From the sequence record PP449093.1: a stretch of DNA of 64,000 nt. The stretch is one strand, 5' to 3'. Position 1 is the stretch's first letter, and each line of letters starts with the position of its first letter. Of the stretch, positions 1 to 64,000 are shown one piece after another. A program made the position numbers and the translations under genes. Source of the stretch: Escherichia coli phage phiS. The notes below the pieces were generated by a model. The model made no database searches, was not told the origin of the DNA, and saw nothing but the letters and a program-made list of their open reading frames with translations.

Positions 1-88
1 CATTGGCCTATGATAAAGCCGTTAAAGAACTTCATGGAGAATTTGCGGTTTTAAATTTCCCAAATGACTGATAAATGAGGAAAATATT

Positions 89-1912
89 ATGACAGATTTT
101 TTGATCCTTTCAGATAGGGAACATGTGATTCGCAGACCTCATATGTACGTGGGGAGCACAACGTATGAGGCTCAAAAACGCTTTTTGTTTGGTAAATGGC
201 AGTCTGTATCATACGTTCCCGGACTAGTTAAAATCATTGATGAGATCATCGACAACTCTGTAGACGAGGCGATTCGCACTAATTTTGAATTTGCCAATGT
301 GATTAGCGTCGATATCCAAAACAATATTGTTACGGTAACAGACAACGGTCGCGGTATTCCTCAACATATGGTTACTACACCAGAGGGCACGCAGATTCCG
401 CAACCTGTAGCCGCATGGACACGAACAAAAGCAGGGTCTAACTTTGATGATACCAATCGATTAACGCAAGGGATGAACGGTGTTGGGTCGTCGTTGTCAA
501 ATTTCTTTAGCGATTGGTTTACTGGTGTGACCTGTGACGGTGAAACAGAAATGACCGTTCAATGCACAAACGGTGCTGAAAATATCACATGGTCATCAAA
601 ACCATCAAAATTGAAGGGAACGAAGGTTACATTTTGTCCAGACTTCGACCACTTCGAAGGTTATATGATGGACAACTCTGTTTTAGATATTGTTCATGAT
701 CGTCTGCAATCATTGAGCGTAATCTTTCCTAAGATCACGTTTAAGTTTAATGGTAAACGTATTGTTAGTAAGTTCAAGGATTATGCTAAACTATACAATG
801 ATGATCCGTTTGTCATTGAAGATAAAAACTTCTCACTTGCCCTAGTTCCTGCGGTCGAGGGAGAAGGTTTTAAATCAGTATCCTTTGCTAATGGTCTGTT
901 TACCAAAAACGGGGGAACACACGTAGACTACGTGACAGATGATCTTTGTGAAGAGATTGTAAAACGAATCAAGAAAGAATATAAGGTTGATGTTACTAAA
1001 GCTGCGGTTAAGTCTGGATTGACCTGTATTCTTATTGTTCGTGAATTGCCAAACCTCCGTTTTGATTCACAGACAAAAGAACGATTGACTAATCCAACTG
1101 GTGATATCAAGCGTCATATTGATCTTGATTTTAAAAAGCTGGCTAAAGTCATTGCGAAGAAAGAAAACATTATCATGCCTATTATTGCTGTAGTCCTGGC
1201 ACGCAAAGAGGCAGCAGATAAAGCGGCAGCGACTAAGGCAGCAAAGGCAGCAAAACGGGCTAAGGTAGCAAAACACGTTAAAGCTAACCTTATTGGAACT
1301 GACGCAGAAACTACCCTGTTTTTGACGGAAGGTGATTCCGCGATCAACTATCTGATCTCTGTACGTGATCAAGATTTACATGGAGGTTTCCCGTTGCGAG
1401 GCAAAACTCTTACAACGTGGGAACAACCGGAGGCAAAGATCGTTAAGAACGCCGAAATTTTTAACATCATGGCGATCACTGGCTTGCAATTTGGTGTTGA
1501 TGCATTGGAAGTTATGCAATACAAAAATATTGCGATTATGACCGACGCTGATACTGACGGGATCGGGTCTATTAAACCTAGTCTGATCTCTTTCTTTGCA
1601 CGTTGGCCTGAATTGTTCGAAGATGGACGAATCCGGTTTATCAAAACACCTATTATCATTGCTGAACCAAAGAAAGGTGATGATGTTCGATGGTATTATG
1701 ACCTAGAAGAGTTCGAGAACGACCGAGATAATATCAAAGGTTACAACATTCGATATATCAAAGGTTTAGCATCGCTCACAGAATCAGACTATCATCGCGT
1801 GATCAACGATCCTGTCATGGAGATCATCACGTTACCGGAAAACTATAAAGAGCTATTCGATTTGCTCTATAGTGAAGATGCAGATCAGCGCAAAATTTGG
1901 ATGCAATCATAA
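89..1912 (+). CDS. 39: DNA topoisomerase II large subunit (GyrB-like), unsplit gp39
   Basis: 607-aa ORF; N-terminal region resembles T4 gp39 from memory; length covers T4 gene 39 plus gene 60 as one frame. Confidence 0.9.
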   Translation: MTDFLILSDREHVIRRPHMYVGSTTYEAQKRFLFGKWQSVSYVPGLVKIIDEIIDNSVDEAIRTNFEFANVISVDIQNNIVTVTDNGRGIPQHMVTTPEGTQIPQPVAAWTRTKAGSNFDDTNRLTQGMNGVGSSLSNFFSDWFTGVTCDGETEMTVQCTNGAENITWSSKPSKLKGTKVTFCPDFDHFEGYMMDNSVLDIVHDRLQSLSVIFPKITFKFNGKRIVSKFKDYAKLYNDDPFVIEDKNFSLALVPAVEGEGFKSVSFANGLFTKNGGTHVDYVTDDLCEEIVKRIKKEYKVDVTKAAVKSGLTCILIVRELPNLRFDSQTKERLTNPTGDIKRHIDLDFKKLAKVIAKKENIIMPIIAVVLARKEAADKAAATKAAKAAKRAKVAKHVKANLIGTDAETTLFLTEGDSAINYLISVRDQDLHGGFPLRGKTLTTWEQPEAKIVKNAEIFNIMAITGLQFGVDALEVMQYKNIAIMTDADTDGIGSIKPSLISFFARWPELFEDGRIRFIKTPIIIAEPKKGDDVRWYYDLEEFENDRDNIKGYNIRYIKGLASLTESDYHRVINDPVMEIITLPENYKELFDLLYSEDADQRKIWMQS

Positions 1913-1915
1913 CAC

Positions 1916-1943
1916 TTGACATACAAGGGAGATTCTCTATAAT
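1916..1943 (+). promoter_or_regulatory. sigma70-like early promoter (TTGACA, 16 nt spacer, TATAAT) with GGGAGA/TCTCCC dyad around the -10
   Basis: TTGACA at 1916-1921, TATAAT at 1938-1943; inverted repeat flanks the -10. Confidence 0.6.
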
Positions 1944-1977
1944 GGGAGTCTCCCTTTTCTTTTATGAGGATTTAATA

Positions 1978-2277
1978 ATGAGCAAAAAGAATAACATGAT
2001 GATGAGTATGGCAAAGTTCATGGAAGCAGACCTGATCAAAAATACAGTACAGCATGAACGCCAGCGCGAAGCCGCAGTGATTGCAGAACAAGGTTTTCAG
2101 GTTATCCGCAATCCACCTAAAGACACGGTTAAATCGAAATACAGAGACGATCTGAAAGACCATGAAGTACGGGAACTGGTTAATGATCTGCGTGACATTG
2201 CCATCAAATATCATGGTTATCAGTGCTTACGAGAACTGATCGCAGAGCGAGTAATGGACGCACTGAAAAAAGATTAA
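1978..2277 (+). CDS. hypothetical early protein (99 aa)
   Basis: ATG 12 nt after GAGGA; in frame with ORF-track 1897..2277, whose start lies inside the promoter. Confidence 0.55.
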   Translation: MSKKNNMMMSMAKFMEADLIKNTVQHERQREAAVIAEQGFQVIRNPPKDTVKSKYRDDLKDHEVRELVNDLRDIAIKYHGYQCLRELIAERVMDALKKD

Positions 2278-2284
2278 AAATCTG

Positions 2285-2313
2285 TTGACACTGGATCGGG
2301 GATATATCATAAT
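2285..2313 (+). promoter_or_regulatory. sigma70-like early promoter (TTGACA, 17 nt spacer, CATAAT)
   Basis: TTGACA 2285-2290, CATAAT 2308-2313; GGGGA/TCCCC dyad flanks the -10. Confidence 0.6.
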
Positions 2314-2343
2314 GTCCCCATCAAAAACAAAAGGTTGACTTAT

Positions 2344-2538
2344 ATGAAACCGTTTAAGAATGAAGAAACTCAAAAATTTTGTGAAAAAATTGCAGAAATC
2401 TACTTGACAGGGGATAAGGAAAAAGCTAATATTATGTTCAAAGAGTCGGTTTCCATGATGAAAGTAGCACGCTGGGAACTGATCGCAATGCAAGACCAAA
2501 TTCGTTATCTAGTAACAAAGGAGAATCAAAATGCGTAA
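2344..2538 (+). CDS. hypothetical early protein (64 aa)
   Basis: ATG after AAAAGG; ORF-track start at 2335 is a TTG inside the promoter region. Confidence 0.5.
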   Translation: MKPFKNEETQKFCEKIAEIYLTGDKEKANIMFKESVSMMKVARWELIAMQDQIRYLVTKENQNA

Positions 2539-2725
2539 CCATTACATCTAACTGGCAAGCCGTAAAGTTTCAGACCTGAAAGGCGTAATTGCTTACTATG
2601 AAGAAGTCCTGAAAAACAAAATTGCTGATTGGGAACGTAAAGAATACAGCAAGTGCTTAGAGAAAAGCCGCGCTGAACTGGTTGACGCAGAAGCCCATCT
2701 GCAATGGGTGATTGAAAATGTATAA
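2531..2725 (+). pseudogene. small ORF with consensus SD+ATG, in-frame TAA at codon 7, then a 58-codon open frame
   Basis: GGAGAATCAAAATG at 2518-2533; TAA at 2549-2551; downstream frame open to 2725 with no ATG. Confidence 0.3.
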
Positions 2726-2735
2726 GGAGTAGAAA

Positions 2736-2993
2736 ATGAATAGAAGTTTTGATTTTATGTTCGCCAAGTATCATCGAGACAAGAAATCGATGGACCTGTT
2801 TATGAAATGTCTGAGGTATGAATATGCGCACCTTCGTAAACACAAAATTGACCCGCAAGTTTCCTACGAAAACATCAAGAAATATGCGAAAGAAGTGATT
2901 GACAACGATTGCACCGTGACATATAATGCGTTTATTGATTTATGGGCGTGGGATGTAATCTACGCAGAGATGGACAAAGAAGATTTTAATTAA
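2736..2993 (+). CDS. hypothetical early protein (85 aa)
   Basis: ORF with AAGGAG SD. Confidence 0.55.
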   Translation: MNRSFDFMFAKYHRDKKSMDLFMKCLRYEYAHLRKHKIDPQVSYENIKKYAKEVIDNDCTVTYNAFIDLWAWDVIYAEMDKEDFN

Positions 2994-3007
2994 GTGAGGA
3001 TTATATT

Positions 3008-5116
3008 ATGAAAATGCATATTGATAATGAAGAAGTATTTGGTAGTGACCTGAGCGGTGCGGTTGATTTTTCACTGAAAGCAAGTAGCAAGGCTTTTATG
3101 GTGCTTTCTAAGAATACCTATCAATATTGTGAGCGTGCTTGCGTCCGTGAATATTCATGTAATGCTACCGACACTCACAAAGAAGCCGGAACCTTAGACC
3201 GTCCGTTTGATATTCATTTACCGACTGCAATCGAACCGTATTTTTCTGTGCGTGATTATGGTACTGGTATTCCGTCTAAGAAAGAATTAGAACAACTGTT
3301 TACGGTTTACTTTGAATCAACAAAAGACCAGACTAATGACTATATCGGATCTTTTGGTTTAGGTGCGAAGTCTGCGTATAGCTATACCGACACCTTTACA
3401 ATCGTAAACTATTACAATGGTCGCGCTTATGGCTTTACAGCATTTGTGCAAAACTCTATGCCGAAAATGGTGCAGATTTTCGACGAACCGACCTATGAAG
3501 ACAATGGTCTGAAAATCACTATTCCGGTGAAAGAAAAAGACATTCAGACATGGCATCGAGAAGCGCAATTTGTACTGCGTCATTTTGGGGAACACAAACC
3601 TAATATCAATGCAATCGAAATTAATTATTTCCCTAGCTTTGATAATTATTATGTGTGTAATGGGCGTGATAACGATTCCTATGTAGTATATGCAATCATG
3701 GGTAAGATTCAGTATCCGATCCCGTATGAATATGTTCGCGGAACATGGTTAGAAGCTGTAAACCGCCAGCACCAGACCATTTACATTAATTTTGAGTTGG
3801 GTGATCTGGACCTGATGCCATCGCGTGAAGAAGTTCACTTGTCAATTGAGACTAAAGCGAACATCGAAAAACGTATTGCAGAAATCAATGAAATGATGTT
3901 GGAAAAGGTCAAAGAGAAGATCGCCAACATTAAAACAGAGCGTAAACTTGCGCAATTTATGAGCGAGTATTCATCGACTCAACGCAATATTATTAGCAAG
4001 ATGGGTAAGATCGGACAATGGGATGATCCGGTAGCAATCTATAATAAGTTTGTGAATGCGGGTAAAGATTCGCCTAATGACGTAGAAGGTCAGGTGTATA
4101 CTCTGTATCGTACTCGTCACACAATCAGTAAATTGCGCCCTGCTTTCGTTAGAAGTCAATACAACATTACGCATTTTGTATGGATGCATAAAGAAGATAT
4201 TCTGTGTGTAATTGATGATACCGATAAACCGAAACTGCGTGCACTGACTCTTAACGGCATGGTCCAGGAATACGGAATCAATAAAAAGGTACTTGTGTTC
4301 CGTCAGCGCAACGAAAAACATATGGAGACTTTCGAGTACATCAAACAGTATTATGATGATTCTGAAATGACCGTGATTAAAGTGTCTGAGGCCGATGATC
4401 TGCGTGCTAAAGCAGTTAAACCGGAGAAGACCGAGCGTACACAACATGAAGCGACTCCTAAGCTGCCTAACGTGTATATCATGGAAAAGATTGGTGACAG
4501 TTGGCATAAAACCAGCCATCACATGAAAGCGGCAGAGATTCGCGAGTTATCAGGCTTGCACATGTTCCGCGTAGGTGATGCATTCGAAAGCCGTAGTCGT
4601 AAATCGATCCATAGTGAAAATACATTACACACGGCGCTTGACTACTTCGGGGTAACAAAGTATATTATTACCCGTAACGAGACACAAAAATATCTCGTTG
4701 ACGAACAATTGGAATGTGCGCTAGAATTTGTTCGCGGTAAGCTGGCTGGTCTGGCTAAGAAGGTTAAGACCAATCATCTGGGGTATGGCGAATATCTGGG
4801 TGTGATCACTATGTTGTTTCATGACGATGAACTAGAACGCTGTGTTCCAGAATTTATTGACAGACTGTACGGTCGTCATTATAATAAAGAGGTTTCCAAG
4901 TTACTCCTTCGCACCCGTTGGATTATGGACGAAGAAACTAAAAAGATTTGTGATGAAAAATTCACGGCAGCAAACGAACGAATTAAAGCAGTTTGTGCGA
5001 AGTTTAAAGAGAATAGCCCGTTACTGTATGATATTGTAGATAACTGGTATCGTATTCTGCATAACGACAAACGCGCACAAGACTTTATGAAACTGGTTAA
5101 GAATGTTAAATTTTAA
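3008..5116 (+). CDS. rIIA: rIIA protector-from-prophage-exclusion protein (GHKL ATPase-like)
   Basis: 702-aa ORF; histidine-kinase-like ATPase motifs (DYGTGIP, GSFGLGAKS); sits between gp39 and rIIB as in T4. Confidence 0.85.
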   Translation: MKMHIDNEEVFGSDLSGAVDFSLKASSKAFMVLSKNTYQYCERACVREYSCNATDTHKEAGTLDRPFDIHLPTAIEPYFSVRDYGTGIPSKKELEQLFTVYFESTKDQTNDYIGSFGLGAKSAYSYTDTFTIVNYYNGRAYGFTAFVQNSMPKMVQIFDEPTYEDNGLKITIPVKEKDIQTWHREAQFVLRHFGEHKPNINAIEINYFPSFDNYYVCNGRDNDSYVVYAIMGKIQYPIPYEYVRGTWLEAVNRQHQTIYINFELGDLDLMPSREEVHLSIETKANIEKRIAEINEMMLEKVKEKIANIKTERKLAQFMSEYSSTQRNIISKMGKIGQWDDPVAIYNKFVNAGKDSPNDVEGQVYTLYRTRHTISKLRPAFVRSQYNITHFVWMHKEDILCVIDDTDKPKLRALTLNGMVQEYGINKKVLVFRQRNEKHMETFEYIKQYYDDSEMTVIKVSEADDLRAKAVKPEKTERTQHEATPKLPNVYIMEKIGDSWHKTSHHMKAAEIRELSGLHMFRVGDAFESRSRKSIHSENTLHTALDYFGVTKYIITRNETQKYLVDEQLECALEFVRGKLAGLAKKVKTNHLGYGEYLGVITMLFHDDELERCVPEFIDRLYGRHYNKEVSKLLLRTRWIMDEETKKICDEKFTAANERIKAVCAKFKENSPLLYDIVDNWYRILHNDKRAQDFMKLVKNVKF

Positions 5117-5127
5117 GAGGTGATATT

Positions 5128-5259
5128 ATGACTAAACTGACCGCTATCCAGAAAGAAACCATCCGTAAACAATACGCTCGCGGCTTGACTAAAGGCGAAC
5201 TGGCACGAATCTATAATGTATCAGACCGCACAATCCGCAAGGTTGTAGAAGCAAAATAA
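5128..5259 (+). CDS. small helix-turn-helix protein (43 aa)
   Basis: AGAGGTGA SD then ATG; LTKGELARIYNVSDRTIRKV resembles an HTH; below ORF-track length cutoff. Confidence 0.45.
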   Translation: MTKLTAIQKETIRKQYARGLTKGELARIYNVSDRTIRKVVEAK

Positions 5260-5312
5260 TTCTGGTATAATGATGTGAATCGGGCGGCGATAGTCGCCCA
5301 ACTAATAGAGGA

Positions 5313-6314
5313 ATGAATACTATGACTAAAGCAAAAATCACCGTCTCTGACCGTAACGTTCAATGCCTGGATTCTGCGAAACAAATCAAACTGGCTAAAC
5401 AGTGGGGCGAAGGTAAGTTTACTACCCGCGAAGCACTTGCGGCAGCATTTGGTGTATCTCGTCGTACTGCTTCCCGTGTATTACTGATTCAGAAAGACGC
5501 AGTAGCGGAAGGTCGCAAGGCACTAGAAAAACGTAAAGCACGCCGTAAAACAAGTAAAGGAAAAGGCGGTGAACGCGCAAAAAAGCCCGTGACTACTACC
5601 TCAAAAATCGTAGCCATAGCCTCAACTAAGTTTATTACTATTACATGCGGTGACATTGTTTATATTGCTGATCCATCACATGTTAACTTTAAGGAAGCAC
5701 TGGAAGCAGTTAAGCAGAATGATTTTATTAAAGCAATTACGCTGATTGACATTAAGAAAGCGGTTGAAGTATATTATCACGGCGCTTTCCGTATCGAAAA
5801 TGGTATTGTGTATTATCATAATATTGTTCTTGATAATAATCTGACTCGTCGAGTTGTTGAGTCTATTAAAGAGAATAAGCCATATACGCACTATCTGAAC
5901 TTCTTTGAGAAGTGCAAGAAAAACCCTAGCCGTAAGGCGGTAGATCGTCTGTTTGACTTCTTAGAACACAACGACATTGAGATCGGGGAAGATGGTTGTT
6001 TCTATGCATGGAAACGTGTTGATGTTGATTATAAAGATTTCTTTACGCATACGTTTGATAATAGCCCAGGGCGCACGGTTAAAATGAAGCGTAAAGACGT
6101 TGGCCCAGATGATGATCGCACTTGCTCTAATGGCCTCCACGTTGCAGCGAAACACTATATTCCACACTATGGCGGTGGACGAGGCCGAATCATTAAATGT
6201 AAAGTTGATCCGCGTCACGTTGTAAGTATCCCGAAAGATTATGCGAATGCCAAAATGCGCTGTCATCGTTACTATGTGGTTGAAGATGTAACCGAAGGTT
6301 TTAGCCATTACTAA
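5313..6314 (+). CDS. rIIB: rIIB protein
   Basis: C-terminal two thirds resemble T4 rIIB from memory (SRLFDFL..IEI.EDG.FYAWK, FDNSPG, VVSIP.DY.NAKMR); start may be the ATG at 5322. Confidence 0.85.
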   Translation: MNTMTKAKITVSDRNVQCLDSAKQIKLAKQWGEGKFTTREALAAAFGVSRRTASRVLLIQKDAVAEGRKALEKRKARRKTSKGKGGERAKKPVTTTSKIVAIASTKFITITCGDIVYIADPSHVNFKEALEAVKQNDFIKAITLIDIKKAVEVYYHGAFRIENGIVYYHNIVLDNNLTRRVVESIKENKPYTHYLNFFEKCKKNPSRKAVDRLFDFLEHNDIEIGEDGCFYAWKRVDVDYKDFFTHTFDNSPGRTVKMKRKDVGPDDDRTCSNGLHVAAKHYIPHYGGGRGRIIKCKVDPRHVVSIPKDYANAKMRCHRYYVVEDVTEGFSHY

Positions 6315-6328
6315 CAGAGGAATTAATT

Positions 6329-6655
6329 ATGGTTGATATGAAAGTTACTTGCGAAAGTGCACATGTTGAAGTTGAAAGTAGCCAATATTCATTGCGTCCG
6401 TCCGGTCGCGTTACTGTGACTATGGATGATGTTGATTTGGTTAATAATGTTAGTGTTGAAGATATCGTTAATGAGTATGATCATAGCGAACTGCTAGACG
6501 CAATTCCTGAACATGTTGTGATCCAGCACGTAGTAAGCAATAATGATCCATCGACTTTCATTAAAGAATATGGCGCTGATGAAATGCTCGATGAAATTGG
6601 CGAAAAGATTGTTATTGCATGGCTTGAAAACAACGGCTATACTGTAGAACAATAA
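6329..6655 (+). CDS. hypothetical strongly acidic protein (108 aa)
   Basis: ORF with SD; about 23 Asp/Glu against 5 Lys/Arg. Confidence 0.55.
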   Translation: MVDMKVTCESAHVEVESSQYSLRPSGRVTVTMDDVDLVNNVSVEDIVNEYDHSELLDAIPEHVVIQHVVSNNDPSTFIKEYGADEMLDEIGEKIVIAWLENNGYTVEQ

Positions 6656-6663
6656 TCAACATA

Positions 6664-6686
6664 GGCCGCTTTGCGCGGCCTTTCTT
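6664..6686 (+). terminator. rho-independent terminator-like hairpin
   Basis: GGCCGC-TTTGC-GCGGCC followed by TTTCTT. Confidence 0.5.
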
Positions 6687-6700
6687 AGAGGGAATACATT

Positions 6701-6994
6701 ATGACGGTCACGGTTATTACCAAATACGACGACGAAAATGTGATTTACGGTGACGTGGTTGTTGTTCACGGTCGTAGCATGAAAGTTACTGGTAATTGTA
6801 AAGATGGTGCTATTATTTGCGGTGAATTGGTGAGAACAGTCAATCCTATCACCGACGAACAAAAGCGAGTTATTATCAGAAAACTTAAAGACAGTGGATA
6901 TTGTAACGTCGTGGTGATTCAAGAAAAAATTGAAGTAGGCCAGTTATACACAAACCAGAAAACAATTCCAGTATCAATGATAAAAGGCGGTTAA
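6701..6994 (+). CDS. hypothetical protein (97 aa)
   Basis: ORF with GAGGGA SD. Confidence 0.55.
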   Translation: MTVTVITKYDDENVIYGDVVVVHGRSMKVTGNCKDGAIICGELVRTVNPITDEQKRVIIRKLKDSGYCNVVVIQEKIEVGQLYTNQKTIPVSMIKGG

Positions 6995-7023
6995 TTTCCA
7001 GTATCAATGATAAAAGGCGGTTA
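6966..7023 (+). repeat. perfect 29-bp tandem duplication (2 copies)
   Basis: TTCCAGTATCAATGATAAAAGGCGGTTAA at 6966-6994 and 6995-7023; spans the stop of the 6701 ORF and the RBS of the 7027 ORF. Confidence 0.9.
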
Positions 7024-7026
7024 ATA

Positions 7027-7389
7027 ATGCTAGGTCATTCTAAAATAGAAGATTGCTCATTCAGAGCAATGAAAGATGATTTTTCAGTCCTGTACGCGTC
7101 TATCCGAGAGTTGTTTGTAGATTTTAAGCAATTCAGAGAATACAAAGGCGTTAAGATGCGGGAGTGGGTATTCTGGCCTTTCTATATCATTACTCTGTTT
7201 TCTATGGTATTTTGTTTTGTCGGGATCACGATCGCTAGCTTTGTTACTTGCGCTTTCCTGATTATCCGGTGTATCATGTTTGCTTTGATTGCTGCCCCGT
7301 TTATTGTTTCAATCCTTCCGTTAAAATGGCTATTGGATTGGGCTGATAAATCTGATAAAGTAAAGAATGTGATTTGTAAGCGTGTATGA
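7027..7389 (+). CDS. hypothetical membrane protein (120 aa)
   Basis: ORF with long hydrophobic segments in the C-terminal half. Confidence 0.55.
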   Translation: MLGHSKIEDCSFRAMKDDFSVLYASIRELFVDFKQFREYKGVKMREWVFWPFYIITLFSMVFCFVGITIASFVTCAFLIIRCIMFALIAAPFIVSILPLKWLLDWADKSDKVKNVICKRV

Positions 7390-7396
7390 GGTGAAG

Positions 7397-8743
7397 ATGA
7401 ATAAATCAGTTACTTACCGTAGCCTTGAAAGCATTGTACATAATGAAGCTAAGGAATATGCGATCTATTCTGCCGAGGAACGCGGGATTCCTCAATTAGT
7501 TGATGGTCTTAAACCAGTGCAACGCTTTGTTATGGAATGTGCTTTGCAAAAGAGTAAAGGCGACCGTAAGAAATTCCGTAAGATGGCAGATATTGGATCT
7601 GGTGTTGCTGAGTTGGGTTATCACCACGGGGAAACTAATGCCGTAGAAGCCGGATCACTCATGGCGAATACATGGAGCAATAATACTCCACTGCTTGATG
7701 GTCAAGGTAACTTCGGATCGCGTTTAGTCCAGAAAGCAGGTGCGGCACGTTATATCTTTGCTCGTGTGCATGAAAACTTCTTTAAAATCTATAAAGATAT
7801 GAATTGCGCACCTAAGCACGAAGATCTGGAACACATCCCGCCAGCGTTCTACTTGCCAGTTGTTCCAATGGTATTGGCTAACGGTATTAGTGGTATTGCT
7901 ACAGGGTATAAAACTGACATTTTACCGCATTCACTGGAAAGCCTTATTGAATGCACAGAGCTAGCACTTGCCGGAAAACTGGATAAAGAACCTAGTGTTC
8001 AATTCCCGAAATTCACGGGTAAAGTTATCCCACGAGATGATCGCGATGGTGTGATTCTTGAGGGTACATATGAACTAAACGGCAAGACTAAACTGACAAT
8101 ATCAGAAGTTCCTTATAAGTTCGACCGTGAAGAATATGTAGCGGTACTGGATGCACTGGAAGAAAAAGATCTGATTGTCTCATATAATGACCGTTGCTCT
8201 AAGGACGGATTCAGATTTGAAGTAACACTGAAACGCGATTATTTCAAAAGCGAAGATGAATCCGCTCGACATGAGCAGATCATGAAGGATTTTAAACTAA
8301 CGCAGTTAGTAGCACAGAATATCGTAGTGGTTAATGAACGTGGTTTAGTCGAAGTATTCGAGAAAGCGAGCGATCTGATCCGTCGATTCGTCGAAATCCG
8401 CTTAGGCTATATAGACAAACGCATTGAATTGATGCAAGCGGAAACGCTAGAAGCATACAATTATGCAATGGCTAAAGCCGAATTTATCGACCGCGTAATT
8501 AAGGGCGAAATCGAGCTACAGGGCAAGAAAAAGGCCGAGGTAATGCAATCCATCAATGGACATGAAAAACTGCGTCCATACGCCGATAAGCTAGTTTCTA
8601 TGCCATTGTATAGCGTTACTCAAGAAGAGTATGAACGACTGGTCAAAGATGCCGATAAACATCATAGTGAATATGAGTATTGGACAAAGACGACCGCAAT
8701 GAAGGAATATAAGAAAGATCTTAAAGAACTTAAGAAGGGTTGA
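7397..8743 (+). CDS. 52: DNA topoisomerase II medium subunit (GyrA-like)
   Basis: Matches T4 gp52 from memory (GLKPVQRF, LLDGQGNFGSR, ARYIFARV); ORF-track start at 7382 is GTG, ATG at 7397 follows GAGGTGA. Confidence 0.9.
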   Translation: MNKSVTYRSLESIVHNEAKEYAIYSAEERGIPQLVDGLKPVQRFVMECALQKSKGDRKKFRKMADIGSGVAELGYHHGETNAVEAGSLMANTWSNNTPLLDGQGNFGSRLVQKAGAARYIFARVHENFFKIYKDMNCAPKHEDLEHIPPAFYLPVVPMVLANGISGIATGYKTDILPHSLESLIECTELALAGKLDKEPSVQFPKFTGKVIPRDDRDGVILEGTYELNGKTKLTISEVPYKFDREEYVAVLDALEEKDLIVSYNDRCSKDGFRFEVTLKRDYFKSEDESARHEQIMKDFKLTQLVAQNIVVVNERGLVEVFEKASDLIRRFVEIRLGYIDKRIELMQAETLEAYNYAMAKAEFIDRVIKGEIELQGKKKAEVMQSINGHEKLRPYADKLVSMPLYSVTQEEYERLVKDADKHHSEYEYWTKTTAMKEYKKDLKELKKG

Positions 8744-8745
8744 TT

Positions 8746-8949
8746 ATGAAAGAATATCCAGAAGGCGGTTATATTGCATTTGTGTACAACAATAAAAAGA
8801 TTGTGCCAATGGTCGTTGAGACTATGGAAGAAGCCAACCGGATCACTATTGAATCTCTGAATAAGTTAGCAGAGATAACAAACACACCAGAACACAGAGC
8901 AACGATAGACTATTTGATGAAAGAATTTTTGGAGGGAAAGTATGACTGA
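8746..8949 (+). CDS. hypothetical protein (67 aa)
   Basis: ORF directly after gp52; ATG at 8746. Confidence 0.5.
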   Translation: MKEYPEGGYIAFVYNNKKIVPMVVETMEEANRITIESLNKLAEITNTPEHRATIDYLMKEFLEGKYD

Positions 8950-9337
8950 ACGACGCATTACTTCAAGTAATTTAGGCAATCATCATGCATGGATGGTTGA
9001 TCCAGACAAAAATCCTTATAAACTGTACGACACAACAATTCAACCGTGGGATACTGGCGTATGGAAAACATCACCGACAACAGCACCTATTATGACCGAT
9101 CCGAAACCGATTAGCCCGATGGCGGAACCAGTACAGATTAAGCCGTTACCATACCAGATAACGACGAATAGCATCGCCAACAAGCAAGAAAATGATATTG
9201 ATATGATCTACGAGATGATCAAACTTTGGCGTGATGTTTATCTTGGTGTTCTTTGCAACACAGATAAAAGTGCACATGCGGCAGCGGTACTTGCATCTCA
9301 TGCGGTAGACGAAGCCAAAAAGAAATTTAGTAAGTAA
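8942..9337 (+). CDS. hypothetical protein (131 aa)
   Basis: ORF with GGAGGGA SD; ATGA overlap with upstream gene. Confidence 0.55.
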   Translation: MTERRITSSNLGNHHAWMVDPDKNPYKLYDTTIQPWDTGVWKTSPTTAPIMTDPKPISPMAEPVQIKPLPYQITTNSIANKQENDIDMIYEMIKLWRDVYLGVLCNTDKSAHAAAVLASHAVDEAKKKFSK

Positions 9338-9346
9338 CTGATTATT

Positions 9347-9376
9347 AAGCCGATCCTTGTGGTCGGCTTTTTTATT
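9347..9376 (+). terminator. rho-independent terminator
   Basis: AAGCCGATC-CTTGTG-GTCGGCTT followed by a T-run. Confidence 0.7.
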
Positions 9377-9387
9377 TTAAAAAGTTG

Positions 9388-9416
9388 TTGACTTACAGAA
9401 TCCAACATCGCATAAT
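9388..9416 (+). promoter_or_regulatory. early promoter cassette (TTGACT, 17 nt spacer, CATAAT)
   Basis: AAAAGTTGTTGACT upstream A-tract and -35, CATAAT -10, conserved ACACCCATACC leader. Confidence 0.65.
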
Positions 9417-9447
9417 ACACCCATACCAAACAAAAGGAGAATCAAAG

Positions 9448-9720
9448 ATGTGCAACGAAAACAGCAAAGTGTTGGCAATTGCAGATAAAGTAGGTTACTG
9501 GAAATGCTGGGATGATATGGAGAAATTAGGCGGTCGCTATCTCGATAACTTAGAGTTGCATTATTGCCAAGCGCGTAATGCAGAAGTTGCGGGAGTAGCA
9601 ATCGAAGATATTCCGTCTAAAGTCTTCGGATTCTCTAAAGATGATACTCTAGAGTATGTTTTTAAGGCTGTAATGGATCAAGCATGGGAAGACGCAGAGA
9701 CACGCGCTCTTGATTGGTGA
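9448..9720 (+). CDS. hypothetical early protein (90 aa)
   Basis: ATG after GGAGAATCAAAG; ORF-track start at 9385 is the TTG of the -35 element. Confidence 0.6.
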   Translation: MCNENSKVLAIADKVGYWKCWDDMEKLGGRYLDNLELHYCQARNAEVAGVAIEDIPSKVFGFSKDDTLEYVFKAVMDQAWEDAETRALDW

Positions 9721-9724
9721 TAAT

Positions 9725-9943
9725 ATGAACTGGTATAAAATTTGGAAAAATCAGGTGGAGGCTTATCTAGGGTATAAGCCCACCGACGAAGAATTACTCG
9801 ATGCAATGTACGAAGACGGACTAAATCCGAAAGTAGCCGCGCAAGAATACGCGGAATGGATGAAGGTCGAAAAGAACCTAGAGGCAACGAAAAATTTTCA
9901 CGAAAATAATAAAAAAGCAGTTGACGCCAAAGGTCATCGGTAG
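9725..9943 (+). CDS. hypothetical early protein (72 aa)
   Basis: First ATG of ORF-track 9710..9943. Confidence 0.5.
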   Translation: MNWYKIWKNQVEAYLGYKPTDEELLDAMYEDGLNPKVAAQEYAEWMKVEKNLEATKNFHENNKKAVDAKGHR

Positions 9944-9949
9944 TATTAT
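9921..9949 (+). promoter_or_regulatory. early promoter cassette (TTGACG, 17 nt spacer, TATTAT)
   Basis: Promoter lies in the 3 prime end of the preceding ORF; conserved CCCATACCGAAACGAA leader. Confidence 0.6.
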
Positions 9950-9983
9950 ACCCCCATACCGAAACGAAGTGGAGGAAATAAAA

Positions 9984-10226
9984 ATGGTTAAAGTTAATGT
10001 TATCGAAGTTGCACTGTACGACGCTGGAATCTTCCTGAATGAAAAAGAAGCTGCCGTCCTCGACGAACTGAAAACTGTTTTTGTTCCTGTAGTAGAAGAC
10101 GTAGAAGCAATCAAAATCGCTTCTCGTAAACTGTCCCGTGAAGCATTTGACATGATTGATCCGGTTTTCAAAGTTATGCACGAATGCGCGGTTATGATGA
10201 CCGAAGAAGAAGCGAAAAATTTCTAA
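9984..10226 (+). CDS. hypothetical early protein (80 aa)
   Basis: ATG after GGAGGAAATAAAA; ORF-track start at 9921 is inside the promoter. Confidence 0.6.
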   Translation: MVKVNVIEVALYDAGIFLNEKEAAVLDELKTVFVPVVEDVEAIKIASRKLSREAFDMIDPVFKVMHECAVMMTEEEAKNF

Positions 10227-10233
10227 AAACCAG

Positions 10234-10262
10234 TTGACGTAAAGAAACGGGAGTAGTAAGAT
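10234..10262 (+). promoter_or_regulatory. early promoter cassette with GGGAGTAGTAAGATACTCCC hairpin around the -10
   Basis: TTGACG, 17 nt spacer, TAAGAT; 7-bp stems GGGAGTA/TACTCCC flank the -10. Confidence 0.65.
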
Positions 10263-10291
10263 ACTCCCATACCAAACGAAAGGAGAATCAC

Positions 10292-10504
10292 ATGAAATCT
10301 ATCGAGCAAGTAGTAACAGAGTTTATGAGCTACGAAGGAAACCGCATCTTTGGACGTTCTCAAGTTCGCGAGATCGTGGAAGAGGTCTCTGGAGAGTTTG
10401 CGGAATCTGGTCACGTTACCACGCAAGAACGTAAAGAAGAAGCAGTAAACCAGATCATGGCTATGCAGAAAATGCGTATTAATGCACGAGCGGGTAAAAA
10501 TTAA
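10292..10504 (+). CDS. hypothetical early protein (70 aa)
   Basis: ATG after GGAGAATCAC. Confidence 0.6.
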   Translation: MKSIEQVVTEFMSYEGNRIFGRSQVREIVEEVSGEFAESGHVTTQERKEEAVNQIMAMQKMRINARAGKN

Positions 10505-10511
10505 AAAGTAG

Positions 10512-10540
10512 TTGACACCGGATTAAGGGAGTAGTAAGAT
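10512..10540 (+). promoter_or_regulatory. early promoter cassette with GGGAGTAGTAAGATACTCCC hairpin
   Basis: TTGACA, 17 nt spacer, TAAGAT inside the dyad. Confidence 0.65.
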
Positions 10541-10573
10541 ACTCCCATCAAGAAAAACATTGAGGAATATATT

Positions 10574-11332
10574 ATGAAAAACATTATCGCTGCTATCGTT
10601 CTTTCTGCTACTGCTTTCGGTGCTAACGCTGCGTCCTTTGATTGCGCTAAAGCGACTACCAAATCAGAGAAGTTTATTTGTGCTAACGAGTCTATCTCCG
10701 CGCTGGATTCGAAACTTCATGAAGTATATGTTAAGGCTGTTAAGATTGATCCGTCTCTTAAACAAGAGCAACGCAACTGGAATAAAACTGTTCGTGATAC
10801 AATGATCAATATCGGGCAGATTCAGCCACTGGAGGCTGTATACAACGCTCAAATCCAAAACTTGATGAATGCATTACCTAAAGAAGAAACCGCGTCAGAA
10901 AGCGATTCAGAGACTTCTGTGAAGGTTGACGAAGAACAACCGAAACAGGAAGAAAAAGTGGTGGAAGAACCGAAGGTCGAAACTTTTACCTATCAATGCA
11001 CCGTTCGTTATGAGTGGAGTATGAAAGATGGAATTTCCACAAAAATTAAAGAAGCGCCACTGTATGCCAAATATGGAAATCAACCAGGAGATCTTAAAGT
11101 AACCATTAAAAATGGGAAGATGGTTGATTTTGTATACATTGATGAATACAACGTACACAAAGCAAACGTACAAGAAACCGTTATGACTAAAGGCGGGTTT
11201 TATAAGAATGTTGGCAAGAAAGATCTATATGAATACTCCGTTTTCGAACCAAACGACGGAACTATTCGATTTGAAAAACGTCATCCTACATTCGGTGGCG
11301 CAATTGATGTAGATCAATACGTTTGCAAGTAA
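10574..11332 (+). CDS. secreted protein with N-terminal LprI/DUF1311-like (lysozyme-inhibitor family) domain
   Basis: Signal peptide MKNIIAAIVLSATAFGANA; CxxAxTxxExxIC..LD..L..Y motif; acidic linker; C-terminal domain of about 120 aa. Confidence 0.55.
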   Translation: MKNIIAAIVLSATAFGANAASFDCAKATTKSEKFICANESISALDSKLHEVYVKAVKIDPSLKQEQRNWNKTVRDTMINIGQIQPLEAVYNAQIQNLMNALPKEETASESDSETSVKVDEEQPKQEEKVVEEPKVETFTYQCTVRYEWSMKDGISTKIKEAPLYAKYGNQPGDLKVTIKNGKMVDFVYIDEYNVHKANVQETVMTKGGFYKNVGKKDLYEYSVFEPNDGTIRFEKRHPTFGGAIDVDQYVCK

Positions 11333-11343
11333 GAGGTTAAATT

Positions 11344-11631
11344 ATGCAATTCAATAACATGAAGATTACAAAAGATTGGTGGAAGGCGATGCAAGATACT
11401 CCAGAAACCAAATTAAGCGAGACAACAACCACGATACAAGTTGATTACGAAGATCCGAAAGACATATACAGGGAAATTTTAATCAGAGAGCTTATAAAAG
11501 CTGGTAATTATCAAACACCGGACGGTCTTATTGACATGATGGTTAAAGGTCTGTATAGTGGTAAAAATCCAGATGTTTTACCGTGGTACGAGGGATATTT
11601 TAAAACATATCGTGACCACAACCGAAAATAA
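11344..11631 (+). CDS. hypothetical protein (95 aa)
   Basis: ORF with GAGG SD. Confidence 0.55.
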   Translation: MQFNNMKITKDWWKAMQDTPETKLSETTTTIQVDYEDPKDIYREILIRELIKAGNYQTPDGLIDMMVKGLYSGKNPDVLPWYEGYFKTYRDHNRK

Positions 11632-11654
11632 GTTGTTGACGTGAGGATTATATT

Positions 11655-11846
11655 ATGGTAATTTTTAATCGCGATGGTATCATAGTTCGGCAACATCCAT
11701 TCCTTGAATACTATCAGGTTGAACAATGGGGATATGGGGATTGCTCGCGATCATACGGTCAAAGCTGGGGATACCGTACAGTTTTTGAATCAACTAATAT
11801 TGACAAAGTACGACAGAAAGTTTTAGAACTTCTTAACGATAAGTGA
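11655..11846 (+). CDS. hypothetical protein (63 aa)
   Basis: ORF after GTGAGGATTATATT SD motif. Confidence 0.55.
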   Translation: MVIFNRDGIIVRQHPFLEYYQVEQWGYGDCSRSYGQSWGYRTVFESTNIDKVRQKVLELLNDK

Positions 11847-11856
11847 GGATTACATC

Positions 11857-12225
11857 ATGGAAATTCAAAACAATTACGAAAAATGTGTTATTATCAATGA
11901 TTTGCAACGTCAATTGCATCATTACGAAACCGATTATAAAACATCAACAAAAACCGGAAAGTTGAAAGTGTGGGAAGTCTGGTATAACCGAAACTATCTG
12001 GGAAGCATCCACAAACTTGATCGCAGTGATGTTTATACAATGCATGTGGGCGCTTGTGGTGAATCGGATGTAGCATTTAATTTCATGGAAGCACTTGCAT
12101 TCTATGTAGAATATCTGGTAGACTATATCGAGTTGGAAGAGGAAGTGGTAGAATTGCTTCCTCCACCGGAAGAAGCGCCGGAAGCAACGATCCTGAAAGC
12201 ATTAAAGAAAATCTTTGTTAAGTGA
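11857..12225 (+). CDS. hypothetical protein (122 aa), acidic C-terminus
   Basis: ORF after AGTGAGGATTACATC SD motif. Confidence 0.55.
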   Translation: MEIQNNYEKCVIINDLQRQLHHYETDYKTSTKTGKLKVWEVWYNRNYLGSIHKLDRSDVYTMHVGACGESDVAFNFMEALAFYVEYLVDYIELEEEVVELLPPPEEAPEATILKALKKIFVK

Positions 12226-12233
12226 GGTGAACT

Positions 12234-12566
12234 ATGAAAAATGTACTGATTGTGTGGGAACTGATTCCAGAAACTACTGAATTATACATGGTACAGGTTG
12301 ACAATAAAGAATTTGAAATTCTGAAACGCGTCAACTGCAAATATATTAACATTGATGACATGACCCCAGAAATGGACTATGTAAACTATGCTCTCATGCA
12401 GCCTAGTTGGATTATGGATGAAACTAAAGCAGACGCCGAATCACTGGGTGTACCGGAAGAAGTATTAGCGAAATGGCATCAATTCAAAGTTGAAATAAAA
12501 GAGGGTGAACCGTTTATTCCTAGCGGTATGATCGATGCGGTGATTGTAACAGGTTTTCATCTGTAA
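12234..12566 (+). CDS. hypothetical protein (110 aa)
   Basis: ORF after AGTGAGGTGA SD. Confidence 0.55.
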   Translation: MKNVLIVWELIPETTELYMVQVDNKEFEILKRVNCKYINIDDMTPEMDYVNYALMQPSWIMDETKADAESLGVPEEVLAKWHQFKVEIKEGEPFIPSGMIDAVIVTGFHL

Positions 12567-12578
12567 GGACATTATACA

Positions 12579-12911
12579 ATGTTTAATTATGACAAATATG
12601 AATCATGGAAAGCAACCGAATTGAAAGAGGCAGCGCGGTTAATCACACCGCGTCTTTATCCGGTGTTGTTTAGCGCCGATAAAGTAACAAGGGAAGTAAA
12701 CGAGGCGCTATCGGTTTTAGGCTATCTGATCGATAAAGTAGAGAAAACATCGGTATTCACAAATAGCGTAGAATATACCAGATATCGAGTGTTTTTAGAT
12801 TCCTTGCTCGTTGTCATTAAGGCACTAAATGATCATAACTACACCATGAACATGACGAAAATAATCGACGAAGCAAGAATTATGACAGAGAATATTTTCG
12901 GTAAATTTTGA
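12579..12911 (+). CDS. hypothetical protein (110 aa), paralog of 13026..13349
   Basis: C-terminal ...DEARIMTENIFGKF resembles ...KDARKLAENVYGKF of the neighbour. Confidence 0.55.
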   Translation: MFNYDKYESWKATELKEAARLITPRLYPVLFSADKVTREVNEALSVLGYLIDKVEKTSVFTNSVEYTRYRVFLDSLLVVIKALNDHNYTMNMTKIIDEARIMTENIFGKF

Positions 12912-12913
12912 TT

Positions 12914-13039
12914 ATGAAAGATGATGAATCATTGAAAATTGCACTGGTTATGCTATTACAAGGTATAGAATTAGCAAACCACGAAAAAATGTTGAAACAA
13001 CAGCGTGAAATTATGAGAGGTGATTATGATCGAGTTTGA
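12914..13039 (+). CDS. possible small ORF (41 aa)
   Basis: ATG directly after the upstream stop; overlaps start of the next gene; weak. Confidence 0.3.
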   Translation: MKDDESLKIALVMLLQGIELANHEKMLKQQREIMRGDYDRV

Positions 13040-13349
13040 AATTGACAACTTTCACGAAAAAGCAGAAGACCTAACCAAAATTTTGATTAGTCGAGGTGCA
13101 TATAATACGAAAGATATTATAAAAGAAGTTAATGTAGCGATGGACGCGATCCGAAAGGAATTTAAACACATTTCAGCGATTGGAGAAAATGGTCATCTTG
13201 AAGATGTTGAGCTGGTAGCACTGCGACGCTATTACTTCTTTGTTGATTGTATCATTGATCTAGCTAAAAATTATAGTCATTACATGAAAGATATTGTAAA
13301 AGATGCACGTAAGCTGGCAGAGAATGTTTACGGGAAGTTTCCAGAATGA
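13026..13349 (+). CDS. hypothetical protein (107 aa), paralog of 12579..12911
   Basis: ATG after GAGAGGTGA; shared C-terminal motif. Confidence 0.55.
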   Translation: MIEFEIDNFHEKAEDLTKILISRGAYNTKDIIKEVNVAMDAIRKEFKHISAIGENGHLEDVELVALRRYYFFVDCIIDLAKNYSHYMKDIVKDARKLAENVYGKFPE

Positions 13350-13594
13350 AATTAGAGCAAGCGATTGTATACTTTGAGATGGGCTATGATATTGCTCGTG
13401 TAGAGTGGGAAGATGGTGATTTTGTCCGATTGATTGATCTTCCAGAAACAGCTATTGCACTGGTCAAAGTAGAAAACGGCATACAACGAAATTACGCGTT
13501 CTCTGACGAAGACAAACAAGCAGATGACTGGTACGCTACATGTTTTCATCATACAGCGTCAAAATGTGATTCAGGGGCTTCTATGCGCCAATAA
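13346..13594 (+). CDS. hypothetical protein (82 aa)
   Basis: ATGA overlap with upstream gene. Confidence 0.5.
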   Translation: MKLEQAIVYFEMGYDIARVEWEDGDFVRLIDLPETAIALVKVENGIQRNYAFSDEDKQADDWYATCFHHTASKCDSGASMRQ

Positions 13595-13597
13595 AAA

Positions 13598-13626
13598 GAA
13601 GGGGAGGCCGAAAGGCTTCCCCTTTA
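13598..13626. terminator. bidirectional terminator hairpin between convergent genes
   Basis: AAGGGGAGGCC-GAAA-GGCTTCCCCTT with A/T runs on both sides. Confidence 0.6.
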
Positions 13627-13628
13627 AG

Positions 13629-14285
13629 TTATCTAATCCTTCCGAGGATTCTGGCAGATTGATTGCAAAGAGTATCTAAATTCTCAATGTCAATATCCGG
13701 TTTATTCTTCCATGCAATGGAGATACTACCAGAATAGACATTATCGAGATTGAATATAGGACAAGAATACATAACCCCTATATCGATACTCTCTAATTTC
13801 TTTTCTCTTGATGGAATATACTGGAAATCTTTATCGGTAAAATAGGATTTACCTAAAAGATGTCTACGATATTCTTCACTCGTTTTATTGATAGGGAATC
13901 CGCCTAAATTTTTTTCATCGATTGTATGCGGTAGCTTTCCTTCATATGCCACCAAATCAACAAAATAGTTTAGGTTTTTCGGACGAAAACTAAAAACAGC
14001 AGAAAAATCGGCATCAGCCGACACATGAACTATCTGTAACTGCTCCTGTGCTGCATTATCAAAATTGCGGTCTTTCTCTACCTGGAGAACGTGAGCATAA
14101 GTCTCATAACGAGTCTCTTTATAAAGCGCAAATAACTCGTTTTTACTATAAACGACAAATGCTAATATAGACAACACGACGGCAGCAAAAACACGAAGTA
14201 CGAGCAACTCCGTGCTTTTAGTTGTGAAAATAGCGCGCAGGACATTTGAGATAGCAAAGTCTTTCCCTTTTTCAGAAACTTGCAT
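13629..14285 (-). CDS. t: holin
   Basis: 218 aa; resembles T4 holin T from memory (EQLQIVH.S.DADFSAVYSFRPKNLNYFVD..AYEGKLP, MYSCP.FNLDN.Y.G, ARILGR). Confidence 0.9.
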   Translation of the reverse strand: MQVSEKGKDFAISNVLRAIFTTKSTELLVLRVFAAVVLSILAFVVYSKNELFALYKETRYETYAHVLQVEKDRNFDNAAQEQLQIVHVSADADFSAVFSFRPKNLNYFVDLVAYEGKLPHTIDEKNLGGFPINKTSEEYRRHLLGKSYFTDKDFQYIPSREKKLESIDIGVMYSCPIFNLDNVYSGSISIAWKNKPDIDIENLDTLCNQSARILGRIR

Positions 14286-14318
14286 ATAATGCCCTAAGAT
14301 AACTATGACAGTGTACTC

Positions 14319-14558
14319 TTATTTAGGTAGTTGACTATCACTAGGTTTATCTTGCTCGTTGCTATCTTCTGACTGATCTTTATTAAACTCCTTATAAAGT
14401 TCTTCCACAAAACGATCATCAATTGGCGTATTGGTATAAGCCGCAAGACGACGAGCGCAATAGAAGAAAATTTTAGTGAGCATTTTTTCACTAATTAACT
14501 TTGACAATAATTTCATTCCGAAATTAGACAAAGCACCAATGACGATATTATAGACCAT
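14319..14558 (-). CDS. hypothetical small protein (79 aa), hydrophobic N-terminus, acidic C-terminus
   Basis: Minus-strand ORF with AAGGAG SD 7 nt upstream; between holin and gp38. Confidence 0.5.
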   Translation of the reverse strand: MVYNIVIGALSNFGMKLLSKLISEKMLTKIFFYCARRLAAYTNTPIDDRFVEELYKEFNKDQSEDSNEQDKPSDSQLPK

Positions 14559-14622
14559 AGCCGTTTCTCCTTAGTAGTTTCCCTTCCGTGGGAGTTTTCC
14601 TTAATTCTTTTTATAATTAAGT

Positions 14623-15405
14623 CTAAACAGCCGGTCCGTAAATGGCTCCGCGATTTTGCCACGTTGGGGCAGACCCTATAACAGCATAACCGGCATCGCC
14701 GCCATTGTATTCATATCCTTGACCACGAATATTACATCTACCTCCTGCGGCGCCTACCTCACCACCGCTTCCGCCATTATAGACATCGTTCATGGACCCC
14801 GAACCAGGCGCATAAAGAGTACCAGCAGTTGCGCCTGATTGCATGTTGGCAGATCCACCAGCAGCACCAAACGGACGACCGCCGCCACCACCAAAAGTTA
14901 ATTTCATTGGTTTCGTAGGAGAATAATACCCACCACCTCCACCGCCACCGCCGCCAGCGATAGCACCGCCATTATTAATTCTTAGCCTCCCACCAATATC
15001 ATTTTGAATACAATGACCCCCAGCTGATCCAGGACTATTGCTACCGCCATTCCCTCCACGACCATACATCGTTACGCCATGTATATTCAACTGAACATAT
15101 TCATTCGGTGTATCTCCATACATAAAGAATAAAGGAACATCTTTAGAATATGATACTAAATCTCCAGTGATATTAAACACTATAGGTGTACTACCTGCCT
15201 CAAAGCATCTATCACGGAACCACTGACCATTGAAGTTATGGTCTGCTCCAAGTGTATGAATAATTTCTCGCGAGCGACCTGCAAATTGACTCATCCAGCA
15301 AGGAACACCCAATCTTAATTGACCAGCCGCTTGACTCATCCATCGTTGTCCTGTTTCATTTACGGATGAACTACCAATCCAACCAGGAACACCAACTACT
15401 GCCAT
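14623..15405 (-). CDS. 38: T2-type receptor-recognising tail fibre adhesin gp38
   Basis: N-terminus [51 protein letters not shown] as recalled for T2-family gp38; glycine-rich motifs (GGGGGGGGG) separating variable segments. Confidence 0.9.
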
Positions 15406-15441
15406 AATTTATACTCCAAAGGGGGCATTGCCCCCTTGTTG

Positions 15442-18342
15442 TTAGAATTTAAAATATTTACTAATTTTGCGAGCAATTTTAGTGAAGAAAGGAGTTTTCA
15501 ATTCTTTAATTTCTTCACTCATTTCCTGAATAGCCTTAATTAAAAGAGCATTCACAGCAGAGTTAGAAATTGTCAGAACATCGTCTGGATTATCAAGATT
15601 GCCAACCTTTGAAGATTTTACAGCTTCCGGTAATATTTCTTGTAAATCCTGTGCGATAATGCCGATCTCGTGACCGATAATTTCACGGTCTTTAAGAGAT
15701 TTAACTTTATCGTAAGTTTTCACTTTCAGTTTGCCAATTAAACTTAACGCATTTCCTGTATAATCTTCTATATTGTCTTTAAGGCGACGATCTGAACGAA
15801 TATACACATCGTTAAAGCTACCGTTTCCGGTTGCGTTAAATTCACCGCTTGCGTGGAATTGGAACTCCCCAGCTTGAACATGAAGAACAGCGGCTGCGGT
15901 ATTATTACCATCACCGGGACAATGAACGTCCATAGCAGCGATATATTGACGCCCCCAATCAACCGCTTTCCAAACAGCATGAGCACTGTCAATACTTTTC
16001 TGGCAGTCAACCAACAAACCAGCAGGGCGGTCTCTCCATGAAACATATGCACCACCATCAACTTCACCACGGATAAGTCCTTGATCTGCGGCATAAGGAA
16101 CACGCCCTTCCAGTTGAATCATTGCGCCCTTAAAGTGATGACTAAATGGTCCACCGTGGTTATTGCGAATATGTAAAATACCCTCATCGGTCGCCCAAAT
16201 AACAGCCTTTTCTGTTTCGCTAGCATCTCTAAACCAGATATGGCGTGCACCAGTTGAGTTTTTGATGGTTATTCCATTAGGTCCACGCACGGTCAAAGCA
16301 CCGGATACATCAAATAAAACGGTGTCATCTGTTCTACGTTCCGTATAGAAGTGATAACCTTTGGAATCACCGATTTCCATTACTGCCGCGCGTCCAACTT
16401 CTGAATTTCCCCAATTGTTGATAGAGAATCGTTCAGAGCTATTATTCATCTGATTTAGGTATAATGTACCGTCAGTGAAGGTTTCGCCAAAGAATCTGGT
16501 TTTAACGCCGTTAGTACCCCCCACGCGTTCAAATTCAGCCAAGAAACCTTTGGAATCTCGCATACTCAAAACGTTATTGCGTCCTGTATTACTGTTACCC
16601 CAATGGATTAATTCAATATAGTCCATTGACTGACGAGACCCTGATCTAAACACCATATTATCTTCGATGCGGGTGCTACCATCAATTCCCAGATGTAAAC
16701 AGCGTGCGGTAGCTGTGCCACCTAGATCTAATCCACCTTCGGCGAAATCATAGCTGAATGGTCTACGAGTATTCCAATTTCCAAAAGAATCTTTTAAATC
16801 GGTAGTCAGTATATGGAAACTAGTACCATCATTTCTAAAAATTAAGCCATAATTGCCACCTTTAACAGCCAAACGAGCATTTTCAGATAATGCAACTTCG
16901 CTATTCATTACAATTTTCTGGCCTTTACCGCCAGTAATATGCAATTCACCGTTTTCGATCAAGTTTATTGAGTTTTGACCGTTATCGTTCCACCAAATAA
17001 AATCTTTGGTCGTCAAATCACCAAAACCAAACCAGCCATTACGAACATCTTGACCAGTGCGATAATCCATAAAATTAAAATGGCTTGCTTCGTTTGGTCC
17101 TCGACGAATATCAATACCAGCATTAGAACCGGAACCTAAGCCACCATCGATGGTCAATCTACGAATATGCAAACCGGTTACAGCCGAAAGCAATAATTGT
17201 TGGGTTACATCGGTATATCCAGTAGCAAGACGATAATTTTGGTCATCAACACTTTCGTGCCAGATAGTGGCAGGACCAGAGCTTCTAAACCGACGTAACA
17301 TCTTTTTAGCATTTGTCGGTTGTTCGTTCATATGCTCAATGTCATATTGTCCTTGATGGTTGCCAGCAAAATTTAATGTTCCACGGTTACTGAAACTGTT
17401 AAAAGAGCGTATTGTATATGCATCATAGATATGATCAGCTACAGGTTTTTCGCCTACATATTCAGGTCGATCAAGTACAGTTAAATTAACATCGCTGGAC
17501 GCTTGATATTCAGCCATTACCATATTAGTAAATTCGAAGTAACATGCATAGATATCATAAGTGTCATCACCTGTATTAATGGCACAAAATTGATTTTCGT
17601 AACCGGAAACATGATGATACGCAACAAAGTTAATTCCTTTAGGCGAACCGTTGCTAGTCCTTATAACAAGTTCAATAATATTACATTGTCCAGTTCGTCC
17701 TACGTTCCACCCATTTCCACCAATCAATCTAATTTTCAAGCCACGTCCGTCATTTTGCGGAATAAAGGCGGTAGCAATTTTAAACCATCCACTTTCTACA
17801 CCAAAGTTGATGGTCTTCTGGAACATCCGATCTACTTCTTGCTTGCTGTATACATTCAATTCCGACGGACTAGGCTTATCTCCTTCGTGATACATGCGAT
17901 ATGAATATGCTAATACACCATCGGCATTATAACCATAGGTTTTTACAGTAGGGACAATGCTAGAACCATAAGTAAAATCAAACCCACGAGCATGATTGAT
18001 ACCGCTAGGATGGGGAATATGCAAAGCAAGTGCTAGATGACCATCCATATCATTAGTGCGAAATGCCCCGAATTTGTCAAGATTTCGTGCGGTCGGATCA
18101 TCGAAATAGTTTGCGGTATTACTCCACACAAGGTCACCCACAACCACGCGACCGTTTACATTAAAGCCTTTGTCATAAACAGGAGGGCAGCTTAAATTAA
18201 CAATTTGCCCATCATCATTTTTTGTAAGCAGATATTGGTCTGCTAAGTTAATTGCCAACTCTCCCGGATTCATCGTACCAGCATCCGGTTTACGTCCGGC
18301 TGCGCTAGTGCGTTTAAACTGGATTCTGTTTAAATCTGCCAT
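15442..18342 (-). CDS. 37: long tail fibre distal subunit gp37 with C-terminal intramolecular-chaperone-like domain
   Basis: N-terminus matches T4 gp37 pattern (M.DL..IQFKR...G..P...GELAINL.D); C-terminal SDRRLKDNIED motif resembles peptidase S74 self-cleaving chaperone domains. Confidence 0.85.
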   Translation of the reverse strand: MADLNRIQFKRTSAAGRKPDAGTMNPGELAINLADQYLLTKNDDGQIVNLSCPPVYDKGFNVNGRVVVGDLVWSNTANYFDDPTARNLDKFGAFRTNDMDGHLALALHIPHPSGINHARGFDFTYGSSIVPTVKTYGYNADGVLAYSYRMYHEGDKPSPSELNVYSKQEVDRMFQKTINFGVESGWFKIATAFIPQNDGRGLKIRLIGGNGWNVGRTGQCNIIELVIRTSNGSPKGINFVAYHHVSGYENQFCAINTGDDTYDIYACYFEFTNMVMAEYQASSDVNLTVLDRPEYVGEKPVADHIYDAYTIRSFNSFSNRGTLNFAGNHQGQYDIEHMNEQPTNAKKMLRRFRSSGPATIWHESVDDQNYRLATGYTDVTQQLLLSAVTGLHIRRLTIDGGLGSGSNAGIDIRRGPNEASHFNFMDYRTGQDVRNGWFGFGDLTTKDFIWWNDNGQNSINLIENGELHITGGKGQKIVMNSEVALSENARLAVKGGNYGLIFRNDGTSFHILTTDLKDSFGNWNTRRPFSYDFAEGGLDLGGTATARCLHLGIDGSTRIEDNMVFRSGSRQSMDYIELIHWGNSNTGRNNVLSMRDSKGFLAEFERVGGTNGVKTRFFGETFTDGTLYLNQMNNSSERFSINNWGNSEVGRAAVMEIGDSKGYHFYTERRTDDTVLFDVSGALTVRGPNGITIKNSTGARHIWFRDASETEKAVIWATDEGILHIRNNHGGPFSHHFKGAMIQLEGRVPYAADQGLIRGEVDGGAYVSWRDRPAGLLVDCQKSIDSAHAVWKAVDWGRQYIAAMDVHCPGDGNNTAAAVLHVQAGEFQFHASGEFNATGNGSFNDVYIRSDRRLKDNIEDYTGNALSLIGKLKVKTYDKVKSLKDREIIGHEIGIIAQDLQEILPEAVKSSKVGNLDNPDDVLTISNSAVNALLIKAIQEMSEEIKELKTPFFTKIARKISKYFKF

Positions 18343-18410
18343 TTTATAAAATCCTTAAACGGTTATTAGAATAATATTATTTAGAAAAGCGGGGATTCTC
18401 CCCGCTAGAA

Positions 18411-19901
18411 TTAGAAAGTACCAAAATCAATTACCGCATTGAGCGGAACAGCGCCAACCTCATCAGGAGTTGGTTTATGTCCTTCGTGGTATAATTCAAA
18501 GGTATCGGTGTCCTGAGTATTGCCACGAGATTTAACGAAAATAATTTTAGAATCATGTGTGATTCCTAGTTTCTCGTGCGCTTTAATATCGCTAACACGA
18601 TGAATCATTGCTGTACCATTTAAGCTATTAAGTCCAGCGTAGCAATTATCACCATTATAGTTAGCTTCGGCTGTATGAACGCCGTTTGCAGCAGGAACCG
18701 TCAACGCACCTGTCATGGTATCGCCAGTCACATTAACATAGCGAGCATCAGCCAATTTACGGTGATCTACATAGTTCCATGCGGTCCACGAGTTACCGGA
18801 ACAAGAACGCCAGCAAACAGGATGATTAATTGATTCAGGGTAATAGACCTGAACAACTCGAACAGTACCAACCGCATCTTCCGGTCGATATACCATCAAA
18901 ACACCGTTATAATAGCTATCAGATGGTTTATTTTGTCCGGCTTCGGCATTCTCCACCCTGAACATACCGCGATTAATAAGGGTATTCCAATCAACATTTC
19001 CAATGATAGTTGGACTAGCTACCATTGCTTTTTTCTCAAAGTAGCTCAATCTAACCAGATCATTAGGTCCAGATGGATCGGTTGTCACAAGCATTTTGGG
19101 CGCTTGCAAATTACCTTCCATAATGTCACCAGCACGCTTAACTTGCGCGTCATTGGTGACATTACCCAATCCTACGTCGGCTTTAGTAGGCTTGTTGTTG
19201 GTATGATAAAAATTACCTTCACTACCGTTAACAAAAATTTTAGGCTCGTTCTTGCTACGAAATACTAAAGTATCAAGAACGTTTCCATAATAAATGTTTT
19301 CAGCATCGAAAGTAATAAAATCCCGATCCCTCGCAACCAGCTTAGAATCAACCGACAATTTAAAATTAACCGTGTTTAAATTATAAGTTCCGGTGATTGT
19401 ATCGCCTTGTCTGGAAACCAAATCCAAATCATTGTTTGTTGGCTTATTAACAGGACTATAGACGCGTTGACCAGTGTCTTTAATGGTTGTCCCTTCGATG
19501 GTCCCTTTAGTTTTAAAATCACCTGTGGTAGTGTCAATATAAGCCATGATAACATCATCACGAGCATTAACAAAACCAATAGATTTCCACGAATGCAGAC
19601 CCCAACTTACGCCATCAAAGTTAGCCGCATCACTATTTCCTTTAAAGATCCCGTTCTTTTTGGTTTCTCCACCGGATGCGCTACCTACGCTTAAACCTTC
19701 CTCAAAATGGACCTGCTTTTGAAATGTGCCACCGTCTTTAGCACTAACAGCATCAAAATCGGCAGCCGAAGGTTTATCAAAAGCGGTATAGATTTTATGA
19801 CCTTTGTAGAAAAGCTGATCCCCCGCTGGCTGGATCGTCAAGTTTCCTTGCGTCCAAATGGGAGATCCGCCTACAGTAGATCCATGTTTCAAATCTGCCA
19901 T
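18411..19901 (-). CDS. 36: long tail fibre distal connector gp36 (extended, 496 aa)
   Basis: N-terminus MADLKHGSTVGGSPIWTQGN resembles T4 gp36; position between gp35 and gp37. Confidence 0.8.
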   Translation of the reverse strand: MADLKHGSTVGGSPIWTQGNLTIQPAGDQLFYKGHKIYTAFDKPSAADFDAVSAKDGGTFQKQVHFEEGLSVGSASGGETKKNGIFKGNSDAANFDGVSWGLHSWKSIGFVNARDDVIMAYIDTTTGDFKTKGTIEGTTIKDTGQRVYSPVNKPTNNDLDLVSRQGDTITGTYNLNTVNFKLSVDSKLVARDRDFITFDAENIYYGNVLDTLVFRSKNEPKIFVNGSEGNFYHTNNKPTKADVGLGNVTNDAQVKRAGDIMEGNLQAPKMLVTTDPSGPNDLVRLSYFEKKAMVASPTIIGNVDWNTLINRGMFRVENAEAGQNKPSDSYYNGVLMVYRPEDAVGTVRVVQVYYPESINHPVCWRSCSGNSWTAWNYVDHRKLADARYVNVTGDTMTGALTVPAANGVHTAEANYNGDNCYAGLNSLNGTAMIHRVSDIKAHEKLGITHDSKIIFVKSRGNTQDTDTFELYHEGHKPTPDEVGAVPLNAVIDFGTF

Positions 19902-19934
19902 AAAGTAACCTCAAAAATTAGTTATAGTTCCGAG

Positions 19935-19942
19935 TATTTATA
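19935..19942 (-). promoter_or_regulatory. T4-type late promoter TATAAATA upstream of gp36
   Basis: Plus-strand TATTTATA = minus-strand TATAAATA, about 34 nt upstream of the gp36 ATG. Confidence 0.5.
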
Positions 19943-20059
19943 GAATGTTAACAAAATATCGCTTCGCGACGTGCCGTAGGCACTGACTATTTTTTAACCG
20001 AAACAAATTTTCTATTATTCTAAAGATCTTTCTTCGTTTTGGTTATGTTTTAACCAACT

Positions 20060-20093
20060 GTATAAAAATAAAGCCGACCACGAGGATCGGCTT
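20060..20093 (-). terminator. rho-independent terminator downstream of gp35 (minus strand)
   Basis: Reverse complement of the 9347 terminator (AAGCCGAYC..GRTCGGCTT) followed by a T-rich run on the minus strand. Confidence 0.55.
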
Positions 20094-20103
20094 GTTAAAA
20101 ATG

Positions 20104-21243
20104 TTAATCAACATCGAACTCTTTAAAGTTGTTGGATGTGATGTGTTTATTATCTCTAGGCAGTTTAAGAAGACTCATTACAGGGTTAGTAAAATCACCG
20201 TTATCCTGAATGTGAGTTGTTCTAACACCATTAACACCAAATGAAGTAGGACCAGTAGTTTTGACTACTCCACTGATCGGCGTTATTAGTATGTTTCTAA
20301 TTTTAACAATACCTTCATTTGAGTTGGTTGGATATCTGATACAACCAGTGGCAACACTATCAACTCCTTCAGGTACGGTATAGACGGCTTCAAACTTTTC
20401 CCATTGATCTTTCTGGCTGGCATTATAACGAACGCCAGTTTGATATTGTCCATCAGTGAAGTAGTTGTGATAGAAACGCGCTGTTACGTTGGCTGCGGCT
20501 GCGGCACTATCACGGAACAATTCAAAGGATATTGATAGTTTGTCACCTGCCTTTATGTTAAAATATTCAAGTGGTGCGCTGATCTCATCATGAGGCCATT
20601 GTATTAGCTCGAAATGTTCGGCATCTTCGCTAACATATTCAACCGGATTATCTAAAAATCGTTGTGGTGTTCCTGTTATTGCAAGATCGTCTATAGTATC
20701 ATAAACTTTCTCGATCTGTATAGACGAATCTTGACCTTCCCCGTTCGTTGCTTGCATCCCTTCGCACACAATTTTGCCCATTTTAGTAGAATAAATTGCT
20801 GCATAGGATACACGAGGCATTTGCTGTAACAAAATGTGATTCGGGAATGATACAGATCCCAGCTTAGAAAATATATCATCACTTATCGGATCTGCAAACA
20901 ATTCTCCATGCGTTGCCATCGCAATGATATAGTCACCTTTCAGCAAATAAAGATAATCACGCATTGCCAATACAGCACCACGACCATAGAATACCTTTTC
21001 TTCGTGCAATTGTCCAGTTGGAGTAAGAACTTTAAAGTTTAGGCCAGTCTCATAGCCAGCGCCAACGATCTCCACTCCATTAAATCTAATTCTTGCTGGT
21101 TTGGTAGAATCCGCATTAGATCCGCGCACTTCCAGCTTATACATCACAGAGTTGTTTTCTGAAATGCTTGTAAATGTCGCGGAGTCTTCGTCGAAATGCG
21201 CAAACTTAATTCCAGTATTGCGTAATTCTATCTCTTGTGTCAT
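20104..21243 (-). CDS. 35: long tail fibre hinge protein gp35
   Basis: 379-aa ORF between gp34 and gp36; size and position as T4 gp35 (372 aa). Confidence 0.7.
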   Translation of the reverse strand: MTQEIELRNTGIKFAHFDEDSATFTSISENNSVMYKLEVRGSNADSTKPARIRFNGVEIVGAGYETGLNFKVLTPTGQLHEEKVFYGRGAVLAMRDYLYLLKGDYIIAMATHGELFADPISDDIFSKLGSVSFPNHILLQQMPRVSYAAIYSTKMGKIVCEGMQATNGEGQDSSIQIEKVYDTIDDLAITGTPQRFLDNPVEYVSEDAEHFELIQWPHDEISAPLEYFNIKAGDKLSISFELFRDSAAAAANVTARFYHNYFTDGQYQTGVRYNASQKDQWEKFEAVYTVPEGVDSVATGCIRYPTNSNEGIVKIRNILITPISGVVKTTGPTSFGVNGVRTTHIQDNGDFTNPVMSLLKLPRDNKHITSNNFKEFDVD

Positions 21244-21276
21244 AATAACCCCATAGGGGGCTTTCGCCCCCTTTAA

Positions 21277-24200
21277 TTAGTCTTCCCAGATAAAATCTAC
21301 GGTACGAGTCAGATTATTGGCAATAATTTTAACATTACCAACCTTGATCCAGTCACGAACCGTCATAGAGTTCATTAAACCACCTTCGGCAACCACTGCC
21401 CCGATTTCCTGAGCGGTAGGCTTGTTCTGTTTGGTGTAAATTTCGCCCCATGCGGTCCATTGACCATCTGTACCGGAACGGATATAATGCTTATGAGTAC
21501 CATCAGGCGACCAGATTTGGGTAAGGCCGTTTTCATCAGTACCCCATTGCATCAATGTACCATTTTTCTTTTCTGGGTAGGTTTCTTTGATGTTCTGGGT
21601 AGTAACTCGCATATTCCAGAAACCGATGTTACCGATTGCAGGAGCGGTTGCCGCGCTAGCTTCATGCTTAACAGAAACAATAGGCGCATTATCCATAGTC
21701 AGCTTACCGACCATTGTATCGCCAGCATTCTTAACAAACTGACGGTTAAGAACTTCGTCGGCGTTTCCTGCGTGTACGATCTGATATTTCTGTCCGGCGA
21801 TCTCTGTAGTTAACGTTTGATAACCTGCCTTGATGTTAACACTTCCACCGTGACCGATATTCAACATACCGTCTGGAGAGCGAGTCATTGCCGGATTGGA
21901 GTGGTCTACAATATATAAACCGCCTTGCTTCGCATACAGGTTACGACCTGCTATGAAGTCTCTATATGCTAACGCATCGCCGTCACGTTCCATAGCAAAG
22001 GCATAATGTTCAACAGATCCAGAATCGTCAATCTTACAGAAAGCGATAGCATCACTATTAACTGCTTGCGCCGTTCCAGTGCCACCAACGATAATAGACC
22101 ATGAGTTTTCCATACCTTCTGACAAGGTTGTGCCATGCAGAGTAATTCCGGTGTGACCGTCAACTCCACGCTCACCCAATACCAGATGACCATTACTCGG
22201 ATCGTCAGTCGAGTTCTTAGTCACAAACAGAGTTTCAAAGGAACCGGATTTTAAGCACTCTAAATCGCCCTTCACGTTAACGTTTTTATTAAACGTGTAA
22301 TTGCTCTCAATGGTCTGGTCAATGTCTCTACGCGCCCATTTAGCGGCCTCTACGTTACCCAATTTCAAACTATTCTGAGCGGTTGCCATTTTAGGTAAGA
22401 AATTAGCAAGTGCGTAGTTTAATCCTTTCGGAGTTACCGCAATCCCATCATGCTGATATTCATCAAGCTCTTGAGTAGAACCTTGCAGATTATCACCAAC
22501 AAAACAGTTTTCCTGAGTAGCAACTTTCAAGAATCCACGACGCGCTTCGGTTGCTTTCCATGTATCCTCTGTATGGACAACATATTTGAAATTCTTCGGA
22601 GAAATTGCTACATTGTCCAGTGCACCAGCGACGGTTTCGGCTTGAGTACCAACTCTGATAATACCTTCTTTACCTTCGGTGGCCTTTTTGCCTTGCAGCT
22701 TTTTAGGAGTAATGATCGTGGCGTCATCTTCTCCCACATCGGTAAGCTGACTAGTAGCAACTTTCGCGACACCTTTTGTATCTTCGGTTGCATCAAGACC
22801 GCTGATCGTGATACCTTGCCATAAATCACCCGTAAGGTTAAGCCCCTGATTCGGATCTACTCTCAAACGCTGTGCTTTCTCAAAGAAGGTTTTAATCTTC
22901 AATGGAGTAGAAATGCGAGCATCGTCACGACCTGCGTCAAATTCCGGCTGAGTTGCAATTTCTGCTAAACCATGTAAAGTTTCAGTTGCGCGGCGAGTAT
23001 GCAGCTTTTTAGGCGTGATGATATGGTTATCACTCTGGCCTAAGTTAGTTTCTTCCTGCGTAGCAATTTCAGCGATACCAGTACGCGATTCGGTAGCAGT
23101 ACGCTTGGTTAACGTGCGAGTAGTGATCAGCATTGCATCTTGCGGGGTTGCTTCTGTAGCCCCTTGCACTTCCGCGTCAGTTGCCAGATAACCAACACCA
23201 CGGGAAGTTTCGGTCGCCTTAACTTCGTTGATGTTTTGTGGTGTAACGATTTTAGCATGGTCATTGATGTTATAGACCCCTGTACCAGCTTCGCCACGTC
23301 GAGCGGCAGCACTACCACCCATCTGAACAATTTCAGCGATACCAGCAAGGTCTTCCGACGCGCGACGTTCCTCTAATTTCTTAGGGGTGATTGCGCGTGT
23401 ATCGTCTAAACCTACGTTGGTTTCTTCCTGAGTTGCAATCTCCAACACGCCTCGATGTTCTTCGGAAGCAACACACGCATTTAGTTTTTTAGGAGTTACG
23501 ATCACATCATCAAGAAAATTTGCCCCTGTATGTTGGTGCGTTTCTTCTTGAGTAGCGATTCTAGCAATACCTCGACGCGTTTCGTTTGCAGTCTTATTGG
23601 CAAGCATTTTTGGCGTTACTGCAACTTCGTCGCTAGGATTATCTTCATGGTTTTTGTTGGTTTCGTCCTGTGTTGCAAGCGCAATAACACCAACACGCTC
23701 TTTACGAGTCGGATCTACTCGTTCTACGATCGGGTGAGCATGTGCTACCAACCAGTGTTTCTTACCATCATCACCTTCTGAATAAGAGAACTCCAGATAA
23801 GGTACATAATCATTTGCAGCGTTGAAAGACAATTCAGACACTTCCTTCCATGTATCGGTCCCATTGAACGGGTACTCGCTACGCTTAGGAAACTGAACCA
23901 TGTTTTTCTGCATAAGGATTTTTGTATCCTCTTCTGCGGTAACGATTCGGCAATTCTGGTTTCCGTGCATATACTGCATAGAAATTTGGATACGATCACC
24001 ATGCTCGACGCTGGTCGGTAAAGTCAAGGTAACATCACGATCACCAAATACTGCAACATAGCTATTGGGGGACAAGCGAGTATCACTAATGATAGGATTC
24101 AAGCGAACAGACTGATCACCATCCCACAAACGCCATAAGTTTTCCGGTTTGTCAAATATGAATACACCATGACCGCTACGCTTACCAACAATTTCTTTTA

Positions 24201-25017
24201 CCCCGAAAGTACCGATCGATTGTTCTTGCGCACCTTCATGCACTTTTACCGTAACATGGTTGGTTGCAGTCAATCCGTCAAGATCGGTAGTCTGGATCAT
24301 ATCACCGTTATTAGCAAACTTAGGAAGCATCAAAACAATGTTACCCAAAGAACTACGGCGGAATACCTGATCACCGTTTTGCATCTGGATCGGGTCGATA
24401 GATGGTTGTGCATATACCCCGCGTGGCTCCGTTCCCGTCTGGTAAACGTGCCAGCGATTGCGAACAAAAATGAAGTAGTTCATTGCATAAGGGGTAGTAC
24501 AGTACCATTTGCGGTTGTTTACCACACCATTATGATAGAACTCATGACCAACCGAAAGGAACGATAACTCATTAACACCGCACTTGCCACCGATATCTTT
24601 TACTGTTATAGTGTCGCCCTCTACCGGATTTGTAGGCATTGAGAATGTCAAGTTTGCAAACTGACAGTCCGCTGCGATATAATCACCGGACTTTAAAGGA
24701 GTATCGCCGGAAGTTGCTGCAACATAATCCCAACGTGGGTCCGTGCGCAGTGCTTGCCATTTAGTCGGGTCAAAATCACCTGCTGGTTTTGTGATATCTT
24801 CTTTTGCATAATACGGACGGTTTTGATAGATTGTAGTGCCGTATTGATCATAACCGCGAGTTGCGTCATACTGAGTAATACCATTATGGTAATTGAAAAA
24901 TTCAACGTTGACCGCATCGGTGTTGACATTCTTATCAGCCAATGCTACATTGACGACCTTTTCATTACCAGCGTCAAAGCCAAATGTGGCCTTGAAATGT
25001 TGAGAAAAATCTGCCAT
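21277..25017 (-). CDS. 34: long tail fibre proximal subunit gp34
   Basis: 1246 aa; N-terminus and internal repeats (..IATQ.E.N.G.DDT..ITPKKL..R.ATE..) resemble T4 gp34. Confidence 0.9.
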   Translation of the reverse strand: MADFSQHFKATFGFDAGNEKVVNVALADKNVNTDAVNVEFFNYHNGITQYDATRGYDQYGTTIYQNRPYYAKEDITKPAGDFDPTKWQALRTDPRWDYVAATSGDTPLKSGDYIAADCQFANLTFSMPTNPVEGDTITVKDIGGKCGVNELSFLSVGHEFYHNGVVNNRKWYCTTPYAMNYFIFVRNRWHVYQTGTEPRGVYAQPSIDPIQMQNGDQVFRRSSLGNIVLMLPKFANNGDMIQTTDLDGLTATNHVTVKVHEGAQEQSIGTFGVKEIVGKRSGHGVFIFDKPENLWRLWDGDQSVRLNPIISDTRLSPNSYVAVFGDRDVTLTLPTSVEHGDRIQISMQYMHGNQNCRIVTAEEDTKILMQKNMVQFPKRSEYPFNGTDTWKEVSELSFNAANDYVPYLEFSYSEGDDGKKHWLVAHAHPIVERVDPTRKERVGVIALATQDETNKNHEDNPSDEVAVTPKMLANKTANETRRGIARIATQEETHQHTGANFLDDVIVTPKKLNACVASEEHRGVLEIATQEETNVGLDDTRAITPKKLEERRASEDLAGIAEIVQMGGSAAARRGEAGTGVYNINDHAKIVTPQNINEVKATETSRGVGYLATDAEVQGATEATPQDAMLITTRTLTKRTATESRTGIAEIATQEETNLGQSDNHIITPKKLHTRRATETLHGLAEIATQPEFDAGRDDARISTPLKIKTFFEKAQRLRVDPNQGLNLTGDLWQGITISGLDATEDTKGVAKVATSQLTDVGEDDATIITPKKLQGKKATEGKEGIIRVGTQAETVAGALDNVAISPKNFKYVVHTEDTWKATEARRGFLKVATQENCFVGDNLQGSTQELDEYQHDGIAVTPKGLNYALANFLPKMATAQNSLKLGNVEAAKWARRDIDQTIESNYTFNKNVNVKGDLECLKSGSFETLFVTKNSTDDPSNGHLVLGERGVDGHTGITLHGTTLSEGMENSWSIIVGGTGTAQAVNSDAIAFCKIDDSGSVEHYAFAMERDGDALAYRDFIAGRNLYAKQGGLYIVDHSNPAMTRSPDGMLNIGHGGSVNIKAGYQTLTTEIAGQKYQIVHAGNADEVLNRQFVKNAGDTMVGKLTMDNAPIVSVKHEASAATAPAIGNIGFWNMRVTTQNIKETYPEKKNGTLMQWGTDENGLTQIWSPDGTHKHYIRSGTDGQWTAWGEIYTKQNKPTAQEIGAVVAEGGLMNSMTVRDWIKVGNVKIIANNLTRTVDFIWED

Positions 25018-25045
25018 TATTGGGTCTCCTTTTATAGTATGTTCA

Positions 25046-25053
25046 TATTTATA
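25046..25053 (-). promoter_or_regulatory. T4-type late promoter TATAAATA upstream of gp34
   Basis: Minus-strand TATAAATA about 28 nt upstream of the gp34 ATG; AGGAG SD in between. Confidence 0.55.
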
Positions 25054-25091
25054 AAATAAGGCTTGATAGAAACAAAAGAGGATGATATATT

Positions 25092-25277
25092 ATGGTTAAA
25101 TTTGATTTGTCAGATGGTGCAAAATGGGTAGTTGACAGAATCCCTGATAAGGATTACAATTATTTCCGTGCCGAATTAAACAATGCAATTCTGCGAGTTA
25201 TGGAGAAATACGGGTATGATCGTGAAGTATCTAACTCGTTTGGCGAATATGTTGTTGTGAGAGTGGAGAGAACTTAA
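25092..25277 (+). CDS. hypothetical protein (61 aa)
   Basis: ORF with AGAGGA SD. Confidence 0.5.
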   Translation: MVKFDLSDGAKWVVDRIPDKDYNYFRAELNNAILRVMEKYGYDREVSNSFGEYVVVRVERT

Positions 25278-25279
25278 TT

Positions 25280-26227
25280 ATGACGTATAACCCGTTTACA
25301 AAAACTACCGCTACACTTAATGATTTCTTCGATGATCCAGAAGATAAACTACCGGAAGGTGTGCATTTGATTGATATGTCACAGCTTATGATTGCTACTA
25401 TCTCTCATACATTTAAACCGGAAGATCCTATTAATGAAGGCATGATCCGTCATCTTATTCTTGACACCATGCGTTATAATATGACAAAATTCAAAGAGCA
25501 ATACCCAATAACGGTACTTGCATTCGATTCAAGCAAAGGTTACTGGCGACGTGATATCGCCCCTTACTATAAACGCAACCGTAAGGAAAAACGAGACGCA
25601 GATCCGCGTGATTGGGAGATGATCTTTGCTGCGATCAATAAGATCACCGAAGAGTTTAAAGAGAACATGCCTTATCACGTTATTAAGGTTGACAAAGTTG
25701 AGGCAGATGATATAATCGCTGTGTTAACTAAAAAGTTTTCTGTAGAAGGTCGTCAGGTGCTAATCAACTCCGGCGATGGTGACTACACACAGTTACACAA
25801 ATACAAAAATGTGAAACAGTGGGCGCCAGTACAGAAAGCATGGAAGAAATGCAAATATGGTAGCCCTTACAAAGACCTTATGGTAAAATGTGTTAAGGGT
25901 GACGCAAAAGACGGTGTGGCTTCTGTCAAGTGTCGTAGTGATTTCATTATCTCTCGACTGGAAGGGGAACGAGCTAAACCAATTGCAACCAAATGGTTAG
26001 AGCAAATTTTCGATGCCGAAGATCCAAAGTCTTTGATGACAGAGGAAGAAGCACGACGTTTTGACGAAAACCGCGAACTTATTGATTTCGATTACATCCC
26101 AGACAATATTCAGAATCAGATTCTGGAGTCATGGGAAAAATCTAAACCAGCACCACGCGGTAAAATTTATAACTATTTTGTAACAAATGCGTTAGTTAAA
26201 ATGTTGCAGAAAATTGGTGAGTTCTAA
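25280..26227 (+). CDS. rnh: RNase H (5 prime-3 prime exonuclease, FEN-1 family)
   Basis: Strong resemblance to T4 RNase H (GYWRRD, YKKNRK, DKVEADDIIAVLTKKFS, GDGDYTQLHKY.NVKQW, GKIYNYFV). Confidence 0.9.
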   Translation: MTYNPFTKTTATLNDFFDDPEDKLPEGVHLIDMSQLMIATISHTFKPEDPINEGMIRHLILDTMRYNMTKFKEQYPITVLAFDSSKGYWRRDIAPYYKRNRKEKRDADPRDWEMIFAAINKITEEFKENMPYHVIKVDKVEADDIIAVLTKKFSVEGRQVLINSGDGDYTQLHKYKNVKQWAPVQKAWKKCKYGSPYKDLMVKCVKGDAKDGVASVKCRSDFIISRLEGERAKPIATKWLEQIFDAEDPKSLMTEEEARRFDENRELIDFDYIPDNIQNQILESWEKSKPAPRGKIYNYFVTNALVKMLQKIGEF

Positions 26228-26237
26228 GGGTTGACAT

Positions 26238-26834
26238 ATGAAAGAACTTGAATTAAAATACTATGCACACTCACAAATTGGCGTCGAAACCATCTGTGAT
26301 TTGTGGGTAGCAATGTATGACGGGTACAATCTCGTAGACCGAGATAACATTCTAAAACACGAATTTTATTATGATACCGAAGATCATGCACTGCGTCGAA
26401 AAGGAATTTATGCTCGACTTGACGTTAATAGATCATTGATCATGGTCAAAATAGGTGATGGTGAATCTGGACCATTCAACCGAGAAGAAATTACTTTTTC
26501 AACAATGGATGATTTCTATCATTATGTTGATAGTCTGGGTGTTAACTCCGACCTTATCGTTCCTTTACTGCAAGTAAAGACATATCGCAAGTCATTGACA
26601 CTTGACCTTGAGGGTGCTATAGTGGAAATGTGCAAAGACACTTTCTATTATTGCATAGTCGGCGAAAGAATGGGAGAGGCTCACTATGAACTTGAGTTCG
26701 AGTTAAAATCAGGTGATGAAAAAGCACTTGGCATTATCCGAGAAATGATGCTAGAATATGTGGGTGACGATTTAAGTCCTAGCGAAATCTCAAAAGCTGA
26801 ACGTGGTTTTCAATTAATGACGAAAGAGGGTTAA
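26238..26834 (+). CDS. CYTH-like (triphosphate tunnel metalloenzyme / class IV adenylate cyclase-like) protein
   Basis: N-terminal ELELK (ExExK signature); conserved Arg/Lys/Glu pattern; C-terminal HYELEFELK strand; no T4 counterpart recalled at this locus. Confidence 0.5.
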   Translation: MKELELKYYAHSQIGVETICDLWVAMYDGYNLVDRDNILKHEFYYDTEDHALRRKGIYARLDVNRSLIMVKIGDGESGPFNREEITFSTMDDFYHYVDSLGVNSDLIVPLLQVKTYRKSLTLDLEGAIVEMCKDTFYYCIVGERMGEAHYELEFELKSGDEKALGIIREMMLEYVGDDLSPSEISKAERGFQLMTKEG

Positions 26835-26839
26835 ATATT

Positions 26840-27115
26840 ATGACTGAACAGAAAAAAGAAAAAGTAGTATTCGATGAAAATGTACACGGAAATACCCTGG
26901 CACAACTGATTAAAGAAGCCAGCGATCAGAAAACCATTCAAGAAGCATATGGCGATAAGATCAAAGAGATCAAACAGCGTGCTAAAGAAGAATTAGGCGT
27001 AGATGGTAAAATGTGGGGCATTCTGTTTAAACTGTATCACCAGCAACAGCGCGAAACCTTCGAAGCAGAACGCGATGAAGCAGTAGAACTCTATGATCGG
27101 GTGTTCAATGCTTAA
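26840..27115 (+). CDS. dsbA: double-stranded DNA-binding protein DsbA (late transcription)
   Basis: 91 aa; resembles T4 DsbA (DE..HG..LA..IKEASD, ELGVDGKM, FEAE..E.VELYD.VF). Confidence 0.8.
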   Translation: MTEQKKEKVVFDENVHGNTLAQLIKEASDQKTIQEAYGDKIKEIKQRAKEELGVDGKMWGILFKLYHQQQRETFEAERDEAVELYDRVFNA

Positions 27116-27362
27116 TGAACATGCGGTAAAAGCCGCGAACAAAACAGCAAACGGTCTTGCAATCGAAAAACTGGTTGTTGAAGAGGGATTGACTTATCTT
27201 GAAGCGACCACTCAGTTTGTAGAGGAAAACTCTATAGAATATGGTCACTATCAGAAGTATATTCCGGTGTCCATTATTGACAAGATCACACAAGAATGTA
27301 TAGTAAATAGAACACTCAGGAAGGGAGTGATCGACGAACCGACCAACACTCTCGATATTTAA
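27108..27362 (+). CDS. 33: late transcription co-activator gp33
   Basis: IEKLVVEEGLTYLEATTQFVEENSI resembles T4 gp33; start ATG uncertain (27093, 27108 or 27114). Confidence 0.7.
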   Translation: MLNEHAVKAANKTANGLAIEKLVVEEGLTYLEATTQFVEENSIEYGHYQKYIPVSIIDKITQECIVNRTLRKGVIDEPTNTLDI

Positions 27363-27371
27363 GGGGTATGT

Positions 27372-28052
27372 ATGATCAGAAACCGTCTTCCTCCAGATCC
27401 AGATATGCGAATTAATGCTAAATCTGTGTATATGTTATATTGCATGATGAAAGCTCATATGAACGGGCGTTATGATTGCGTAAAATATAATTGGAGGATG
27501 CGGTTATCTGATGCCGCATTCAATAAACGCAGAGATAAGTATTATTTCGCGAAATTAGCGGAAAAATACAATCTAAGAGAATTATACTTTCTATTCCTAA
27601 GCAATCTGGTAGCCAATACCGATGCATGGGTAGGTGAAATCACTGATGTTGACGCATACGGCTTTTATATGGAATACATAGGAAAGATAACCGATGCAGC
27701 AACACGATTTGACGATGACATTAAAAGTCTGGTATACTTCTCCGAGAAACGCGGGGTTACTCTTAAAGAGCTAATTACATACAATCCCGCAACCGAAACT
27801 AGCGGTATCTTTAAACTACTGCAAAATCGGATTATATCGTTTGAGTCGTTTATGTTGTTAGATAGCTTTCTAAATATAATCGACGAACACGACAAGGTAG
27901 CCAAAGACTTGATTTGGCAAACTTATAGTGTTAAAATGAAGGCGTACAAGAAACTACTTGTTATTGACGCCGCAAAAGCAAGAGCATTATTTGTTAAAGT
28001 AGTTAAAGAGTGTAAAGAAATATCTCAATTAAAAGCCGAAACAAATAGTTGA
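27372..28052 (+). CDS. 59: helicase loader / gp41 assembly protein gp59
   Basis: Resembles T4 gp59 (KSVY.LY.M.K.HMNG.YD..KYNW.MR.SDAA..KRRDKY.F.KL.EKY, FLSNLVAN.DAW.G.I.D.DA). Confidence 0.9.
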   Translation: MIRNRLPPDPDMRINAKSVYMLYCMMKAHMNGRYDCVKYNWRMRLSDAAFNKRRDKYYFAKLAEKYNLRELYFLFLSNLVANTDAWVGEITDVDAYGFYMEYIGKITDAATRFDDDIKSLVYFSEKRGVTLKELITYNPATETSGIFKLLQNRIISFESFMLLDSFLNIIDEHDKVAKDLIWQTYSVKMKAYKKLLVIDAAKARALFVKVVKECKEISQLKAETNS

Positions 28053-28076
28053 CAAGTAAACTTAAATCTGTATAAT
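28049..28076 (+). promoter_or_regulatory. sigma70-like promoter upstream of gene 32
   Basis: TTGACA, 16 nt spacer, TATAAT. Confidence 0.55.
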
Positions 28077-28118
28077 AGTCTAGCAAATTAATAGTTAATG
28101 TATAAAAGAGGTATAATT

Positions 28119-29066
28119 ATGAACATTTTTCGTCGTCAAGATTCTTCCAAACTGCAAGCTCAACTGGCAGCACTGAAAGGTAGCAACGGCTTCTCCAAAG
28201 AAGATCCGAAAGAGTGGAAGATTAAGACTGATGCAGCAGGTAACGGTGAAGCCCTGATTCGCTTCCTGCCGTCTAAGACAGAAGACGGTCTGCCGATTGT
28301 GAAACTGGTAAACCATTCCTTCAAAGTTAATGGCAAATGGTATTGGGAAAACTGCTCCAGCACCCACGGTGATTTTGATTCTTGCCCTGTGTGCAAATAT
28401 ATTAACGAAAAAGATCTGTACAATACCGATAAAACAGAATGGCAACTGATTAAGCGTAAAGCCTCTTACTACGCAAATATTCTGGTACTGAAAGATCCTC
28501 AAGCACCAGAAAATGAAGGTAATGTATTCAAATTCCGCTTCGGTCAGAAAATTTATGATAAGATCGTTGCAATGGTGAACGTGAATACCGACATGGGCGA
28601 AGTTCCGGTAGATGTAACTTGTGTGTTCTCCGGTGCTAACTTCCTCCTGAAAGCTAAGAAGGTTGATAAACACCAGAACTATGATGATTCTCGTTTCATG
28701 CAGCAATCACAGCTTCCGAAAATTGAAGACGAAGCATATCAGAAATATCTGATGGAAAACATGGTTGACCTGAGTGAGATTGTAGCGCCTAGCCAGTTTA
28801 AACCGTTCGATGAACTGGAAACCAAATTTAAGAAAACTATGGGCGTTTCTATGGTAGCTGGTGCTGCGGCTTCCAGTGCTGCGGCAGCGATTAACAGCCA
28901 GCTTGACGATTTTGACGCACAGATGAATGCATTCGATTCTGGTATAACCGCAGCTAGCACGGCGTTAGATTCTTCCGCTGATGACCTGATGGCATCTCTG
29001 GACCTGGGTGGCGGTACTTCCTCCGCTTCTGATCTGGATGATCTTGACGCTCTGTTAGGGATGTAA
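28119..29066 (+). CDS. 32: single-stranded DNA-binding protein gp32
   Basis: Resembles T4 gp32 (IRFLPSK, KWY.E.CSSTHGD.DS, CKYI...DLYNTD, PENEG.VFK.RFG.KI.DKI.AM, acidic Ala-rich C-terminus). Confidence 0.9.
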   Translation: MNIFRRQDSSKLQAQLAALKGSNGFSKEDPKEWKIKTDAAGNGEALIRFLPSKTEDGLPIVKLVNHSFKVNGKWYWENCSSTHGDFDSCPVCKYINEKDLYNTDKTEWQLIKRKASYYANILVLKDPQAPENEGNVFKFRFGQKIYDKIVAMVNVNTDMGEVPVDVTCVFSGANFLLKAKKVDKHQNYDDSRFMQQSQLPKIEDEAYQKYLMENMVDLSEIVAPSQFKPFDELETKFKKTMGVSMVAGAAASSAAAAINSQLDDFDAQMNAFDSGITAASTALDSSADDLMASLDLGGGTSSASDLDDLDALLGM

Positions 29067-29074
29067 TGAATTTT

Positions 29075-29104
29075 AAAGCCTTCCTTCGGGGAGGCTTTTT
29101 TATT
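29075..29104 (+). terminator. rho-independent terminator after gene 32
   Basis: GCCTTCC-TTCG-GGGAGGC followed by TTTTTTATT. Confidence 0.7.
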
Positions 29105-29128
29105 GCCTAAAATTTTATGAAAAAGGTG

Positions 29129-29156
29129 TTGACATGCTGATGTTAGGATGTATAAT
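29129..29156 (+). promoter_or_regulatory. sigma70-like early promoter
   Basis: AAAAAGGTGTTGACA, 16 nt spacer, TATAAT, ACAAACATCGAAAC leader. Confidence 0.6.
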
Positions 29157-29186
29157 ACAAACATCGAAACAAAGGAGGATAAAAAT

Positions 29187-30431
29187 ATGAAAACTTACTT
29201 TGCAAAAGATGTTTGTTATATTATCAAAAATAAATCCGTCTCAAAAACACCAGAACATTACGAGAATCTCTCAATAAGTTATGCATTGTCTCATGGTTTC
29301 GTTTATTTGGGGTTTATTGGAGAATATTCTGGATGCCAAACCCTGTCAAATTTTGAATGTAAAAGACATGGAACGTTTGCGGTCAGAGTAAAAAATCTAA
29401 ATCATGCTAAACATGGTTGCCCAAACTGTGCCCTTGAGAATAGGGCAGAAAAAAGAAAATTGAGTATAGAAAAGATTTATAACGACATAAATCGAATCTG
29501 TGATGAGAACGGAACCATAGAATTAACAGAAATTAAAGGTGGGTATAAAACAACAAAAACACGAAATTTATTTTTTAAATGTAAATTGTGTAATGGCATG
29601 TTTAATACATCACATGATCATTTAAAACGAGGTCAAGCATGTCCAAAATGTCGGTATAAAAAAATTTCTGTGTGTAATACTAGAAACCAACTTGATATTG
29701 AACTTGACATAAAAATAGAATGTAAAAAAAGAAAAACCGTTGAATTTGTAGAATTTGAAAATGGATATTGCAGATACAAGTCAAAAAATTTAATAATGAG
29801 ATGTTTGCGTGGACACGGAAATTACACAACAACAGCAAACGACTTTTTTAAGGGATGTGGTTGTCCTACATGCGGAGGAACGAAAAGACTAACAGAAAAA
29901 CAAGCATCTGAACAAATGATAAAAGAGTGTGAAATTAGAGGTTATGATTTTTTGGGATTTTTTAATGGGTATAAAAAGTCGGCAGAACCTAATGCAAAAT
30001 TAAAATGTAAACGCAGCGGGGTAAGTTTTTATACATCACACAACAATTTTATGAAAGGACAAAACTGTAAGTGTTGCTCTGAATTTGGATATAGAACAAC
30101 GAAATCTGGTGTTTTCTATGTACAGAAACTGTTAGAAAATAATATTTTTTGTGGTGTTAAATTTGGTGTAACCAATAGAACAACAAAAGAACGAATTGGA
30201 GGTCAATCTCGCCTTTCCAAATTCGACCACGAGATCTTTTATGAACTTACTTTACAAGACGGTCAAAAGATCTTAGACTTAGAGAACAAGATCAAGGAAG
30301 CGATGAAAGGTAAAACTTCCTATATCTCAAAAGAAGATATGCCGGATGGCTACACAGAGACAGTAGCACCGTCCGAATTGAGCACTATCATGTATATCGT
30401 AAAATCTTTTGAAAAAGAGTTGACAAAGTAA
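29187..30431 (+). CDS. Cys-rich protein: four tandem zinc-ribbon-like repeats plus C-terminal GIY-YIG-like domain
   Basis: Four repeats of about 28 aa ending in GCPxC / CPKC / CPTCGG / CKCC; C-terminal GVFYVQ...KFGVTNRTTKERI...EIFYEL; locus matches the T4 segG neighbourhood. Confidence 0.5.
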   Translation: MKTYFAKDVCYIIKNKSVSKTPEHYENLSISYALSHGFVYLGFIGEYSGCQTLSNFECKRHGTFAVRVKNLNHAKHGCPNCALENRAEKRKLSIEKIYNDINRICDENGTIELTEIKGGYKTTKTRNLFFKCKLCNGMFNTSHDHLKRGQACPKCRYKKISVCNTRNQLDIELDIKIECKKRKTVEFVEFENGYCRYKSKNLIMRCLRGHGNYTTTANDFFKGCGCPTCGGTKRLTEKQASEQMIKECEIRGYDFLGFFNGYKKSAEPNAKLKCKRSGVSFYTSHNNFMKGQNCKCCSEFGYRTTKSGVFYVQKLLENNIFCGVKFGVTNRTTKERIGGQSRLSKFDHEIFYELTLQDGQKILDLENKIKEAMKGKTSYISKEDMPDGYTETVAPSELSTIMYIVKSFEKELTK

Positions 30432-30447
30432 CATAGTATTGTATAAT
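30420..30447 (+). promoter_or_regulatory. sigma70-like early promoter
   Basis: TTGACA, 16 nt spacer, TATAAT, CGAACATCGAAAC leader; near-duplicate of the 29129 promoter. Confidence 0.6.
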
Positions 30448-30478
30448 ACGAACATCGAAACAAAGTGAGGATTACATT

Positions 30479-30808
30479 ATGTGGACTGTAGAACAAGAAG
30501 TTAACGGATCAATCGAAATTCTGTCTTGTGGTACTATTGAGGAATGTCTTAATACAGCCAACCGCAATTGTATTACAATTTATGAGTCTCGTCGCGGTGA
30601 TGGTAGTTTAATTCAAAGTGATTATCGTTACACTGCCGATAAAATTATCTTTCGTTTCTGGGAAAATGGTGTTAACGTTGGTGTCAGCCTACTGAAAAAG
30701 TATCGTGACTATTCAGAACGCTATTATGTTTGCCCTGATGATGGCACAGTGTTTAAAACAGAGATTAACGAAGAAAACGTTAACGAAAACTACCTTAAAA
30801 TGGTCTGA
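30479..30808 (+). CDS. hypothetical protein (109 aa)
   Basis: ORF after AGTGAGGATTACATT SD motif. Confidence 0.55.
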   Translation: MWTVEQEVNGSIEILSCGTIEECLNTANRNCITIYESRRGDGSLIQSDYRYTADKIIFRFWENGVNVGVSLLKKYRDYSERYYVCPDDGTVFKTEINEENVNENYLKMV

Positions 30809-30821
30809 TAGGAGATATATT

Positions 30822-31403
30822 ATGATTCAATGTGTATTTGCGATTGGTGACACTAAAATGTCGGATGAAAATTGGGCGTTTGGTTTTAAAGGCGGCTTAC
30901 CGTGGGGTCGTCCAATCAAAAAGGATATGGAAAACTTTAAAATGCGCACTATGGGAGATGTTGATCTTGCGGCGGTGGTAATGGGACGTAATACCTTTGA
31001 AAGTCTCCCTAAAGCACTGGAAGGTCGTGTGAATGTGGTTGTTAGCACCGATACCAGTAAGCCAGCACCGAAAGCAAAAAACGGCGACCAACCAGATGTG
31101 TATACCGCGATTACTAATGATGGTGGATTGAAGGAATTATTAGAAGTCATAGAGAAATTGCAAGGTTTGGTAAGCGTTATTGGTGGACCTTCCCTGATTG
31201 AAAAAGCAGTTGACTTTGCGGACCGTATTGTGTTAACGTATGTTCAACGTTCAGGGATCAACGATCCATTTGAATATGATGTTGGTATATCTAAGGAAAT
31301 GATTCAGGAATTGTATTTTGACTTTGTAACCAAAGAAGAACATAATTACTTCCTTGATAATTACCTGATCAGCGAACAAATTTTAGAACGTAAGAAGGCG
31401 TAA
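30822..31403 (+). CDS. frd: dihydrofolate reductase
   Basis: 193 aa; DHFR motifs (GLPWGRP.KKD...F...T, V.GR.TFESLP, VIGGPSL); ATG at 30822 after GGAGA, ORF-track start at 30705 is further upstream. Confidence 0.85.
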   Translation: MIQCVFAIGDTKMSDENWAFGFKGGLPWGRPIKKDMENFKMRTMGDVDLAAVVMGRNTFESLPKALEGRVNVVVSTDTSKPAPKAKNGDQPDVYTAITNDGGLKELLEVIEKLQGLVSVIGGPSLIEKAVDFADRIVLTYVQRSGINDPFEYDVGISKEMIQELYFDFVTKEEHNYFLDNYLISEQILERKKA

Positions 31404-31404
31404 C

Positions 31405-31497
31405 ATGAAAATTCTGACAGATTATGAGTGCAAACATTGTGGTGAATCTTTGATGTTTGCTGGTAGTCGGTGCTTACATTGCGGACGGGAGCAATAA
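31405..31497 (+). CDS. small zinc-ribbon peptide (30 aa)
   Basis: CKHCGE...CLHCG between frd and td; below ORF-track cutoff. Confidence 0.4.
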   Translation: MKILTDYECKHCGESLMFAGSRCLHCGREQ

Positions 31498-31766
31498 TGA
31501 AAGTCGGTATTATTCAATTATGGACGGCTACCAGTGAAAACTACGCAGTAGCCGTAGATTATTACGGGTTACAATATCTCTATGATGAAGCTAAAGCGTC
31601 ATGGCTTCCAGTACAGGAAAATAGCGACATTTCAAGACCTGTTACTGTATTCGATCCTGGAGTTGTCTTTATCGATATTGACGAGACAGTAGCAAAACTG
31701 CGTAAGAAAGCAATCAACAAGAAAAAGGTGATGTGGGATGAAAGAATATTTGAAACTGTTGCGTGA
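31497..31766 (+). CDS. hypothetical protein (89 aa)
   Basis: TAATG overlap with the upstream peptide; in frame with ORF-track 31470..31766. Confidence 0.5.
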   Translation: MKVGIIQLWTATSENYAVAVDYYGLQYLYDEAKASWLPVQENSDISRPVTVFDPGVVFIDIDETVAKLRKKAINKKKVMWDERIFETVA

Positions 31767-32958
31767 TGTTCTTGATAATGGCTGGCCTCGTGAAGACCGA
31801 ACTGGGGTAGGTACGCTCTCTAAATTCGGCGCAGAGATGCGAATTGATTTAAGCAAGGGTTTCCCATTACTGACCACTAAAAAGATGGCTACAGCCTCTG
31901 TAATTGGCGAATTGCTATGGTTTATGGAGGGATCACTTGACCGCCGTCGCTTACAGGAAATTACACGCGGCAAGTTTGACGAAGAAGCCTTCGACATTTG
32001 GCGCGGCAACTGTCTTGATATGAAAGAAAAGAATCCTTTGCGATTCAATGGTTATAATGTCGGCAATATGTATGGTATGGCGTGGCGACGCAAACCGATT
32101 CATCCACACGGTGAAATCAAAATTAAGCGCGTTAAGAGCAAATATACACATACATTTAAGCACCCGTGGGTAGAAGACTTTACGCCAACCAATGAAACAG
32201 AAGACCGTTTATGTGCTATCTGGCGTGGTATGCGTTATGAAGAGTTTGATTGTATTCTGGTAGCAGACCACTGGAAGACTCAATCTAATTTTGTTAATGA
32301 TGCATATTGCTTGTGGGGATTCCAGGAATGGGTAGATAGTGGTTATTTCGATTATCTGCTTGATAGTGATTATCTGGGCGGTGACATTTTAGCACCGGAT
32401 ACCACGATCTTTGTTAGTATGGACGTAGACACATCAAGCCCTAAAGACGATGAGGAATATGTATATCGCCAGAAGATTTGGGAAGACCAGTTACAAAACG
32501 TGATTGAACAAATTAAAAACAATCCAACAGATCGCCGGATCATTATTGACTCATGGAACGTACAAGGAACACATAATGCTGTATTAGGTGTATGTCATCC
32601 TTTCGTGCAATTCTATGTCAATGAAGGTAAACTGTCTTGTATGTGGTTTCAGCGAAGCGTAGACAGCTTTTTGGGCTTGCCCTTTAACGTCGCCAGCTAT
32701 GCGCTGTTAACTCACATCATAGCGAAAATGTGTGATCTTGAGGTAGGAGAACTGATTTTCTCTGGTGGAGATACTCACATTTACAAAAACCACTTTGATC
32801 AAGTTATGGAACAGTTAAGCCGTGTTCCGTTTGATAAACCAACAATTGAGTTGCCGGAATTTAAATCTTTAGATGAGATATTGACAAAGACTCCGAAAGA
32901 CTTTAAAATTCACAACTATCAAAGCCATCCAGCGATCACAGCTCAAATGGCAGTATAA
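31738..32958 (+). CDS. td: thymidylate synthase with about 130-aa insertion in the small domain, intron-less
   Basis: ThyA motifs (DRTGVGT, MYGMAWRR, DRRIIIDSWN, CHPFVQFYV, DSFLGLPFNVASYALLTHI, GGDTHIY); continuous 406-aa frame. Confidence 0.9.
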   Translation: MKEYLKLLRDVLDNGWPREDRTGVGTLSKFGAEMRIDLSKGFPLLTTKKMATASVIGELLWFMEGSLDRRRLQEITRGKFDEEAFDIWRGNCLDMKEKNPLRFNGYNVGNMYGMAWRRKPIHPHGEIKIKRVKSKYTHTFKHPWVEDFTPTNETEDRLCAIWRGMRYEEFDCILVADHWKTQSNFVNDAYCLWGFQEWVDSGYFDYLLDSDYLGGDILAPDTTIFVSMDVDTSSPKDDEEYVYRQKIWEDQLQNVIEQIKNNPTDRRIIIDSWNVQGTHNAVLGVCHPFVQFYVNEGKLSCMWFQRSVDSFLGLPFNVASYALLTHIIAKMCDLEVGELIFSGGDTHIYKNHFDQVMEQLSRVPFDKPTIELPEFKSLDEILTKTPKDFKIHNYQSHPAITAQMAV

Positions 32959-32962
32959 ACAA

Positions 32963-32985
32963 AGGGGGCGAAAGCCCCCCAAATA
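32963..32985 (+). terminator. GC-rich hairpin after td (weak terminator or RNA stability element)
   Basis: GGGGGC-GAAA-GCCCCC; no clear T-run. Confidence 0.35.
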
Positions 32986-33028
32986 TGGAGGATAAACTTG
33001 TTCCTGCTAAAATATGAAGTGAGGTAAT

Positions 33029-35272
33029 ATGATTAAAAATGTTGTTAAGTCTTCCGGTCTGACTGTTCCGTTTGAAAAAGAAAAAGTAATGAAAATTCTT
33101 GAAGCGGCAGCCGAAGGTCATAACGTTGATCCATATGAATTGTTTGATATGGTTGAACCACTTCTGACAGAAGGTATGTCTACCAATGATATCCAGAAAG
33201 TATTGATTAAGGTCGCAGCAGATAACATTACTGTAGAAACACCAGATTATCAATATGTAGCAAGTAACCTTGCAATGTTCGCGCTTCGCAAATCAGTATA
33301 CGGTCAATTCCAACCGATTGATTTTTATAGCCATATTGAGCGTAATATTGCAACCGGAAAATATGATCGCGAAATTCTGCAAAAGTATTCCCGCGAAGAA
33401 GTGGAATATCTGGAGAAATTCATCGATCATAAACTTGATTTTAAAATGACCTACGCTGGTGCGATGCAGTTAAAAGAGAAATATCTTGTTCAGGATCGCA
33501 GCACTAAGAAAATCATTGAAACACCGCAGTTTGCGTATATGCTGATCGGTATGTGCTTACATCAAGAAGAGACAGAAAATCGACTTGAACATGTGATTGA
33601 TTTTTATAATGCTGTTGCGAATAAGCAAATTTCTCTGCCTACTCCGATTATGGCGGGTGTGCGTACCCCGACACGACAATTTAGTTCGTGTGTGGTTATT
33701 GAAAGTGATGACTCATTGCAGGGCATCAACGAAACAGCAAATGCAATCATCAAGTATATTAGTAAGCGTGCTGGTATCGGTATCAATGCTGGTATGATTC
33801 GCGCGGAAGGATCTAAGATCGGGCATGGTGAAGTTCGTCATACTGGCGTTATCCCATTCTGGAAACATTTTCAGACTGCCGTTAAGTCATGCTCACAAGG
33901 CGGTATTCGTGGCGGGGCGGCGACTCTCTATTACCCAATGTGGCATTTAGAGTTTGAAAGTCTTATTGTGTTGAAGAACAACAAAGGGGTAGAAGATAAC
34001 CGCATTCGTCATCTTGATTACGGCGTACAGATTAATAACCTGATGGTAGAGCGATTCCTTAAACGGGATTACATTACTCTGTTTAGTCCAGATGTTGCAG
34101 GTGGCTTGTTGTGGGATCTGTACTTCCGAGATGAGGAAGGTTTCCGCCAGCTTTACGAAAAACTGGAAAAAGATCCGAGTGTTCGTAAAACTCGTGTTAA
34201 AGCCGAAGACCTGTTTTTAGCGGTAGCAATTGAACGTTTTAACACTGGTCGAATCTACCCAACATTCACAGACAACATGAACAATCACGGGGCGTTTATT
34301 CGTAATGTAGCACCAATTAAACAATCTAACCTGTGTTGTGAAATTGCTCTGCCAACAAAACCGATGGGTCGTGATGATTCAGAAATTAGCCTATGTACTT
34401 TGGCAGCATATGTTTTAGGTAATTTCGATATCGAAAATATGGAAGAAGTAGAACGCATTGCTATGGTTATGGTGCGTGCACTTGACAACCTGTTAGATTA
34501 TCAGGATTATCCTGTAGAACAAGCTCTGACAGCCAAAAAACGTCGCTCTCTGGGTGTTGGTGTTACTAACTTTGCATCATATCTAGCAGATAATTTCTTC
34601 ACATATGAAGACGCTAACGAGTTTACGCATAAAACGTTTGAACGCTTGCAATATGCTCTGATTAAGGCTAGTGTGCGACTGGCTAAAGAGAAGGGTGCTT
34701 GCGAACTGATGCACGAAACACGTTATGGTCGCGGTGAACTGCCTATCGACTGGTACAAAAAGACAGTAGATGAACTGGTTGATCCGGTGTATGAGATGGA
34801 TTGGGAAGAACTGCGCGAAGACCTGAAAAAATATGGCATTCGTAACAGTACACTTTCGGCGCTGATGCCGTGTGAGTCGTCTTCTCAGGTATCTAACAGC
34901 ACAAACGGTATTGAACCGCCTCGCGGGATTGTATCGGTTAAAGGATCGAAAGAAGGGCAATTTAATCAGGTTATTCCGAACGTAGAGAATAATGCTGATG
35001 TTATTGACCTGCTTTGGACACTGATCAAGAAAGGTAACAAGCCTTATCTGACACTGGCAGCGATCATGCAGAAGTTTGTAGATCAGGCGATTAGTTCCAA
35101 TACATCCTATGATCCAAGCACTTATAAGACTGGTAAAGTCGATATTGCTGATGTGTTAGATGATATGTTGTTCGCTCAACATTACGGTCTGAAAACCCTG
35201 TATTATGCGAACGTTCGCGACGGTGCAGATGGTACGGAAGACGCTAGCGAGTGCTCATCTTGCAAGCTGTAA
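33029..35272 (+). CDS. nrdA: aerobic ribonucleotide reductase large subunit
   Basis: 747 aa; class Ia RNR alpha motifs incl. catalytic NLCCEI and C-terminal CxxC. Confidence 0.95.
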   Translation: MIKNVVKSSGLTVPFEKEKVMKILEAAAEGHNVDPYELFDMVEPLLTEGMSTNDIQKVLIKVAADNITVETPDYQYVASNLAMFALRKSVYGQFQPIDFYSHIERNIATGKYDREILQKYSREEVEYLEKFIDHKLDFKMTYAGAMQLKEKYLVQDRSTKKIIETPQFAYMLIGMCLHQEETENRLEHVIDFYNAVANKQISLPTPIMAGVRTPTRQFSSCVVIESDDSLQGINETANAIIKYISKRAGIGINAGMIRAEGSKIGHGEVRHTGVIPFWKHFQTAVKSCSQGGIRGGAATLYYPMWHLEFESLIVLKNNKGVEDNRIRHLDYGVQINNLMVERFLKRDYITLFSPDVAGGLLWDLYFRDEEGFRQLYEKLEKDPSVRKTRVKAEDLFLAVAIERFNTGRIYPTFTDNMNNHGAFIRNVAPIKQSNLCCEIALPTKPMGRDDSEISLCTLAAYVLGNFDIENMEEVERIAMVMVRALDNLLDYQDYPVEQALTAKKRRSLGVGVTNFASYLADNFFTYEDANEFTHKTFERLQYALIKASVRLAKEKGACELMHETRYGRGELPIDWYKKTVDELVDPVYEMDWEELREDLKKYGIRNSTLSALMPCESSSQVSNSTNGIEPPRGIVSVKGSKEGQFNQVIPNVENNADVIDLLWTLIKKGNKPYLTLAAIMQKFVDQAISSNTSYDPSTYKTGKVDIADVLDDMLFAQHYGLKTLYYANVRDGADGTEDASECSSCKL

Positions 35273-35280
35273 AATAAGTG

Positions 35281-35309
35281 TTGACGCGGGGAGAAATCCC
35301 CGCTATAAT
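35281..35309 (+). promoter_or_regulatory. early promoter with palindromic GC-rich spacer
   Basis: TTGACG, spacer CGGGGAGAAATCCCCGC (17 nt dyad), TATAAT. Confidence 0.65.
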
Positions 35310-35341
35310 ACAACCATCAAAAACAAGTGAGGATTTTTATT

Positions 35342-35509
35342 ATGACCAAATTAAAATGTGTTGCTGTAGATTTTGAGCTAGCTGATAGCTTTGTTGTCGG
35401 TGATGTATATGATGCTCGACATGATGGGGCTTGCTACTACGTTGAGGATGAATATGGCGTAGAATGGGCTATTCTTCCTGATGATAAATGCTTTGAGGTT
35501 GTAGGATAA
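35342..35509 (+). CDS. hypothetical protein (55 aa)
   Basis: ATG after GTGAGGATTTTTATT; ORF-track start is a GTG in the SD. Confidence 0.5.
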   Translation: MTKLKCVAVDFELADSFVVGDVYDARHDGACYYVEDEYGVEWAILPDDKCFEVVG

Positions 35510-35682
35510 TGGCTACTGTATGGTTATTGATTGCAATCAGCAATTCAATGTATAATTACGGAAATATGTCAAGCATTGAGTTTGCAACAAAGCAGGATTG
35601 CGTTAAAGCTCGCGAGGTTATCCGCGAAGACAATAAACGCTTTATGAATCTGTACTGTGTTGAAAAGCAGAAGGTGAACTAA
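35509..35682 (+). CDS. small protein with hydrophobic N-terminus (57 aa), paralog 1
   Basis: TAATG coupling; MATVWLLIAISNSMY...; below ORF-track cutoff. Confidence 0.45.
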   Translation: MATVWLLIAISNSMYNYGNMSSIEFATKQDCVKAREVIREDNKRFMNLYCVEKQKVN

Positions 35683-35849
35683 TGGCTACATTATGGTTAT
35701 TGCTTTCCGTTAGTGTTGGTGTGTATAATAAAGGCACGGTCACTGGTGTAGAGTTTACATCTCATCAAAGTTGTTTTGAGGCTTTGCGGGAACTACAACA
35801 GGATAGCGAAATAAACAGAAATACTAAGTTCTTTTGTGTTAAAAAGTGA
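35682..35849 (+). CDS. small protein with hydrophobic N-terminus (55 aa), paralog 2
   Basis: TAATG coupling; MATLWLLLSVSVGVY...; tandem duplicate of the preceding gene. Confidence 0.45.
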   Translation: MATLWLLLSVSVGVYNKGTVTGVEFTSHQSCFEALRELQQDSEINRNTKFFCVKK

Positions 35850-35918
35850 TAGTGAGGTGAATTAATCCTTCTTCTGGATACCTGATAAATAATGGTATAC
35901 AGAAAAGAGGATTTATTC

Positions 35919-36566
35919 ATGAACTTACAAAAACTACACGACGCAATCATAGAAAAAGCAAAGATGAGAGGAACCGTTGAAGGATATAAGGAAACACATC
36001 ACATTTTACCGCGATCTATGGGTGGCAGTGATGAAGTCGATAACCTGATTGATTTGACAGCAAAAGAACATTTTGTTATTCATCACCTGCTAGCAAAAAT
36101 TCATGGTGGACCTATGGCGCAAGCATTTGGTATGATGTGTTTGGCAAAAAATGCTAAGACCAATAAAAGAGATTATGTTGTTTCGTCTAGGGTATATGAA
36201 CAAGCTAGGGTACTGATATCTGAACAAAGAAAGGGTAAGCCTATGAAAGAAGAAACGCGAAGAAAGATTAGCGAATCTTCAAAGGGTGTATTGAAATCAG
36301 AAGAAACAAAAGCTAAAATGCGTAAACCAAAAACAAAGGAGCACGCGTTAAACATTTCAAAAGCTAGAATGGGAAGTAAAAATCCTATGTTTGGTAAACC
36401 ATCACCAACTAAAGGAATACCACATAGCGAGGAAATGAGAAAGCTGATTGCACAAAGGACAAAGGAAGCAACGATGGCAGATCCTTGTCCGCATTGCGGT
36501 AAAATTACCAATAAAGGCAATGCTCTACGATGGCACTTTGATAACTGTAAAATGAGGAATATGTGA
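35919..36566 (+). CDS. mobE: HNH homing endonuclease (MobE-like) between nrdA and nrdB
   Basis: HNH motif ETHHILPRSMGGSDEVDNLIDLTAKEH; C-terminal NUMOD-like repeats; same location as T4 mobE. Confidence 0.75.
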   Translation: MNLQKLHDAIIEKAKMRGTVEGYKETHHILPRSMGGSDEVDNLIDLTAKEHFVIHHLLAKIHGGPMAQAFGMMCLAKNAKTNKRDYVVSSRVYEQARVLISEQRKGKPMKEETRRKISESSKGVLKSEETKAKMRKPKTKEHALNISKARMGSKNPMFGKPSPTKGIPHSEEMRKLIAQRTKEATMADPCPHCGKITNKGNALRWHFDNCKMRNM

Positions 36567-37760
36567 ATGGGAAATACGGTATTTAATCGTGAACATGTTG
36601 ATATTATGAATGAACCGATGTTTCTGGGTAGCGGTTTAGGTATCGCTCGTTATGATATTCAGCGTCATCAAGTATTTGAAGAATTAATTGAAAAATCTCT
36701 GTCATTTTTCTGGCGTCCAGAAGAGATTTCACTTGCAACTGACCGCATTCAATATCTTAATATGGGTGACGTTGAAAAGCGTTTCTTTACTGAAAACTTG
36801 AAGTATCAGACATTACTTGATTCTATTCAAGGTCGCGCACCGTCCGCAGCATTTGGTCCAATTGTATCTGATCCAACTCTCGATACATGGTTACAAACAT
36901 GGACATTCAGCGAAACGATTCATAGCCGCAGTTATACTCACATTATGCGTAACTGTTTTATTGATCCGGCTAGTGAGTTCGACCAGATCATCGATAACCC
37001 TGCTATCATGAAGCGAGCGGAATCTATCGGGAAATATTATGATGATGTTCTTTATTGGATTCGTAAGTATGAGAATGCAAAAGAAGATCTCCGCTATTGG
37101 GAAGAAGAAGTTCTCCACCACTATTGGGAAGAACGAGACGATCAGACAGAATTAGATGATGCAAGAAGATTTTTTGAAGATACAAAACGAGATCTGATGG
37201 CTTCGATTTATCTGTGTGCACACTGCGTAAATGCACTGGAAGCAATTCGTTTTTATGTGTCCTTTGCATGTACTTTCAGCTTTGCCGAACGTGGTTTACT
37301 GGAAGGTAACGCGAAGATCATGAAATTTATTGCGCGTGATGAACAACTTCACTTAAAAGGCACACAATACATTATTCGTCAATGGCAAACGGGGGTTGAT
37401 GGTGATGAGTGGAAACAGATTGCGGAAGAACTTGAAGGCGAAGCAACGAAAATCTTTCTGGATGTTGTCGAGCAAGAAAAAGAATGGGTAGACCACCTAT
37501 TCGCAATGGGGGCAATTCCTAACCTGTCACCGGAAATTCTGAAAACCTATGTAGAATACCTGGCAGATTCCCGTATGCGCGCCGCCGGACTGAAAAGCCC
37601 GTTTAGTGTTCGTCGTCATCCGTTACCGTGGATGCGTAAATGGTTGAACTCTGACGAAGTACAGAATGCAGCGCAGGAAGTAGAGATTATGTATCTGGTA
37701 TCTCAGGTTAATACCGATTTAACAGACGACGACTACAACCGATTCGGGAAATATCTATGA
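36567..37760 (+). CDS. nrdB: aerobic ribonucleotide reductase small subunit, intron-less
   Basis: 397 aa; class Ia beta motifs (FFWRPEE, NLKYQTLLDSIQGR, WTFSETIHSRSYTHI, NALEAIRFYVSFAC.F.FAERG). Confidence 0.95.
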   Translation: MGNTVFNREHVDIMNEPMFLGSGLGIARYDIQRHQVFEELIEKSLSFFWRPEEISLATDRIQYLNMGDVEKRFFTENLKYQTLLDSIQGRAPSAAFGPIVSDPTLDTWLQTWTFSETIHSRSYTHIMRNCFIDPASEFDQIIDNPAIMKRAESIGKYYDDVLYWIRKYENAKEDLRYWEEEVLHHYWEERDDQTELDDARRFFEDTKRDLMASIYLCAHCVNALEAIRFYVSFACTFSFAERGLLEGNAKIMKFIARDEQLHLKGTQYIIRQWQTGVDGDEWKQIAEELEGEATKIFLDVVEQEKEWVDHLFAMGAIPNLSPEILKTYVEYLADSRMRAAGLKSPFSVRRHPLPWMRKWLNSDEVQNAAQEVEIMYLVSQVNTDLTDDDYNRFGKYL

Positions 37761-38233
37761 TATATTTTGTCGATTTAGATTTTACGATCACAGATCCAAC
37801 GCATCGACTAGCAAAGATGCCAACCGAAAATCTTGATAAAGTCGAGTCGTGGATCGAATATAACAAGGCATGTGGGGGAGATTCCCCCATTTACGATGTA
37901 ATTCGTGTTATTAATGCTCTTTCCGACAACGGGCATTTGATTTACATCCTCACCGGACGAAGTTCACATGCTTACATGGAAACAATTGATTGGTTAATTT
38001 CTAACGGGGTGTGTTTTGATAAAATCTTTATGAGAGGCCGTACCGATTCCCGTAAAGACTATCACATCAAATTAGAGGTAATTAAATCCTTTGATAAAGA
38101 TGAAGTTGTCGGAGTCTTTGAGGATAACCCAGAAGTGATTAAAGTTTTGCGTGAAAATGGTTATCGTGTCTTTGACGTAGGAAATCACAAAGATAAGACG
38201 CGAGCGGATATTGCAAATCACGGTCATGATTAA
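37757..38233 (+). CDS. HAD-superfamily phosphatase (stand-alone, resembles the Pnk phosphatase domain)
   Basis: DLDFT (DxDxT), ILTGR, K, FEDNPEV motifs; aligns by eye with the C-terminal domain of the Pnk at 41735. Confidence 0.6.
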   Translation: MIYFVDLDFTITDPTHRLAKMPTENLDKVESWIEYNKACGGDSPIYDVIRVINALSDNGHLIYILTGRSSHAYMETIDWLISNGVCFDKIFMRGRTDSRKDYHIKLEVIKSFDKDEVVGVFEDNPEVIKVLRENGYRVFDVGNHKDKTRADIANHGHD

Positions 38234-38244
38234 TGTTTGTTCAA

Positions 38245-38270
38245 AGTCGCCCATAGTGGCGACTTTTTTT
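38245..38270 (+). terminator. rho-independent terminator
   Basis: AGTCGCC-CATAGTG-GCGACT followed by TTTTTTT. Confidence 0.7.
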
Positions 38271-38281
38271 GTTATTGGGTG

Positions 38282-38310
38282 TTGACAATCGGATCGTGGT
38301 ATAGCATAAT
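38282..38310 (+). promoter_or_regulatory. early promoter cassette (TTGACA, 17 nt spacer, CATAAT)
   Basis: Conserved GCACCCATCGAAACGGAGGA leader. Confidence 0.65.
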
Positions 38311-38334
38311 GCACCCATCGAAACGGAGGAACAT

Positions 38335-38553
38335 ATGGAAACAGAAGAACAAGTCATTGCATATTTTCATCGTAAAAAGATGAAACTTAGAATCGAAAAA
38401 CAGTACATCAATCACTACATTGACCAAGTTCACTTAACAAGTACACCTTACCTATTCCGGTTGATAAACCCTAGAAAACGGTGGGAGAAGTTGGATAGAA
38501 ACACAAAAATAATTGATAAGCTCACCCAATGGTGGAATGAATACAACAAGTAA
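38335..38553 (+). CDS. hypothetical early protein (72 aa)
   Basis: ORF after promoter cassette. Confidence 0.6.
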   Translation: METEEQVIAYFHRKKMKLRIEKQYINHYIDQVHLTSTPYLFRLINPRKRWEKLDRNTKIIDKLTQWWNEYNK

Positions 38554-38560
38554 AAAGTAG

Positions 38561-38589
38561 TTGACACTGAATAACGGGGGTAGTAAGAT
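38561..38589 (+). promoter_or_regulatory. early promoter cassette with GGGGGTAGTAAGATACTCCC hairpin
   Basis: TTGACA, 17 nt spacer, TAAGAT. Confidence 0.65.
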
Positions 38590-38622
38590 ACTCCCATCGA
38601 AACGAAACAAAGGAGAATCAAA

Positions 38623-38841
38623 ATGAAATTTACTTGCACCGACTCTATCAACAAACACTTTGTAGTGGGCGAAGTATACGAATCTACTACTATTCGTCAA
38701 CGTGACCTGATGGGTCGCCTTTACAATCAGCCAGTATTCATTATTGGTGAAGAATTGTTCTACATTGAAAACCGTCCGTGGGTTGCTTTCAATAAACGAG
38801 GACGCAAGGTAGCAAAATTCGAACTTGTCATTAAAAAGTAG
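38623..38841 (+). CDS. hypothetical early protein (72 aa)
   Basis: ORF after promoter cassette. Confidence 0.6.
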   Translation: MKFTCTDSINKHFVVGEVYESTTIRQRDLMGRLYNQPVFIIGEELFYIENRPWVAFNKRGRKVAKFELVIKK

Positions 38842-38870
38842 TTGACAGCATATCACGGGAGTAGTAAGAT
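38842..38870 (+). promoter_or_regulatory. early promoter cassette with GGGAGTAGTAAGATACTCCC hairpin
   Basis: TTGACA, 17 nt spacer, TAAGAT. Confidence 0.65.
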
Positions 38871-38903
38871 ACTCCCATACCAAAACAACTAAGGAGTATC
38901 AAG

Positions 38904-39302
38904 ATGATTAAATTTCAAACTCGCAAAGACGTTCTGGACTTCGTTAAAGTTTTCGGTTACGCTGCATTGCAACATGCAATGGACAAAATGACCATCTCCC
39001 CAGATCAGACTATGCTGATCCGTATGGTTAAAGCAACCGCCTACAAAAACGACATTACCCTCTCAGAAATCAACGACGGTAATACTGTCCGCGAGGTAAT
39101 TGTTTCTTTCGAATCACCGAAAATTGGCGGTTTTCATACCACGATGTTAGGTGAAATCACTGTCACTGTATACGGGCAAGGTGGCGGAGTGTTTACCGTC
39201 AAAGAAGCAATGGAAAATGGAACGCTGAACAAAGAAAAACTGGAATTTGTCCTGAAAATCATCAAGGAGCGTAACGAAGCTCGCGATATTCTGGAAAGTT
39301 AA
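38904..39302 (+). CDS. hypothetical early protein (132 aa)
   Basis: ORF after promoter cassette. Confidence 0.6.
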   Translation: MIKFQTRKDVLDFVKVFGYAALQHAMDKMTISPDQTMLIRMVKATAYKNDITLSEINDGNTVREVIVSFESPKIGGFHTTMLGEITVTVYGQGGGVFTVKEAMENGTLNKEKLEFVLKIIKERNEARDILES

Positions 39303-39309
39303 TAAGGTG

Positions 39310-39335
39310 GGCGGGAGAAATCCCGCCTTTGTTGT
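39310..39335 (+). terminator. terminator-like hairpin
   Basis: GGCGGGA-GAAA-TCCCGCC followed by TTTGTTGT. Confidence 0.55.
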
Positions 39336-39352
39336 GACGTGAGGAAAGGATA

Positions 39353-39814
39353 ATGATTAATGAGCTAATAGAAAACTATGGATTCGTTAAATATTCATGT
39401 TTAGAGTGTAAAGATGGTGATGTGATTCTACCGCCTCAGAAGAACCGTTTAAATGTTCTTTACGCTATTGTTGTTGATGATGAACTGGTATACATTGGTC
39501 AGACTGTTAATCTCAGAAAGCGGATCAATTATTACCGGACTAGCATTAACAGACAAACACCAACAGCGGATACTCGCAAGAGTAAGAATATTCATAAGGC
39601 GCTAGAGGAAGGTAAGACAGTAACATTCTATTACCGACAGTGCTTTGAGTTGTACATCGAGAATCCAACGGGTAAGGATATTATAAGCACTGCCGATATC
39701 GAAGAACCTGTTTTGATCACCAAATTTAAACCAGAATGGAACACAAATTATGTCAACAAAAGAAAACAACAAAAAAGTTTTAGCATTGTTCAAAAATCTG
39801 ATGGTACTATGTGA
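39353..39814 (+). CDS. denA: endonuclease II
   Basis: Resembles T4 DenA (YAI...DELVYIG.T.NLRKRINYYRT.INR, EG..V.FY.RQCF). Confidence 0.85.
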   Translation: MINELIENYGFVKYSCLECKDGDVILPPQKNRLNVLYAIVVDDELVYIGQTVNLRKRINYYRTSINRQTPTADTRKSKNIHKALEEGKTVTFYYRQCFELYIENPTGKDIISTADIEEPVLITKFKPEWNTNYVNKRKQQKSFSIVQKSDGTM

Positions 39815-40919
39815 CGGATCTGATACGTTCTATTACAAAGATGAAATTACGGCGATGCAAACCCGTATGCGCATTTTTAGCTATCTGTACTTGAGCAAAC
39901 CGGAAATGTGGAATAAACCAGATGCGTTAGAGTGTCGCGGGATCATGTTTGAAATTGACGATAAAGGTCGTCCGGTCCGCATCGCATCTCGTCCTATGGA
40001 GAAGTTTTTTAATTTGGGTGAGAATGATCGCGCTCGCTTTAAGCCGGAAGATGTGGAAATGGTCATGGACAAAATGGACGGTAGTCTAGTAAGTACATAC
40101 ATTGATAACGGCTATGTTCAGTTGAAGTCTAAAGCGGCCTTGTACTCAAGCCAGGCAGAGAGAGCAAACGGTCTTCTGTATTCAGAGAAGTATGCGGATC
40201 TACGCGCTAAGATTGCTGATATTGGGTCTGATTATACTTTCAACTTTGAATATACAGCGCCCAGCAACCGAATTGTTGTAGAATATTCTGAACCGTCGCT
40301 AACACTTCTGAATGTACGCCATAACGTCACAGGAGAGTATGTACCGCATCAAATGCTATTCGCTGATGCAATCCTACGTCCTCATCTGGTAAATGCGTTA
40401 CAGGTTGATTCAGCGCGTTTTAGCAATATTCTTGATGAAGTTCGGATCGCAGAAGGTATCGAAGGAATTGTTGCACGCACTAAAGACGGTCAAATGTTCA
40501 AAGTGAAGAGTGAATGGTATATTGGTGTGCATAACATTAAAAACACATCGATGTTTCCTAATAACCTGATCTACTATGTAGTAGAAAGTGAAACCGATGA
40601 TTTGCGTGCTGCATATGAAGGCGAACCGGAAGCACTGGAACGAATCGAGCTATTCGAGGAAGCATTCAGGTCTATTCTTCGCAATGCCTTCACGACAGCA
40701 ACAGAATTTTATAACGCACACGCGGGAGAAGACAGAAAGACATATGCATCCAATGCGACTATCGAATCACGTAAACATGGTGATGCACAAGCATATATTT
40801 TCATGTGTCTGATGATTGCATTTGATGGTCTTGATTATGACCGTATTCTGGATTCAATGAAAACTTACTATCTACGGAATTATAAGAAACTGATTCCGGC
40901 TGATAAGATTGATTGGTAA
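39750..40919 (+). CDS. rnlA: RNA ligase 1 (T4 gene 63 type)
   Basis: RIFSY.Y, PDALECRGIMFE, RIASRPMEKFFNL.EN, KxDGSLVSTY nucleotidyl-transferase motif; exact start uncertain, overlaps denA. Confidence 0.8.
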   Translation: MSTKENNKKVLALFKNLMVLCDGSDTFYYKDEITAMQTRMRIFSYLYLSKPEMWNKPDALECRGIMFEIDDKGRPVRIASRPMEKFFNLGENDRARFKPEDVEMVMDKMDGSLVSTYIDNGYVQLKSKAALYSSQAERANGLLYSEKYADLRAKIADIGSDYTFNFEYTAPSNRIVVEYSEPSLTLLNVRHNVTGEYVPHQMLFADAILRPHLVNALQVDSARFSNILDEVRIAEGIEGIVARTKDGQMFKVKSEWYIGVHNIKNTSMFPNNLIYYVVESETDDLRAAYEGEPEALERIELFEEAFRSILRNAFTTATEFYNAHAGEDRKTYASNATIESRKHGDAQAYIFMCLMIAFDGLDYDRILDSMKTYYLRNYKKLIPADKIDW

Positions 40920-40925
40920 TAATAA

Positions 40926-40948
40926 GCGGGGCTAGTTCCCGCCTTTTG
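40926..40948 (+). terminator. terminator-like hairpin
   Basis: GCGGG-GCTAGTT-CCCGC followed by CTTTTGTC. Confidence 0.5.
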
Positions 40949-40962
40949 TCGTTGGGGGTAAT

Positions 40963-41286
40963 ATGTCAAAGCTGATATACATTGTTATCATCTCTGTCTT
41001 GCTAGGGGTAGGTGGTAATATGTGGTGGGAAAATAAAAAGGAGGTAGATCGACTGAATCAGGAATTTACAGAGTATAAGAAAAAGACAGATGAAAAGATG
41101 AAGATTGTAGACTCGCTACAAAAGGAGATGTACGGAATAAGAACTAAGTTTGCAGAAGAACAAAACAAAGCAATGAAAGACGCTACACGAGGCTATGTAG
41201 TAGCACAAAAACCCAAGTTGGTAGAGAAACAGCTTAATGACTCATTTAAGGAGTTTACCGAAGAATTAAAGGAGGCTACTAAATGA
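40963..41286 (+). CDS. inner-membrane spanin candidate (Rz-like)
   Basis: N-terminal TM segment then coiled-coil-rich periplasmic region; immediately upstream of a lipoprotein ORF and pseT, as T4 pseT.3. Confidence 0.55.
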   Translation: MSKLIYIVIISVLLGVGGNMWWENKKEVDRLNQEFTEYKKKTDEKMKIVDSLQKEMYGIRTKFAEEQNKAMKDATRGYVVAQKPKLVEKQLNDSFKEFTEELKEATK

Positions 41287-41735
41287 GCATAGAAATATTG
41301 CATACACAAGATCAGATAAGCAATTTTAATCTGGTTGATTATCTGGGGATAGGTGCAAGCATTATTATCCTGATGGTGTTTTCAATTTTCGTGATACACT
41401 GGATGTTTAAGAAAGCACATAAGAATTTTCAGACCGCCATAATCCATGTCTTCGCTGTGCCTATTGTATTTGCGCTTTCTTCGTGTACACTGGACCATTA
41501 TTCACAGGAACCGAAATTACATCCTCCACTACCAGCACCAATAGAAAAAGTTGACATTGACCTGAAAGTGGATACAATAGACGGTAAACCTAGAGTTTCT
41601 ATGTCGTGGGAGGACTCCCAAAAATTCAGAGTCTGGCTTGCGGATATTAAGAGATATACACTTGAAAGTAAGTTGATCATGTGTTATTATCGAAAAGAAC
41701 TTAATGAGGAACGGTGCAAACCGAAGGAGAAATAA
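41283..41735 (+). CDS. outer-membrane spanin candidate (lipoprotein; alternative start 41403)
   Basis: Internal Met at 41403 gives signal peptide plus lipobox ALSSC and a Pro-rich mature region; the longer frame from 41283 adds an N-terminal TM segment. Confidence 0.5.
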   Translation: MSIEILHTQDQISNFNLVDYLGIGASIIILMVFSIFVIHWMFKKAHKNFQTAIIHVFAVPIVFALSSCTLDHYSQEPKLHPPLPAPIEKVDIDLKVDTIDGKPRVSMSWEDSQKFRVWLADIKRYTLESKLIMCYYRKELNEERCKPKEK

Positions 41736-42613
41736 TGCCGAAATGTGAAGTGATTTTAACCGTTGGTTGTTCTGGGTCCGGTAAAACTACATGGGCTATG
41801 GAAACGTGTAAACGGTTTAGTAATTATCGTAATGTGAATCGCGATGATCTTCGTCTTATGTTGTTTGGTGTTGACTCACATTTGAAATACAAGTATACTA
41901 AGGAAAAAGAAAAACTGGTAGAGTCTATTCAGAGAATGATTGCTCGTGAGACTCTATCACGCGGTTTGAGTATCATTATCTCCGATACCAACCTGAAAGA
42001 AAAACATCGTGTATTCTACAAAGAACTTGCAAAAGAATTTAACGCGGTGTATACTGAACAAGTGTTCAATGAACCGTTTGAGACACTAAAGAAACGTAAT
42101 TTCTATCGCGGCGAGAAAGCAATTCCACTTTCTCATTTGCGTAACCAATTTTATCTGATGCAGGAATATATGGGTCAAGAAGTATACAAACCGAATACCA
42201 TGCTGCCGAAGGCAGTGATCTTTGATATTGATGGAACATTAGCGGATAAGGGCGGTCGTCATCCGTTTGACTGGACAAAGGTCAAAGAAGATAAACCTCG
42301 TCCGCAAGTGATCGAAATGCTTAAACTGTATCGTGATAATGGCTATCGTATCATTACATGCTCAGGGCGTGAGGATGTTTGCGAAGAAGATACTCTGCAA
42401 TGGTTGCGTGAACAGGGTATTGAACCGAGTGATCACTTTCAACGTGAAACTAATGATCGTCGTCCTGATCATGAAGTGAAGAAAGAGATTTTCTTCTCTG
42501 AAATTGCACCGCGTTATCATGTTGTGTTGGCAGTAGATGATCGTGATCAAGTGGTTGACATGTACCGCTCAATTGGTGTAGAATGTTTTCAGGTTAACTA
42601 CGGAGACTTTTAA
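41735..42613 (+). CDS. pseT: polynucleotide 5 prime-kinase / 3 prime-phosphatase
   Basis: P-loop GCSGSGKTT, NRDD, then HAD domain AVIFDIDGTLA...SGRE...DDRDQVV; resembles T4 Pnk; ATG after AAGGAGA. Confidence 0.9.
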   Translation: MPKCEVILTVGCSGSGKTTWAMETCKRFSNYRNVNRDDLRLMLFGVDSHLKYKYTKEKEKLVESIQRMIARETLSRGLSIIISDTNLKEKHRVFYKELAKEFNAVYTEQVFNEPFETLKKRNFYRGEKAIPLSHLRNQFYLMQEYMGQEVYKPNTMLPKAVIFDIDGTLADKGGRHPFDWTKVKEDKPRPQVIEMLKLYRDNGYRIITCSGREDVCEEDTLQWLREQGIEPSDHFQRETNDRRPDHEVKKEIFFSEIAPRYHVVLAVDDRDQVVDMYRSIGVECFQVNYGDF

Positions 42614-42816
42614 TGTTTACCGATAAAATCAAGCAATTAGGCGAAGCACTTGCTAAACGTGGTTTTAGTGTTGATATTGAACCAGCGCCAGTTATGCCGT
42701 TTAGCGATGAACGTCGCAGTGTATATGTCATCATGAGAAATAATCATGGTGTGAATACATTCAATGTAAAACAGTATAGCGACGGATCAGTAGAATACTT
42801 TCGCGTATACGGTTAA
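42613..42816 (+). CDS. hypothetical protein (67 aa)
   Basis: TAATG overlap with pseT. Confidence 0.5.
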   Translation: MFTDKIKQLGEALAKRGFSVDIEPAPVMPFSDERRSVYVIMRNNHGVNTFNVKQYSDGSVEYFRVYG

Positions 42817-42837
42817 TTAATATGTGAGGATTATATT

Positions 42838-43344
42838 ATGTTGTCACAAACTTACATGCAGATCGCCTATCTGATCGCAAAGAACTCTAAATGTGTTTCG
42901 TGGAAGGTAGGCGCACTGATCGAAAAAGACGGGCGAATCATTTCTACTGGATTTAACGGAACTCCAGCAGGGCAAGTAAATTGTAGCTGTCATGCACATA
43001 AAAACGGTTGGCTGGATGATGACGGCAAAATGATCCCAGAAAAACGACCAGAGCATAGTGCATGGTCACAGAAAAACGAGATCCATGCTGAATTAAATGC
43101 TATTTTGTTTGCTGCCCGTAGCGGTGTATCGATTGAAGGCGCTAGTATGTGGTGTACTGCTTCACCGTGTCCAGATTGCGCTAAAGCAATTGCAAACAGT
43201 GGAATTAAACATTTATACTATTGCGACACATATGATCGAAATGGTGGGCGTGATTGGGCTGATATTTTGGATAAAGCCGACATTACGGTTACGCGTATTC
43301 CAAAAGCATTATTGGCTGATTTGAAGGGTATTGATAATGACTGA
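42838..43344 (+). CDS. cd: dCMP deaminase
   Basis: Resembles T4 Cd (SKC.SWKVGA.IEK.GRIISTG.NG.PAG, HAELNAILFAAR.G.SIEGA.M..T.SPCPDCAKAIA.SGIK). Confidence 0.9.
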   Translation: MLSQTYMQIAYLIAKNSKCVSWKVGALIEKDGRIISTGFNGTPAGQVNCSCHAHKNGWLDDDGKMIPEKRPEHSAWSQKNEIHAELNAILFAARSGVSIEGASMWCTASPCPDCAKAIANSGIKHLYYCDTYDRNGGRDWADILDKADITVTRIPKALLADLKGIDND

Positions 43345-43657
43345 ACAAATTGATAATATCGCACTTCGTGAAGCACTCAAGAAAATGTTTTCGGTCGGTA
43401 CTCACTCTTTGCAGTTTACTAAGAAAGATGGTACTGTCCGTGAGATGATCGCCACGCGAGATCCGGCACTGATGCCGTTTGAAACATACGAAAAGTGGTT
43501 AGTTCCTAATGTTGAAAAACCGCGTAAAGAATCAGAAACATCTTTGCCAGTATATGAAATTGCAGTTGAAGGTTTCCGTAGTTTTGGGCTTGATAGTCTG
43601 ATTAATGTAGATGGATTGACTCCAGCGCAGATCATCGAAATGTACGGTGGTAGTTGA
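43337..43657 (+). CDS. hypothetical protein (106 aa)
   Basis: ATG inside ORF-track 43331..43657 (track start TTG). Confidence 0.5.
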   Translation: MTEQIDNIALREALKKMFSVGTHSLQFTKKDGTVREMIATRDPALMPFETYEKWLVPNVEKPRKESETSLPVYEIAVEGFRSFGLDSLINVDGLTPAQIIEMYGGS

Positions 43658-43659
43658 CA

Positions 43660-44271
43660 ATGGAAATAAAAGATGATAATATCATATTACCAGCACCGGA
43701 AGAATGGAGACAAGCTGTAGGTTATCCGTGGTATGAAATCTCTAATTATGGTAGATTGAGATCTATTGACCGAAATATCGAATTTTATAGAGAAGTTTCT
43801 CCTGGTAATATTAAGCTAGTAAAACAAAAACGTGCTGGTAAAATAATAAAACCGATTTTAGACCGATATGGGTATTATTATTCAACACTGTCAAAACAAA
43901 AAGACAATGGTAAAATCTCAGTTAAAGCCGAAAAGATACATCGACTTGTAGCAAATGCATTTCTAGGAGACGTTACCGGACTGGAGGTTAACCACATCAA
44001 TGGTGTAAAAACCTGCAATTATGTGTGGAATTTAGAAATAGTAACCTTACTAGAAAATATGAGACATTCATTTAGAACTGGACTCAATAACAATGTTGGT
44101 GAAAACCACTCACGGGCAAAACTGACAAATGCGCAAGTCGAAGAAATAATGCGACTCAAAGGAAAGGTTAAGAAGCAAATTATAGCCGATATGTTTAATG
44201 TTTCTTATTGTTGTATAGCGCAAATACATTCTGGTCTGCGGCGAAATCCAAAGGTCGCTAAATATAAATAA
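43660..44271 (+). CDS. HNH homing endonuclease (NUMOD4/HNH_3-like)
   Basis: WYEISNYGRLRS and VNHINGVKTCNYVWNLEIVT motifs. Confidence 0.7.
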   Translation: MEIKDDNIILPAPEEWRQAVGYPWYEISNYGRLRSIDRNIEFYREVSPGNIKLVKQKRAGKIIKPILDRYGYYYSTLSKQKDNGKISVKAEKIHRLVANAFLGDVTGLEVNHINGVKTCNYVWNLEIVTLLENMRHSFRTGLNNNVGENHSRAKLTNAQVEEIMRLKGKVKKQIIADMFNVSYCCIAQIHSGLRRNPKVAKYK

Positions 44272-44307
44272 TTTACTATTGAACTGAATTGAAGAGGTAA
44301 GAAAATT

Positions 44308-44631
44308 ATGACCGTTAAAACTCCTAAAGCACTTGGTGACTATGTGATCATTGAAGCTAAAGCGGAAAGCGCAGGGACCGAAGTAAAGAGCGACTTTGGT
44401 ATTATCATCGAACAAAAACGAACTATGGGAGAGATTCCTTTAGTCGGTAAGATTATTGATATCGGTGATAACGTTGATAAAGAATTGCTGGGTAAGACTG
44501 TATTGCTTCCTCATGGGAAACTTAATAAAGTTCCTCATCCAGACGTTATTAACGGCGTTAAGAAGGAAGAAGAGATCGACCTGAAATGGACTGTAACACA
44601 CAAACAGAATATTGTGGTAGTTTACGGTTAA
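44308..44631 (+). CDS. 31: co-chaperonin GroES analog gp31
   Basis: 107-aa ORF at the T4 gene 31 locus (between cd and ligase); GroES-like pattern (GDYVII, mobile-loop-like segment). Confidence 0.65.
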   Translation: MTVKTPKALGDYVIIEAKAESAGTEVKSDFGIIIEQKRTMGEIPLVGKIIDIGDNVDKELLGKTVLLPHGKLNKVPHPDVINGVKKEEEIDLKWTVTHKQNIVVVYG

Positions 44632-44642
44632 TGATTTTAAAC

Positions 44643-44667
44643 GGCGGGAAATAATCCCGCCTATATT
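44643..44667 (+). terminator. terminator-like hairpin
   Basis: GGCGGGA-AATAA-TCCCGCC followed by TATATTTTG. Confidence 0.5.
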
Positions 44668-44713
44668 TTGGCTATATGATTTTGTAAGTTATTGATTATT
44701 AAGGAATTTTATT

Positions 44714-44878
44714 ATGAAAACTATGAATGTAAACATCCACGAAATCCATACCGAAGTATTCACCGATGAAGACCAGTTTGGTGTATGGGTAAATCCTCAT
44801 TCGATTACTATCGATATTCCTAATGACGATTATGATCCGTTCTCTCTGATTAGCGAGATTAGTTTCAATGACTTCTGA
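44714..44878 (+). CDS. hypothetical small protein (54 aa)
   Basis: ATG after AAGGAATTTTATT; below ORF-track cutoff. Confidence 0.4.
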   Translation: MKTMNVNIHEIHTEVFTDEDQFGVWVNPHSITIDIPNDDYDPFSLISEISFNDF

Positions 44879-45347
44879 AATTGATATCTATGCGGGTGGA
44901 CCTTATCCATCGGGTGAATTGAGTAATTTCAATAAAAGACCATTCCGTCTATTTGGTTGTGATATTAACAGCACAGAAGGATTTTTACAGGGGCTAAGAT
45001 TTAAGAACCCTCAGAGACAAAGAGAAATCTTTTTGATGCACGGTGGCAAAGCAAAAAGAACCGGAAGAACTGAAAAGATTGAGAATCACATGTTATATTT
45101 TCAGGGTCGCCAGATTCATCGAATGAGTGAGCATTATTACAGACTGGTACATCTGGCATTTGTTACGATGGCACGGAATAACCCAGAATTTTGTAAAGCA
45201 TTACTCGCTACAGGAAATAAGAAATTACGTCATAGCATAGGTGGAACTGATCCGTTAAAGACTATATTGACTGAATCGGAATTTTGTAGTATCCTCAATG
45301 ATATTCGTGAACGTTTAACAAAACGAGGTGAAAATGTCAATTCTTAA
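44868..45347 (+). CDS. NADAR (YbiA/DUF1768)-like protein
   Basis: GELSNF, STEGFLQGLRF and ALLATG...L.H segments resemble the NADAR fold family; by-eye assignment. Confidence 0.45.
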   Translation: MTSEIDIYAGGPYPSGELSNFNKRPFRLFGCDINSTEGFLQGLRFKNPQRQREIFLMHGGKAKRTGRTEKIENHMLYFQGRQIHRMSEHYYRLVHLAFVTMARNNPEFCKALLATGNKKLRHSIGGTDPLKTILTESEFCSILNDIRERLTKRGENVNS

Positions 45348-46830
45348 TATCATTAACCAGCTTGCAGCGACCGACAAAACATCGCTGAAAGAAAAGATCC
45401 TGAAAGAATCCGCAAGTAATGAAACTCTGAAAGAATGCTTTTATCTGGCATATTGCAAACAGGTTACGTTTGGCGTAAAGAAATACGATAAACCATCGCG
45501 TTATTCGTCTGTATTGTCTTTATCCGGTGCATTACAGGTCTTTAAAAATAAACTTGCCACGCGTCAAGTAACTGGTAATGCAGCATTACAGCTAGTTACC
45601 GATACTCTGACTTGCTTGTCAGAGGATGATGCTAAAGTTGCAATGATGGTCCTGAATCGTGATCTGGAGTGTGGTTGTTCCGCTACCACTGCAAACAAGG
45701 TATGGAAGAAACTGATCCCCCAGCAACCGTGCCACCTTGCATCGTCATGTTCTGATAAGACTATTGCCAATATCAAATATCCGGCGTATGCACAACTTAA
45801 AAGCGATGGCGCTCGTGGTATGGCTGATATTGACGGGGAAACATTAGCAATCTATACCCGCTCAGGTAATACCTATCAAGGGCTTGATGATTTGTTTGCG
45901 GTTTTAGAGCGTCTACGAGGCCGTGGAATTGTTCTAGATGGCGAATTGGTATATATGCCTACCCTTTCGCAAACACCAGCGCAGAACTTCGTTGAGAGCG
46001 TTTATGATGGTACTCTGTCATGGATATTTGAAGAAGAGGAAATGCCATTAACGCCAGTAGCGGAAGCAGTGAAAGAATCCGTTGTTGCAGATCGTCAGAC
46101 CGGAAATGGTATCCTCAACAAATCACTTAAAGGAACTATTCCAAAAGAAGAAGCCCAATGTATTGTTTACACTGTCTGGGATGTTATCGACCGTGATGTG
46201 TATTACGGAAACGAGAAAGCAACGAAGCAATATAAAGATCGATTCGAAGAACTAAAACAGATTGTTGAAGAACTTAACGATCCTCGTGTTCAGATAATCG
46301 AAAATACTGTAGTTAACAATATCGATGAAGCTCGCGAAGTATATCATCGCTATGTAAACATGGGATTAGAAGGCATTATCCTTAAAAATTTACATGGTGT
46401 ATTTGAAGATCGTCGCAGTAAAGATCAGGTTAAATTTAAAGAAGTGATTGACTTCGACGCGGAAATTGTTGATGTATATCCGCATAGTAAAGATCCTAAT
46501 AAGGTAGGCGGTTTTACTGTCCGTAGTGCGTGCGGACGAATGATGACTAACACCGGATCGGGATTGACCGACACCACAACCGAAAAAGGCGATGATGGTA
46601 TTGAACGTGTGATTCCGTTTGACCGTCGAAATGAACTTGACCGAGAAATGTTATGGGCTGACCGTCATAACCTGATTGGAAAAGTCATTGAGATGACATG
46701 CAACGGGTATATCCGCAGCAAATCACGTAAAGAAGATGAACCGGAGTTCTCTTTATTTCTCCCAATCATAAAACGTATTCGCTACGACAAGACCACTGCA
46801 AATACAGTAAAAGAGGTATTCGATGTGTGA
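45334..46830 (+). CDS. 30: ATP-dependent DNA ligase gp30
   Basis: Resembles T4 DNA ligase (AQLKSDGAR adenylation motif, LDGELVY, SLKGTI.KEEAQC, EGIILKN, KFKEVID.D, GGF). Confidence 0.9.
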   Translation: MSILNIINQLAATDKTSLKEKILKESASNETLKECFYLAYCKQVTFGVKKYDKPSRYSSVLSLSGALQVFKNKLATRQVTGNAALQLVTDTLTCLSEDDAKVAMMVLNRDLECGCSATTANKVWKKLIPQQPCHLASSCSDKTIANIKYPAYAQLKSDGARGMADIDGETLAIYTRSGNTYQGLDDLFAVLERLRGRGIVLDGELVYMPTLSQTPAQNFVESVYDGTLSWIFEEEEMPLTPVAEAVKESVVADRQTGNGILNKSLKGTIPKEEAQCIVYTVWDVIDRDVYYGNEKATKQYKDRFEELKQIVEELNDPRVQIIENTVVNNIDEAREVYHRYVNMGLEGIILKNLHGVFEDRRSKDQVKFKEVIDFDAEIVDVYPHSKDPNKVGGFTVRSACGRMMTNTGSGLTDTTTEKGDDGIERVIPFDRRNELDREMLWADRHNLIGKVIEMTCNGYIRSKSRKEDEPEFSLFLPIIKRIRYDKTTANTVKEVFDV

Positions 46831-47299
46831 TAATGAAGGGGCGAAAGCCCCTAAACCTAAAAAATTGTCAAAGAAAGAGCAACGCCAGATCCTGAAAATG
46901 AAATATGGTGGACGTTGTGCCTATTGTGGCGAGGAACTAGGGGATCGCTGGCACGCAGACCACATCAAACCAGTATTGCGACGCTCAAAGGTAGTCTATG
47001 ATGAAAATGGACGAATTGCCCGTAATGATGATGGATCGTGGAAGTATAAGGTTGTAGGAATGCATAAACCGGAGCATGATATACTTGATAACATGAATCC
47101 GGCGTGTGTGCAATGCAATCTTTACAAAAGCTGTATGGGCTTAGAATACTGGCGTAAGTGTATACGCGAGAACTTCCAGAAGTACATTCAGCACAATATG
47201 GGATTGCGAGCGGCTAAACGCTTTGGCTTGCTGTCAATTCATGACCAGCCAGTAGAATTTTATTTCGAAAAGTACGAGCGCGAGCATCAAGAAAAATAA
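46823..47299 (+). CDS. HNH endonuclease
   Basis: CAYCGEEL...HADHIKP...NMNPACVQCN. Confidence 0.7.
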   Translation: MCDNEGAKAPKPKKLSKKEQRQILKMKYGGRCAYCGEELGDRWHADHIKPVLRRSKVVYDENGRIARNDDGSWKYKVVGMHKPEHDILDNMNPACVQCNLYKSCMGLEYWRKCIRENFQKYIQHNMGLRAAKRFGLLSIHDQPVEFYFEKYEREHQEK

Positions 47300-47313
47300 T
47301 TCAAAAAAAGTTG

Positions 47314-47342
47314 TTGACAGGGGATCACCGATCCCCTATACT
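47314..47342 (+). promoter_or_regulatory. early promoter with palindromic spacer GGGGATCACCGATCCCC
   Basis: TTGACA, 17-nt perfect dyad spacer containing two GATC, TATACT. Confidence 0.65.
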
Positions 47343-47387
47343 ACACACATCAAAACGAAACACACTTTCTTAAACGGAGAATCAAAA

Positions 47388-47555
47388 ATGTTCCAGACTA
47401 AAGCAGAATGCGAAGCATACATTGTAGCAAACCACGGTGAAGACTACCTGAAATTCGATATCGTAGTAGCACAGAAGATCACCGGAATGGTTGCAAAATA
47501 TCTGGGTGTTAAAGAAGGTTACTATCCAAGCAACGCACCAGAAATTAACAAATAA
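47388..47555 (+). CDS. hypothetical early protein (55 aa), paralog of 50645..50812
   Basis: MFQTKAECEAYIVANHGEDYLKFDIVVAQKI... against MFETKAACEAYIIETYGEDYLKFDIVVAQKI... Confidence 0.55.
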   Translation: MFQTKAECEAYIVANHGEDYLKFDIVVAQKITGMVAKYLGVKEGYYPSNAPEINK

Positions 47556-47558
47556 TAG

Positions 47559-47587
47559 TTGACAATGATTAAAGGGAGTAGTAAGAT
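47559..47587 (+). promoter_or_regulatory. early promoter cassette with GGGAGTAGTAAGATACTCCC hairpin
   Basis: TTGACA, 17 nt spacer, TAAGAT. Confidence 0.65.
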
Positions 47588-47619
47588 ACTCCCATAAAGA
47601 CAACAAACGGAGAATCAAA

Positions 47620-47799
47620 ATGAAAGCTATCGAAGTTCAGAAGTACATGGAACTCATCATTGAAGGTAAAGCACATACAGTATTGACTACCCACGTAGGA
47701 TATGATAAAAATGTGCATATGCTGGTAGACAATATCGGTTGGATGAAGTTTAATCCTAACGAGAATGTACAAGCTCAAGAAATGACCATCCCTTTCTAA
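47620..47799 (+). CDS. hypothetical early protein (59 aa)
   Basis: ATG after GGAGAATCAAA; below ORF-track cutoff. Confidence 0.5.
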   Translation: MKAIEVQKYMELIIEGKAHTVLTTHVGYDKNVHMLVDNIGWMKFNPNENVQAQEMTIPF

Positions 47800-47811
47800 G
47801 AGGAATATATT

Positions 47812-48090
47812 ATGATGCGAATTACTGCAACGCTGGATAAGACACACAAAGAAAGATTTTTCGGTATGATCTTAAAAACGCCGATTTTCGATAATTACCT
47901 TTATGTTGACTATGACGGTCACATTAGCTATAAATGTAAAAATGATATTCGTGATTCCTTTGGTGATAAATCACAAGCCGATATTCATGACCACTGGTGG
48001 AACCATGACGAACCTTTACGAGTTATCGCAGTTGATGTAAAAACAACAAAAGAAGCTGATAAGGTAGTGAATGATTATGAGCAAATTTAA
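47812..48090 (+). CDS. hypothetical protein (92 aa), member of a 4-gene paralog family
   Basis: Shared Y.YVD..L.I.Y ... HW ... V.A.D pattern with 48491, 48816 and 49513 ORFs. Confidence 0.55.
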   Translation: MMRITATLDKTHKERFFGMILKTPIFDNYLYVDYDGHISYKCKNDIRDSFGDKSQADIHDHWWNHDEPLRVIAVDVKTTKEADKVVNDYEQI

Positions 48091-48286
48091 AGAATACAAA
48101 GCATATCAACAGATTTTGCGAGTATACGCACCAGAGTTCGCCGAAAAGATGATGGAAGATGCATCAAAATGCCCGTCCTTTTCTGGAAACAAAAACCATT
48201 ATTCGACTGGTATTGTGTCATGGAAAGAAACCGCATATACTCAACAATGGATAGAGGTTTTCTCAAAAACTCTTGATTGGTGTTAA
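48071..48286 (+). CDS. hypothetical protein (71 aa), MSKFK family paralog 1
   Basis: MSKFKEYKAY...MMEDA...GIVSWKETAY. Confidence 0.5.
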   Translation: MIMSKFKEYKAYQQILRVYAPEFAEKMMEDASKCPSFSGNKNHYSTGIVSWKETAYTQQWIEVFSKTLDWC

Positions 48287-48288
48287 TT

Positions 48289-48504
48289 ATGAGCAAATTT
48301 AAAGATTATCGAGCATATAAAGCGATCTGCGATATATTCGATGAAAAGACCGCTCATGCAATGATGGAAGATGCAGAACAATATGAATCATTCGTCAATT
48401 CCAAAGATTGCACAGTAAACGGGATTGTGTGCTGGAAAGATACAAAGTATGAAGAAAAATGGATTACTGTGTATTACGGAGAACTAGAATATGAAATTAA
48501 CTAA
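48289..48504 (+). CDS. hypothetical protein (71 aa), MSKFK family paralog 2
   Basis: MSKFKDYRAY...MMEDA...GIVCWKDTKY. Confidence 0.5.
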   Translation: MSKFKDYRAYKAICDIFDEKTAHAMMEDAEQYESFVNSKDCTVNGIVCWKDTKYEEKWITVYYGELEYEIN

Positions 48505-48811
48505 AAAGATTTTCCCAGAATTGCGTAACTGTCTGTTATTGGTTACTGAATATAAGCCGTATGCGATCTACTTGTATGTTGATGAAAATCTGAAAATCCG
48601 TTACTATGATTATACGTCTCCAGTGATGAAATCATTTGCTCACTCGATAGCAAATAACTGTATGAATCACAATCATTGGGTATCAGAAACGGATGACGAT
48701 GCGTCAGAAGTTGTAGTGGTTGCATGGAATCTATCACCAGCGGAAGCAGATCAAGCACGCATTAAGCATTATGCGAAAAACAATTGGTTTGACCTTATAA
48801 GTGAGGACTAA
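48491..48811 (+). CDS. hypothetical protein (106 aa), 4-gene paralog family
   Basis: YLYVDENLKIRYYDY...HNHW...VVAWN. Confidence 0.55.
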   Translation: MKLTKKIFPELRNCLLLVTEYKPYAIYLYVDENLKIRYYDYTSPVMKSFAHSIANNCMNHNHWVSETDDDASEVVVVAWNLSPAEADQARIKHYAKNNWFDLISED

Positions 48812-48815
48812 TATT

Positions 48816-49094
48816 ATGTTCAAAGTAGGTGATAAGTTTATTCTTAGTCGTGATATTCTACCTAATCTGAAAGGTTGTATCATCAATCCTAGTAAAAATT
48901 CATGGTTTTATCTGTTTATCGACGACAAACTGAATGTACGCGCCGAATATAAAGAAGGTCTTCGCACTGGCCTCGGTTTCTTTAACGATCACGATCATAG
49001 CCATTGGCTAAACGGTGGATTCGAAGCAACGGTGCTCGCGGTTGATGTGACCTACACAAACATCATAGAAAAATATCAAAAAATTATTTTATAA
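48816..49094 (+). CDS. hypothetical protein (92 aa), 4-gene paralog family
   Basis: FYLFIDDKLNVRAEY...HSHW...VLAVD; ATG after GTGAGGACTAATATT. Confidence 0.55.
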   Translation: MFKVGDKFILSRDILPNLKGCIINPSKNSWFYLFIDDKLNVRAEYKEGLRTGLGFFNDHDHSHWLNGGFEATVLAVDVTYTNIIEKYQKIIL

Positions 49095-49100
49095 AAAGTG

Positions 49101-49129
49101 TTGACATAAGATCGGGTGTATAGCATAAT
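49101..49129 (+). promoter_or_regulatory. early promoter cassette with GGGTGTAT..ATACACCC dyad around the -10
   Basis: TTGACA, 17 nt spacer, CATAAT. Confidence 0.65.
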
Positions 49130-49175
49130 ACACCCATCGAAACGAGATACACTTTCTAACTAGGAGAATCAAATT

Positions 49176-49463
49176 ATGGCATACATCACCATCACTCTGA
49201 AAGTTAACAAATTTGCTCACGCTGCACACGAAACCGATAATGCAATCCGTAACAACAAGTTCGCACGTCTGGTACGCGATGCGGTAGCTAAAGAGTTCAA
49301 CTTCAAATTTGCCGATGGTAAAGTTATCACTAAATGGACTCATGACGGCGAAACTAAAGTAGAACTTGCTGACAACTTCGCAAATCAGGAATATGCACAC
49401 CGTCGCATTAATGAAATTATCAGCGATGAACTCTACTACGGTGTACAGGAAGGACTGTTTTAA
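49176..49463 (+). CDS. hypothetical early protein (95 aa)
   Basis: ATG after GGAGAATCAAATT. Confidence 0.6.
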   Translation: MAYITITLKVNKFAHAAHETDNAIRNNKFARLVRDAVAKEFNFKFADGKVITKWTHDGETKVELADNFANQEYAHRRINEIISDELYYGVQEGLF

Positions 49464-49512
49464 TATATGGGGCGTTAAGCCACTTTTAATCTATCTGAAT
49501 GAGGATATCACT

Positions 49513-49821
49513 ATGAAAAATCTTGTAGTTGAATTTACCCGCGAGAATTTACCACAATTACGCAACTCTCTGCTTAAACTAGAGAACAGTAATTATGATG
49601 TATATTTTTACATCACAGAAGACCTAGAGATCCTTTACGCAGATTATCCAGGTCCGATCCGTACTTTCGAAACAGCATCAAAGTATAAAAATGTTTACGG
49701 TCATGAGCACTGGTTACGAGAAAACCCAGGTCGCAAGAAAGCACGCGTTAAAGTGCTGGCGATTGACATAACACCAGCATACGCCGACCGGATTGCACAG
49801 AATGATTATTTGTCTAAATGA
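49513..49821 (+). CDS. hypothetical protein (102 aa), 4-gene paralog family
   Basis: VYFYITEDLEILYADY...HEHW...VLAID; ATG after GAGGATATCACT. Confidence 0.55.
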   Translation: MKNLVVEFTRENLPQLRNSLLKLENSNYDVYFYITEDLEILYADYPGPIRTFETASKYKNVYGHEHWLRENPGRKKARVKVLAIDITPAYADRIAQNDYLSK

Positions 49822-49828
49822 TTTTATT

Positions 49829-49857
49829 AGCCGACCTTAGCGTCGGCTTTTTTATTG
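49829..49857 (+). terminator. rho-independent terminator
   Basis: AGCCGAC-CTTAGC-GTCGGCT followed by TTTTTTATT. Confidence 0.7.
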
Positions 49858-49877
49858 CATAAAATTTTAAAAAAGAA

Positions 49878-49906
49878 TTGACACCAGATCACGCCTATAG
49901 CATAAA
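49878..49906 (+). promoter_or_regulatory. early promoter cassette (TTGACA, 17 nt spacer, CATAAA)
   Basis: Conserved ATACACCCATCAAAACGAGATACC leader. Confidence 0.6.
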
Positions 49907-49947
49907 TACACCCATCAAAACGAGATACCACTTAGGAGAATCAAACA

Positions 49948-50217
49948 ATGGCACTGACTAAAACCACTACCAACTTTGCAAAACGTCACGGCTTCGACCT
50001 TGAAATCAATAGCTTTAACGATTACACCCTTCTGTGTGTATATGAAATCGAAAATGATTGCGAGTGGATGTTCAGCTATCGCGTAAACGAAGACGGATCT
50101 TTCACTTGGAACGGAAATATCTATCTTGCACAGGAAGTAAAAGAAGAACTTCCGGCGACCATCAAAGATGAGAAACATTTACGTCAAGTTTTAAAATTTA
50201 TTTCTGAAAATATCTAA
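49948..50217 (+). CDS. hypothetical early protein (89 aa)
   Basis: ATG after GGAGAATCAAACA. Confidence 0.6.
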   Translation: MALTKTTTNFAKRHGFDLEINSFNDYTLLCVYEIENDCEWMFSYRVNEDGSFTWNGNIYLAQEVKEELPATIKDEKHLRQVLKFISENI

Positions 50218-50225
50218 AAAAGTTG

Positions 50226-50254
50226 TTGACACTAAAGTAAGAACATAGCATAAT
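50226..50254 (+). promoter_or_regulatory. early promoter cassette (TTGACA, 17 nt spacer, CATAAT)
   Basis: AAAAAGTTGTTGACA ... CATAATACACCCATACCGAAACGAA. Confidence 0.65.
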
Positions 50255-50287
50255 ACACCCATACCGAAACGAACTGGAGAATCAAAA

Positions 50288-50569
50288 ATGAAATTCATCA
50301 AAGCAACCGAAATCCTGAAAAACAAAGAAGCATACATCGGAAACATCGTTGGTATGAACATTCGCGGCGCTGGTAGCCAGTGGACCAAACTGGTTGATGT
50401 TAAAGCTAAAGGCGATAAAATTGAGTTCACTGTAAAAATGCTTACGCATAACGCACATATGGGTATCAAGACAAAAACGATGGCAGCAGATAAAAGCATT
50501 AACTATCAGGATCTGGGTGATTGGCTGAACTGGTGCAAAATGCACAACATCGAAACTAATCACGAATAA
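50288..50569 (+). CDS. hypothetical early protein (93 aa)
   Basis: ATG after GGAGAATCAAAA. Confidence 0.6.
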   Translation: MKFIKATEILKNKEAYIGNIVGMNIRGAGSQWTKLVDVKAKGDKIEFTVKMLTHNAHMGIKTKTMAADKSINYQDLGDWLNWCKMHNIETNHE

Positions 50570-50582
50570 TTTAAAAAAGTTG

Positions 50583-50611
50583 TTGACGGGGATCGGGAGA
50601 TCCCCTATAAT
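50583..50611 (+). promoter_or_regulatory. early promoter with palindromic spacer GGGGATCGGGAGATCCCC
   Basis: TTGACG, 17 nt GC-rich dyad spacer with two GATC, TATAAT. Confidence 0.65.
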
Positions 50612-50644
50612 ACACACATACCGAAACGAAATAGGAGAATCAAA

Positions 50645-50812
50645 ATGTTCGAGACTAAAGCAGCATGTGAAGCATATATCATTGAAACCTACGGTGAAGA
50701 TTATCTGAAATTTGACATTGTAGTAGCACAGAAGATTGTAGGGATGGTTGCGAAATACCTGGGTGTTAAAGAAGGTTACTATCCTAGCAACGCACCAGAA
50801 ATTAACAAATAA
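50645..50812 (+). CDS. hypothetical early protein (55 aa), paralog of 47388..47555
   Basis: About 85 percent identical to the 47388 product by eye; same promoter class. Confidence 0.55.
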   Translation: MFETKAACEAYIIETYGEDYLKFDIVVAQKIVGMVAKYLGVKEGYYPSNAPEINK

Positions 50813-50826
50813 TTTTATAAAAAGTG

Positions 50827-50855
50827 TTGACAGGGGAGGATAACTCCCCTACAAT
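50827..50855 (+). promoter_or_regulatory. early promoter with palindromic spacer GGGGAGGATAACTCCCC
   Basis: TTGACA, 17 nt dyad spacer, TACAAT. Confidence 0.6.
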
Positions 50856-50895
50856 ACAACCATCAAAACGAGATACCACTTAGGAGAATCAAACA

Positions 50896-51147
50896 ATGGC
50901 TAACATCGAAACCGCAAAGAAAATCGCTAAAGACCTGAACGTTAAAGGCTTCCGTAAACTGAAATTACAGCGTGTACGCTACACCATCGGCAAACAGTGC
51001 TCTTTCATGAGCGAAGAAATTGCTAACAGCCTGATTGATAACCTGATTGCGGCTGGCTGGGAAGTTGCGGATCTGAAAACTTGCCGCGAACTGGCTAACA
51101 AAGGTCTTTTAGATTCTGTTACTATCAAACCAATGGGGGCAGCGTGA
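50896..51147 (+). CDS. hypothetical early protein (83 aa)
   Basis: ATG after GGAGAATCAAACA. Confidence 0.6.
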   Translation: MANIETAKKIAKDLNVKGFRKLKLQRVRYTIGKQCSFMSEEIANSLIDNLIAAGWEVADLKTCRELANKGLLDSVTIKPMGAA

Positions 51148-51680
51148 ACAATATAGACTGGAAGAAATACTTTAATTATGATCCTGATACTGGTATTCTT
51201 ACATGGAAGGAGAGAACAGATATACACCCATCAAGAATAAAACAATGGAATGCTGCATGGGCTGGAAAGGAGGTCGGGTCACTAGGAAGTGGTGGACGTT
51301 ATCTTGAATCGTCAATAAAAATTGACGGTAAAATTATTAACTACAAAGTTCATCGAGTATGTTATATTATCCACAATGGACCTATACCAGAAGGATATGA
51401 AGTAGACCATATTAATCACATTAAGACAGATAATAGAGCGGTGAATTTTGAACTTAAGACACATCAAGACAACATGAGGAATCAAACAAAATCTAAAAAG
51501 AATACAAGCGGACACAGTGGAATACATAAAAACAAATACAATAAATGGGTAGTTAGAATTGGCAGCGGTCGTCGTGGTGATAGAAAATATCTAGGATGCT
51601 TCGATACATTAGAAGAAGCTATAGAGGTTAGAACCAAAGCAGAAAGAGAGCATGGCTATCATGAAAACCACGGAAAGTAA
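51144..51680 (+). CDS. HNH homing endonuclease with AP2-like DNA-binding domain
   Basis: VDHINHIKTDNRAVN HNH motif; C-terminal SGHSGIHKNKYNKWVVRI...YLGCFDTLEEA; GTG start overlapping the upstream stop. Confidence 0.7.
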   Translation: MNNIDWKKYFNYDPDTGILTWKERTDIHPSRIKQWNAAWAGKEVGSLGSGGRYLESSIKIDGKIINYKVHRVCYIIHNGPIPEGYEVDHINHIKTDNRAVNFELKTHQDNMRNQTKSKKNTSGHSGIHKNKYNKWVVRIGSGRRGDRKYLGCFDTLEEAIEVRTKAEREHGYHENHGK

Positions 51681-52386
51681 ACTTATATTCTGTAATTTTG
51701 ATGGGTCCGGTATCATGGGTCTAGAATGGGCGAAAGCAGGTCATAAGGTGATCTGCTTTAACGCAGATGATGCGGATCATGGAACATATAAAAAATACAA
51801 CACTCGATTTGAGCATCCCAACCTAACATATGTTAATGCATGGATTGACCTAGATTGGTTGGAAAGGGCAATGGACCTTGAATGGGGCAAACCGGATATG
51901 ATCTTTGCGTTTCCTAGCTGTTCAAATTTAGCGGTTAGTGGCGCTGCACATTTTGAGCGTAAGCGAAAAACTCTAGGTCCACTCATTCAGCATAGAGATG
52001 TTCAAACAGCTAAAATAACCGCTTATTTGGGTGAATGGCTAGGAGTTCCCTACATGATAGAGAATCCTGTAAGCGTTATCTCTAGCATGTGGCGTAAGCC
52101 TGATTATATGTTCCATCCGTGGGAATATGGCGGTTATTTGCCGGAAGATGATAAACATCCTACTTTTCCTGAGTATATTGCCGCCCGTGATATGTACCCG
52201 AAAAGGACTTGCTTATGGACCGGACAAGGCTTTATAATGCCAGAAAAGAAACCGTTGCAGATTAATAAAGGGTACAGTAAACAGCATTCTAAGCTAGGCG
52301 GGAAAGGAACGAAAACAAAGACTATAAGGTCACTTACCCCGCGAGGATTCGCAAAGGCAGTATTTGAAGCAAATAAGGATCTATAA
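51652..52386 (+). CDS. compact C5-cytosine-methyltransferase-fold protein (244 aa, no obvious target-recognition domain)
   Basis: Motif I FCNFDGSGIMG; motif IV-like FAFPSCSNLAVSG (Cys kept, Ser where PC has Pro); motif VI ENP; C-terminal RSLTPRGFAKAV resembles motif IX. Confidence 0.5.
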   Translation: MAIMKTTESKLIFCNFDGSGIMGLEWAKAGHKVICFNADDADHGTYKKYNTRFEHPNLTYVNAWIDLDWLERAMDLEWGKPDMIFAFPSCSNLAVSGAAHFERKRKTLGPLIQHRDVQTAKITAYLGEWLGVPYMIENPVSVISSMWRKPDYMFHPWEYGGYLPEDDKHPTFPEYIAARDMYPKRTCLWTGQGFIMPEKKPLQINKGYSKQHSKLGGKGTKTKTIRSLTPRGFAKAVFEANKDL

Positions 52387-52715
52387 TGAGATTGTTTAAG
52401 TATTCGCTAACGTCAAATTACGATAAACAAGGTCATTGCATCCGTTGCCCTGATTGTCATAACCATAACATCGAAAGCAAGATCACCGATCATATTGATG
52501 GACTTTGGTCGCCAGCAAGTGAAATAGAATACTATTGCGCTGATTGTGGAATTGTAGTAGCATATTGGGCATACGGATCATATGATCCATACTTCCAGAT
52601 GGGAGAGCGTTCAATCCCTGCGCTTATCTGGAGAATTAAGAACAATATCCGCCATTCATGGGATGAGTTATTAAAAGATATTGATTTACGTGATGATCCA
52701 TTCAGGAGACTATAA
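52386..52715 (+). CDS. zinc-ribbon protein (109 aa)
   Basis: CIRCPDC and YCADCG cysteine clusters; start overlaps upstream stop. Confidence 0.5.
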   Translation: MRLFKYSLTSNYDKQGHCIRCPDCHNHNIESKITDHIDGLWSPASEIEYYCADCGIVVAYWAYGSYDPYFQMGERSIPALIWRIKNNIRHSWDELLKDIDLRDDPFRRL

Positions 52716-52716
52716 C

Positions 52717-53235
52717 ATGAACAGATTAACCCCTAAACGCCGTTACTATACCAATACTAAAAACTTTGTCATCTCTGTTTATGAGGCGTGGTTAGAAGAT
52801 GGCTATATCAACATGAACCCAGATTATCAGCGTCCTTTGGTATGGGACACCGAAAACAAACGTATGTTTATCGAAAACCTGATTAATGATTTTCCGGTTG
52901 GTGCTATCGCAATGGCTAAGATTGATGATGGCTCTCGATATGAGATCGAAATCGTGGACGGTAAACAGCGTTTAAACGCAATATTCTCCTTCATGAAGGA
53001 TGAGTTTAGCATTGCTGGTAATGATGATTCTATGCTGTATTACAGTGATTTTACGCCAGCAGAAAAGCGACGTTTCCGAAATCTCGGACTACCCGCGATA
53101 ATGATGGAAGAGAGCACACGAGAAGACCGATTAGAGTATTTCTACAAAACAAACTTTTTCGGTGTCCCTCAATCGGAAGAACATCGCCAGCATGTGATTT
53201 CCCTATTGCAAGATGAGCAATTAAAAAATAACTAA
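52717..53235 (+). CDS. DUF262 / ParB-like nuclease-domain protein (172 aa)
   Basis: YQRPLVW and IVDGKQRLNAI (DGQQR-type) motifs; ATG after AGGAGAC; ORF-track start 52681 is TTG. Confidence 0.55.
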   Translation: MNRLTPKRRYYTNTKNFVISVYEAWLEDGYINMNPDYQRPLVWDTENKRMFIENLINDFPVGAIAMAKIDDGSRYEIEIVDGKQRLNAIFSFMKDEFSIAGNDDSMLYYSDFTPAEKRRFRNLGLPAIMMEESTREDRLEYFYKTNFFGVPQSEEHRQHVISLLQDEQLKNN

Positions 53236-53242
53236 AAAGTTG

Positions 53243-53272
53243 TTGACAGGGGGATCGGTGATCCCCTATAAT
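53243..53272 (+). promoter_or_regulatory. early promoter with palindromic spacer GGGGGATCGGTGATCCCC
   Basis: TTGACA, 18 nt dyad spacer with two GATC, TATAAT. Confidence 0.65.
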
Positions 53273-53308
53273 GCACACATACCGAAACGAACTACTAAGG
53301 AGTATCAA

Positions 53309-53521
53309 ATGGCTAACATCGAAATCATCATTACCGACGTAACTTATGACCGCATTAACGAAATCGGTACTGCATTACTGGAAGATGAAACAACTCGTAC
53401 CATCAACTACGCAGAATACGTTGAAATGCGTGGCTGGATTAAACGAGTAGGAAAATATACCCTGATTGAAAAAGACTATTCAGGATATACCTTAGAGCAA
53501 TTGCTCGATGGTGCATTATAA
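53309..53521 (+). CDS. hypothetical early protein (70 aa)
   Basis: ATG after AAGGAGTATCAA; N-terminus MANIE shared with the 50896 product. Confidence 0.55.
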   Translation: MANIEIIITDVTYDRINEIGTALLEDETTRTINYAEYVEMRGWIKRVGKYTLIEKDYSGYTLEQLLDGAL

Positions 53522-53525
53522 TAAA

Positions 53526-53546
53526 GGGGGCGTTAAGCCCCGTTTT
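53526..53546 (+). terminator. terminator-like hairpin
   Basis: GGGGC-GTTAA-GCCCC followed by GTTTTC. Confidence 0.55.
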
Positions 53547-53587
53547 CATAAATATAGGTTTATAGGTTATCAACTAGAGGATATAAA

Positions 53588-55639
53588 ATGTTTAACTTAG
53601 AAATCGACGATCTAATGATTGAATCTTTCGAGAAATGGCTGTTGACGGAAGAGGAAGAAAACTTTGGTAGTATTGCCCCGGTACAGTGCTTAAAGCCTAA
53701 GCAGAATCCTAAACAGCTTTTTGCAGTACAGACACGCGATAAAGATGTGATTGTCCGTCTTTGTAACTTCACCAACAAAACACCTAAAATCATTCGTATG
53801 GGTGACAAGACAGCACATGTTGTACTGTGCGAAATGAACAAAAGCGGTCGTATTGTACAGCTTAAAAATGGTCTAGGCGATAACCCGATTGCAGTTATGG
53901 CAAGTGCTTTTGATGTGGTTATGGAAACAGCCCGTAAAGCGCAATTAGACGCTGTTATGTTCCGTTTTAACGTATCCCGCATGAAAGGTAAGACCGAACT
54001 GGTTAAGCGCGTTATAGAGCGTTTGGTGCGTCGTACACCGAAGTTTGAAGTATTCCAGCAGGAAGTAATGACCAGCAAAAAGATCGCTTTAGTTGTTGTC
54101 AAGCGTCGCGGTATGGCGATTGATAAGATTAAAGGGATTAAACTTGATGATTCCTTGTTCACTAAAGTAGAAAGTGATTTAGGTGATCGCTGGGTATCTA
54201 AGGCTACTGGTGAATCTCTGACTAAAGATGAGGCGTATGCGGCTAGTCTTGTGTCAGAAGAAGAACGAAACGCGGAAGCGGAACAACGCGTAGCGGCTAA
54301 ATCTCGTTTGACTAAAGAAGAAATGCTGAAAACTCAAGCGACCTATAACAGCGACTATGTGAATCATCCAGAAAAAATTAATCTTAAACCGGAAGAAGAT
54401 ATCACCGAAGCCGAACCTAAGAAACAGTTTAATACTCTGATTGATCGTCAAGCCTTAGAACGTTCAACCGCTCGTTCTCTGAATGAATGGACAAGTGATA
54501 TTATCACTCGCTATGGTTTCATGCGTACTATTTTTGAAAGCGAAGCCGATGCAAAATACGCAGTAAGCGAACTGGTAAAAGTTCAGGATCAATATGATCC
54601 GTTGTCTGCGGAAGTTATCGCAGCATCAATCAAACGCTTAAAAGAAATCATGAGCGAGGAAGTATTCGAAAACAAGATCACCGCCCTGGCAATGGATCGA
54701 GTAGACCAGTCTATGCCAGCAGATGTAAAAGCTGAAATGCTGCGTAGTCATATCACCCAGATTAAAACCGATGCCCTACGTAATGTTGCTTCCGGTATGT
54801 TTGAAGCAATTGCTAGCAACATGGGTGAAATGATGGCAGATATTGATCTTGATCTGCCGGGCGCGGAAGGTTTTGTATTGAGCGAATATGCCGATGCAGC
54901 ATACATCAATATGAACAACTTCCTAACCGACCGTAAGCTGGAAGAGTTTGAAGGCATCGCAGATCCAGAAGAATTGGTCAAGATGTGCGATGCACTGGAT
55001 AATGCCTTCTCTAACTATGGTGTTAAACTTGATCCGGGTACTATTCTGTATCGTGGTATGGACTTCCGGTCGCAAATGTGGGAAACTGCACGTAAGCAAA
55101 AAGCGTTTTACTTTAAAAACTATGTGAGCACTTCCCTTGCACCTAACATTTTTGGTGGCTGGAATGCAAACGTGGCTAGTGCCATTGCTGGTGTTGATTC
55201 TATGGCTGGCTCTCGCGGTGAAGGTGGCGCTAATGTTGCTTTCTCCATTGCTGGCGCGGAAAACATCCCTGTATTGCCAGTAGGTAACAAAGCATTTGCT
55301 TACAAAGAATGCGAGATTTTACTTCCTCGCGGTGTTGTGTTATCCTTTGATACGGTAACTCGTGCTACGGCATCGACGGATTCACAAGAAACATATTACA
55401 TTGAGGCACATATTATGAACAAAAGTGAACTGGCAGCATTACAAGAATCTGGCGAAATGATCGCGGACGGTGATGCATTCATCCGTGAAGGTGTTGTTAA
55501 ACCTGCTTCTGACCTGTCTTTCTCCAGCTTCATTAGCGAAGCTAAAACCGAACGTAAGAAAGCAGATAAGGCAACTCTACGTCAGCTTATCGCTGATCTG
55601 GTATCTGTAGACGCAATGCCAGATAAATTTAAAATGTAA
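53588..55639 (+). CDS. alt: Alt-like ADP-ribosyltransferase (head-packaged type)
   Basis: 683 aa; N-terminal region resembles T4 Alt (LCNFTN...MGDK..H, LFTKVES.LGD); C-terminal R (YRG) - STS (VSTSLA) - ExE (ECEILLPRG) motifs. Confidence 0.8.
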   Translation: MFNLEIDDLMIESFEKWLLTEEEENFGSIAPVQCLKPKQNPKQLFAVQTRDKDVIVRLCNFTNKTPKIIRMGDKTAHVVLCEMNKSGRIVQLKNGLGDNPIAVMASAFDVVMETARKAQLDAVMFRFNVSRMKGKTELVKRVIERLVRRTPKFEVFQQEVMTSKKIALVVVKRRGMAIDKIKGIKLDDSLFTKVESDLGDRWVSKATGESLTKDEAYAASLVSEEERNAEAEQRVAAKSRLTKEEMLKTQATYNSDYVNHPEKINLKPEEDITEAEPKKQFNTLIDRQALERSTARSLNEWTSDIITRYGFMRTIFESEADAKYAVSELVKVQDQYDPLSAEVIAASIKRLKEIMSEEVFENKITALAMDRVDQSMPADVKAEMLRSHITQIKTDALRNVASGMFEAIASNMGEMMADIDLDLPGAEGFVLSEYADAAYINMNNFLTDRKLEEFEGIADPEELVKMCDALDNAFSNYGVKLDPGTILYRGMDFRSQMWETARKQKAFYFKNYVSTSLAPNIFGGWNANVASAIAGVDSMAGSRGEGGANVAFSIAGAENIPVLPVGNKAFAYKECEILLPRGVVLSFDTVTRATASTDSQETYYIEAHIMNKSELAALQESGEMIADGDAFIREGVVKPASDLSFSSFISEAKTERKKADKATLRQLIADLVSVDAMPDKFKM

Positions 55640-55656
55640 TTTTTAAGAAATAATGG

Positions 55657-55685
55657 TTGACTCAAACGGGGACTAGTTTTATACT
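55657..55685 (+). promoter_or_regulatory. promoter-like element with hairpin (TTGACT, 17 nt spacer, TATACT)
   Basis: CGGGGACTAG..ACTAGCCCCG dyad around the -10; may also terminate alt transcripts. Confidence 0.5.
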
Positions 55686-55717
55686 AGCCCCGTTTTCTGT
55701 TATATGGGAGGTTTAAA

Positions 55718-56542
55718 ATGTTCAAGAAATTACAGGATTTTCGTCTTTCGGAAGAAGCACGCGAATCAATGATGGAACGTATGGATAATTACATCGAAAC
55801 ATATGGCATCGAGGGGATTAATGGTTACATGATCACTGAGATGATCAGCGATCAGATTAACTTTGATGATTATGTGAAGGTTATCCGCTTCCTTGAGCGT
55901 GAGACACAAGATTATGGATTTGTCAAGAAAATCATTAATGTGATGTATGAAGTACACTCCGAAGACTTTGGAGATAATGTATTCAAACATTACAAACATA
56001 ACAATATAACCCCAGCAGAATATAATGCAATCTGTGATTATGTGTCTGAACAATACGAATGGGTAAATGGTGCTCTCTTAGGGGAAGAAGACATGACCGA
56101 TGAGATATCAGAGATTGTTGATTTGATGGATTGTGTCATGGATAAAACCGAAAAGTTAAACGGTACTCTTTATCGCGGTCAACATCTTGACATTCAGACA
56201 ATAGAGCGTATTATTGAAGATAAGGAATTTACCTTTAAAAACTTTGTGTCGACCAGCATGACACCAATCATCTTTGGAGGCTGGCTTTCAAACAGCACTA
56301 GCCTTTATTGTGAGAATCGATATGAATCAATGACCGGAAAGATGCAACATTCTTGTAATGTATCGTGGGTAATTGACGTAAAAGATCATAAAGGTTTTGT
56401 CGTTGGGTCAATTGCATGGAACCCTTGCGAATGTGAAGTAATTTTACCGCGCGGGACTTGCGTCAAGGTAAACGACGTAGTAGAATCTTTCGGCGATGAG
56501 AATCGTAGACAATTTACAATTTTCGGTGAGGTGACTAAATGA
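55718..56542 (+). CDS. second ADP-ribosyltransferase (Alt C-terminal domain paralog / Mod-like)
   Basis: LYRG, VSTSMT and PCECEVILPRG motifs parallel the catalytic region of the upstream Alt-like protein. Confidence 0.65.
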   Translation: MFKKLQDFRLSEEARESMMERMDNYIETYGIEGINGYMITEMISDQINFDDYVKVIRFLERETQDYGFVKKIINVMYEVHSEDFGDNVFKHYKHNNITPAEYNAICDYVSEQYEWVNGALLGEEDMTDEISEIVDLMDCVMDKTEKLNGTLYRGQHLDIQTIERIIEDKEFTFKNFVSTSMTPIIFGGWLSNSTSLYCENRYESMTGKMQHSCNVSWVIDVKDHKGFVVGSIAWNPCECEVILPRGTCVKVNDVVESFGDENRRQFTIFGEVTK

Positions 56543-57024
56543 AAATGATTAAACTGATTGGTCTTGCGGCTGCATTCATGCTTACTGGTTGTGCCAACAT
56601 GGAAGCTATGATGAATGCTAAATCAGATCCGGTTTTCTTGCTTCGTGAATGTAAAGCAGCATATGCAAGTGATGGTCAGATCGAATCATGCTTTATTTCT
56701 AAAATGGAACGTCGAGACGTAGATCGAGTTAAAGTTGGTTTAGCACCACAAACTCAGATGTTCAAGGATGCAATCAAAGAAGCGCGGGAAGAGAAAGAAC
56801 AAGAAGAAAAGAAGCGTCAAGAAGAATTGCGCAAGCAGAAAGAAGAGTCTAAACAACTTGATAAGATGAAAGCACGGGATCGCTGTATCATCATGTCTGA
56901 CATGCAGATAGAGCAAGAAGCAAGAAAGGCAGCATTAAACGGTGATTATGACCGTTATGAAGAACTTAACAGCGCAGAATTTCAAACTAAGGCACTAAAA
57001 TATTGCAATGATTTAGCAAAATAA
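56539..57024 (+). CDS. lipoprotein with coiled-coil region
   Basis: Signal peptide with lipobox LTGC; Lys/Glu-rich helical segment. Confidence 0.6.
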   Translation: MKMIKLIGLAAAFMLTGCANMEAMMNAKSDPVFLLRECKAAYASDGQIESCFISKMERRDVDRVKVGLAPQTQMFKDAIKEAREEKEQEEKKRQEELRKQKEESKQLDKMKARDRCIIMSDMQIEQEARKAALNGDYDRYEELNSAEFQTKALKYCNDLAK

Positions 57025-57051
57025 AAAGGCGGGGGATAATCCCCGCCTTTC
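57025..57051. terminator. bidirectional terminator between convergent genes
   Basis: AAAGGCGGGGA-TAA-TCCCCGCCTTT. Confidence 0.7.
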
Positions 57052-57056
57052 GCTTA

Positions 57057-57989
57057 TCAGAACCAGTTAGTGACAGTATTCACCACACGCCCACCAACGC
57101 CATTTAGACGCGATAAAGCATTACCAGCAGCAGATAACCCACTATCAAGTAAATTATTGCCGAAAGTGTTTGTTATTGCGTTTATTGCCTTATCCTCAAT
57201 CCATTCTCGCGCGGCTTGCTCTCCTACAGCACCAGTTTGCATAGAACGATATGCGAAAGTAACATCGAATGTTGTGATTTCGTTGTTGTTTTCATAGTTT
57301 AATTCCGGTGCACTCACACCAACAGGAACACAACCATTAAACATCATGATCGTGTGAGGAACTCCCATTCGGTTATGTAAGTTGACCTGAATATCTGCTT
57401 CAACGTCAACAGGAAGCGCACGAAGCCCTGTAACGGGGTCTTCTACTGAGTTAACCCAATCCTGCATTGCTCTATAGTTTGATGCGCTAGAGTCCATTCT
57501 AAAGCTCAATACAAGCGGATCAAAATCACGTCCGGTAATTCGAATGTTTGGCGCATTGTGGTTACGGTCCATTTCATAATTCAATCTGTTTTCTGGAACC
57601 TTAACAGCATACACCAGAAGACCGCTTGTCTTATATGCCATATTGAACCAGTCAAGCGCATACGTACCAACATCAAATTGCCCCAGAAGAGATTGAACTA
57701 CGCGGGATGACATTGCACCTAAAAGATACTTTTTGACACCGGATGAATCAACAGCACGCCTAACACCCTGTACAGCAAGATTTGTTAATGCGTCAGTATA
57801 ATCACCACGAGTAATCCCGAAATAGTCATTTAATGCATTTGGTATAATATCATATACCGCACCGCCCATACTTTCTAGGATCGCTTGTGTCTTATTACTT
57901 GGAGTGGTGGCAAATGCCACGCTGAATAAGTTGGATCGCTGAAAGTCAAGGTTAGCGGCTTGTTCGTTAAAATCATTTAAATCAAACAT
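57057..57989 (-). CDS. 54: baseplate tail-tube initiator gp54
   Basis: Resembles T4 gp54 (NRLNYEMDRNHNAPNIRITGRDFDPLVLSFRMDS.A.NYRAMQDWVNSV.DPVTGLRALP.DVEADIQVNLH). Confidence 0.9.
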   Translation of the reverse strand: MFDLNDFNEQAANLDFQRSNLFSVAFATTPSNKTQAILESMGGAVYDIIPNALNDYFGITRGDYTDALTNLAVQGVRRAVDSSGVKKYLLGAMSSRVVQSLLGQFDVGTYALDWFNMAYKTSGLLVYAVKVPENRLNYEMDRNHNAPNIRITGRDFDPLVLSFRMDSSASNYRAMQDWVNSVEDPVTGLRALPVDVEADIQVNLHNRMGVPHTIMMFNGCVPVGVSAPELNYENNNEITTFDVTFAYRSMQTGAVGEQAAREWIEDKAINAITNTFGNNLLDSGLSAAGNALSRLNGVGGRVVNTVTNWF

Positions 57990-59047
57990 TATACCGCACT
58001 CCCAAATATAGTACCACGGGAAAGTGTCAAGATCTCTCTAAATGATACTTCCAGAACAAAGGTACTAGGCAAGTTAGGAGAAATAGCAAGGCCATTAAAC
58101 TTACCATCAGGCGACTTGTCCAGACGTACACTTGAGATCTGAGCGGGACCAAATGCATCGCTACGCCCTTCAAACGATGTACGCTTACCGAAGTTAGAGA
58201 TCATCCATATTGTCGGGTTAGATACAGTAATTGCGTTTGATAGAAAATCGGTGATCCCTTCAAACAGCGTATCATTTCTCTTTGCCTCGGCTGGAGTGGA
58301 TTTGCTCAATAGTGTATTTTTATACCACGCATCAACTTCCGCTTTTAATTCTTTTGCGGTGCTGGAAATACCACTAGAACCATAAGACAACTCTAAAAAC
58401 GTTTCGTATATGATCAGAATATTGCGAAGGTCTTCAATACTACGTGGGGTTAGATGCCATACGTAGTTTTTCGTTCGTGCGTCAGCACCCGCATACATGC
58501 TTCGCGCAGTATTATAAATCTGTTCACCGTGATCGGCAAGGTATCCACCAGTAATACTTTCGATACCACCAAAAACGGCAGTAGATGCCATATTAGAAAG
58601 AGCACCGCCTAAAGTACCACCGCCGCGAGAAATAACAGATTCACCAACATCATTAAACTTATGGCTGGCAGCGTCAACGTCAGATTGACTACGAGGAAGA
58701 AGAATATTAGCAATTGCCTCTCGGTCAAATGCAACATTTCTCCCACCCAAATTTAAATCAAAACCAGCGATATTAACACTACCGCCAAAACCGCTAGCAA
58801 CATTTTTCTTTTTCCTGAAATCACGCAACGATCCGGTAGTACGAGATGTATAATCGTATGCAGTGAATAACAGACCATTATTATATAAGTCGTTGATATA
58901 ATAACCGCTAGCATCATTACCGCTAGCACGTTCAGCGGGGAATTGAGCGGTTAATGTTTTCCCTTTATTTTTTGAGGTAAAACCAGCGGAGGTTTTAACC
59001 CCCGCTTTAAAGCTATCAACGACATCATTGATAACACTAATTTTCAT
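57989..59047 (-). CDS. 48: baseplate tail-tube cap gp48
   Basis: 352-aa ORF between gp54 and gp29; size and order as T4 gp48. Confidence 0.75.
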   Translation of the reverse strand: MKISVINDVVDSFKAGVKTSAGFTSKNKGKTLTAQFPAERASGNDASGYYINDLYNNGLLFTAYDYTSRTTGSLRDFRKKKNVASGFGGSVNIAGFDLNLGGRNVAFDREAIANILLPRSQSDVDAASHKFNDVGESVISRGGGTLGGALSNMASTAVFGGIESITGGYLADHGEQIYNTARSMYAGADARTKNYVWHLTPRSIEDLRNILIIYETFLELSYGSSGISSTAKELKAEVDAWYKNTLLSKSTPAEAKRNDTLFEGITDFLSNAITVSNPTIWMISNFGKRTSFEGRSDAFGPAQISSVRLDKSPDGKFNGLAISPNLPSTFVLEVSFREILTLSRGTIFGSAV

Positions 59048-60780
59048 TAAAAGTTCCCCATATTAATTGTACCCGGGGCATCAATTCTAGTTGTTGGTGC
59101 ACCCTGTTTAATAGTTCTATTGTTTGTTACAATTTGTGTATTATTTACGTTTGAGGTCTGGTTTGTCGTTTGTTGCTGGATTGCAGCTTGTTTCTGCATT
59201 TGTTCAGTACGTTCCGCTTGTTTTGCTGTTTCCGTTTCAGTTGCAGGAACCGGCTGTGTTTGCACAACACCCTTAGTTTTATCAGCATACATCTCATCAA
59301 ATTTTTCAATAAGACGCTCTAACTGAGAACGATCACTTTCAACTAATGTAGGATCTTGAACTTGCTCACGGTAAACATCAATATCCTTTTTCAACTCTCC
59401 CATTCTTTCTTTGTCATAGTCACCGCTCAAATTCTCCATAACTTCATTAATATTATTGATCGCGCCCTCGCTTTTAATTCTAAGTTTACGACTAGCAGAT
59501 CGTTGTTCAGCAGAAACAGACTTGTATTCCCCGCGTTTTAATTCTTCTTGTCGTTTCTCTGCGTCAACATCCTTTTGATCTCGCCAACCCAGACTAACAA
59601 GACCTTCGTTAACTTTATCCTTAATAGAATCCCCAATAGCTTCGCCAATATCACGGGCTTTTCCGGTCCAACCAGTACGCTCTCCATATTTGTCTTCTTC
59701 GTGTTCAGACTCGACCTTATCCATTAATTCGAGTTCTCTTTCATTTGGCGTATAGCCTTGAGCGACAGCAGATTTTAAAGCACCATATTCTAACTTATCG
59801 GCATAATCACCCATACCAGGGATCATACGAAGAATTTTAGCAATACCAGTAGTGATAATTCGATCAAGTTGGATAAAGGTTTTATAGAATGCATCACCAA
59901 TACCCATAACAAGAGATTTAATTAACTCTCCATATTCGCCTTTAGACCAATAATCTCGAACCTGACGAACAGTAGTTAAAATATCGCTAATAGGACCAGC
60001 CCATCCTCCGGCCTTATCCATAAATTCCTTGAATTTTGTTTCGAATAAATCACTCCAATATCTGAAATGAACCATCAGGGTATCAATGACAAAAACAATA
60101 CCCATCAAAATAGCACCCCATTTTGCGGCTTCTGCCATAGCGGTCAATGTGATCTTAAATAACATCCCTAAGACCTTATTAGAGATACCTATGGTTTCTT
60201 TAAATCCTCCACGAACAACTTTAAGAAGATTTTCCATAGAATCCGCATTACGCTTATCTGTGGCGTTCTTTTTCTTTCGGTCATCAACATCTGGTTTTTT
60301 CTTTGGAAGACCTTGATAGTTGTCATTGTTAGGCTGTTCCGGTACAGTAGGCAAAACTGGCTGAGGTGATGGCATTGTTTGCGGTTGTTCCGGTTTTTTC
60401 AATGCTTCTTCAATCGCACCAATACCACTAGCCATTTTACTGACAACACCAAATCTACGTTCCATCATAACACCAAAACCACGTAATTTCTCATTCATCT
60501 GAGAAGAGAAATTATTGAGTTTTTGCAATTCTTCATAAGTTTTTTGGGTATTGCCAGCGGTAGATTGTGTATTTTCTGCCGTCAATTCATTGGCTGCGGT
60601 GTTATCCTCTACCGCACCAACAACTTCATTAGATTTTTGTTCCACTGTCTCCGCCACCAATTCGGTAGCGGCTTGCAAATTATCAATAGAATCAAGTTTA
60701 TCTAATTTGTTAATTTTATCAATCGGGTTTTCTTCCGCTTCCTTGCGCATCCCGCGAAATGATGTTAATGCGTCATTCAT
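59047..60780 (-). CDS. 29: baseplate hub subunit / tail length determinator gp29
   Basis: 577-aa ORF in T4 gp29 position; coiled-coil-rich. Confidence 0.75.
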   Translation of the reverse strand: MNDALTSFRGMRKEAEENPIDKINKLDKLDSIDNLQAATELVAETVEQKSNEVVGAVEDNTAANELTAENTQSTAGNTQKTYEELQKLNNFSSQMNEKLRGFGVMMERRFGVVSKMASGIGAIEEALKKPEQPQTMPSPQPVLPTVPEQPNNDNYQGLPKKKPDVDDRKKKNATDKRNADSMENLLKVVRGGFKETIGISNKVLGMLFKITLTAMAEAAKWGAILMGIVFVIDTLMVHFRYWSDLFETKFKEFMDKAGGWAGPISDILTTVRQVRDYWSKGEYGELIKSLVMGIGDAFYKTFIQLDRIITTGIAKILRMIPGMGDYADKLEYGALKSAVAQGYTPNERELELMDKVESEHEEDKYGERTGWTGKARDIGEAIGDSIKDKVNEGLVSLGWRDQKDVDAEKRQEELKRGEYKSVSAEQRSASRKLRIKSEGAINNINEVMENLSGDYDKERMGELKKDIDVYREQVQDPTLVESDRSQLERLIEKFDEMYADKTKGVVQTQPVPATETETAKQAERTEQMQKQAAIQQQTTNQTSNVNNTQIVTNNRTIKQGAPTTRIDAPGTINMGNF

Positions 60781-61295
60781 GATAGGCGATCCAATATGTT
60801 AATTCCACCATAGATAGTACCTTCCGGTGTATCCAGTGCAATAGTTTTTCTTAATCCTGTAGCCCAATCCATAATAAAAGCTGGGAAATCATGGAAGTCT
60901 ACGCTAGGATCGTGATAATGATGACTCAAGAAATCAGCGTCATCGATAATGGGGTCAGAAGTATACATTGGATTTTTAAATTTAAAGACTTTACCATTTA
61001 AAGTAAATTCAGTCTCTGTACAAATATACACATCAGACAGCTTAAGACCATCTTTTTCTTCCAGACACTTACCATTAAACGCACAAAGGTTAAGCATAAC
61101 CAATTCCGACTCGGCAGCGTTTAACCCAGGACAGATTGAATCAAGAAGAATCTTTAATGTTTCATCACAGCTACGAACATCTTTTAATAATCGATGTTGC
61201 TTAATCCCCATTTTTGGGATCTTAATATGTTTCCCGTTTATCTCTAATTTTTTTACAGGAACAACAAATTTTAACATAGGTTTAGTTTCTGTCAT
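60777..61295 (-). CDS. 28: baseplate hub distal subunit gp28
   Basis: 172-aa ORF in T4 gp28 position. Confidence 0.7.
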   Translation of the reverse strand: MTETKPMLKFVVPVKKLEINGKHIKIPKMGIKQHRLLKDVRSCDETLKILLDSICPGLNAAESELVMLNLCAFNGKCLEEKDGLKLSDVYICTETEFTLNGKVFKFKNPMYTSDPIIDDADFLSHHYHDPSVDFHDFPAFIMDWATGLRKTIALDTPEGTIYGGINILDRLS

Positions 61296-62404
61296 TATAT
61301 CTTACCTTCAAATTTGACTTCCTGTAATTCTTCGCTGTTACCGATCATATACAGGTGAGTTAATGATTGCTCTCGGCTAATTTCATGCACAACTTCGTCA
61401 ACAATAAAATCATTGCGTGCTTGTTGTTTCTCATCAAAGAATCGAATAACCATGCCGGGGCGCAACGAAAAATTACCGTGACACACGGCGGTAGCATATG
61501 AATCATATTGTTCTATTGTGGCAAGTTTAGAACCTTCCAAAAACGCATTCTTATAAGTTAAATTACCATAAGCGCCACCATGAGCAAAGTGTGCAATATT
61601 ATCCCCATTACCAACAACAATTTTATTATACTGCTTAGTAACAAAATCAATAGTTGTGTATGTCACATTGCTAAATGAATTTTTAACTTTAGCATTGCTC
61701 TTAGTCTGCCACTCGAAATTAAAAACCATCAGATTAGGCGACATATCAATAAATTGCCCCATGAGTCTAGGCTCACAGATTATAGCTGGTATTGGCTCAT
61801 TTTTTAATATTGTATCGTATCCAGCAATCGTTATACCATCAAAATCTTCCCAGCAATACACGAAAGACTCGGTTTCTACGCTTTGCCCGTATGCCCTAAC
61901 AAAATCCATATAGTCATTTATGGTACTAACCCACGGACAACGAGGAATAACAACGTTATCACCCTTTATAGTAGGTTTCCATAAAGGAACTTCCTTATAG
62001 ATGGCATCAATCATGCTAGTTACGTTATTAACCGCGTTATTTGTCAATGAGCGAGAAAATTTAAGGTTTAATGTTTCGTGATAGCTCTTTAACTGGAATG
62101 TTAAAATATTGTCGGATTTTTGGTCAATTGTTACATTACTATGAGAGATCCCATAGATTCGGTTAAACACTTCATCTGTATTAGCAGTGGACAGCGAAAT
62201 CTGAATAATCTCTCGTCCGTTTAATTTTGTATGCATCGCTTTATTATCATAGAATTGCAACAATCCTTCATTGACCCCACGGATCGAATCACGCAGAGTC
62301 ATTGTAACAAAGGTAGCACCCAACTCTATAAAGCGATGATTTAGAAACGCCTCATAATCCTGATAAAGTTTTATTGAGACATTAGGAAACCCCGTTCTTT
62401 GCAT
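61295..62404 (-). CDS. 27: baseplate hub subunit gp27
   Basis: 369-aa ORF in T4 gp27 position. Confidence 0.75.
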   Translation of the reverse strand: MQRTGFPNVSIKLYQDYEAFLNHRFIELGATFVTMTLRDSIRGVNEGLLQFYDNKAMHTKLNGREIIQISLSTANTDEVFNRIYGISHSNVTIDQKSDNILTFQLKSYHETLNLKFSRSLTNNAVNNVTSMIDAIYKEVPLWKPTIKGDNVVIPRCPWVSTINDYMDFVRAYGQSVETESFVYCWEDFDGITIAGYDTILKNEPIPAIICEPRLMGQFIDMSPNLMVFNFEWQTKSNAKVKNSFSNVTYTTIDFVTKQYNKIVVGNGDNIAHFAHGGAYGNLTYKNAFLEGSKLATIEQYDSYATAVCHGNFSLRPGMVIRFFDEKQQARNDFIVDEVVHEISREQSLTHLYMIGNSEELQEVKFEGKI

Positions 62405-63152
62405 TATTTGCCTCTTTTACGTCTTTCTCGACCAGTGTCAGTGCAATGTTTCTCTCAATCGGTAACATATCCATAAGATCACTGATAGAATAATTTGATT
62501 TTGCCAATAGATGGTTTATTCGATAAAAGATGAATAACTCATCTGGATTCAACAACAATTTGAATAATGGAAGAAGACCTATGTATTTCAGGTCATGACT
62601 TTCACAACAAGATATCTTTTGTTCGATCTTGATTGTGTGCATCTGCTTAACAACTTCTTCAAATTCAGCAAATGAGATTGAATCGATAACCTGTTCTCTA
62701 ACTTCTTCCGGTAATTCAGTCCATAGATAATCATTAATACCATCAGATACACGCTCTATCGCATCCAGAAACGTTTTTGCATAGTCGGTTGATGGTTTAA
62801 CATACCGGAAAGTTATTTTAAGCCCTGCGGCCTCTAGAACGATTGGTTTTAGTGCTTCAACCTGTAAGTTAAGCAACATTTTTCTTTCTTTGTTGCAAGT
62901 CGGGCAAGTAAAACAAAGCGGTATCTTAGTTTTACCAATTGAACTAGTAAAGACATTCAGGAAAATATATTCACGAAATGCCGGATCTACTTCTGGATAT
63001 ATTTCTTCTAATAGCTCATCCAGAATCGTTTGTTCTTCTTCTGGATTCATCTTAATTTCAGTTGACACCAGAAGGAAATCTCTATAATCTTTTACCGTGA
63101 ATGGTTTAAATCTCTGCACACCTTCCGGTAGTTTTATTCGGATAATATTCAT
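62382..63152 (-). CDS. 51: baseplate hub assembly catalyst gp51
   Basis: 256-aa ORF in T4 gp51 position; late promoter upstream. Confidence 0.7.
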   Translation of the reverse strand: MNIIRIKLPEGVQRFKPFTVKDYRDFLLVSTEIKMNPEEEQTILDELLEEIYPEVDPAFREYIFLNVFTSSIGKTKIPLCFTCPTCNKERKMLLNLQVEALKPIVLEAAGLKITFRYVKPSTDYAKTFLDAIERVSDGINDYLWTELPEEVREQVIDSISFAEFEEVVKQMHTIKIEQKISCCESHDLKYIGLLPLFKLLLNPDELFIFYRINHLLAKSNYSISDLMDMLPIERNIALTLVEKDVKEANNAKNGVS

Positions 63153-63172
63153 GGTATAATCCCCCTTTCGGG

Positions 63173-63180
63173 TATTTATA
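63173..63180 (-). promoter_or_regulatory. T4-type late promoter TATAAATA upstream of gp51
   Basis: Minus-strand TATAAATA about 20 nt upstream of the ATG, AGGGGG SD between. Confidence 0.55.
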
Positions 63181-63222
63181 AAATACTAAATAATTCTATG
63201 TGTTTATAAAGGGTGTTTTATT

Positions 63223-63852
63223 ATGCAATACTTTTTCAAGATCCAATTAGGCGAAAAGTTGATACACGCCCGTGCTTTCACCTTCGGCGAATTTCAAAAA
63301 CTGGTAGCAGCAAAAGAGACTGGCAAGCTGTCAGAGGTTGTTATAGAGATCATACATGAATGTACGGGGATCAATGCATTAGAGCTAGAGAAATGCGAAG
63401 CAGAATATATTTTTCTTCTCTTATGGTGTCACAGCCTCAATAAGATGAAAATTGATGCTACTTGGGTGTGTGGTGTATGCAATAAAGAGAAAGTATACTC
63501 TCTTGATGTTTCACGCACACAGATACCAGAAGTTGAACCGTATATTCTGGACTTAGGACAAGTAAAAATCAAGTTTCGTCAACCTAAGTTTACAGAAGAT
63601 GTTGATATTATGCAGATGGTAATTGCATGTATCGAATATATCGTGATCGGCGATCAGCAATTCAATATAGACGACCTGAACGCACAGGACTTTGACCGCG
63701 TGCTGGATATGCTTACCACGGATAAAGTGGAAGAAGTGATCGACGAGCTAACAAGAAATCAAATCACGCTGGCAGTACCGATCAAGTGCGAATGCGGGGA
63801 ATCTGGTGTATATTCATTATCAGGTCTATCCAGTTTCCTTAAAATTCTTTGA
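63223..63852 (+). CDS. 26: baseplate hub subunit gp26
   Basis: 209-aa ORF divergent from gp51, as in T4. Confidence 0.7.
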   Translation: MQYFFKIQLGEKLIHARAFTFGEFQKLVAAKETGKLSEVVIEIIHECTGINALELEKCEAEYIFLLLWCHSLNKMKIDATWVCGVCNKEKVYSLDVSRTQIPEVEPYILDLGQVKIKFRQPKFTEDVDIMQMVIACIEYIVIGDQQFNIDDLNAQDFDRVLDMLTTDKVEEVIDELTRNQITLAVPIKCECGESGVYSLSGLSSFLKIL

Positions 63853-63860
63853 GGTATAAC

Positions 63861-64000
63861 ATGGCAACTATTAATCAGATGTATACTGATTTGGATCTCA
63901 ATATATCCAGATCGTGGAATAACGACGTTAAAAAGAACATAGGGATTAAAGCGGTTAAGGATTCTATTCTACTGATCGTGACTACTCGCAAGGGATCTCG
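63861..64000 (+). CDS. 25: baseplate wedge subunit gp25 (5 prime partial, continues past window end)
   Basis: N-terminus MATINQMYTDLDLNISRSWNNDVKKNIGIKAVKDSILLIVTTRKGS resembles T4 gp25. Confidence 0.75.
   Translation, partial: MATINQMYTDLDLNISRSWNNDVKKNIGIKAVKDSILLIVTTRKGS

Follow-up and report, generated by a model that had tools for sequence, protein, structure and literature searches.

Variable free-standing nuclease genes and linked divergent tracts in a Krischvirus segment of phage phiS

Here we analyzed a 64,000-nucleotide stretch of Escherichia coli phage phiS (PP449093.1), hereafter the window, a Krischvirus (RB49-like) segment with ~95–97% identity to 60 deposited phages. Five nuclease genes occupy 3.5 kb of the 22.5 kb (~16%) between positions 29187 and 51680. 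Four are HNH-type genes, labelled HEG1 to HEG4, and the fifth, at 29187, encodes zinc fingers and a T5orf172-type domain (Table 1). The initial annotation had proposed the four HNH-type genes (at 35919, 43660, 46823 and 51144), and Pfam, PHROG and motif matches confirmed them. All are free-standing and intact. The nuclease ORFs have undisrupted frames, and in every carrier synonymous changes far exceed non-synonymous ones. Across the remaining 54 ORFs of the window, the 25/26 families listed included no additional HNH, GIY-YIG or LAGLIDADG domain. Presence and absence were compared across ~58 Krischvirus genomes (59 records for HEG2).

Table 1 Coordinates of the nuclease genes and associated features in the window.
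Feature	Position	Strand	Remarks
Free-standing nuclease gene, 3' of gene 32	29187..30431	+	Four CapR/treble-clef zinc-finger modules, then T5orf172-type domain
Divergent tract 3' of zinc-finger nuclease gene	30432..30830	+	Covers ORF 30479-30808
td (thymidylate synthase)	31738..32958	+	Pfam PF00303 E=4.9e-85, two stretches
HEG1 insertion (CDS 35919-36566)	35867..36578	+	Between nrdA-distal small ORFs and nrdB
nrdB, uninterrupted	36567..37760	+	Pfam PF00268; continuous across T4 nrdB intron site
HEG2 insertion (CDS 43660-44271)	43645..44262	+	Between gene 31.1 and gene 31
Co-conversion-like tract, 5' two-thirds of gene 31 (44308-44631)	44263..44530	+	HEG2-linked divergence
HEG3, small HNH protein	46823..47299	+	8-bp overlap of its start with the DNA ligase stop
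Hyperplastic region of small ORFs	47294..50876	+	Repeated early-promoter/stem-loop cassettes (PeSL-like)
PeSL-like cassettes	47294-47363, 49081-49150, 50563-50632, 50807-50876	–	Repeat family D2, promoter scan
HEG4 insertion (CDS 51144-51680)	51149..51678	+	5' of methyltransferase-like gene
Co-conversion-like tract, 5' part of methyltransferase-like gene (51652-52386)	51679..52078	+	HEG4-linked divergence

Compared with RB49, PTE-Eco09 and JSE, HEG2 stands out as a clean insertion of 618 bp, and it is found in 11/59 records. Its product matches NUMOD4 (E=2.4e-11) and HNH_3 (E=8e-9) in Pfam, with I-HmuI (1U3E, E=0.0015) as the best solved-structure match. The adjoining tract of gene 31 (~260 bp) has 97.9–98.4% identity in all 11 HEG2-positive records and 85.6–92.7% in all 48 HEG2-negative ones. 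The two alleles are separated by 33–40 nucleotide differences, which end abruptly near 44530 and affect 22–28 codons synonymously and 5 non-synonymously (D29S, F30M, D54E, N55T and L72M). The gene 31 allele is thus fully linked to HEG2 (11/11 versus 0/48), in records that are not phylogenetically independent.

HEG4 begins with a GTG that overlaps the stop of the upstream gene, and encodes an HNH_3 domain (Pfam, E=3e-17) and an AP2-like C-terminus (a weak match, E=0.06). It is present in 0/58 Krischvirus records, where the site is either empty or holds a 246-bp ORF. Its nearest DNA relatives, at 70% identity, are in ~50-kb coliphages and Salmonella phages, and two metagenome contigs carry a HEG4 allele at the same site with 95% amino acid identity. 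Downstream, ~400 bp of the methyltransferase-like gene have 75–88% identity to HEG4-less relatives, with flanks at 98–100%. This tract is shared with the two independent HEG4-positive contigs at 91–96%, and the alleles differ by ~16 amino acid changes and a new N-terminus.

The HEG1 insertion puts 712 bp in place of 4 bp of RB49 and is found in 7/58 Krischvirus records. The ORF contains the motif HH..N..H at residues 33–64 and matches NUMOD3 (E=3.5e-9) and phrog_655, "homing endonuclease" (E=3.5e-57); the match to the Pfam HNH model is sub-threshold (E=0.011). The resemblance to MobE proposed in the initial annotation holds, with 49% identity to T4 MobE over 120 amino acids (E=1e-36) and a location in the same nrdA/nrdB gap. 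Through the insertion the start of nrdB is replaced, reading MGNT... rather than MS.... Allele classes in the first 320 bp of nrdB follow the occupant of the upstream site: identity across 36579–36900 is 96.3–98.4% in 7/7 HEG1-positive records, no higher than 95.0% in 43/48 records with an empty site, and 85.7–86.3% in three records with an unrelated HNH gene there. All seven HEG1-positive records rank within the top 12 of 58 for nrdB 5' identity (hypergeometric p ~3e-6, ignoring relatedness). The HEG1-type allele also occurs in five HEG1-negative records, and the linkage is imperfect and weaker than for the HEG2 and HEG4 tracts.

The candidate at 29187 had been described as GIY-YIG-like, which agrees with a C-terminal T5orf172-type nuclease domain of GIY-YIG fold at residues ~300–414. 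The ORF itself falls below the Pfam T5orf172 threshold, and the canonical GIY-YIG domain (PF01541) was not detected in it by Pfam. Among Krischvirus genomes the locus is hypervariable or absent, with JSE representing the empty site. Within the genus, the part coding for the nuclease domain (30200–30399) has 84–94% DNA identity, and no similarity could be detected at the DNA level across the part coding for the zinc fingers. The tract beyond the gene is 68–88% identical to PTE-Eco09, RB49 and JSE, rising to 95–100% farther out.

HEG3 differs from these four genes in that it lies at the same position in 58/58 relatives, with 96–98.5% identity. It contains the motif CxxC...HADH...N...CxxCN and matches HNH (PF01844, E=4.9e-6) and phrog_2118 (E=1.3e-54); no recognisable DNA-binding module was found in it. 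It corresponds to RB49 ORF212c (PMC1524935). Homologues beyond Krischvirus, at no more than 44% identity, are in small siphophages and temperate phages. The distant homologues are often near genome ends, which is where terminase-associated HNH proteins occur. Since HEG3 is fixed across the genus, it marks no recent event, and is either an old, fixed homing endonuclease gene or a domesticated nuclease.

Each of td and nrdB is one ORF, has a full-length Pfam match and is continuous across the T4 intron insertion points, and Rfam identified no group I intron in the whole 64 kb. A tblastn comparison with the T4 td exons places the uninterrupted intron site of td at residues 313/314. The gene also carries a 132-residue in-frame inserted domain (residues 118–249), with matches only inside other long thymidylate synthases. 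The initial annotation was therefore right that both genes are uninterrupted, but the contrast it drew with the abundance of endonuclease genes is not special, as these introns are absent from every RB49-group phage examined (PMC1524935).

It had further proposed that the endonuclease genes mark likely sites of recent shuffling and marker exclusion, and this interpretation is partly supported. Four of the five (HEG1, HEG2, HEG4 and the 29187 gene) vary among close relatives; HEG3, at one site throughout, does not fit. "Recent" applies only in a relative sense: HEG1 and HEG2 diverge by 3–4.5% from copies elsewhere, slightly more than core genes. The HEG1-positive and HEG2-positive records share no member, so the combination in phiS is without match among deposited relatives.

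The domain content, intact frames, variable presence among relatives, exactly defined insertion boundaries and linked divergent tracts observed at these four loci make it probable that the 29187 gene, HEG1, HEG2 and HEG4 are free-standing homing endonuclease genes (HEGs) spread by "intronless homing". During co-infection, the endonuclease would cut a HEG-less allele of a nearby gene, and double-strand-break repair would copy the HEG and an adjacent donor stretch into the recipient. Substitutions in the co-converted stretch would then shield the carrier's own allele. Free-standing HEGs are known to cut hundreds of bp from their own gene and to cause co-conversion and marker exclusion (PMC2988022), and the HEG2- and HEG4-linked tracts are as expected from such homing. 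Judging from the linkage to each tract, the targets may be gene 31 for HEG2, the methyltransferase-like gene for HEG4, and the small ORF 30479–30808 (or gene 32) for the 29187 nuclease; by homology to T4 MobE, HEG1 may target nrdB. Cleavage, target sites and directionality are predictions from sequence for all four.

We consider it unlikely that the nucleases are instead passive cargo, with indels and allele swaps arising from ordinary homologous or illegitimate recombination, for example via PeSLs. Arbiol et al. (PMC2839356) introduced the PeSL concept and documented PeSL-associated indels between RB49 and phi1. In the window, PeSL-like repeats (TTGACA, a GC-rich hairpin and TATAMT) flank the variable ORFs of the hyperplastic region, which has indels relative to RB49. 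Many non-nuclease ORFs between 47.3 and 51.1 kb also vary among relatives. HEG4 is at the edge of this region, 270 bp past the last repeat, and the 246-bp ORF at its site in other phages is not a nuclease gene. However, HEG1, HEG2 and the 29187 ORF have no flanking PeSL repeats, and the variable or inserted nuclease genes carry DNA-binding modules (none was found in HEG3). The divergent tracts are also one-sided, always downstream, starting exactly at the HEG and stopping abruptly in a conserved gene, as in break-initiated gene conversion and not as in exchange at flanking repeats. A tract could nonetheless be common to HEG-positive phages through common descent of a recombinant block.

Domestication of some or all of the nucleases, for exclusion of rival phages, degradation of host or satellite DNA, or regulation, appears improbable overall and applies above all to HEG3. 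That gene's universal presence, its overlap with the ligase stop codon, its mostly synonymous changes, the missing DNA-binding module and the location of its distant homologues would all suit such a role, and CapR and Odn are precedents for domesticated HEG domains (PMC8096241, PMC10055350). Yet HEG3 offers no positive evidence for any specific function. The other four genes are sporadic with linked tracts, and selfish spread fits them better than a needed function because most relatives manage without them. That selection maintains the gene 31 and methyltransferase-like tracts (e.g. co-chaperonin versus host GroEL), with the HEGs hitch-hiking, is very improbable: the alleles do differ at 5 and ~16 residues, but the gene 31 differences are mostly synonymous, the tract starts coincide precisely with the HEG boundary, and independent loci whose downstream genes are unrelated show this pattern again.

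Homing by these four genes would place phiS among familiar systems. The classes found here (Mob, I-HmuI-like, AP2-HNH and T5orf172-CapR endonucleases) are already known, and the pattern follows the well-known T4-type "intronless homing", which makes the finding real but ordinary. Like I-HmuI-type endonucleases, HEG2 combines NUMOD4 and HNH_3, although I-HmuI is intron-encoded and both HEG2 and HEG4 are free-standing. With HNH_3 ahead of an AP2-like segment, HEG4 resembles the AP2-HNH class (e.g. RB49 ORF040c and the IPA-HNH of ICP1), and RB49 has an AP2-HNH gene elsewhere in its genome (PMC1524935); the nearest DNA relatives of HEG4 are in siphophage-sized genomes, not in T4-like phages.

T4 mobE lies between nrdA and nrdB and targets nrdB (PMC2988022). 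HEG1 shares its motif, its interval immediately 5' of nrdB and its sporadic distribution. Unlike the 141-residue MobE, HEG1 has 215 residues with an added C-terminal NUMOD3-containing extension, abuts nrdB directly and rewrites its start codon region, and has no nrdB intron or I-TevIII to mobilise in trans. As cited in PMC2988022, Sandegren 2005 described T4-related phages with SegH/Hef in place of mobC/mobE. Similarly, unrelated endonuclease genes share one intergenic site here: the nrdA/nrdB gap of G2494, G5211 and G37-3 holds an unrelated HNH gene, each with its own nrdB 5' allele. The phage genus and endonuclease families differ from that case.

The 29187 gene recalls T4 segG in that a GIY-YIG-superfamily nuclease gene adjoins gene 32 with divergent flanks. 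However, segG lies 5' of gene 32, in the 59/32 interval, and the 29187 gene is downstream of gene 32, and Seg proteins have the canonical PF01541 domain, N-terminally. In architecture the 29187 gene resembles the T5orf172-CapR HEGs of ICP1, T5-like and other phages (Netter 2021; Barth 2023), in which CapR/DUF723/DUF4379 fingers are repeated N-terminally as "beads on a string" and the nuclease domain at the C-terminus is of T5orf172 type (GIY-YIG superfamily). Such HEGs are found at recombination boundaries (PMC10055350, PMC8096241), with repeat arrays shuffled among alleles and an essential gene adjoining (PMC10055350), as here. The 29187 gene differs in residing in a T4-type phage, T4 itself having no T5orf172 genes (PMC10055350), and in the extreme variability of its locus inside one genus.

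Across 29000-52000, 60 phage records matched the window by megablast (95-97% identity, 70-89% coverage), nearly all of them Escherichia or Shigella Krischvirus, including RB49, phi1, JSE and GEC-3S. The gene order on the plus strand is 32, the 414-aa ORF at 29187, frd, td, nrdA, three small ORFs, HEG1 and nrdB. After nrdB and others come denA, rnlA, pseT, cd, 31.1, HEG2, 31, 30.3, 30 (ligase) and HEG3. Beyond HEG3, a series of small ORFs precedes HEG4, which is itself followed by a methyltransferase-like and then a GmrSD_N-like gene. The initial annotation had placed four HNH ORFs here, and domain profiles, motifs and homologues show that all four (HEG1 to HEG4) are real. No further HNH, GIY-YIG or LAGLIDADG domain was found among the listed families (25 of 26) for the window's remaining 54 ORFs. 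Nuclease genes make up ~16% of the 22.5 kb from 29187 to 51680. For T4 as a whole, endonucleases represent 11% of the coding potential (PMC2988022). The share here is high for the RB49 group, though not unprecedented. Elsewhere in the window, GmrSD_N, an N-terminal domain of restriction endonucleases, is matched by one ORF (E=4.7e-20), and two ORFs match ADP-ribosyltransferase exoenzymes (Alt/ModA-like). A Thoeris anti-defence Tad2-like family match (E=3.4e-6) belongs to one ORF among the other 54; ten candidate ORFs checked as its source were all negative.

Coordinates of nuclease genes, insertions, divergent tracts and other features in the window
Feature	Coordinates	Remark
Gene 32 5' patch	28100-28199	sharply bounded
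29187 ORF	29187-30431	414 aa, downstream of gene 32
GIY-YIG/T5orf172 coding part	30200-30399	within 29187 ORF
Small ORF	30479-30808	downstream of 29187 ORF
frd patch	31000-31200	sharply bounded
td	31738-32958	
td insert	32089-32484	132 aa, in-frame (aa 118-249)
HEG1 insertion	35867-36578	712 bp vs 4 bp in RB49
HEG1	35919-36566	MobE-like
nrdB	36567-37760	
nrdB indel YWEEEVLHH	37090-37120	9 aa (aa ~177-185)
HEG2 insertion	43645-44262	clean, 618 bp
HEG2	43660-44271	between 31.1 and 31
Gene 31 tract	44263 to ~44530	5' two-thirds of gene 31
Gene 31	44308-44631	
HEG3	46823-47299	beside DNA ligase
PeSL-type cassettes	47294-47363, 49081-49150, 50563-50632, 50807-50876	~70 nt; TTGACA + GC-rich hairpin + -10 box
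Direct repeat	47385-47556 and 50642-50813	172 nt
HEG4	51144-51680	
HEG4 insertion	51149-51678	
Methyltransferase-like gene	51652-52386	
HEG4 tract	51679-52078	~400 bp
GmrSD_N and ADP-ribosyltransferase ORFs	52681-53235; 53588-55639	plus one other ORF

HEG2 combines a nuclease with a DNA-binding module (Pfam: HNH_3, E=8e-9; NUMOD4, E=2.4e-11), and its best match of solved structure is I-HmuI (E=0.0015). It is carried by 11 of 59 records: PHB13, E26, G37-3, KFS-EC (two records), G2494, ECD7 (two records), FL20, pEJ01 and ELT4. For this and the other HEGs, insertion boundaries come from BLAST coordinates, since the MAFFT alignment put the upstream flank in the wrong place in sequences without a HEG. 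The gene 31 tract, which begins at the HEG2 boundary, is 98.4% identical to HEG2+ relatives vs 87.5-89.4% for HEG2- relatives. Outside the tract, in the upstream flank and beyond 44632, identity is 96-99% to HEG2+ and HEG2- records alike. With gene 31 alone as query, all 11 HEG2+ records fall at 97.9-98.4% and all 48 HEG2- records at 85.6-92.7%. HEG2 is sporadic and linked to a flanking marker, the allele occurring in 11/11 carriers vs 0/48 non-carriers, counts that are phylogenetically non-independent, as are the others relating HEGs to tracts. Within gene 31, substitutions cluster most densely around 44388-44420, which is the leading candidate for the HEG2 cut site. UPWr_E1, a HEG2- phage, has an intermediate gene 31 allele (record 83325-83706) at 92.7%, compared with ~87% for other HEG2- and ~98% for HEG2+ records. 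Recombination or an incomplete conversion event may have produced this allele.

HEG4 contains an HNH_3 domain (Pfam, E=3e-17). Its residues 124-163 weakly resemble the ERF096 AP2 domain (E=0.06), with no Pfam AP2 match at E<=0.01. The gene was found in 0/58 Krischvirus records, and relatives have either nothing or a 246-bp ORF at the insertion site by BLAST coordinates. At the DNA level, its closest relatives are HNH genes of ~50-kb coliphages and Salmonella phages (70% identity), and two short metagenome contigs encode a 95%-identical protein at the same site. This sporadic gene is also linked to a tract. Immediately downstream, identity to four HEG4-less relatives drops to 75-88%, with 98-100% in the upstream flank and 92-100% beyond 52079 for the same four. 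Both HEG4+ contigs have the tract in common with the window (91-96%).

HEG1 carries the motif ETHHILPRS..GGSD.VDNL..L...EH..IH, and ETHHILPRSMGGSDEVDNLIDLTAKEHFVIH aligns with the HNH domains of solved structures; its match to the Pfam HNH model is sub-threshold (E=0.011). It also contains a NUMOD3 module (E=3.5e-9) and matches phrog_655, 'homing endonuclease' (E=3.5e-57). HEG1 and T4 MobE share 49% identity across 120 residues (E=1e-36), in an alignment that begins at the Met encoded at 35919, the start that the initial annotation had assigned. T4 annotation places mobE in the same nrdA/nrdB interval. Besides the HNH motif and this homology, HEG1 shows the sporadic presence with empty sites that is expected of a Mob-type gene. 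Carriers number 7 of 58 records (SSG23, SFHK24, PTE-Eco09, two JSE records, FL15 and AV108), and the site is empty in most others, with different sequence in G2494, G5211 and G37-3. The insertion rewrites the nrdB N-terminus from MS.. to MGNT... Over the first 320 bp of nrdB, all seven HEG1+ records are 96.3-98.4% identical to the window, 43 of 48 empty-site records are at or below 95.0%, and the three phages with an unrelated HNH are at 85.7-86.3%. The link between HEG1 and its nrdB allele is weakened by five HEG1- records that also have the HEG1-type allele.

In G2494, the HNH gene in the nrdA/nrdB gap (2671-3210 of locus L004) has no similarity to HEG1. Extra sequence likewise fills this gap in G5211 and G37-3, and all three phages have a third nrdB 5' allele (~86%) in common. 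The nrdA/nrdB site therefore exists in at least three states of occupancy, and a distinct nrdB allele goes with each. A parallel to these alternative occupants is found in T4-related phages, where SegH and Hef take the place of mobC and mobE (cited in PMC2988022).

In the product of the 29187 ORF, four Cys/His-rich modules, seen both in the sequence and in an AF2 model, precede a ~110-aa tail. The zinc-finger modules match CapR (E=8.5e-11) and DUF4379 (E=2.9e-4) in Pfam. The tail, modelled on its own, has a GIY-YIG fold in which Tyr, Arg and Glu are conserved, and E366 is a candidate catalytic residue. The full-length 414-aa model, which is multi-domain (pTM 0.39), gave only noise when compared with the PDB by Foldseek. 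There was no GIY-YIG match in Pfam, and the C-terminal domain matched no profile, T5orf172 included, in direct Pfam and NCBIfam scans. Among 35 aligned homologues, 6 match PF10544 (best E=4.9e-5) and 12 match MUG113, and T5 and T5-like phages contain homologues by tblastn. In a 30-homologue alignment, the tail is nearly invariant (G..Y[IV]Q...KFG[IV]T....R...Q...S...H...E..IK...DG[YW]TET), while the zinc-finger part is ~40% identical with a varying number of modules. A Seg-type identity was rejected, as there is no PF01541 match and the nuclease domain is C-terminal rather than N-terminal. A positional analogy to T4 segG also does not hold, since T4 annotation puts segG upstream of gene 32, between 59 and 32.

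Among relatives, the ORF is full-length only in phage kaaroe (92%); others have parts or nothing, and JSE has an empty site. Tails at least 60% identical occur in ~23 phage records, and the small ORF downstream is 68-88% identical to relatives. In JSE (65904-66218) and ECD7 (64571-64876), the best T5orf172-type domain match is a 34-40%-identical paralogue. Krischviruses therefore hold this nuclease family at more than one site.

HEG3 has a PF01844 HNH motif between CxxC pairs and no other domain, and profile searches for a DNA-binding module gave no NUMOD, AP2 or HTH match. Insertion-site comparison found it at the same position in 58/58 relatives (96-98.5% identity), which removes it as a mark of recent shuffling, the role the initial annotation gave to the free-standing endonucleases. 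It corresponds to RB49 ORF212c (PMC1524935). Among T4-like phages it is confined to Krischvirus, and distant homologues (<=44% identity) occur in small siphophages and temperate phages. Two readings fit HEG3: an old HEG that became fixed, or a nuclease that has been domesticated.

We consider it rather unlikely that a cassette-switching locus downstream of gene 32 and a domesticated HEG3 together describe this region. On this joint reading, the 29187 locus may be a 'reprogrammable' nuclease gene, in which gene 32 and the GIY-YIG/T5orf172 coding part (84-94% DNA identity) may serve as anchors for recombination. Whole zinc-finger arrays, with 3-7 modules per allele that are ~40% identical, may be swapped between these anchors among co-infecting Krischviruses. 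If true, each lineage would have a different cleavage specificity for phage-versus-phage exclusion. The genus-wide HEG3 may, for its part, be a domesticated nuclease with its own function.

For HEG1, HEG2, HEG4 and the 29187 ORF, the best explanation is spread by intronless homing because their features match those documented for the free-standing endonucleases of T4. Those enzymes cut a neighboring conserved gene at some distance from their own, and repair of the double-strand break is templated by the HEG+ genome, with co-conversion of flanking markers leading to marker exclusion; mobE, located in nrdA/nrdB, targets nrdB (PMC2988022). Here, each HEG product would cleave the downstream gene, its putative target; the linkage is observed and the cleavage inferred. 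Repair of the HEG-less allele from the HEG+ template would then transfer the HEG with its flanking markers. HEG copies are intact in all carriers, with synonymous changes far exceeding non-synonymous ones. The HEG3 start overlaps the ligase stop, HEG4 begins with a GTG that overlaps the stop of the preceding gene, and ribosome-binding sites of the GAGG type serve HEG1 and the 29187 ORF. Such contexts are consistent with cassettes that lack promoters of their own and rely on transcripts from upstream, an arrangement found in many T4 HEGs (PMC2988022). The reading of the free-standing endonucleases as marks of recent shuffling is thus partly supported: these four genes are sporadic with linked tracts, and HEG3 is fixed.

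Early-promoter/stem-loop (PeSL) cassettes, which Arbiol et al. tied to indels between RB49 and phi1 (PMC2839356), offer another route to gene turnover. Four of them lie in 47294-50876, where they may account for the turnover of small ORFs, and they may have helped place HEG4. None of the four borders HEG1, HEG2 or the 29187 ORF, and one-sided tracts beginning at a HEG boundary are not what such cassettes predict. A direct repeat, together with the PeSL cassettes, delimits the variable small ORFs. Since the changes are mostly synonymous (22-28 synonymous vs 5 non-synonymous codons between gene 31 alleles), the tracts are unlikely to reflect selection acting on gene 31 or on the methyltransferase-like gene. 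Separate from the HEG tracts, identity in the gene 32 patch falls to 81% against PTE-Eco09, RB49 and JSE. In the frd patch it is 73-87% against PTE-Eco09 and RB49 and 99-100% against JSE. Identity beside both patches is 96-100%, which makes them additional mosaic tracts, neither of them directly next to a nuclease gene.

The td and nrdB genes were reported as intron-free, and both are indeed single ORFs, continuous across the T4 exon junctions (td aa 313|314, nrdB aa ~234|236). Rfam returned 0 matches across all 64 kb, to group I introns or any other RNA family. Both T4 Td and the Pfam profile for thymidylate synthase lack the td insert, which maps to profile position ~108. In a search of 1.8 billion cluster representatives, homologues were confined to ~10 other long thymidylate synthases (288-537 aa), where they occupy the same position; none was a free-standing protein. 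A mobile-element origin, for example as a remnant intein or the DNA-binding domain of a HEG, was rejected given this confinement and the lack of any profile match. In E26, a hypothetical protein is annotated upstream of nrdA where td is expected (L009 1-70), which suggests that td is missing or replaced. The nrdB indel, a partial duplication of the following YWEE, is shared by the window with G2494 alone among the loci compared. The PHB13 nrdB segment at 36901-37300 is only 78% identical.

HEG1 and HEG2 are carried by disjoint sets of records and never occur together in a deposited relative, and the combination of HEG1, HEG2 and HEG4 is likewise found in none; RB49 has none of the three genes. 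Also specific here are the unusually clean HEG2/gene 31 and HEG4/methyltransferase tracts and a T5orf172-type locus that is hypervariable within a T4-type genus. The window thus provides a clean natural example outside T4 of HEGs exactly at the edges of imported tracts, in genomes otherwise 97-98% identical. It names candidate enzyme/target pairs (HEG2-gene 31, HEG4-methyltransferase-like gene and HEG1-nrdB), and in Krischvirus phage-therapy cocktails, HEGs predict which markers are gained or lost in mixed infections. Every element is of a described kind. HEG1 belongs to the Mob family and HEG2 to the I-HmuI-like HNH_3/NUMOD endonucleases. HEG4 is a putative AP2-HNH endonuclease, its AP2 match being weak, and an AP2-HNH gene is already recorded in RB49 as ORF040c (PMC1524935). 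The 29187 ORF is probably of the T5orf172-CapR kind, HEGs in which zinc fingers are repeated and shuffled and which are sited at exchange boundaries (PMC10055350). Current understanding of these systems is extended rather than changed.

Follow-up and report, generated by a model that had tools for sequence, protein, structure and literature searches.

Gene 30.3 of phage T4 encodes a protein that was renamed AdfN (anti-DarT factor NADAR) by Johannesman et al. 2025 (PMC11825919). AdfN was found to be both necessary and sufficient for the resistance of T4 and T2 to DarTG1 (Johannesman 2025; Cihlova 2024; Schuller 2023). After deletion of adfN, T4 and T2 fail to plate on DarTG1 cells, and the loss is specific to DarTG1 resistance; moreover, expression of AdfN rescues phage RB69, and the protein strips ADP-ribose from DarT1-modified DNA (PMC11825919). 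The purified T4 gp30.3 cleaves ADP-ribose off guanosine in DNA and not off thymidine (Cihlova et al. 2024, PMC11125620). Likewise, a paper published in 2026 showed that the T4 enzyme acts on guanosine-ADPr and not on cytidine-ADPr (PMC12945103). The T4 protein is no substitute for DarG1 in uninfected cells (PMC11825919, PMC11125620), and AdfN(T4) is fully effective only in T-even infection, for which the cause is unexplained (PMC11825919). The AdfN study covered the Tevenvirinae Bas35-47, T2, T4, T6 and RB69 (PMC11825919).

The gp30.3 family is treated as the 'phage NADAR' branch (PMC11125620, PMC11543638), and the phage NADAR group of De Souza and Aravind, in the form in which it is cited in PMC11125620, corresponds to the gp30.3 proteins. 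The branches are distinguished by a residue of the last strand: phage NADARs carry His, YbiA-type proteins Glu and the DarT1-associated DarG1 type Asp (PMC11125620, PMC11543638). Some YbiA or general NADARs also remove cytidine-ADP-ribose or serve riboflavin damage control, and the tested phage member is guanine-specific. Two other phage proteins, AdfN(Bas32) and AdfN(Bas60), neutralise DarT1 even without phage infection, unlike the gp30.3 type (PMC11825919). There is no Krischvirus entry among the phage NADARs in the supplement of PMC11125620, where T4, KpV477 and RL38J1 are given, and our literature search found no mention of Krischvirus together with DarTG.

The window analysed here is a stretch of 64,000 nucleotides of Escherichia coli phage phiS (PP449093.1), and the features discussed below are collected in Table 1. 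According to the ORF listing, the NADAR gene runs from an ATG at 44868 to a TAA ending at 45347, exactly where the first-pass annotation had placed a NADAR-like gene. Both of the segments quoted there as typical of the fold are present, GELSNF as residues 16-21 and STEGFLQGLRF as residues 35-45. They are not a chance resemblance, because L18, S19, N20, E37 and Q41 show no or almost no variation in the homologue alignments and the protein as a whole matches the family profile PF08010 (see below). The six-frame profile scan of the window revealed a single gp30.3/NADAR copy and no second one.

Table 1. Coordinates of the NADAR gene of phage phiS, its functional residues and other features of the window
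Feature	Position	Strand	Description
Short pseT-like ORF	37757..38233	+	158 aa; right after nrdB; 'pseT_2 polynucleotide kinase' in ECD7
HNH gene 1 (NUMOD4 + HNH_3)	43654..44271	+	between the 31.1-like gene and gene 31
GC-rich hairpin GGCGGGA-AATAA-TCCCGCC	44643..44661	+	T-rich tail; directly after gene 31
orf54	44714..44878	+	54 aa; stop overlaps NADAR start by 11 nt; phrog_15277, E 2.3e-41; CDS in ECD7
NADAR gene (adfN / gene 30.3 ortholog)	44868..45347	+	159 aa; predicted guanine-ADP-ribose DNA glycohydrolase
E37 codon GAA	44976..44978	+	equivalent to T4 AdfN E36, C7 NADAR E88, PnNADAR E43 and YbiA E48; catalytic or distal-ribose-binding Glu
R44 codon AGA	44997..44999	+	at the position of T4 AdfN K43, C7 NADAR K95 and PnNADAR K50
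H122 codon	45231..45233	+	last-strand His marking phage NADARs; equivalent to T4 H123 (pairwise alignment)
C-terminal alpha-helix	45273..45338	+	residues 136-157, intact (model secondary structure)
Gene 30, ATP-dependent DNA ligase	45334..46830	+	PF01068, E 2.8e-22; 41% identity to T4 gp30
HNH gene 2 (HNH domain)	46823..47299	+	overlaps ligase stop
GmrSD_N-like ORF	52681..53235	+	184 aa; just upstream of alt; PF03235, E 4.7e-20, N-terminal DUF262/ParB-like domain of GmrSD type IV restriction enzymes
Alt-like ADP-ribosyltransferase	53588..55639	+	683 aa; PF03496, E 1.5e-9; 27% identity to T4 Alt over 695 aa; 'alt' in ECD7
Second short Alt-C-terminal-like ADP-ribosyltransferase	55718..56542	+	274 aa; PF03496, E 4.6e-16; ECD7 annotation

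Over 3 kb around the gene, the window shares 97-98.5% identity with Escherichia phages FL20, ECD7, KFS-EC and 56 others. Phage UPWr_E1 encodes a protein with 100% identity, the RB49 copy has 98.7% identity, and an intact ORF with 95-100% conservation is present throughout 59 Krischvirus genomes. phiS is a Krischvirus, an RB49-like T4 relative of E. coli. In ECD7 (Straboviridae, Krischvirus) the same gene is labelled 'hypothetical protein; gp30.3 conserved hypothetical protein'.

The profile searches make the membership of the phiS protein in the gp30.3/AdfN family near certain. PF08010 (Phage_30_3) matched with 130.1 bits against a cut-off of 36 and covered profile positions 2-138 of 138, phrog_652 matched with an E value of 2.5e-45, and BLASTP aligned T4 gp30.3 (NP_049816) with 38% identity over 151 residues (E 8e-29). 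The direct match to PF08719 (NADAR) itself stayed below threshold, with 16.7 bits against a gathering cut-off of 35.1 (E 0.0089). The same holds for NCBIfam, which gave no significant match and a sub-threshold one to 'NADAR family anti-phage protein' (E 0.014), and PADLOC has no model matching either the phiS protein or T4 gp30.3. When PDB sequences were searched with the profile, YbiA came up at no better than E 0.054, too weak a match to settle the kinship, for which hhalign and fold comparison were required.

The profile of a 12-homologue alignment was aligned by hhalign to E. coli YbiA with a probability of 89% (E 2e-6). The AlphaFold2 model built from that alignment (mean pLDDT 93.6, pTM 0.88) shows the helical core with small flanking beta-hairpins that characterises the NADAR fold. 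The only Foldseek matches in the PDB with E<1 were E. coli YbiA (2b3w), a Phytophthora NADAR with ADP-ribose (8bau) and a Geobacter lovleyi NADAR (8bat). Since the gp30.3 family is the phage branch of NADARs, the model matches NADAR structures only and the profile aligns to YbiA, the NADAR fold of the phiS protein is confirmed by three independent routes. The NADAR assignment made from the letters alone thus holds, also in the comparisons with YbiA and NADAR structures that had been suggested as its check.

For the analysis of single residues, an exhaustive homologue search was performed that returned 975 clusters at E<=0.001. The residue table comprised 168 aligned domains, for which the 150 best representatives of these clusters were combined with T4 gp30.3, the query and the homologues already collected. 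In this set, 61 of the 168 gp30.3-type domains (about a third) lie in proteins of at least 250 aa, in many cases at the C-terminal end of proteins of 460-500 aa. A few gp30.3-type proteins have two domain stretches, with the Glu replaced in one copy.

The residue E37 pairs with T4 E36 in the pairwise alignment and with YbiA E48 in the hhalign alignment, and Glu occupies this position in 161 of the 168 domains; its role is described in PMC11543638 and PMC11825919. H122 comes right after the strand formed by residues 119-121 in the model, and His is found there in 159 domains. The phiS protein runs 7 residues past the C terminus of T4 gp30.3. The helix at this end is worth comparing with the RB69 allele, which is 15 residues short, has lost the C-terminal helix and is non-functional (PMC11825919). 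At the position of R44, Lys is found in 152 of the 168 domains and Arg in 10; the basic character is kept in phiS. The Lys at this position contacts the phosphate/adenine of ADP-ribose (T4 K43, C7 K95).

The gene order in the window, pseT - cd - 31.1 - (HNH) - 31 - orf54 - 30.3 - 30 - (HNH) - ... - alt - alt-like, follows the T4 map. The order 31 - orf54 - 30.3 - 30 is the same in phiS and ECD7 and puts 30.3 in the syntenic position between gene 31 and gene 30, with correspondences to T4 by tblastn. No homologue of T4 30.1, 30.2, 30.4-30.9, rIII or alt.1 was found in the 64-kb window by tblastn (E<=1). Among the accessory genes 30.1-30.9, rIII and alt.1 of the T4 locus (3746..6766), only 30.3 has a detectable homologue in the window, and its retention without its T4 neighbours fits selective retention.

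The adjacent ligase gene reported by the first-pass annotation is there: it likely starts with the ATG at 45334, as in ECD7, and overlaps the end of the NADAR ORF by 14 nt. The two genes abut directly because 30.1 and 30.2 are absent, and this adjacency is inherited T4 gene order. A functional link between the NADAR protein and the ligase was considered and rejected as unsupported, given the inherited gene order and a reaction that leaves no nick. On the other side of the NADAR gene, orf54 is acidic and has a good AAGGA ribosome-binding site; it had no Pfam match, and no T4 homologue of it was found. Translational coupling of orf54 to adfN is possible. The hairpin directly after gene 31 looks like an intrinsic terminator that parts gene 31 from an orf54-adfN-ligase unit, although the promoter and terminator scan of 43600..47500 gave no more sites than shuffled sequence.

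The 31 - 30.3 - 30 block is flanked by two free-standing HNH endonuclease genes, both of which probably encode homing endonucleases; no homologue of either was found in the compared 31-to-alt region of T4. Two further genes of the window were recorded. The ECD7 equivalent of the GmrSD_N-like ORF is called a 'hypothetical protein' only and lies beside a DNA methyltransferase; a GmrSD_N domain that stands alone in a lytic phage might serve as a decoy or in anti-restriction. The product of the short pseT-like ORF shares about 29% identity with the phosphatase portion at the C terminus of full-length PseT (41714..42613), and it may be a stand-alone phosphatase-domain paralogue.

Based on these results, we regard the phiS gene as the Krischvirus ortholog of T4 30.3/adfN, whose product would be a guanine-ADP-ribose DNA glycohydrolase countering DarTG1, and we put the probability of this reading at roughly 0.8. 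The gene would encode a minimal stand-alone NADAR-fold N-glycosidase. By analogy with the T4 protein, this enzyme would bind ADP-ribose on N2 of guanine in DNA and hydrolyse the bond between the ribose and the base. Adducts placed on the phage DNA by the host DarT1 (DarTG1) would in this way be removed, and replication could proceed. The suggestion that a phage copy might counter DarT-like DNA ADP-ribosylation was correct, and the function had already been published for the T4 prototype: for AdfN the role was shown by experiment (PMC11825919), and for the phiS copy it is likely by comparison with the T4 protein. Against it speak the identity of only 38%, the Arg at the T4 K43 position and the lack of a significant PADLOC or NCBIfam match. 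As AdfN(T4) needs T-even infection for its full effect, the same behaviour in another genus is not to be assumed.

The enzyme may also be a broader nucleic-acid de-ADP-ribosylase whose main target is not the DarT1 product. Such targets could be guanine adducts of the YarT or pierisin/ScARP type, or guanosine-ADP-ribose in RNA. The T4 phage NADAR clears guanosine-ADP-ribose whichever transferase made it, and NADARs from every family, including the T4 enzyme, are reported to clear G-ADPr from RNA (PMC11125620, PMC12945103); such versatility was raised by Johannesman et al. themselves (PMC11825919). However, cytidine- and thymidine-linked ADP-ribose are left in place by the phage NADAR, and the only known in vivo phenotype of the family is against DarTG1. 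A broad range would extend the DarTG1 reading and not replace it, and as an explanation in its own right we consider it improbable. The chance is somewhat slimmer still that the phiS enzyme, with its R44 and without 30.1 and 30.2 beside it, differs from AdfN(T4) in substrate range or partner dependence. It might, for example, act outside T-even infection or on another guanine- or RNA-linked adduct. Such a difference would help to explain the phage-context specificity of AdfN.

The replacement of Lys by Arg could also mean that the Krischvirus copy has lost some or all of its counter-defence function and is kept for another reason or by inertia. R44 stands where most of the family has Lys, and the K95R variant of the E. 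coli C7 NADAR, which was active in vitro, did not rescue cells from DarT1 (PMC11543638); the in vivo potency of the phiS enzyme could therefore be lower. On the other hand, that variant did keep its activity in vitro, and the K43A exchange in T4 AdfN lowered the rescue only partly (PMC11825919). Moreover, Arg at this position also occurs in several members that are 38-45% identical to the query and keep the Glu and the His. Its recurrence in such unrelated members is what would be expected of a tolerated variant, and it is probably not a private lesion. Together with the intact ORF conserved in the 59 Krischvirus genomes, this makes an attenuation or loss of the counter-defence quite unlikely.

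It was also proposed in the first-pass annotation that the enzyme might tune the phage's own ADP-ribosyltransferase activity. In this case it would reverse or trim modifications made by the Alt-type transferases (protein arginine-ADP-ribose or RNA-linked adducts) and so adjust host takeover rather than defence. The two transferase genes noted there are indeed encoded, about 8 kb downstream of the NADAR gene and on the same strand, both with the PF03496 domain, and T4-like NADARs are early genes expressed along with the transferases (Iyer et al. 2022, PMC9503650). Nevertheless, the NADAR and transferase genes are not adjacent, with many small ORFs between them. The activities reported for T4 gp30.3 are all on guanine-ADP-ribose, in DNA and RNA (PMC11125620, PMC12945103). 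No protein arginine-ADP-ribose activity is reported for it in the cited AdfN/NADAR literature, and the T4 deletion phenotype is a specific loss of DarTG1 resistance (PMC11825919). The tuning role thus found no support, and we hold it to be very unlikely. A YbiA-type housekeeping N-glycosidase acting on reactive intermediates of the riboflavin pathway is hardly conceivable, as the last-strand Glu is replaced by His, PF08719 scores far below its cut-off, and the phiS protein falls into the gp30.3 clade, a separate one in which the tested member works on adducts in DNA.

RB49-like phages are frequently put forward as therapeutic phages against E. coli. With an anti-DarTG1 function of the gene, these phages would carry a counter-measure to the DarTG1 abortive-infection system, which would help to predict their host range. 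Otherwise the locus offers nothing conceptually new, since the family, the fold, the chemistry and the role were published for the T4 prototype.

Among the known systems, YbiA and the eukaryotic NADAR (2b3w, 8bau) differ from the phiS protein in the Glu of the last strand, which hhalign aligns with the phiS His; with this exchange and 16.7 bits against the 35.1 needed for PF08719, an assignment to the YbiA type was rejected. Compared with DarG1 (BC4488 family; G. lovleyi 8bat, E. coli C7 NADAR), the phiS protein lacks the N-terminal extension and consists of the 159-aa core only, and it carries His where DarG1 has the catalytic Asp. It is an orphan with orf54 and the DNA ligase as neighbours and has no adjacent DarT toxin gene. 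A DarG1-type antitoxin was rejected on these three grounds and for want of a PADLOC match. Like the phiS protein, AdfN(Bas32) and AdfN(Bas60), of T5-like phages and Vequintavirinae, are phage-encoded orphan NADARs, and those two counter DarTG1, but they come from other NADAR clades, archaeal-like and bacterial stand-alone ones (PMC11825919).

The comparison with T4 AdfN is the closest. The two proteins differ in sequence (38% identity), in R44 of phiS against K43 of T4 and in the 7 additional C-terminal residues of phiS; the phiS gene abuts the ligase gene, whereas T4 has 30.2 and 30.1, and its genome is a Krischvirus, outside the Tevenvirinae assayed in the AdfN study. On the other hand, both are PF08010 proteins of about 150-160 aa that consist of the core NADAR fold alone, both have the Glu (E36/E37), the His (H123/H122) and the C-terminal helix, and both genes lie upstream of the ligase gene within an early gene block of the T4 type.

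Follow-up and report, generated by a model that had tools for sequence, protein, structure and literature searches.

A promoter/stem-loop cassette array in Escherichia coli phage phiS and its likely identity with hyperplastic region 3 of RB49-like coliphages

Genes and cassettes of the array

Between positions 47388 and 50812 of the window, the whole 64,000-nt stretch of DNA analysed here, 13 open reading frames (ORFs) of 55-106 aa follow one another on the + strand, and a 14th gene (50896-51147, an ORF190 homolog) sits after the last promoter. This agrees with a previous sequence-only reading, which had counted about 14 small genes. Each of the 13 has an annotated counterpart in RB49, Phi1 and GEC-3S, and all are under purifying selection (median dN/dS of 0-0.41 against their orthologs), and we therefore regard them as real. 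Six of them (47620-49094) are closely packed into one operon; another two (49176-49821) make up a second operon, which ends in a canonical terminator; the array is flanked by genes for a DNA ligase, HNH endonucleases and a methyltransferase homolog. The promoters belong to repeated elements of a known type, the promoter-early stem-loop (PeSL) cassettes, of which seven lie in 47294-50894:

47294..47387, + strand: PeSL cassette 1; -35 at 47314, GGGGATCaccGATCCCC in the spacer, -10 TATACT, leader, GGAGAATCAAAA-ATG
47388..47555, + strand: 55-aa gene copy 1; RB49 ORF205 homolog; phrog_8009
47538..47621, + strand: PeSL cassette 2; -35 at 47559; GGGAGTagtaagatACTCCC stem-loop overlaps the -10; drives the six-gene operon
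47620..47799, + strand: 59-aa gene; ORF204 homolog
47812..48090, + strand: HW-family gene 1, 92 aa; ORF203 homolog
48077..48286, + strand: MSKFK gene 1, 69 aa; ORF202 homolog; its first 14 nt overlap the preceding gene
48289..48504, + strand: MSKFK gene 2, 71 aa; ORF201 homolog
48491..48811, + strand: HW-family gene 2, 106 aa; ORF200 homolog
48816..49094, + strand: HW-family gene 3, 92 aa; ORF199 homolog
49081..49174, + strand: PeSL cassette 3; -35 at 49101; GGGTGTATagcataATACACCC stem-loop overlaps the -10
49176..49463, + strand: 95-aa gene; ORF198 homolog; very conserved
49513..49821, + strand: HW-family gene 4, 102 aa; ORF197 homolog; structure predicted
49829..49848, + strand: intrinsic terminator; hairpin AGCCGACcttagcGTCGGCT with a T-run after it; terminator annotation in GEC-3S and G2494
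49853..49946, + strand: PeSL cassette 4; -35 at 49878, weaker -10
49948..50217, + strand: 89-aa gene; ORF194 homolog
50201..50287, + strand: PeSL cassette 5; -35 at 50226; no stem-loop
50288..50569, + strand: 93-aa gene; ORF193 homolog
50562..50646, + strand: PeSL cassette 6; -35 at 50583; GGGGATCgggaGATCCCC stem-loop in the spacer
50645..50812, + strand: 55-aa gene copy 2; ORF191 homolog
50804..50894, + strand: PeSL cassette 7; -35 at 50827; spacer stem-loop GGGGAGgataaCTCCCC (-19.4 kcal/mol); promoter of the ORF190 homolog at 50896-51147

The region had been described as a tandem array of promoter-gene cassettes. Repeated cassettes and duplicated genes are indeed found, but there are seven promoters for 13 genes rather than 14 cassettes.

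Each cassette is about 85-95 nt long and runs from a UP-like A+T tract through the -35 and -10 boxes and a leader to GGAGAATCAAA-ATG. Six of the seven match 10-11 of the 12 positions of the sigma-70 consensus with a 17-nt spacer, while the promoter at 49878 has a TTGACA -35 box but a weaker -10. The 20 nt upstream of the -35 box have an A+T content of 80-90% in the six cassettes that were scored; the sequence AAAAAGT(T/G)GTTGACA is conserved, and the upstream genes have their stop codons inside the A+T tract. Twelve aligned cassettes share 24 invariant columns; GGAGAATCAAA(N0-3)ATG is invariant in this alignment, and the leader contains conserved positions that have no obvious promoter role (e.g. 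ACACCCAT...AAACGA). Altogether, the cassettes are about 60-85% identical to each other.

A G/C-rich stem-loop is usually present as well, in the spacer or overlapping it. It lies in the spacer of the promoters at 47314, 50583 and 50827, overlaps the -10 box at 47559 and 49101, and occurs as the upstream terminator hairpin before 49878, where terminator and cassette 4 together constitute a PeSL of the 'upstream stem-loop' type. The spacer and -10 stem-loops (five of the seven cassettes) have folding energies of -13 to -19 kcal/mol (z = -3.0 to -5.2); the RNA folds of the spacer palindromes GGGGATCaccGATCCCC (at 47320) and GGGGATCgggaGATCCCC (at 50588) reach -13.8 and -14.9 kcal/mol (z = -3.4 and -3.0), respectively. 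The stems differ in sequence, and pairing is kept in all of them; folding of cassette 5 returned no stem-loop. With a cassette profile, 19 cassettes were found in the window, 12 of which had seeded the profile, all on the + strand. Seven of these are concentrated in 3.65 kb, a density of about 1.9 per kb versus 0.2 per kb elsewhere in the window.

Relation to hyperplastic region 3 and variation among relatives

PeSLs were defined at hyperplastic region 3 (HPR3) of RB49 and Phi1 (Arbiol, Comeau, Kutateladze, Adamia and Krisch, 2010, Genome Biol Evol 2:140; PMC2839356) and their description was later broadened to include further T4-like phages (Comeau et al., 2014; PMC4122927). We consider it very likely (probability about 0.88) that the stretch described here is the HPR3 of a Krischvirus, an RB49-like T4-type coliphage, and thus an early-transcribed block of non-core ORFans punctuated by PeSL cassettes. 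In a database comparison, 58 Krischvirus genomes match the locus at 93-98%. Its gene order is collinear with RB49 and Phi1 from ORF205 to ORF191, which makes the cassettes orthologous to the published ones, and the GEC-3S record has promoters annotated at the same seven positions. The published sequence features of PeSLs, i.e. the promoter boxes, A+T tract, stem-loop (cassette 5 excepted), SD and ORFan start, are all present, as is their hyperplastic concentration, seen in the density, and their association with indels, seen in 14 genomes.

At HPR3, PeSLs are strong early promoters that drive small genes of unknown function and act as recombination points for gene gain and loss (PMC2839356). 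Promoter and terminator activity have both been demonstrated: a PeSL206/205 reporter yielded about 13,000 Miller units, one PeSL stem-loop equalled rrnB T1 in termination strength, and attenuation of read-through by the stem-loop was published for PeSL211/210 (PMC2839356). Furthermore, PeSL x PeSL recombination gives rise to ORFan mini-circles; inverse PCR detected circles with ORF191-194 and ORF192-193, in which the crossover lay between -10 and ATG, and PeSL-mediated modular shuffling is the published account of gene insertion, deletion and replacement (PMC2839356). The locus is therefore real but already known, being the type example of this process, published in 2010.

That the region should be variable rather than fixed among relatives had been set beforehand as a test, and the comparison bears this out, with seven gene-content layouts among 15 genomes. 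For six of the eight classes of gene-content difference seen against 14 related genomes, the junctions lie in or at the edge of cassettes: the deletions of ORF210-206, of ORF191 (UPWr_E1) and of seven genes (MIZ4), the insertions of ORF196/195 and of ORF192, and an additional ORF behind the HNH gene. The other two are a replacement of 48295-49058 inside the operon in JSE and KMB43, and an HNH gene insertion at 51148-51679. This coincidence of breakpoints and cassettes is partly expected, because an indel has to fall between genes if the phage is to remain viable, and hardly any sizeable stretch between genes exists outside the cassettes; the chimeric junctions carry more weight as evidence.

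Cassette 1 is such a chimera (HNH/210 x 206/205), left by the loss of five genes, ORF210-206: up to the ATG it corresponds to the HNH/ORF210 cassette of ELT4, and is then followed by ORF205. This chimera was found in none of the 58 database genomes. G5211 is missing these genes too, but its crossover took place elsewhere, in the upstream A+T tract/-35 region as opposed to SD-ATG in phiS, and it also shows loop and -10 patches swapped between the two 55-aa cassettes. In RB49-type genomes, duplicate copies of 49830-49926 (terminator plus cassette 4) flank the ORF196/195 insertion on either side. At cassette 6, RB49, G2494, FL38 and MIZ6 carry the inserted ORF192, and the MIZ4 and UPWr_E1 deletions have their left end there. 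ORF192, ORF195 and ORF196 are absent from phiS, as they are from Phi1.

Paralog families

The paralogies first noticed by eye are significant in pairwise alignment, with best E-values of 8e-36 for the 55-aa proteins, 2e-19 for the MSKFK proteins and 1e-15 for the HW proteins. The 55-aa gene with its palindromic-spacer promoter, whose copies had been estimated to be 85% identical, is 87% identical over 172 nt (47385-47556 vs 50642-50813) and also 87% at the protein level. The homology runs upstream through the whole promoter cassette; what is duplicated is a complete cassette-plus-gene unit, which occupies two cassette positions separated by 3.26 kb. Between the copies, dS is 0.67 and dN/dS 0.09, and 12 of the 14 genomes contain a separate ortholog of each copy at 96-100% identity. 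The genomes examined have one or two copies, never more, MIZ4 and UPWr_E1 having one each.

The two MSKFK proteins, whose true starts are 48077 (corrected from 48071) and 48289, are 43% identical and both belong to phrog_8471. The HW quartet (ORFs 47812, 48491, 48816 and 49513) is more diverged, at 20-34% identity and pairwise E-values of 1e-15 to 0.078, and forms one family: a family HMM run on the six-frame translation matches exactly these four ORFs (E = 4e-30 to 2e-45), all of which were in its seed alignment, and both H-x-H-W and a C-terminal Tyr occur without exception in 25 HW sequences. Structure prediction, proposed as a check of this family, suggests a common fold: when BFVD models of the paralogs are laid over the predicted structure, TM scores are 0.63-0.75; a search of the PDB with the predicted fold gave no match. 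At 50% identity, the family amounts to just 14 clusters among 1.84 billion proteins, and the ORF203 alleles of Phi1, GEC-3S and FL38 are divergent (58-60% identical).

Judged from their divergence (dS of 0.67 between the 55-aa copies, 43% identity for MSKFK, 20-34% for HW), the duplications are old. The MSKFK and HW paralogs stem from older duplications inside operons. The idea that the paralogs spread as promoter-gene cassettes thus fails for most of them, which sit inside the two operons and not behind promoters of their own.

Pfam/NCBIfam contained no family for the genes downstream of cassettes, and a known fold, domain or function was found for none of the 13 proteins. Sequence, family and fold comparisons gave no support for host-takeover or anti-defence functions. 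Such a role is a conjecture, albeit a plausible one for early, dispensable genes with fast turnover, and the region is a reasonable hunting ground for these functions, with no candidate mechanism singled out. As a speculation that we deem rather unlikely, the HW genes, with their invariant H-x-H-W loop, might constitute a diversified arsenal of early inhibitors, each paralog or divergent allele being adapted to its own variant of a single host target (for instance a defence protein), with the PeSL array as the route by which Krischviruses exchange specificities.

Recombination between cassettes and comparison with known systems

The process at work in the array is insertion, deletion and replacement of genes via cassette-to-cassette recombination. 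By analogy to the RB49 and Phi1 orthologs, host RNA polymerase would fire the phiS cassette promoters immediately after infection, and the stem-loops would attenuate read-through from upstream cassettes, as published for PeSL211/210. Since the cassettes are so similar in sequence (60-85%), the homologous recombination machinery of the phage would cross over between them and thereby delete, insert or swap the intervening genes, leaving genes and expression signals intact. Excised mini-circles of PeSL plus gene, as in RB49 and Phi1, may be an intermediate.

Could the array instead reflect recent or ongoing tandem amplification, a genomic 'accordion' in which the copy number of anti-defence genes expands under selection? 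T4, for example, amplifies tifA against toxIN. The presence of three paralog families within 3.5 kb, the duplication of the 55-aa gene together with its promoter and its variable copy number would suit such a scenario, which we nevertheless find highly improbable: the copies are old, those of the 55-aa gene are far apart rather than in tandem and have separate orthologs in most genomes, single-copy genomes arose via cassette-to-cassette deletion, and none of the genomes examined has more than two copies. Near-identical tandem copies varying in number among close relatives were not found at the locus. Consequently, the notion of a cassette-amplification zone stands with respect to the duplicated genes, but not with respect to recent or ongoing copy gain.

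We attach just as little probability to an integron-like system, in which a dedicated site-specific recombinase reads the GGGG...CCCC stem-loops as attC-like sites and moves the cassettes. The conservation of the stem-loops as structures with differing sequences points in this direction, as do the reported circular intermediates and a stem-loop-binding protein raised as speculation by the PeSL authors (PMC2839356). However, no integrase or recombinase is encoded in or adjoining the array, the cassettes differ from those of integrons in each having a promoter of its own, and cassette 5 holds its place without any stem-loop. Moreover, the crossover points differ from event to event (G5211, phiS, the published circles) and therefore fit homologous, not site-specific, exchange. 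Least probable is that the cassettes are alike only through selection for a strong early promoter and a strong ribosome-binding site and have no special role in rearrangement. While their invariant columns are mostly functional (UP tract, -35, -10, SD) and viable indels have to be intergenic anyway, such selection does not account for the conserved leader positions, for patchwise exchange between distant cassettes, for cassette DNA at both flanks of the ORF196/195 insert or for published mini-circles with cassette junctions (PMC2839356). The chimeric cassettes, which are homologous on both sides of the junction, already largely refute it.

For the reading as an HPR3 shaped by PeSL recombination, our analysis adds little beyond confirmation. 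It extends the comparison from two genomes to 14-58, in which most cassette-to-cassette junctions still fit the PeSL model, and it shows that the crossover point within the cassette differs between independent losses of the same five genes. It also adds three paralog families (the 55-aa pair, the MSKFK pair and the HW quartet) that are absent from the discussion in the original paper (PMC2839356). Of these, HW is a lineage-restricted ORFan family with a confidently predicted fold that matches nothing solved.

Among known systems, lambdoid morons are likewise small non-essential genes with their own promoter and terminator, located between other genes. They are thought to arrive by illegitimate recombination and are typically expressed from prophages, whereas the phiS array belongs to the early region of a virulent phage; furthermore, their regulatory sequences are not shared repeats used as recombination substrates. 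Morons were reportedly described by Hendrix et al. in 2000. Integron arrays share with phiS the small, exchangeable genes of mostly unknown function, the circular intermediates and the structured repeats at cassette boundaries. Yet their defining features, an adjacent tyrosine-recombinase integrase, attI/attC sites and a single common promoter (Pc), were not found at the locus, which has seven separate promoters and crossovers that vary within the repeat, as in homologous recombination. Further parallels come from T4, in its internal-protein (IP) loci and in those hyperplastic regions that have GGGC/GCCC-associated deletions (Repoila 1994; Mosig 1998; both cited in PMC2839356). At these loci, repeats of early promoter plus stem-loop flank highly variable small genes in T-even phages, but they are analogous rather than homologous, with T4-type early promoters and weaker, A+T-rich stems (PMC2839356).

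The HPR3 PeSLs of RB49 and Phi1, finally, represent the same locus, with ORF205-191 orthologs at 93-98% DNA identity and the same cassette anatomy, placement before ORFans, hyperplastic enrichment and indel junctions. PeSL206/205 and PeSL193/192 of the published reporter assays correspond to phiS cassettes 1 and 6, the latter being PeSL193/191 because ORF192 is absent. What sets phiS apart is a new arrangement, in which ORF210-206 are missing and cassette 1 is chimeric.

Identity and layout of the array

Database searches matched this region to 58 Krischvirus genomes (RB49-like, Straboviridae) at 93-98%; its gene order is collinear with ORF205 to ORF191 of RB49 and Phi1, and the annotation of phage GEC-3S places promoters at the same seven positions. 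The locus is hyperplastic region 3 (HPR3) of Arbiol et al. 2010 (PMC2839356), already known to be rich in promoter-early stem-loops (PeSLs) in RB49-like phages. A profile made from aligned cassettes and run on the window gave the following matches.

Promoter cassettes (profile matches, with the start of the -35 element)
Cassette 1: 47294-47387, + strand; -35 at 47314; stem-loop within the spacer
Cassette 2: 47538-47621, + strand; -35 at 47559; stem-loop overlapping the -10
Cassette 3: 49081-49174, + strand; -35 at 49101; stem-loop overlapping the -10
Cassette 4: 49853-49946, + strand; -35 at 49878; canonical terminator upstream (49829-49848) in place of a spacer stem-loop
Cassette 5: 50201-50287, + strand; -35 at 50226; without stem-loop
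Cassette 6: 50562-50646, + strand; -35 at 50583; stem-loop within the spacer
Cassette 7: 50804-50894, + strand; -35 at 50827; stem-loop within the spacer
Further PeSL-like cassettes: 2265-2332, 9364-10555, 29106-30463, 35264-35325, 38279-38904, 53221-53310, + strand

Six of the seven array cassettes have near-consensus sigma-70 promoters, which agree with the consensus at 10-11 of the 12 positions and have 17-nt spacers; A+T makes up 80-90% of the 20 nt upstream of these six. When 12 cassettes taken from the whole window are aligned, 24 columns are invariant; they span AAAAAG..GTTGAC, the -10, the leader ACACCCAT...AAACGA and GGAGAATCAAA-ATG. The stem-loops, present in five of the seven, are G/C-rich, with folding energies of -13 to -19 kcal/mol and z-scores from -3.0 to -5.2; Rfam matched no RNA family in 46800-51400. 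The PeSL-like cassettes elsewhere in the window number 12, every one on the + strand, and include clusters of four (9364-10555) and three (38279-38904), which are therefore other hyperplastic patches.

The sequence-only reading had described a stretch of small genes with promoter cassettes, and this description holds: we count 13 ORFs of 55-106 aa (47388-50812, + strand) under seven promoters. The genes at 47388, 49948, 50288 and 50645 are singly placed, 47620-49094 is a tight six-gene operon with 14-nt start/stop overlaps or 2-12-nt gaps, and 49176-49821 is a two-gene operon ended by the terminator. All 13 genes are under purifying selection (median dN/dS 0-0.41 against orthologs).

Paralogs and gene content among relatives

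Pairwise alignment bears out the duplicated genes that had been noticed by eye. The two 55-aa genes (copy 1 at 47388, the ORF205 homolog; copy 2 at 50645, the ORF191 homolog) are 87% identical in DNA and protein alike, the MSKFK pair (48077 and 48289) is 43% identical (E = 2e-19), and the four genes of the HW family (47812, 48491, 48816 and 49513) give pairwise E-values of 1e-15 to 0.078. An HMM of this family matched exactly these four ORFs in the six-frame window, all four being part of its seed alignment, and the H-x-H-W motif and a C-terminal Tyr are invariant in 25 family sequences.

The 55-aa copies are homologous from the -35 region as far as the stop codon, which makes cassette plus gene the copied unit; their dS of 0.67 and dN/dS of 0.09 mean that the duplication is old and that both copies have been maintained. 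Most of the paralogs are old and were duplicated inside operons. Thus, of the earlier interpretation as a cassette-amplification zone, the plasticity stands, whereas recent amplification is rejected on the age of the 55-aa copies; the process shaping the array is most probably gene shuffling via recombination between cassettes. An integron-like reading was rejected, too. The 55-aa copies could also act as 240-nt direct repeats for excision of the whole array (3.26 kb), but this deletion is seen in none of 14 genomes.

Variability among related genomes, on which the sequence-only reading had also turned, is indeed present. We compared the locus across 14 fetched genomes by tblastn and blastn; with the window as the fifteenth, the ORF205-ORF191 interval has seven gene-content layouts, and the differences fall into eight classes.

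Classes of difference
Class 1: five genes (ORF210-206) separating the HNH gene from ORF205; carried by most genomes, missing in the window and G5211
Class 2: additional ORF after the HNH gene; KMB43, JSE, G2494; similarity ends at 47283, directly before cassette 1
Class 3: ORF196/195 insertion; RB49, KMB43, MIZ4, MIZ6, UPWr_E1
Class 4: ORF192 insertion (an unrelated gene in JSE); 50565-50576, upstream edge of cassette 6
Class 5: deletion of 55-aa copy 2; UPWr_E1; 50644 joined to 50805 (cassette 6 to cassette 7)
Class 6: seven-gene deletion; MIZ4; 50644 joined to 53234 (from cassette 6 into the one at 53221-53310)
Class 7: divergent alleles replacing 48295-49058; JSE, KMB43; within the operon, away from cassettes
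Class 8: HNH gene, 51148-51679; window only, against the 14 genomes

The class 3 insert is flanked on both sides by a repeat of window 49830-49926 (terminator plus cassette 4). Junctions lie in or at the edge of a cassette in six of the eight classes, a coincidence that is expected in part, since an indel has to be intergenic to be viable.

Divergent alleles also occur in the ORF203 homolog (47812-48090; 58-60% identity in Phi1, GEC-3S and FL38) and the ORF201 homolog (48289-48504; 62-65% in RB49, G5211, Skers, MIZ6 and kaaroe), with neighbours above 92%. Like the replacement of 48295-49058, these exchanges inside the operon make no use of PeSLs.

Junction sequences

The junction sequences are stronger evidence than breakpoint positions. 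Window cassette 1 is the HNH/ORF210 cassette of phage ELT4, identical through the longer leader up to the ATG, after which ORF205 follows; this places the crossover in the shared GGAGAATCAAAAATG. This exact junction is found in no database genome. G5211 has lost the same five genes (ORF210-206) through another junction, which lies further upstream, within the A+T tract/-35 region.

In G5211, the loop and TATAAT of the copy-1 cassette are those of copy 2, and the copy-2 cassette in turn has the TATACT of copy 1. Compared with the window and ELT4, the stem-loop/-10 patches of its 55-aa cassettes (5030-5292 and 8296-8558 of the fetched locus, L004) have thus changed places, a pattern consistent with an exchange of patches across the 3.2 kb that separate the two units, perhaps by gene conversion or double crossover. 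In earlier work, inverse PCR detected mini-circles with ORF191-194 or ORF192-193, whose junctions lie between the -10 and the ATG of the flanking PeSLs (PMC2839356).

Encoded proteins, flanking genes and published PeSLs

None of the 13 proteins matched Pfam or NCBIfam, and PHROGs places all of them in families of unknown function. Homologs of the HW family were Krischvirus-type proteins only, and an exhaustive profile search returned 14 clusters at 50% identity from 1.84 billion representatives; a PDB sequence search with the family profile and the 95-aa and 93-aa proteins gave nothing below E = 0.07. The AlphaFold model of the HW family (pLDDT 81, pTM 0.78) combines a small antiparallel sheet and a C-terminal helix, with H-x-H-W in a loop of lower confidence. 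One cluster contains a metagenomic protein of 203 aa (P0055) with two tandem HW domains, H-x-H-W in each, which hints that the family may work through dimers or through a pair of sites. The 55-aa family comprises five clusters, and its predicted model is poor (pLDDT 64). Given the strong early promoters, dispensability and turnover, these genes are reasonable candidates for an early host-takeover or anti-defence role. A literature search by their RB49/Phi1 locus tags found no paper naming them, and Krischvirus is not among the phages covered by the HIDEN-SEQ essentiality preprint.

Genes flanking the array
45328-46830: DNA ligase gene (gp30 homolog)
46823-47299, + strand: 158-aa HNH endonuclease gene, overlapping the final 8 nt of the ligase gene
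51144-51680, + strand: 178-aa HNH_3-type homing-endonuclease-like gene (Pfam E = 3e-17), between the ORF190 and methyltransferase homologs
51652-52386, + strand: 244-aa ORF, 91-92% identical to an RB49-like protein annotated 'DNA methyltransferase' / 'Dcm'

The upstream HNH gene is present in all 11 loci reaching far enough upstream (97-99% protein identity). The downstream one occurs in none of the 14 Krischvirus loci, nor is it spanned by any Krischvirus record in the database. Its closest DNA (66-68% over ~550 nt) is in unrelated siphoviruses of ~50 kb (Kalemo, Poky, BEK12A, PeterMerian), where it also adjoins a Dcm-like cytosine methyltransferase gene; this suggests that it encodes a homing endonuclease which either moves together with the methyltransferase gene or has that gene as its target. 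The 244-aa ORF has no match in Pfam (E <= 0.01) or NCBIfam, and its methyltransferase annotation is therefore unsupported by profile.

The feature is already known, and our additions are modest: cassette junctions are confirmed in a wider set of genomes, phiS has a new chimeric junction, and the HW ORFan family is described. PeSLs were first defined by Arbiol et al. 2010, who reported ~50 per genome in five subclasses by stem-loop position, mainly upstream of ORFans within hyperplastic regions, and termination by the stem-loop similar to that of rrnB T1 (PMC2839356); Comeau et al. 2014 widened the concept to other T4-like phages (PMC4122927). The promoter of PeSL206/205, to which window cassette 1 corresponds, is very strong (~13,000 Miller units), and most clones acquired -35 or -10 mutations (PMC2839356). 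Likewise, cassette 6 corresponds to PeSL193/192, also tested in that study, but in the window it is PeSL193/191, because ORF192 is absent.
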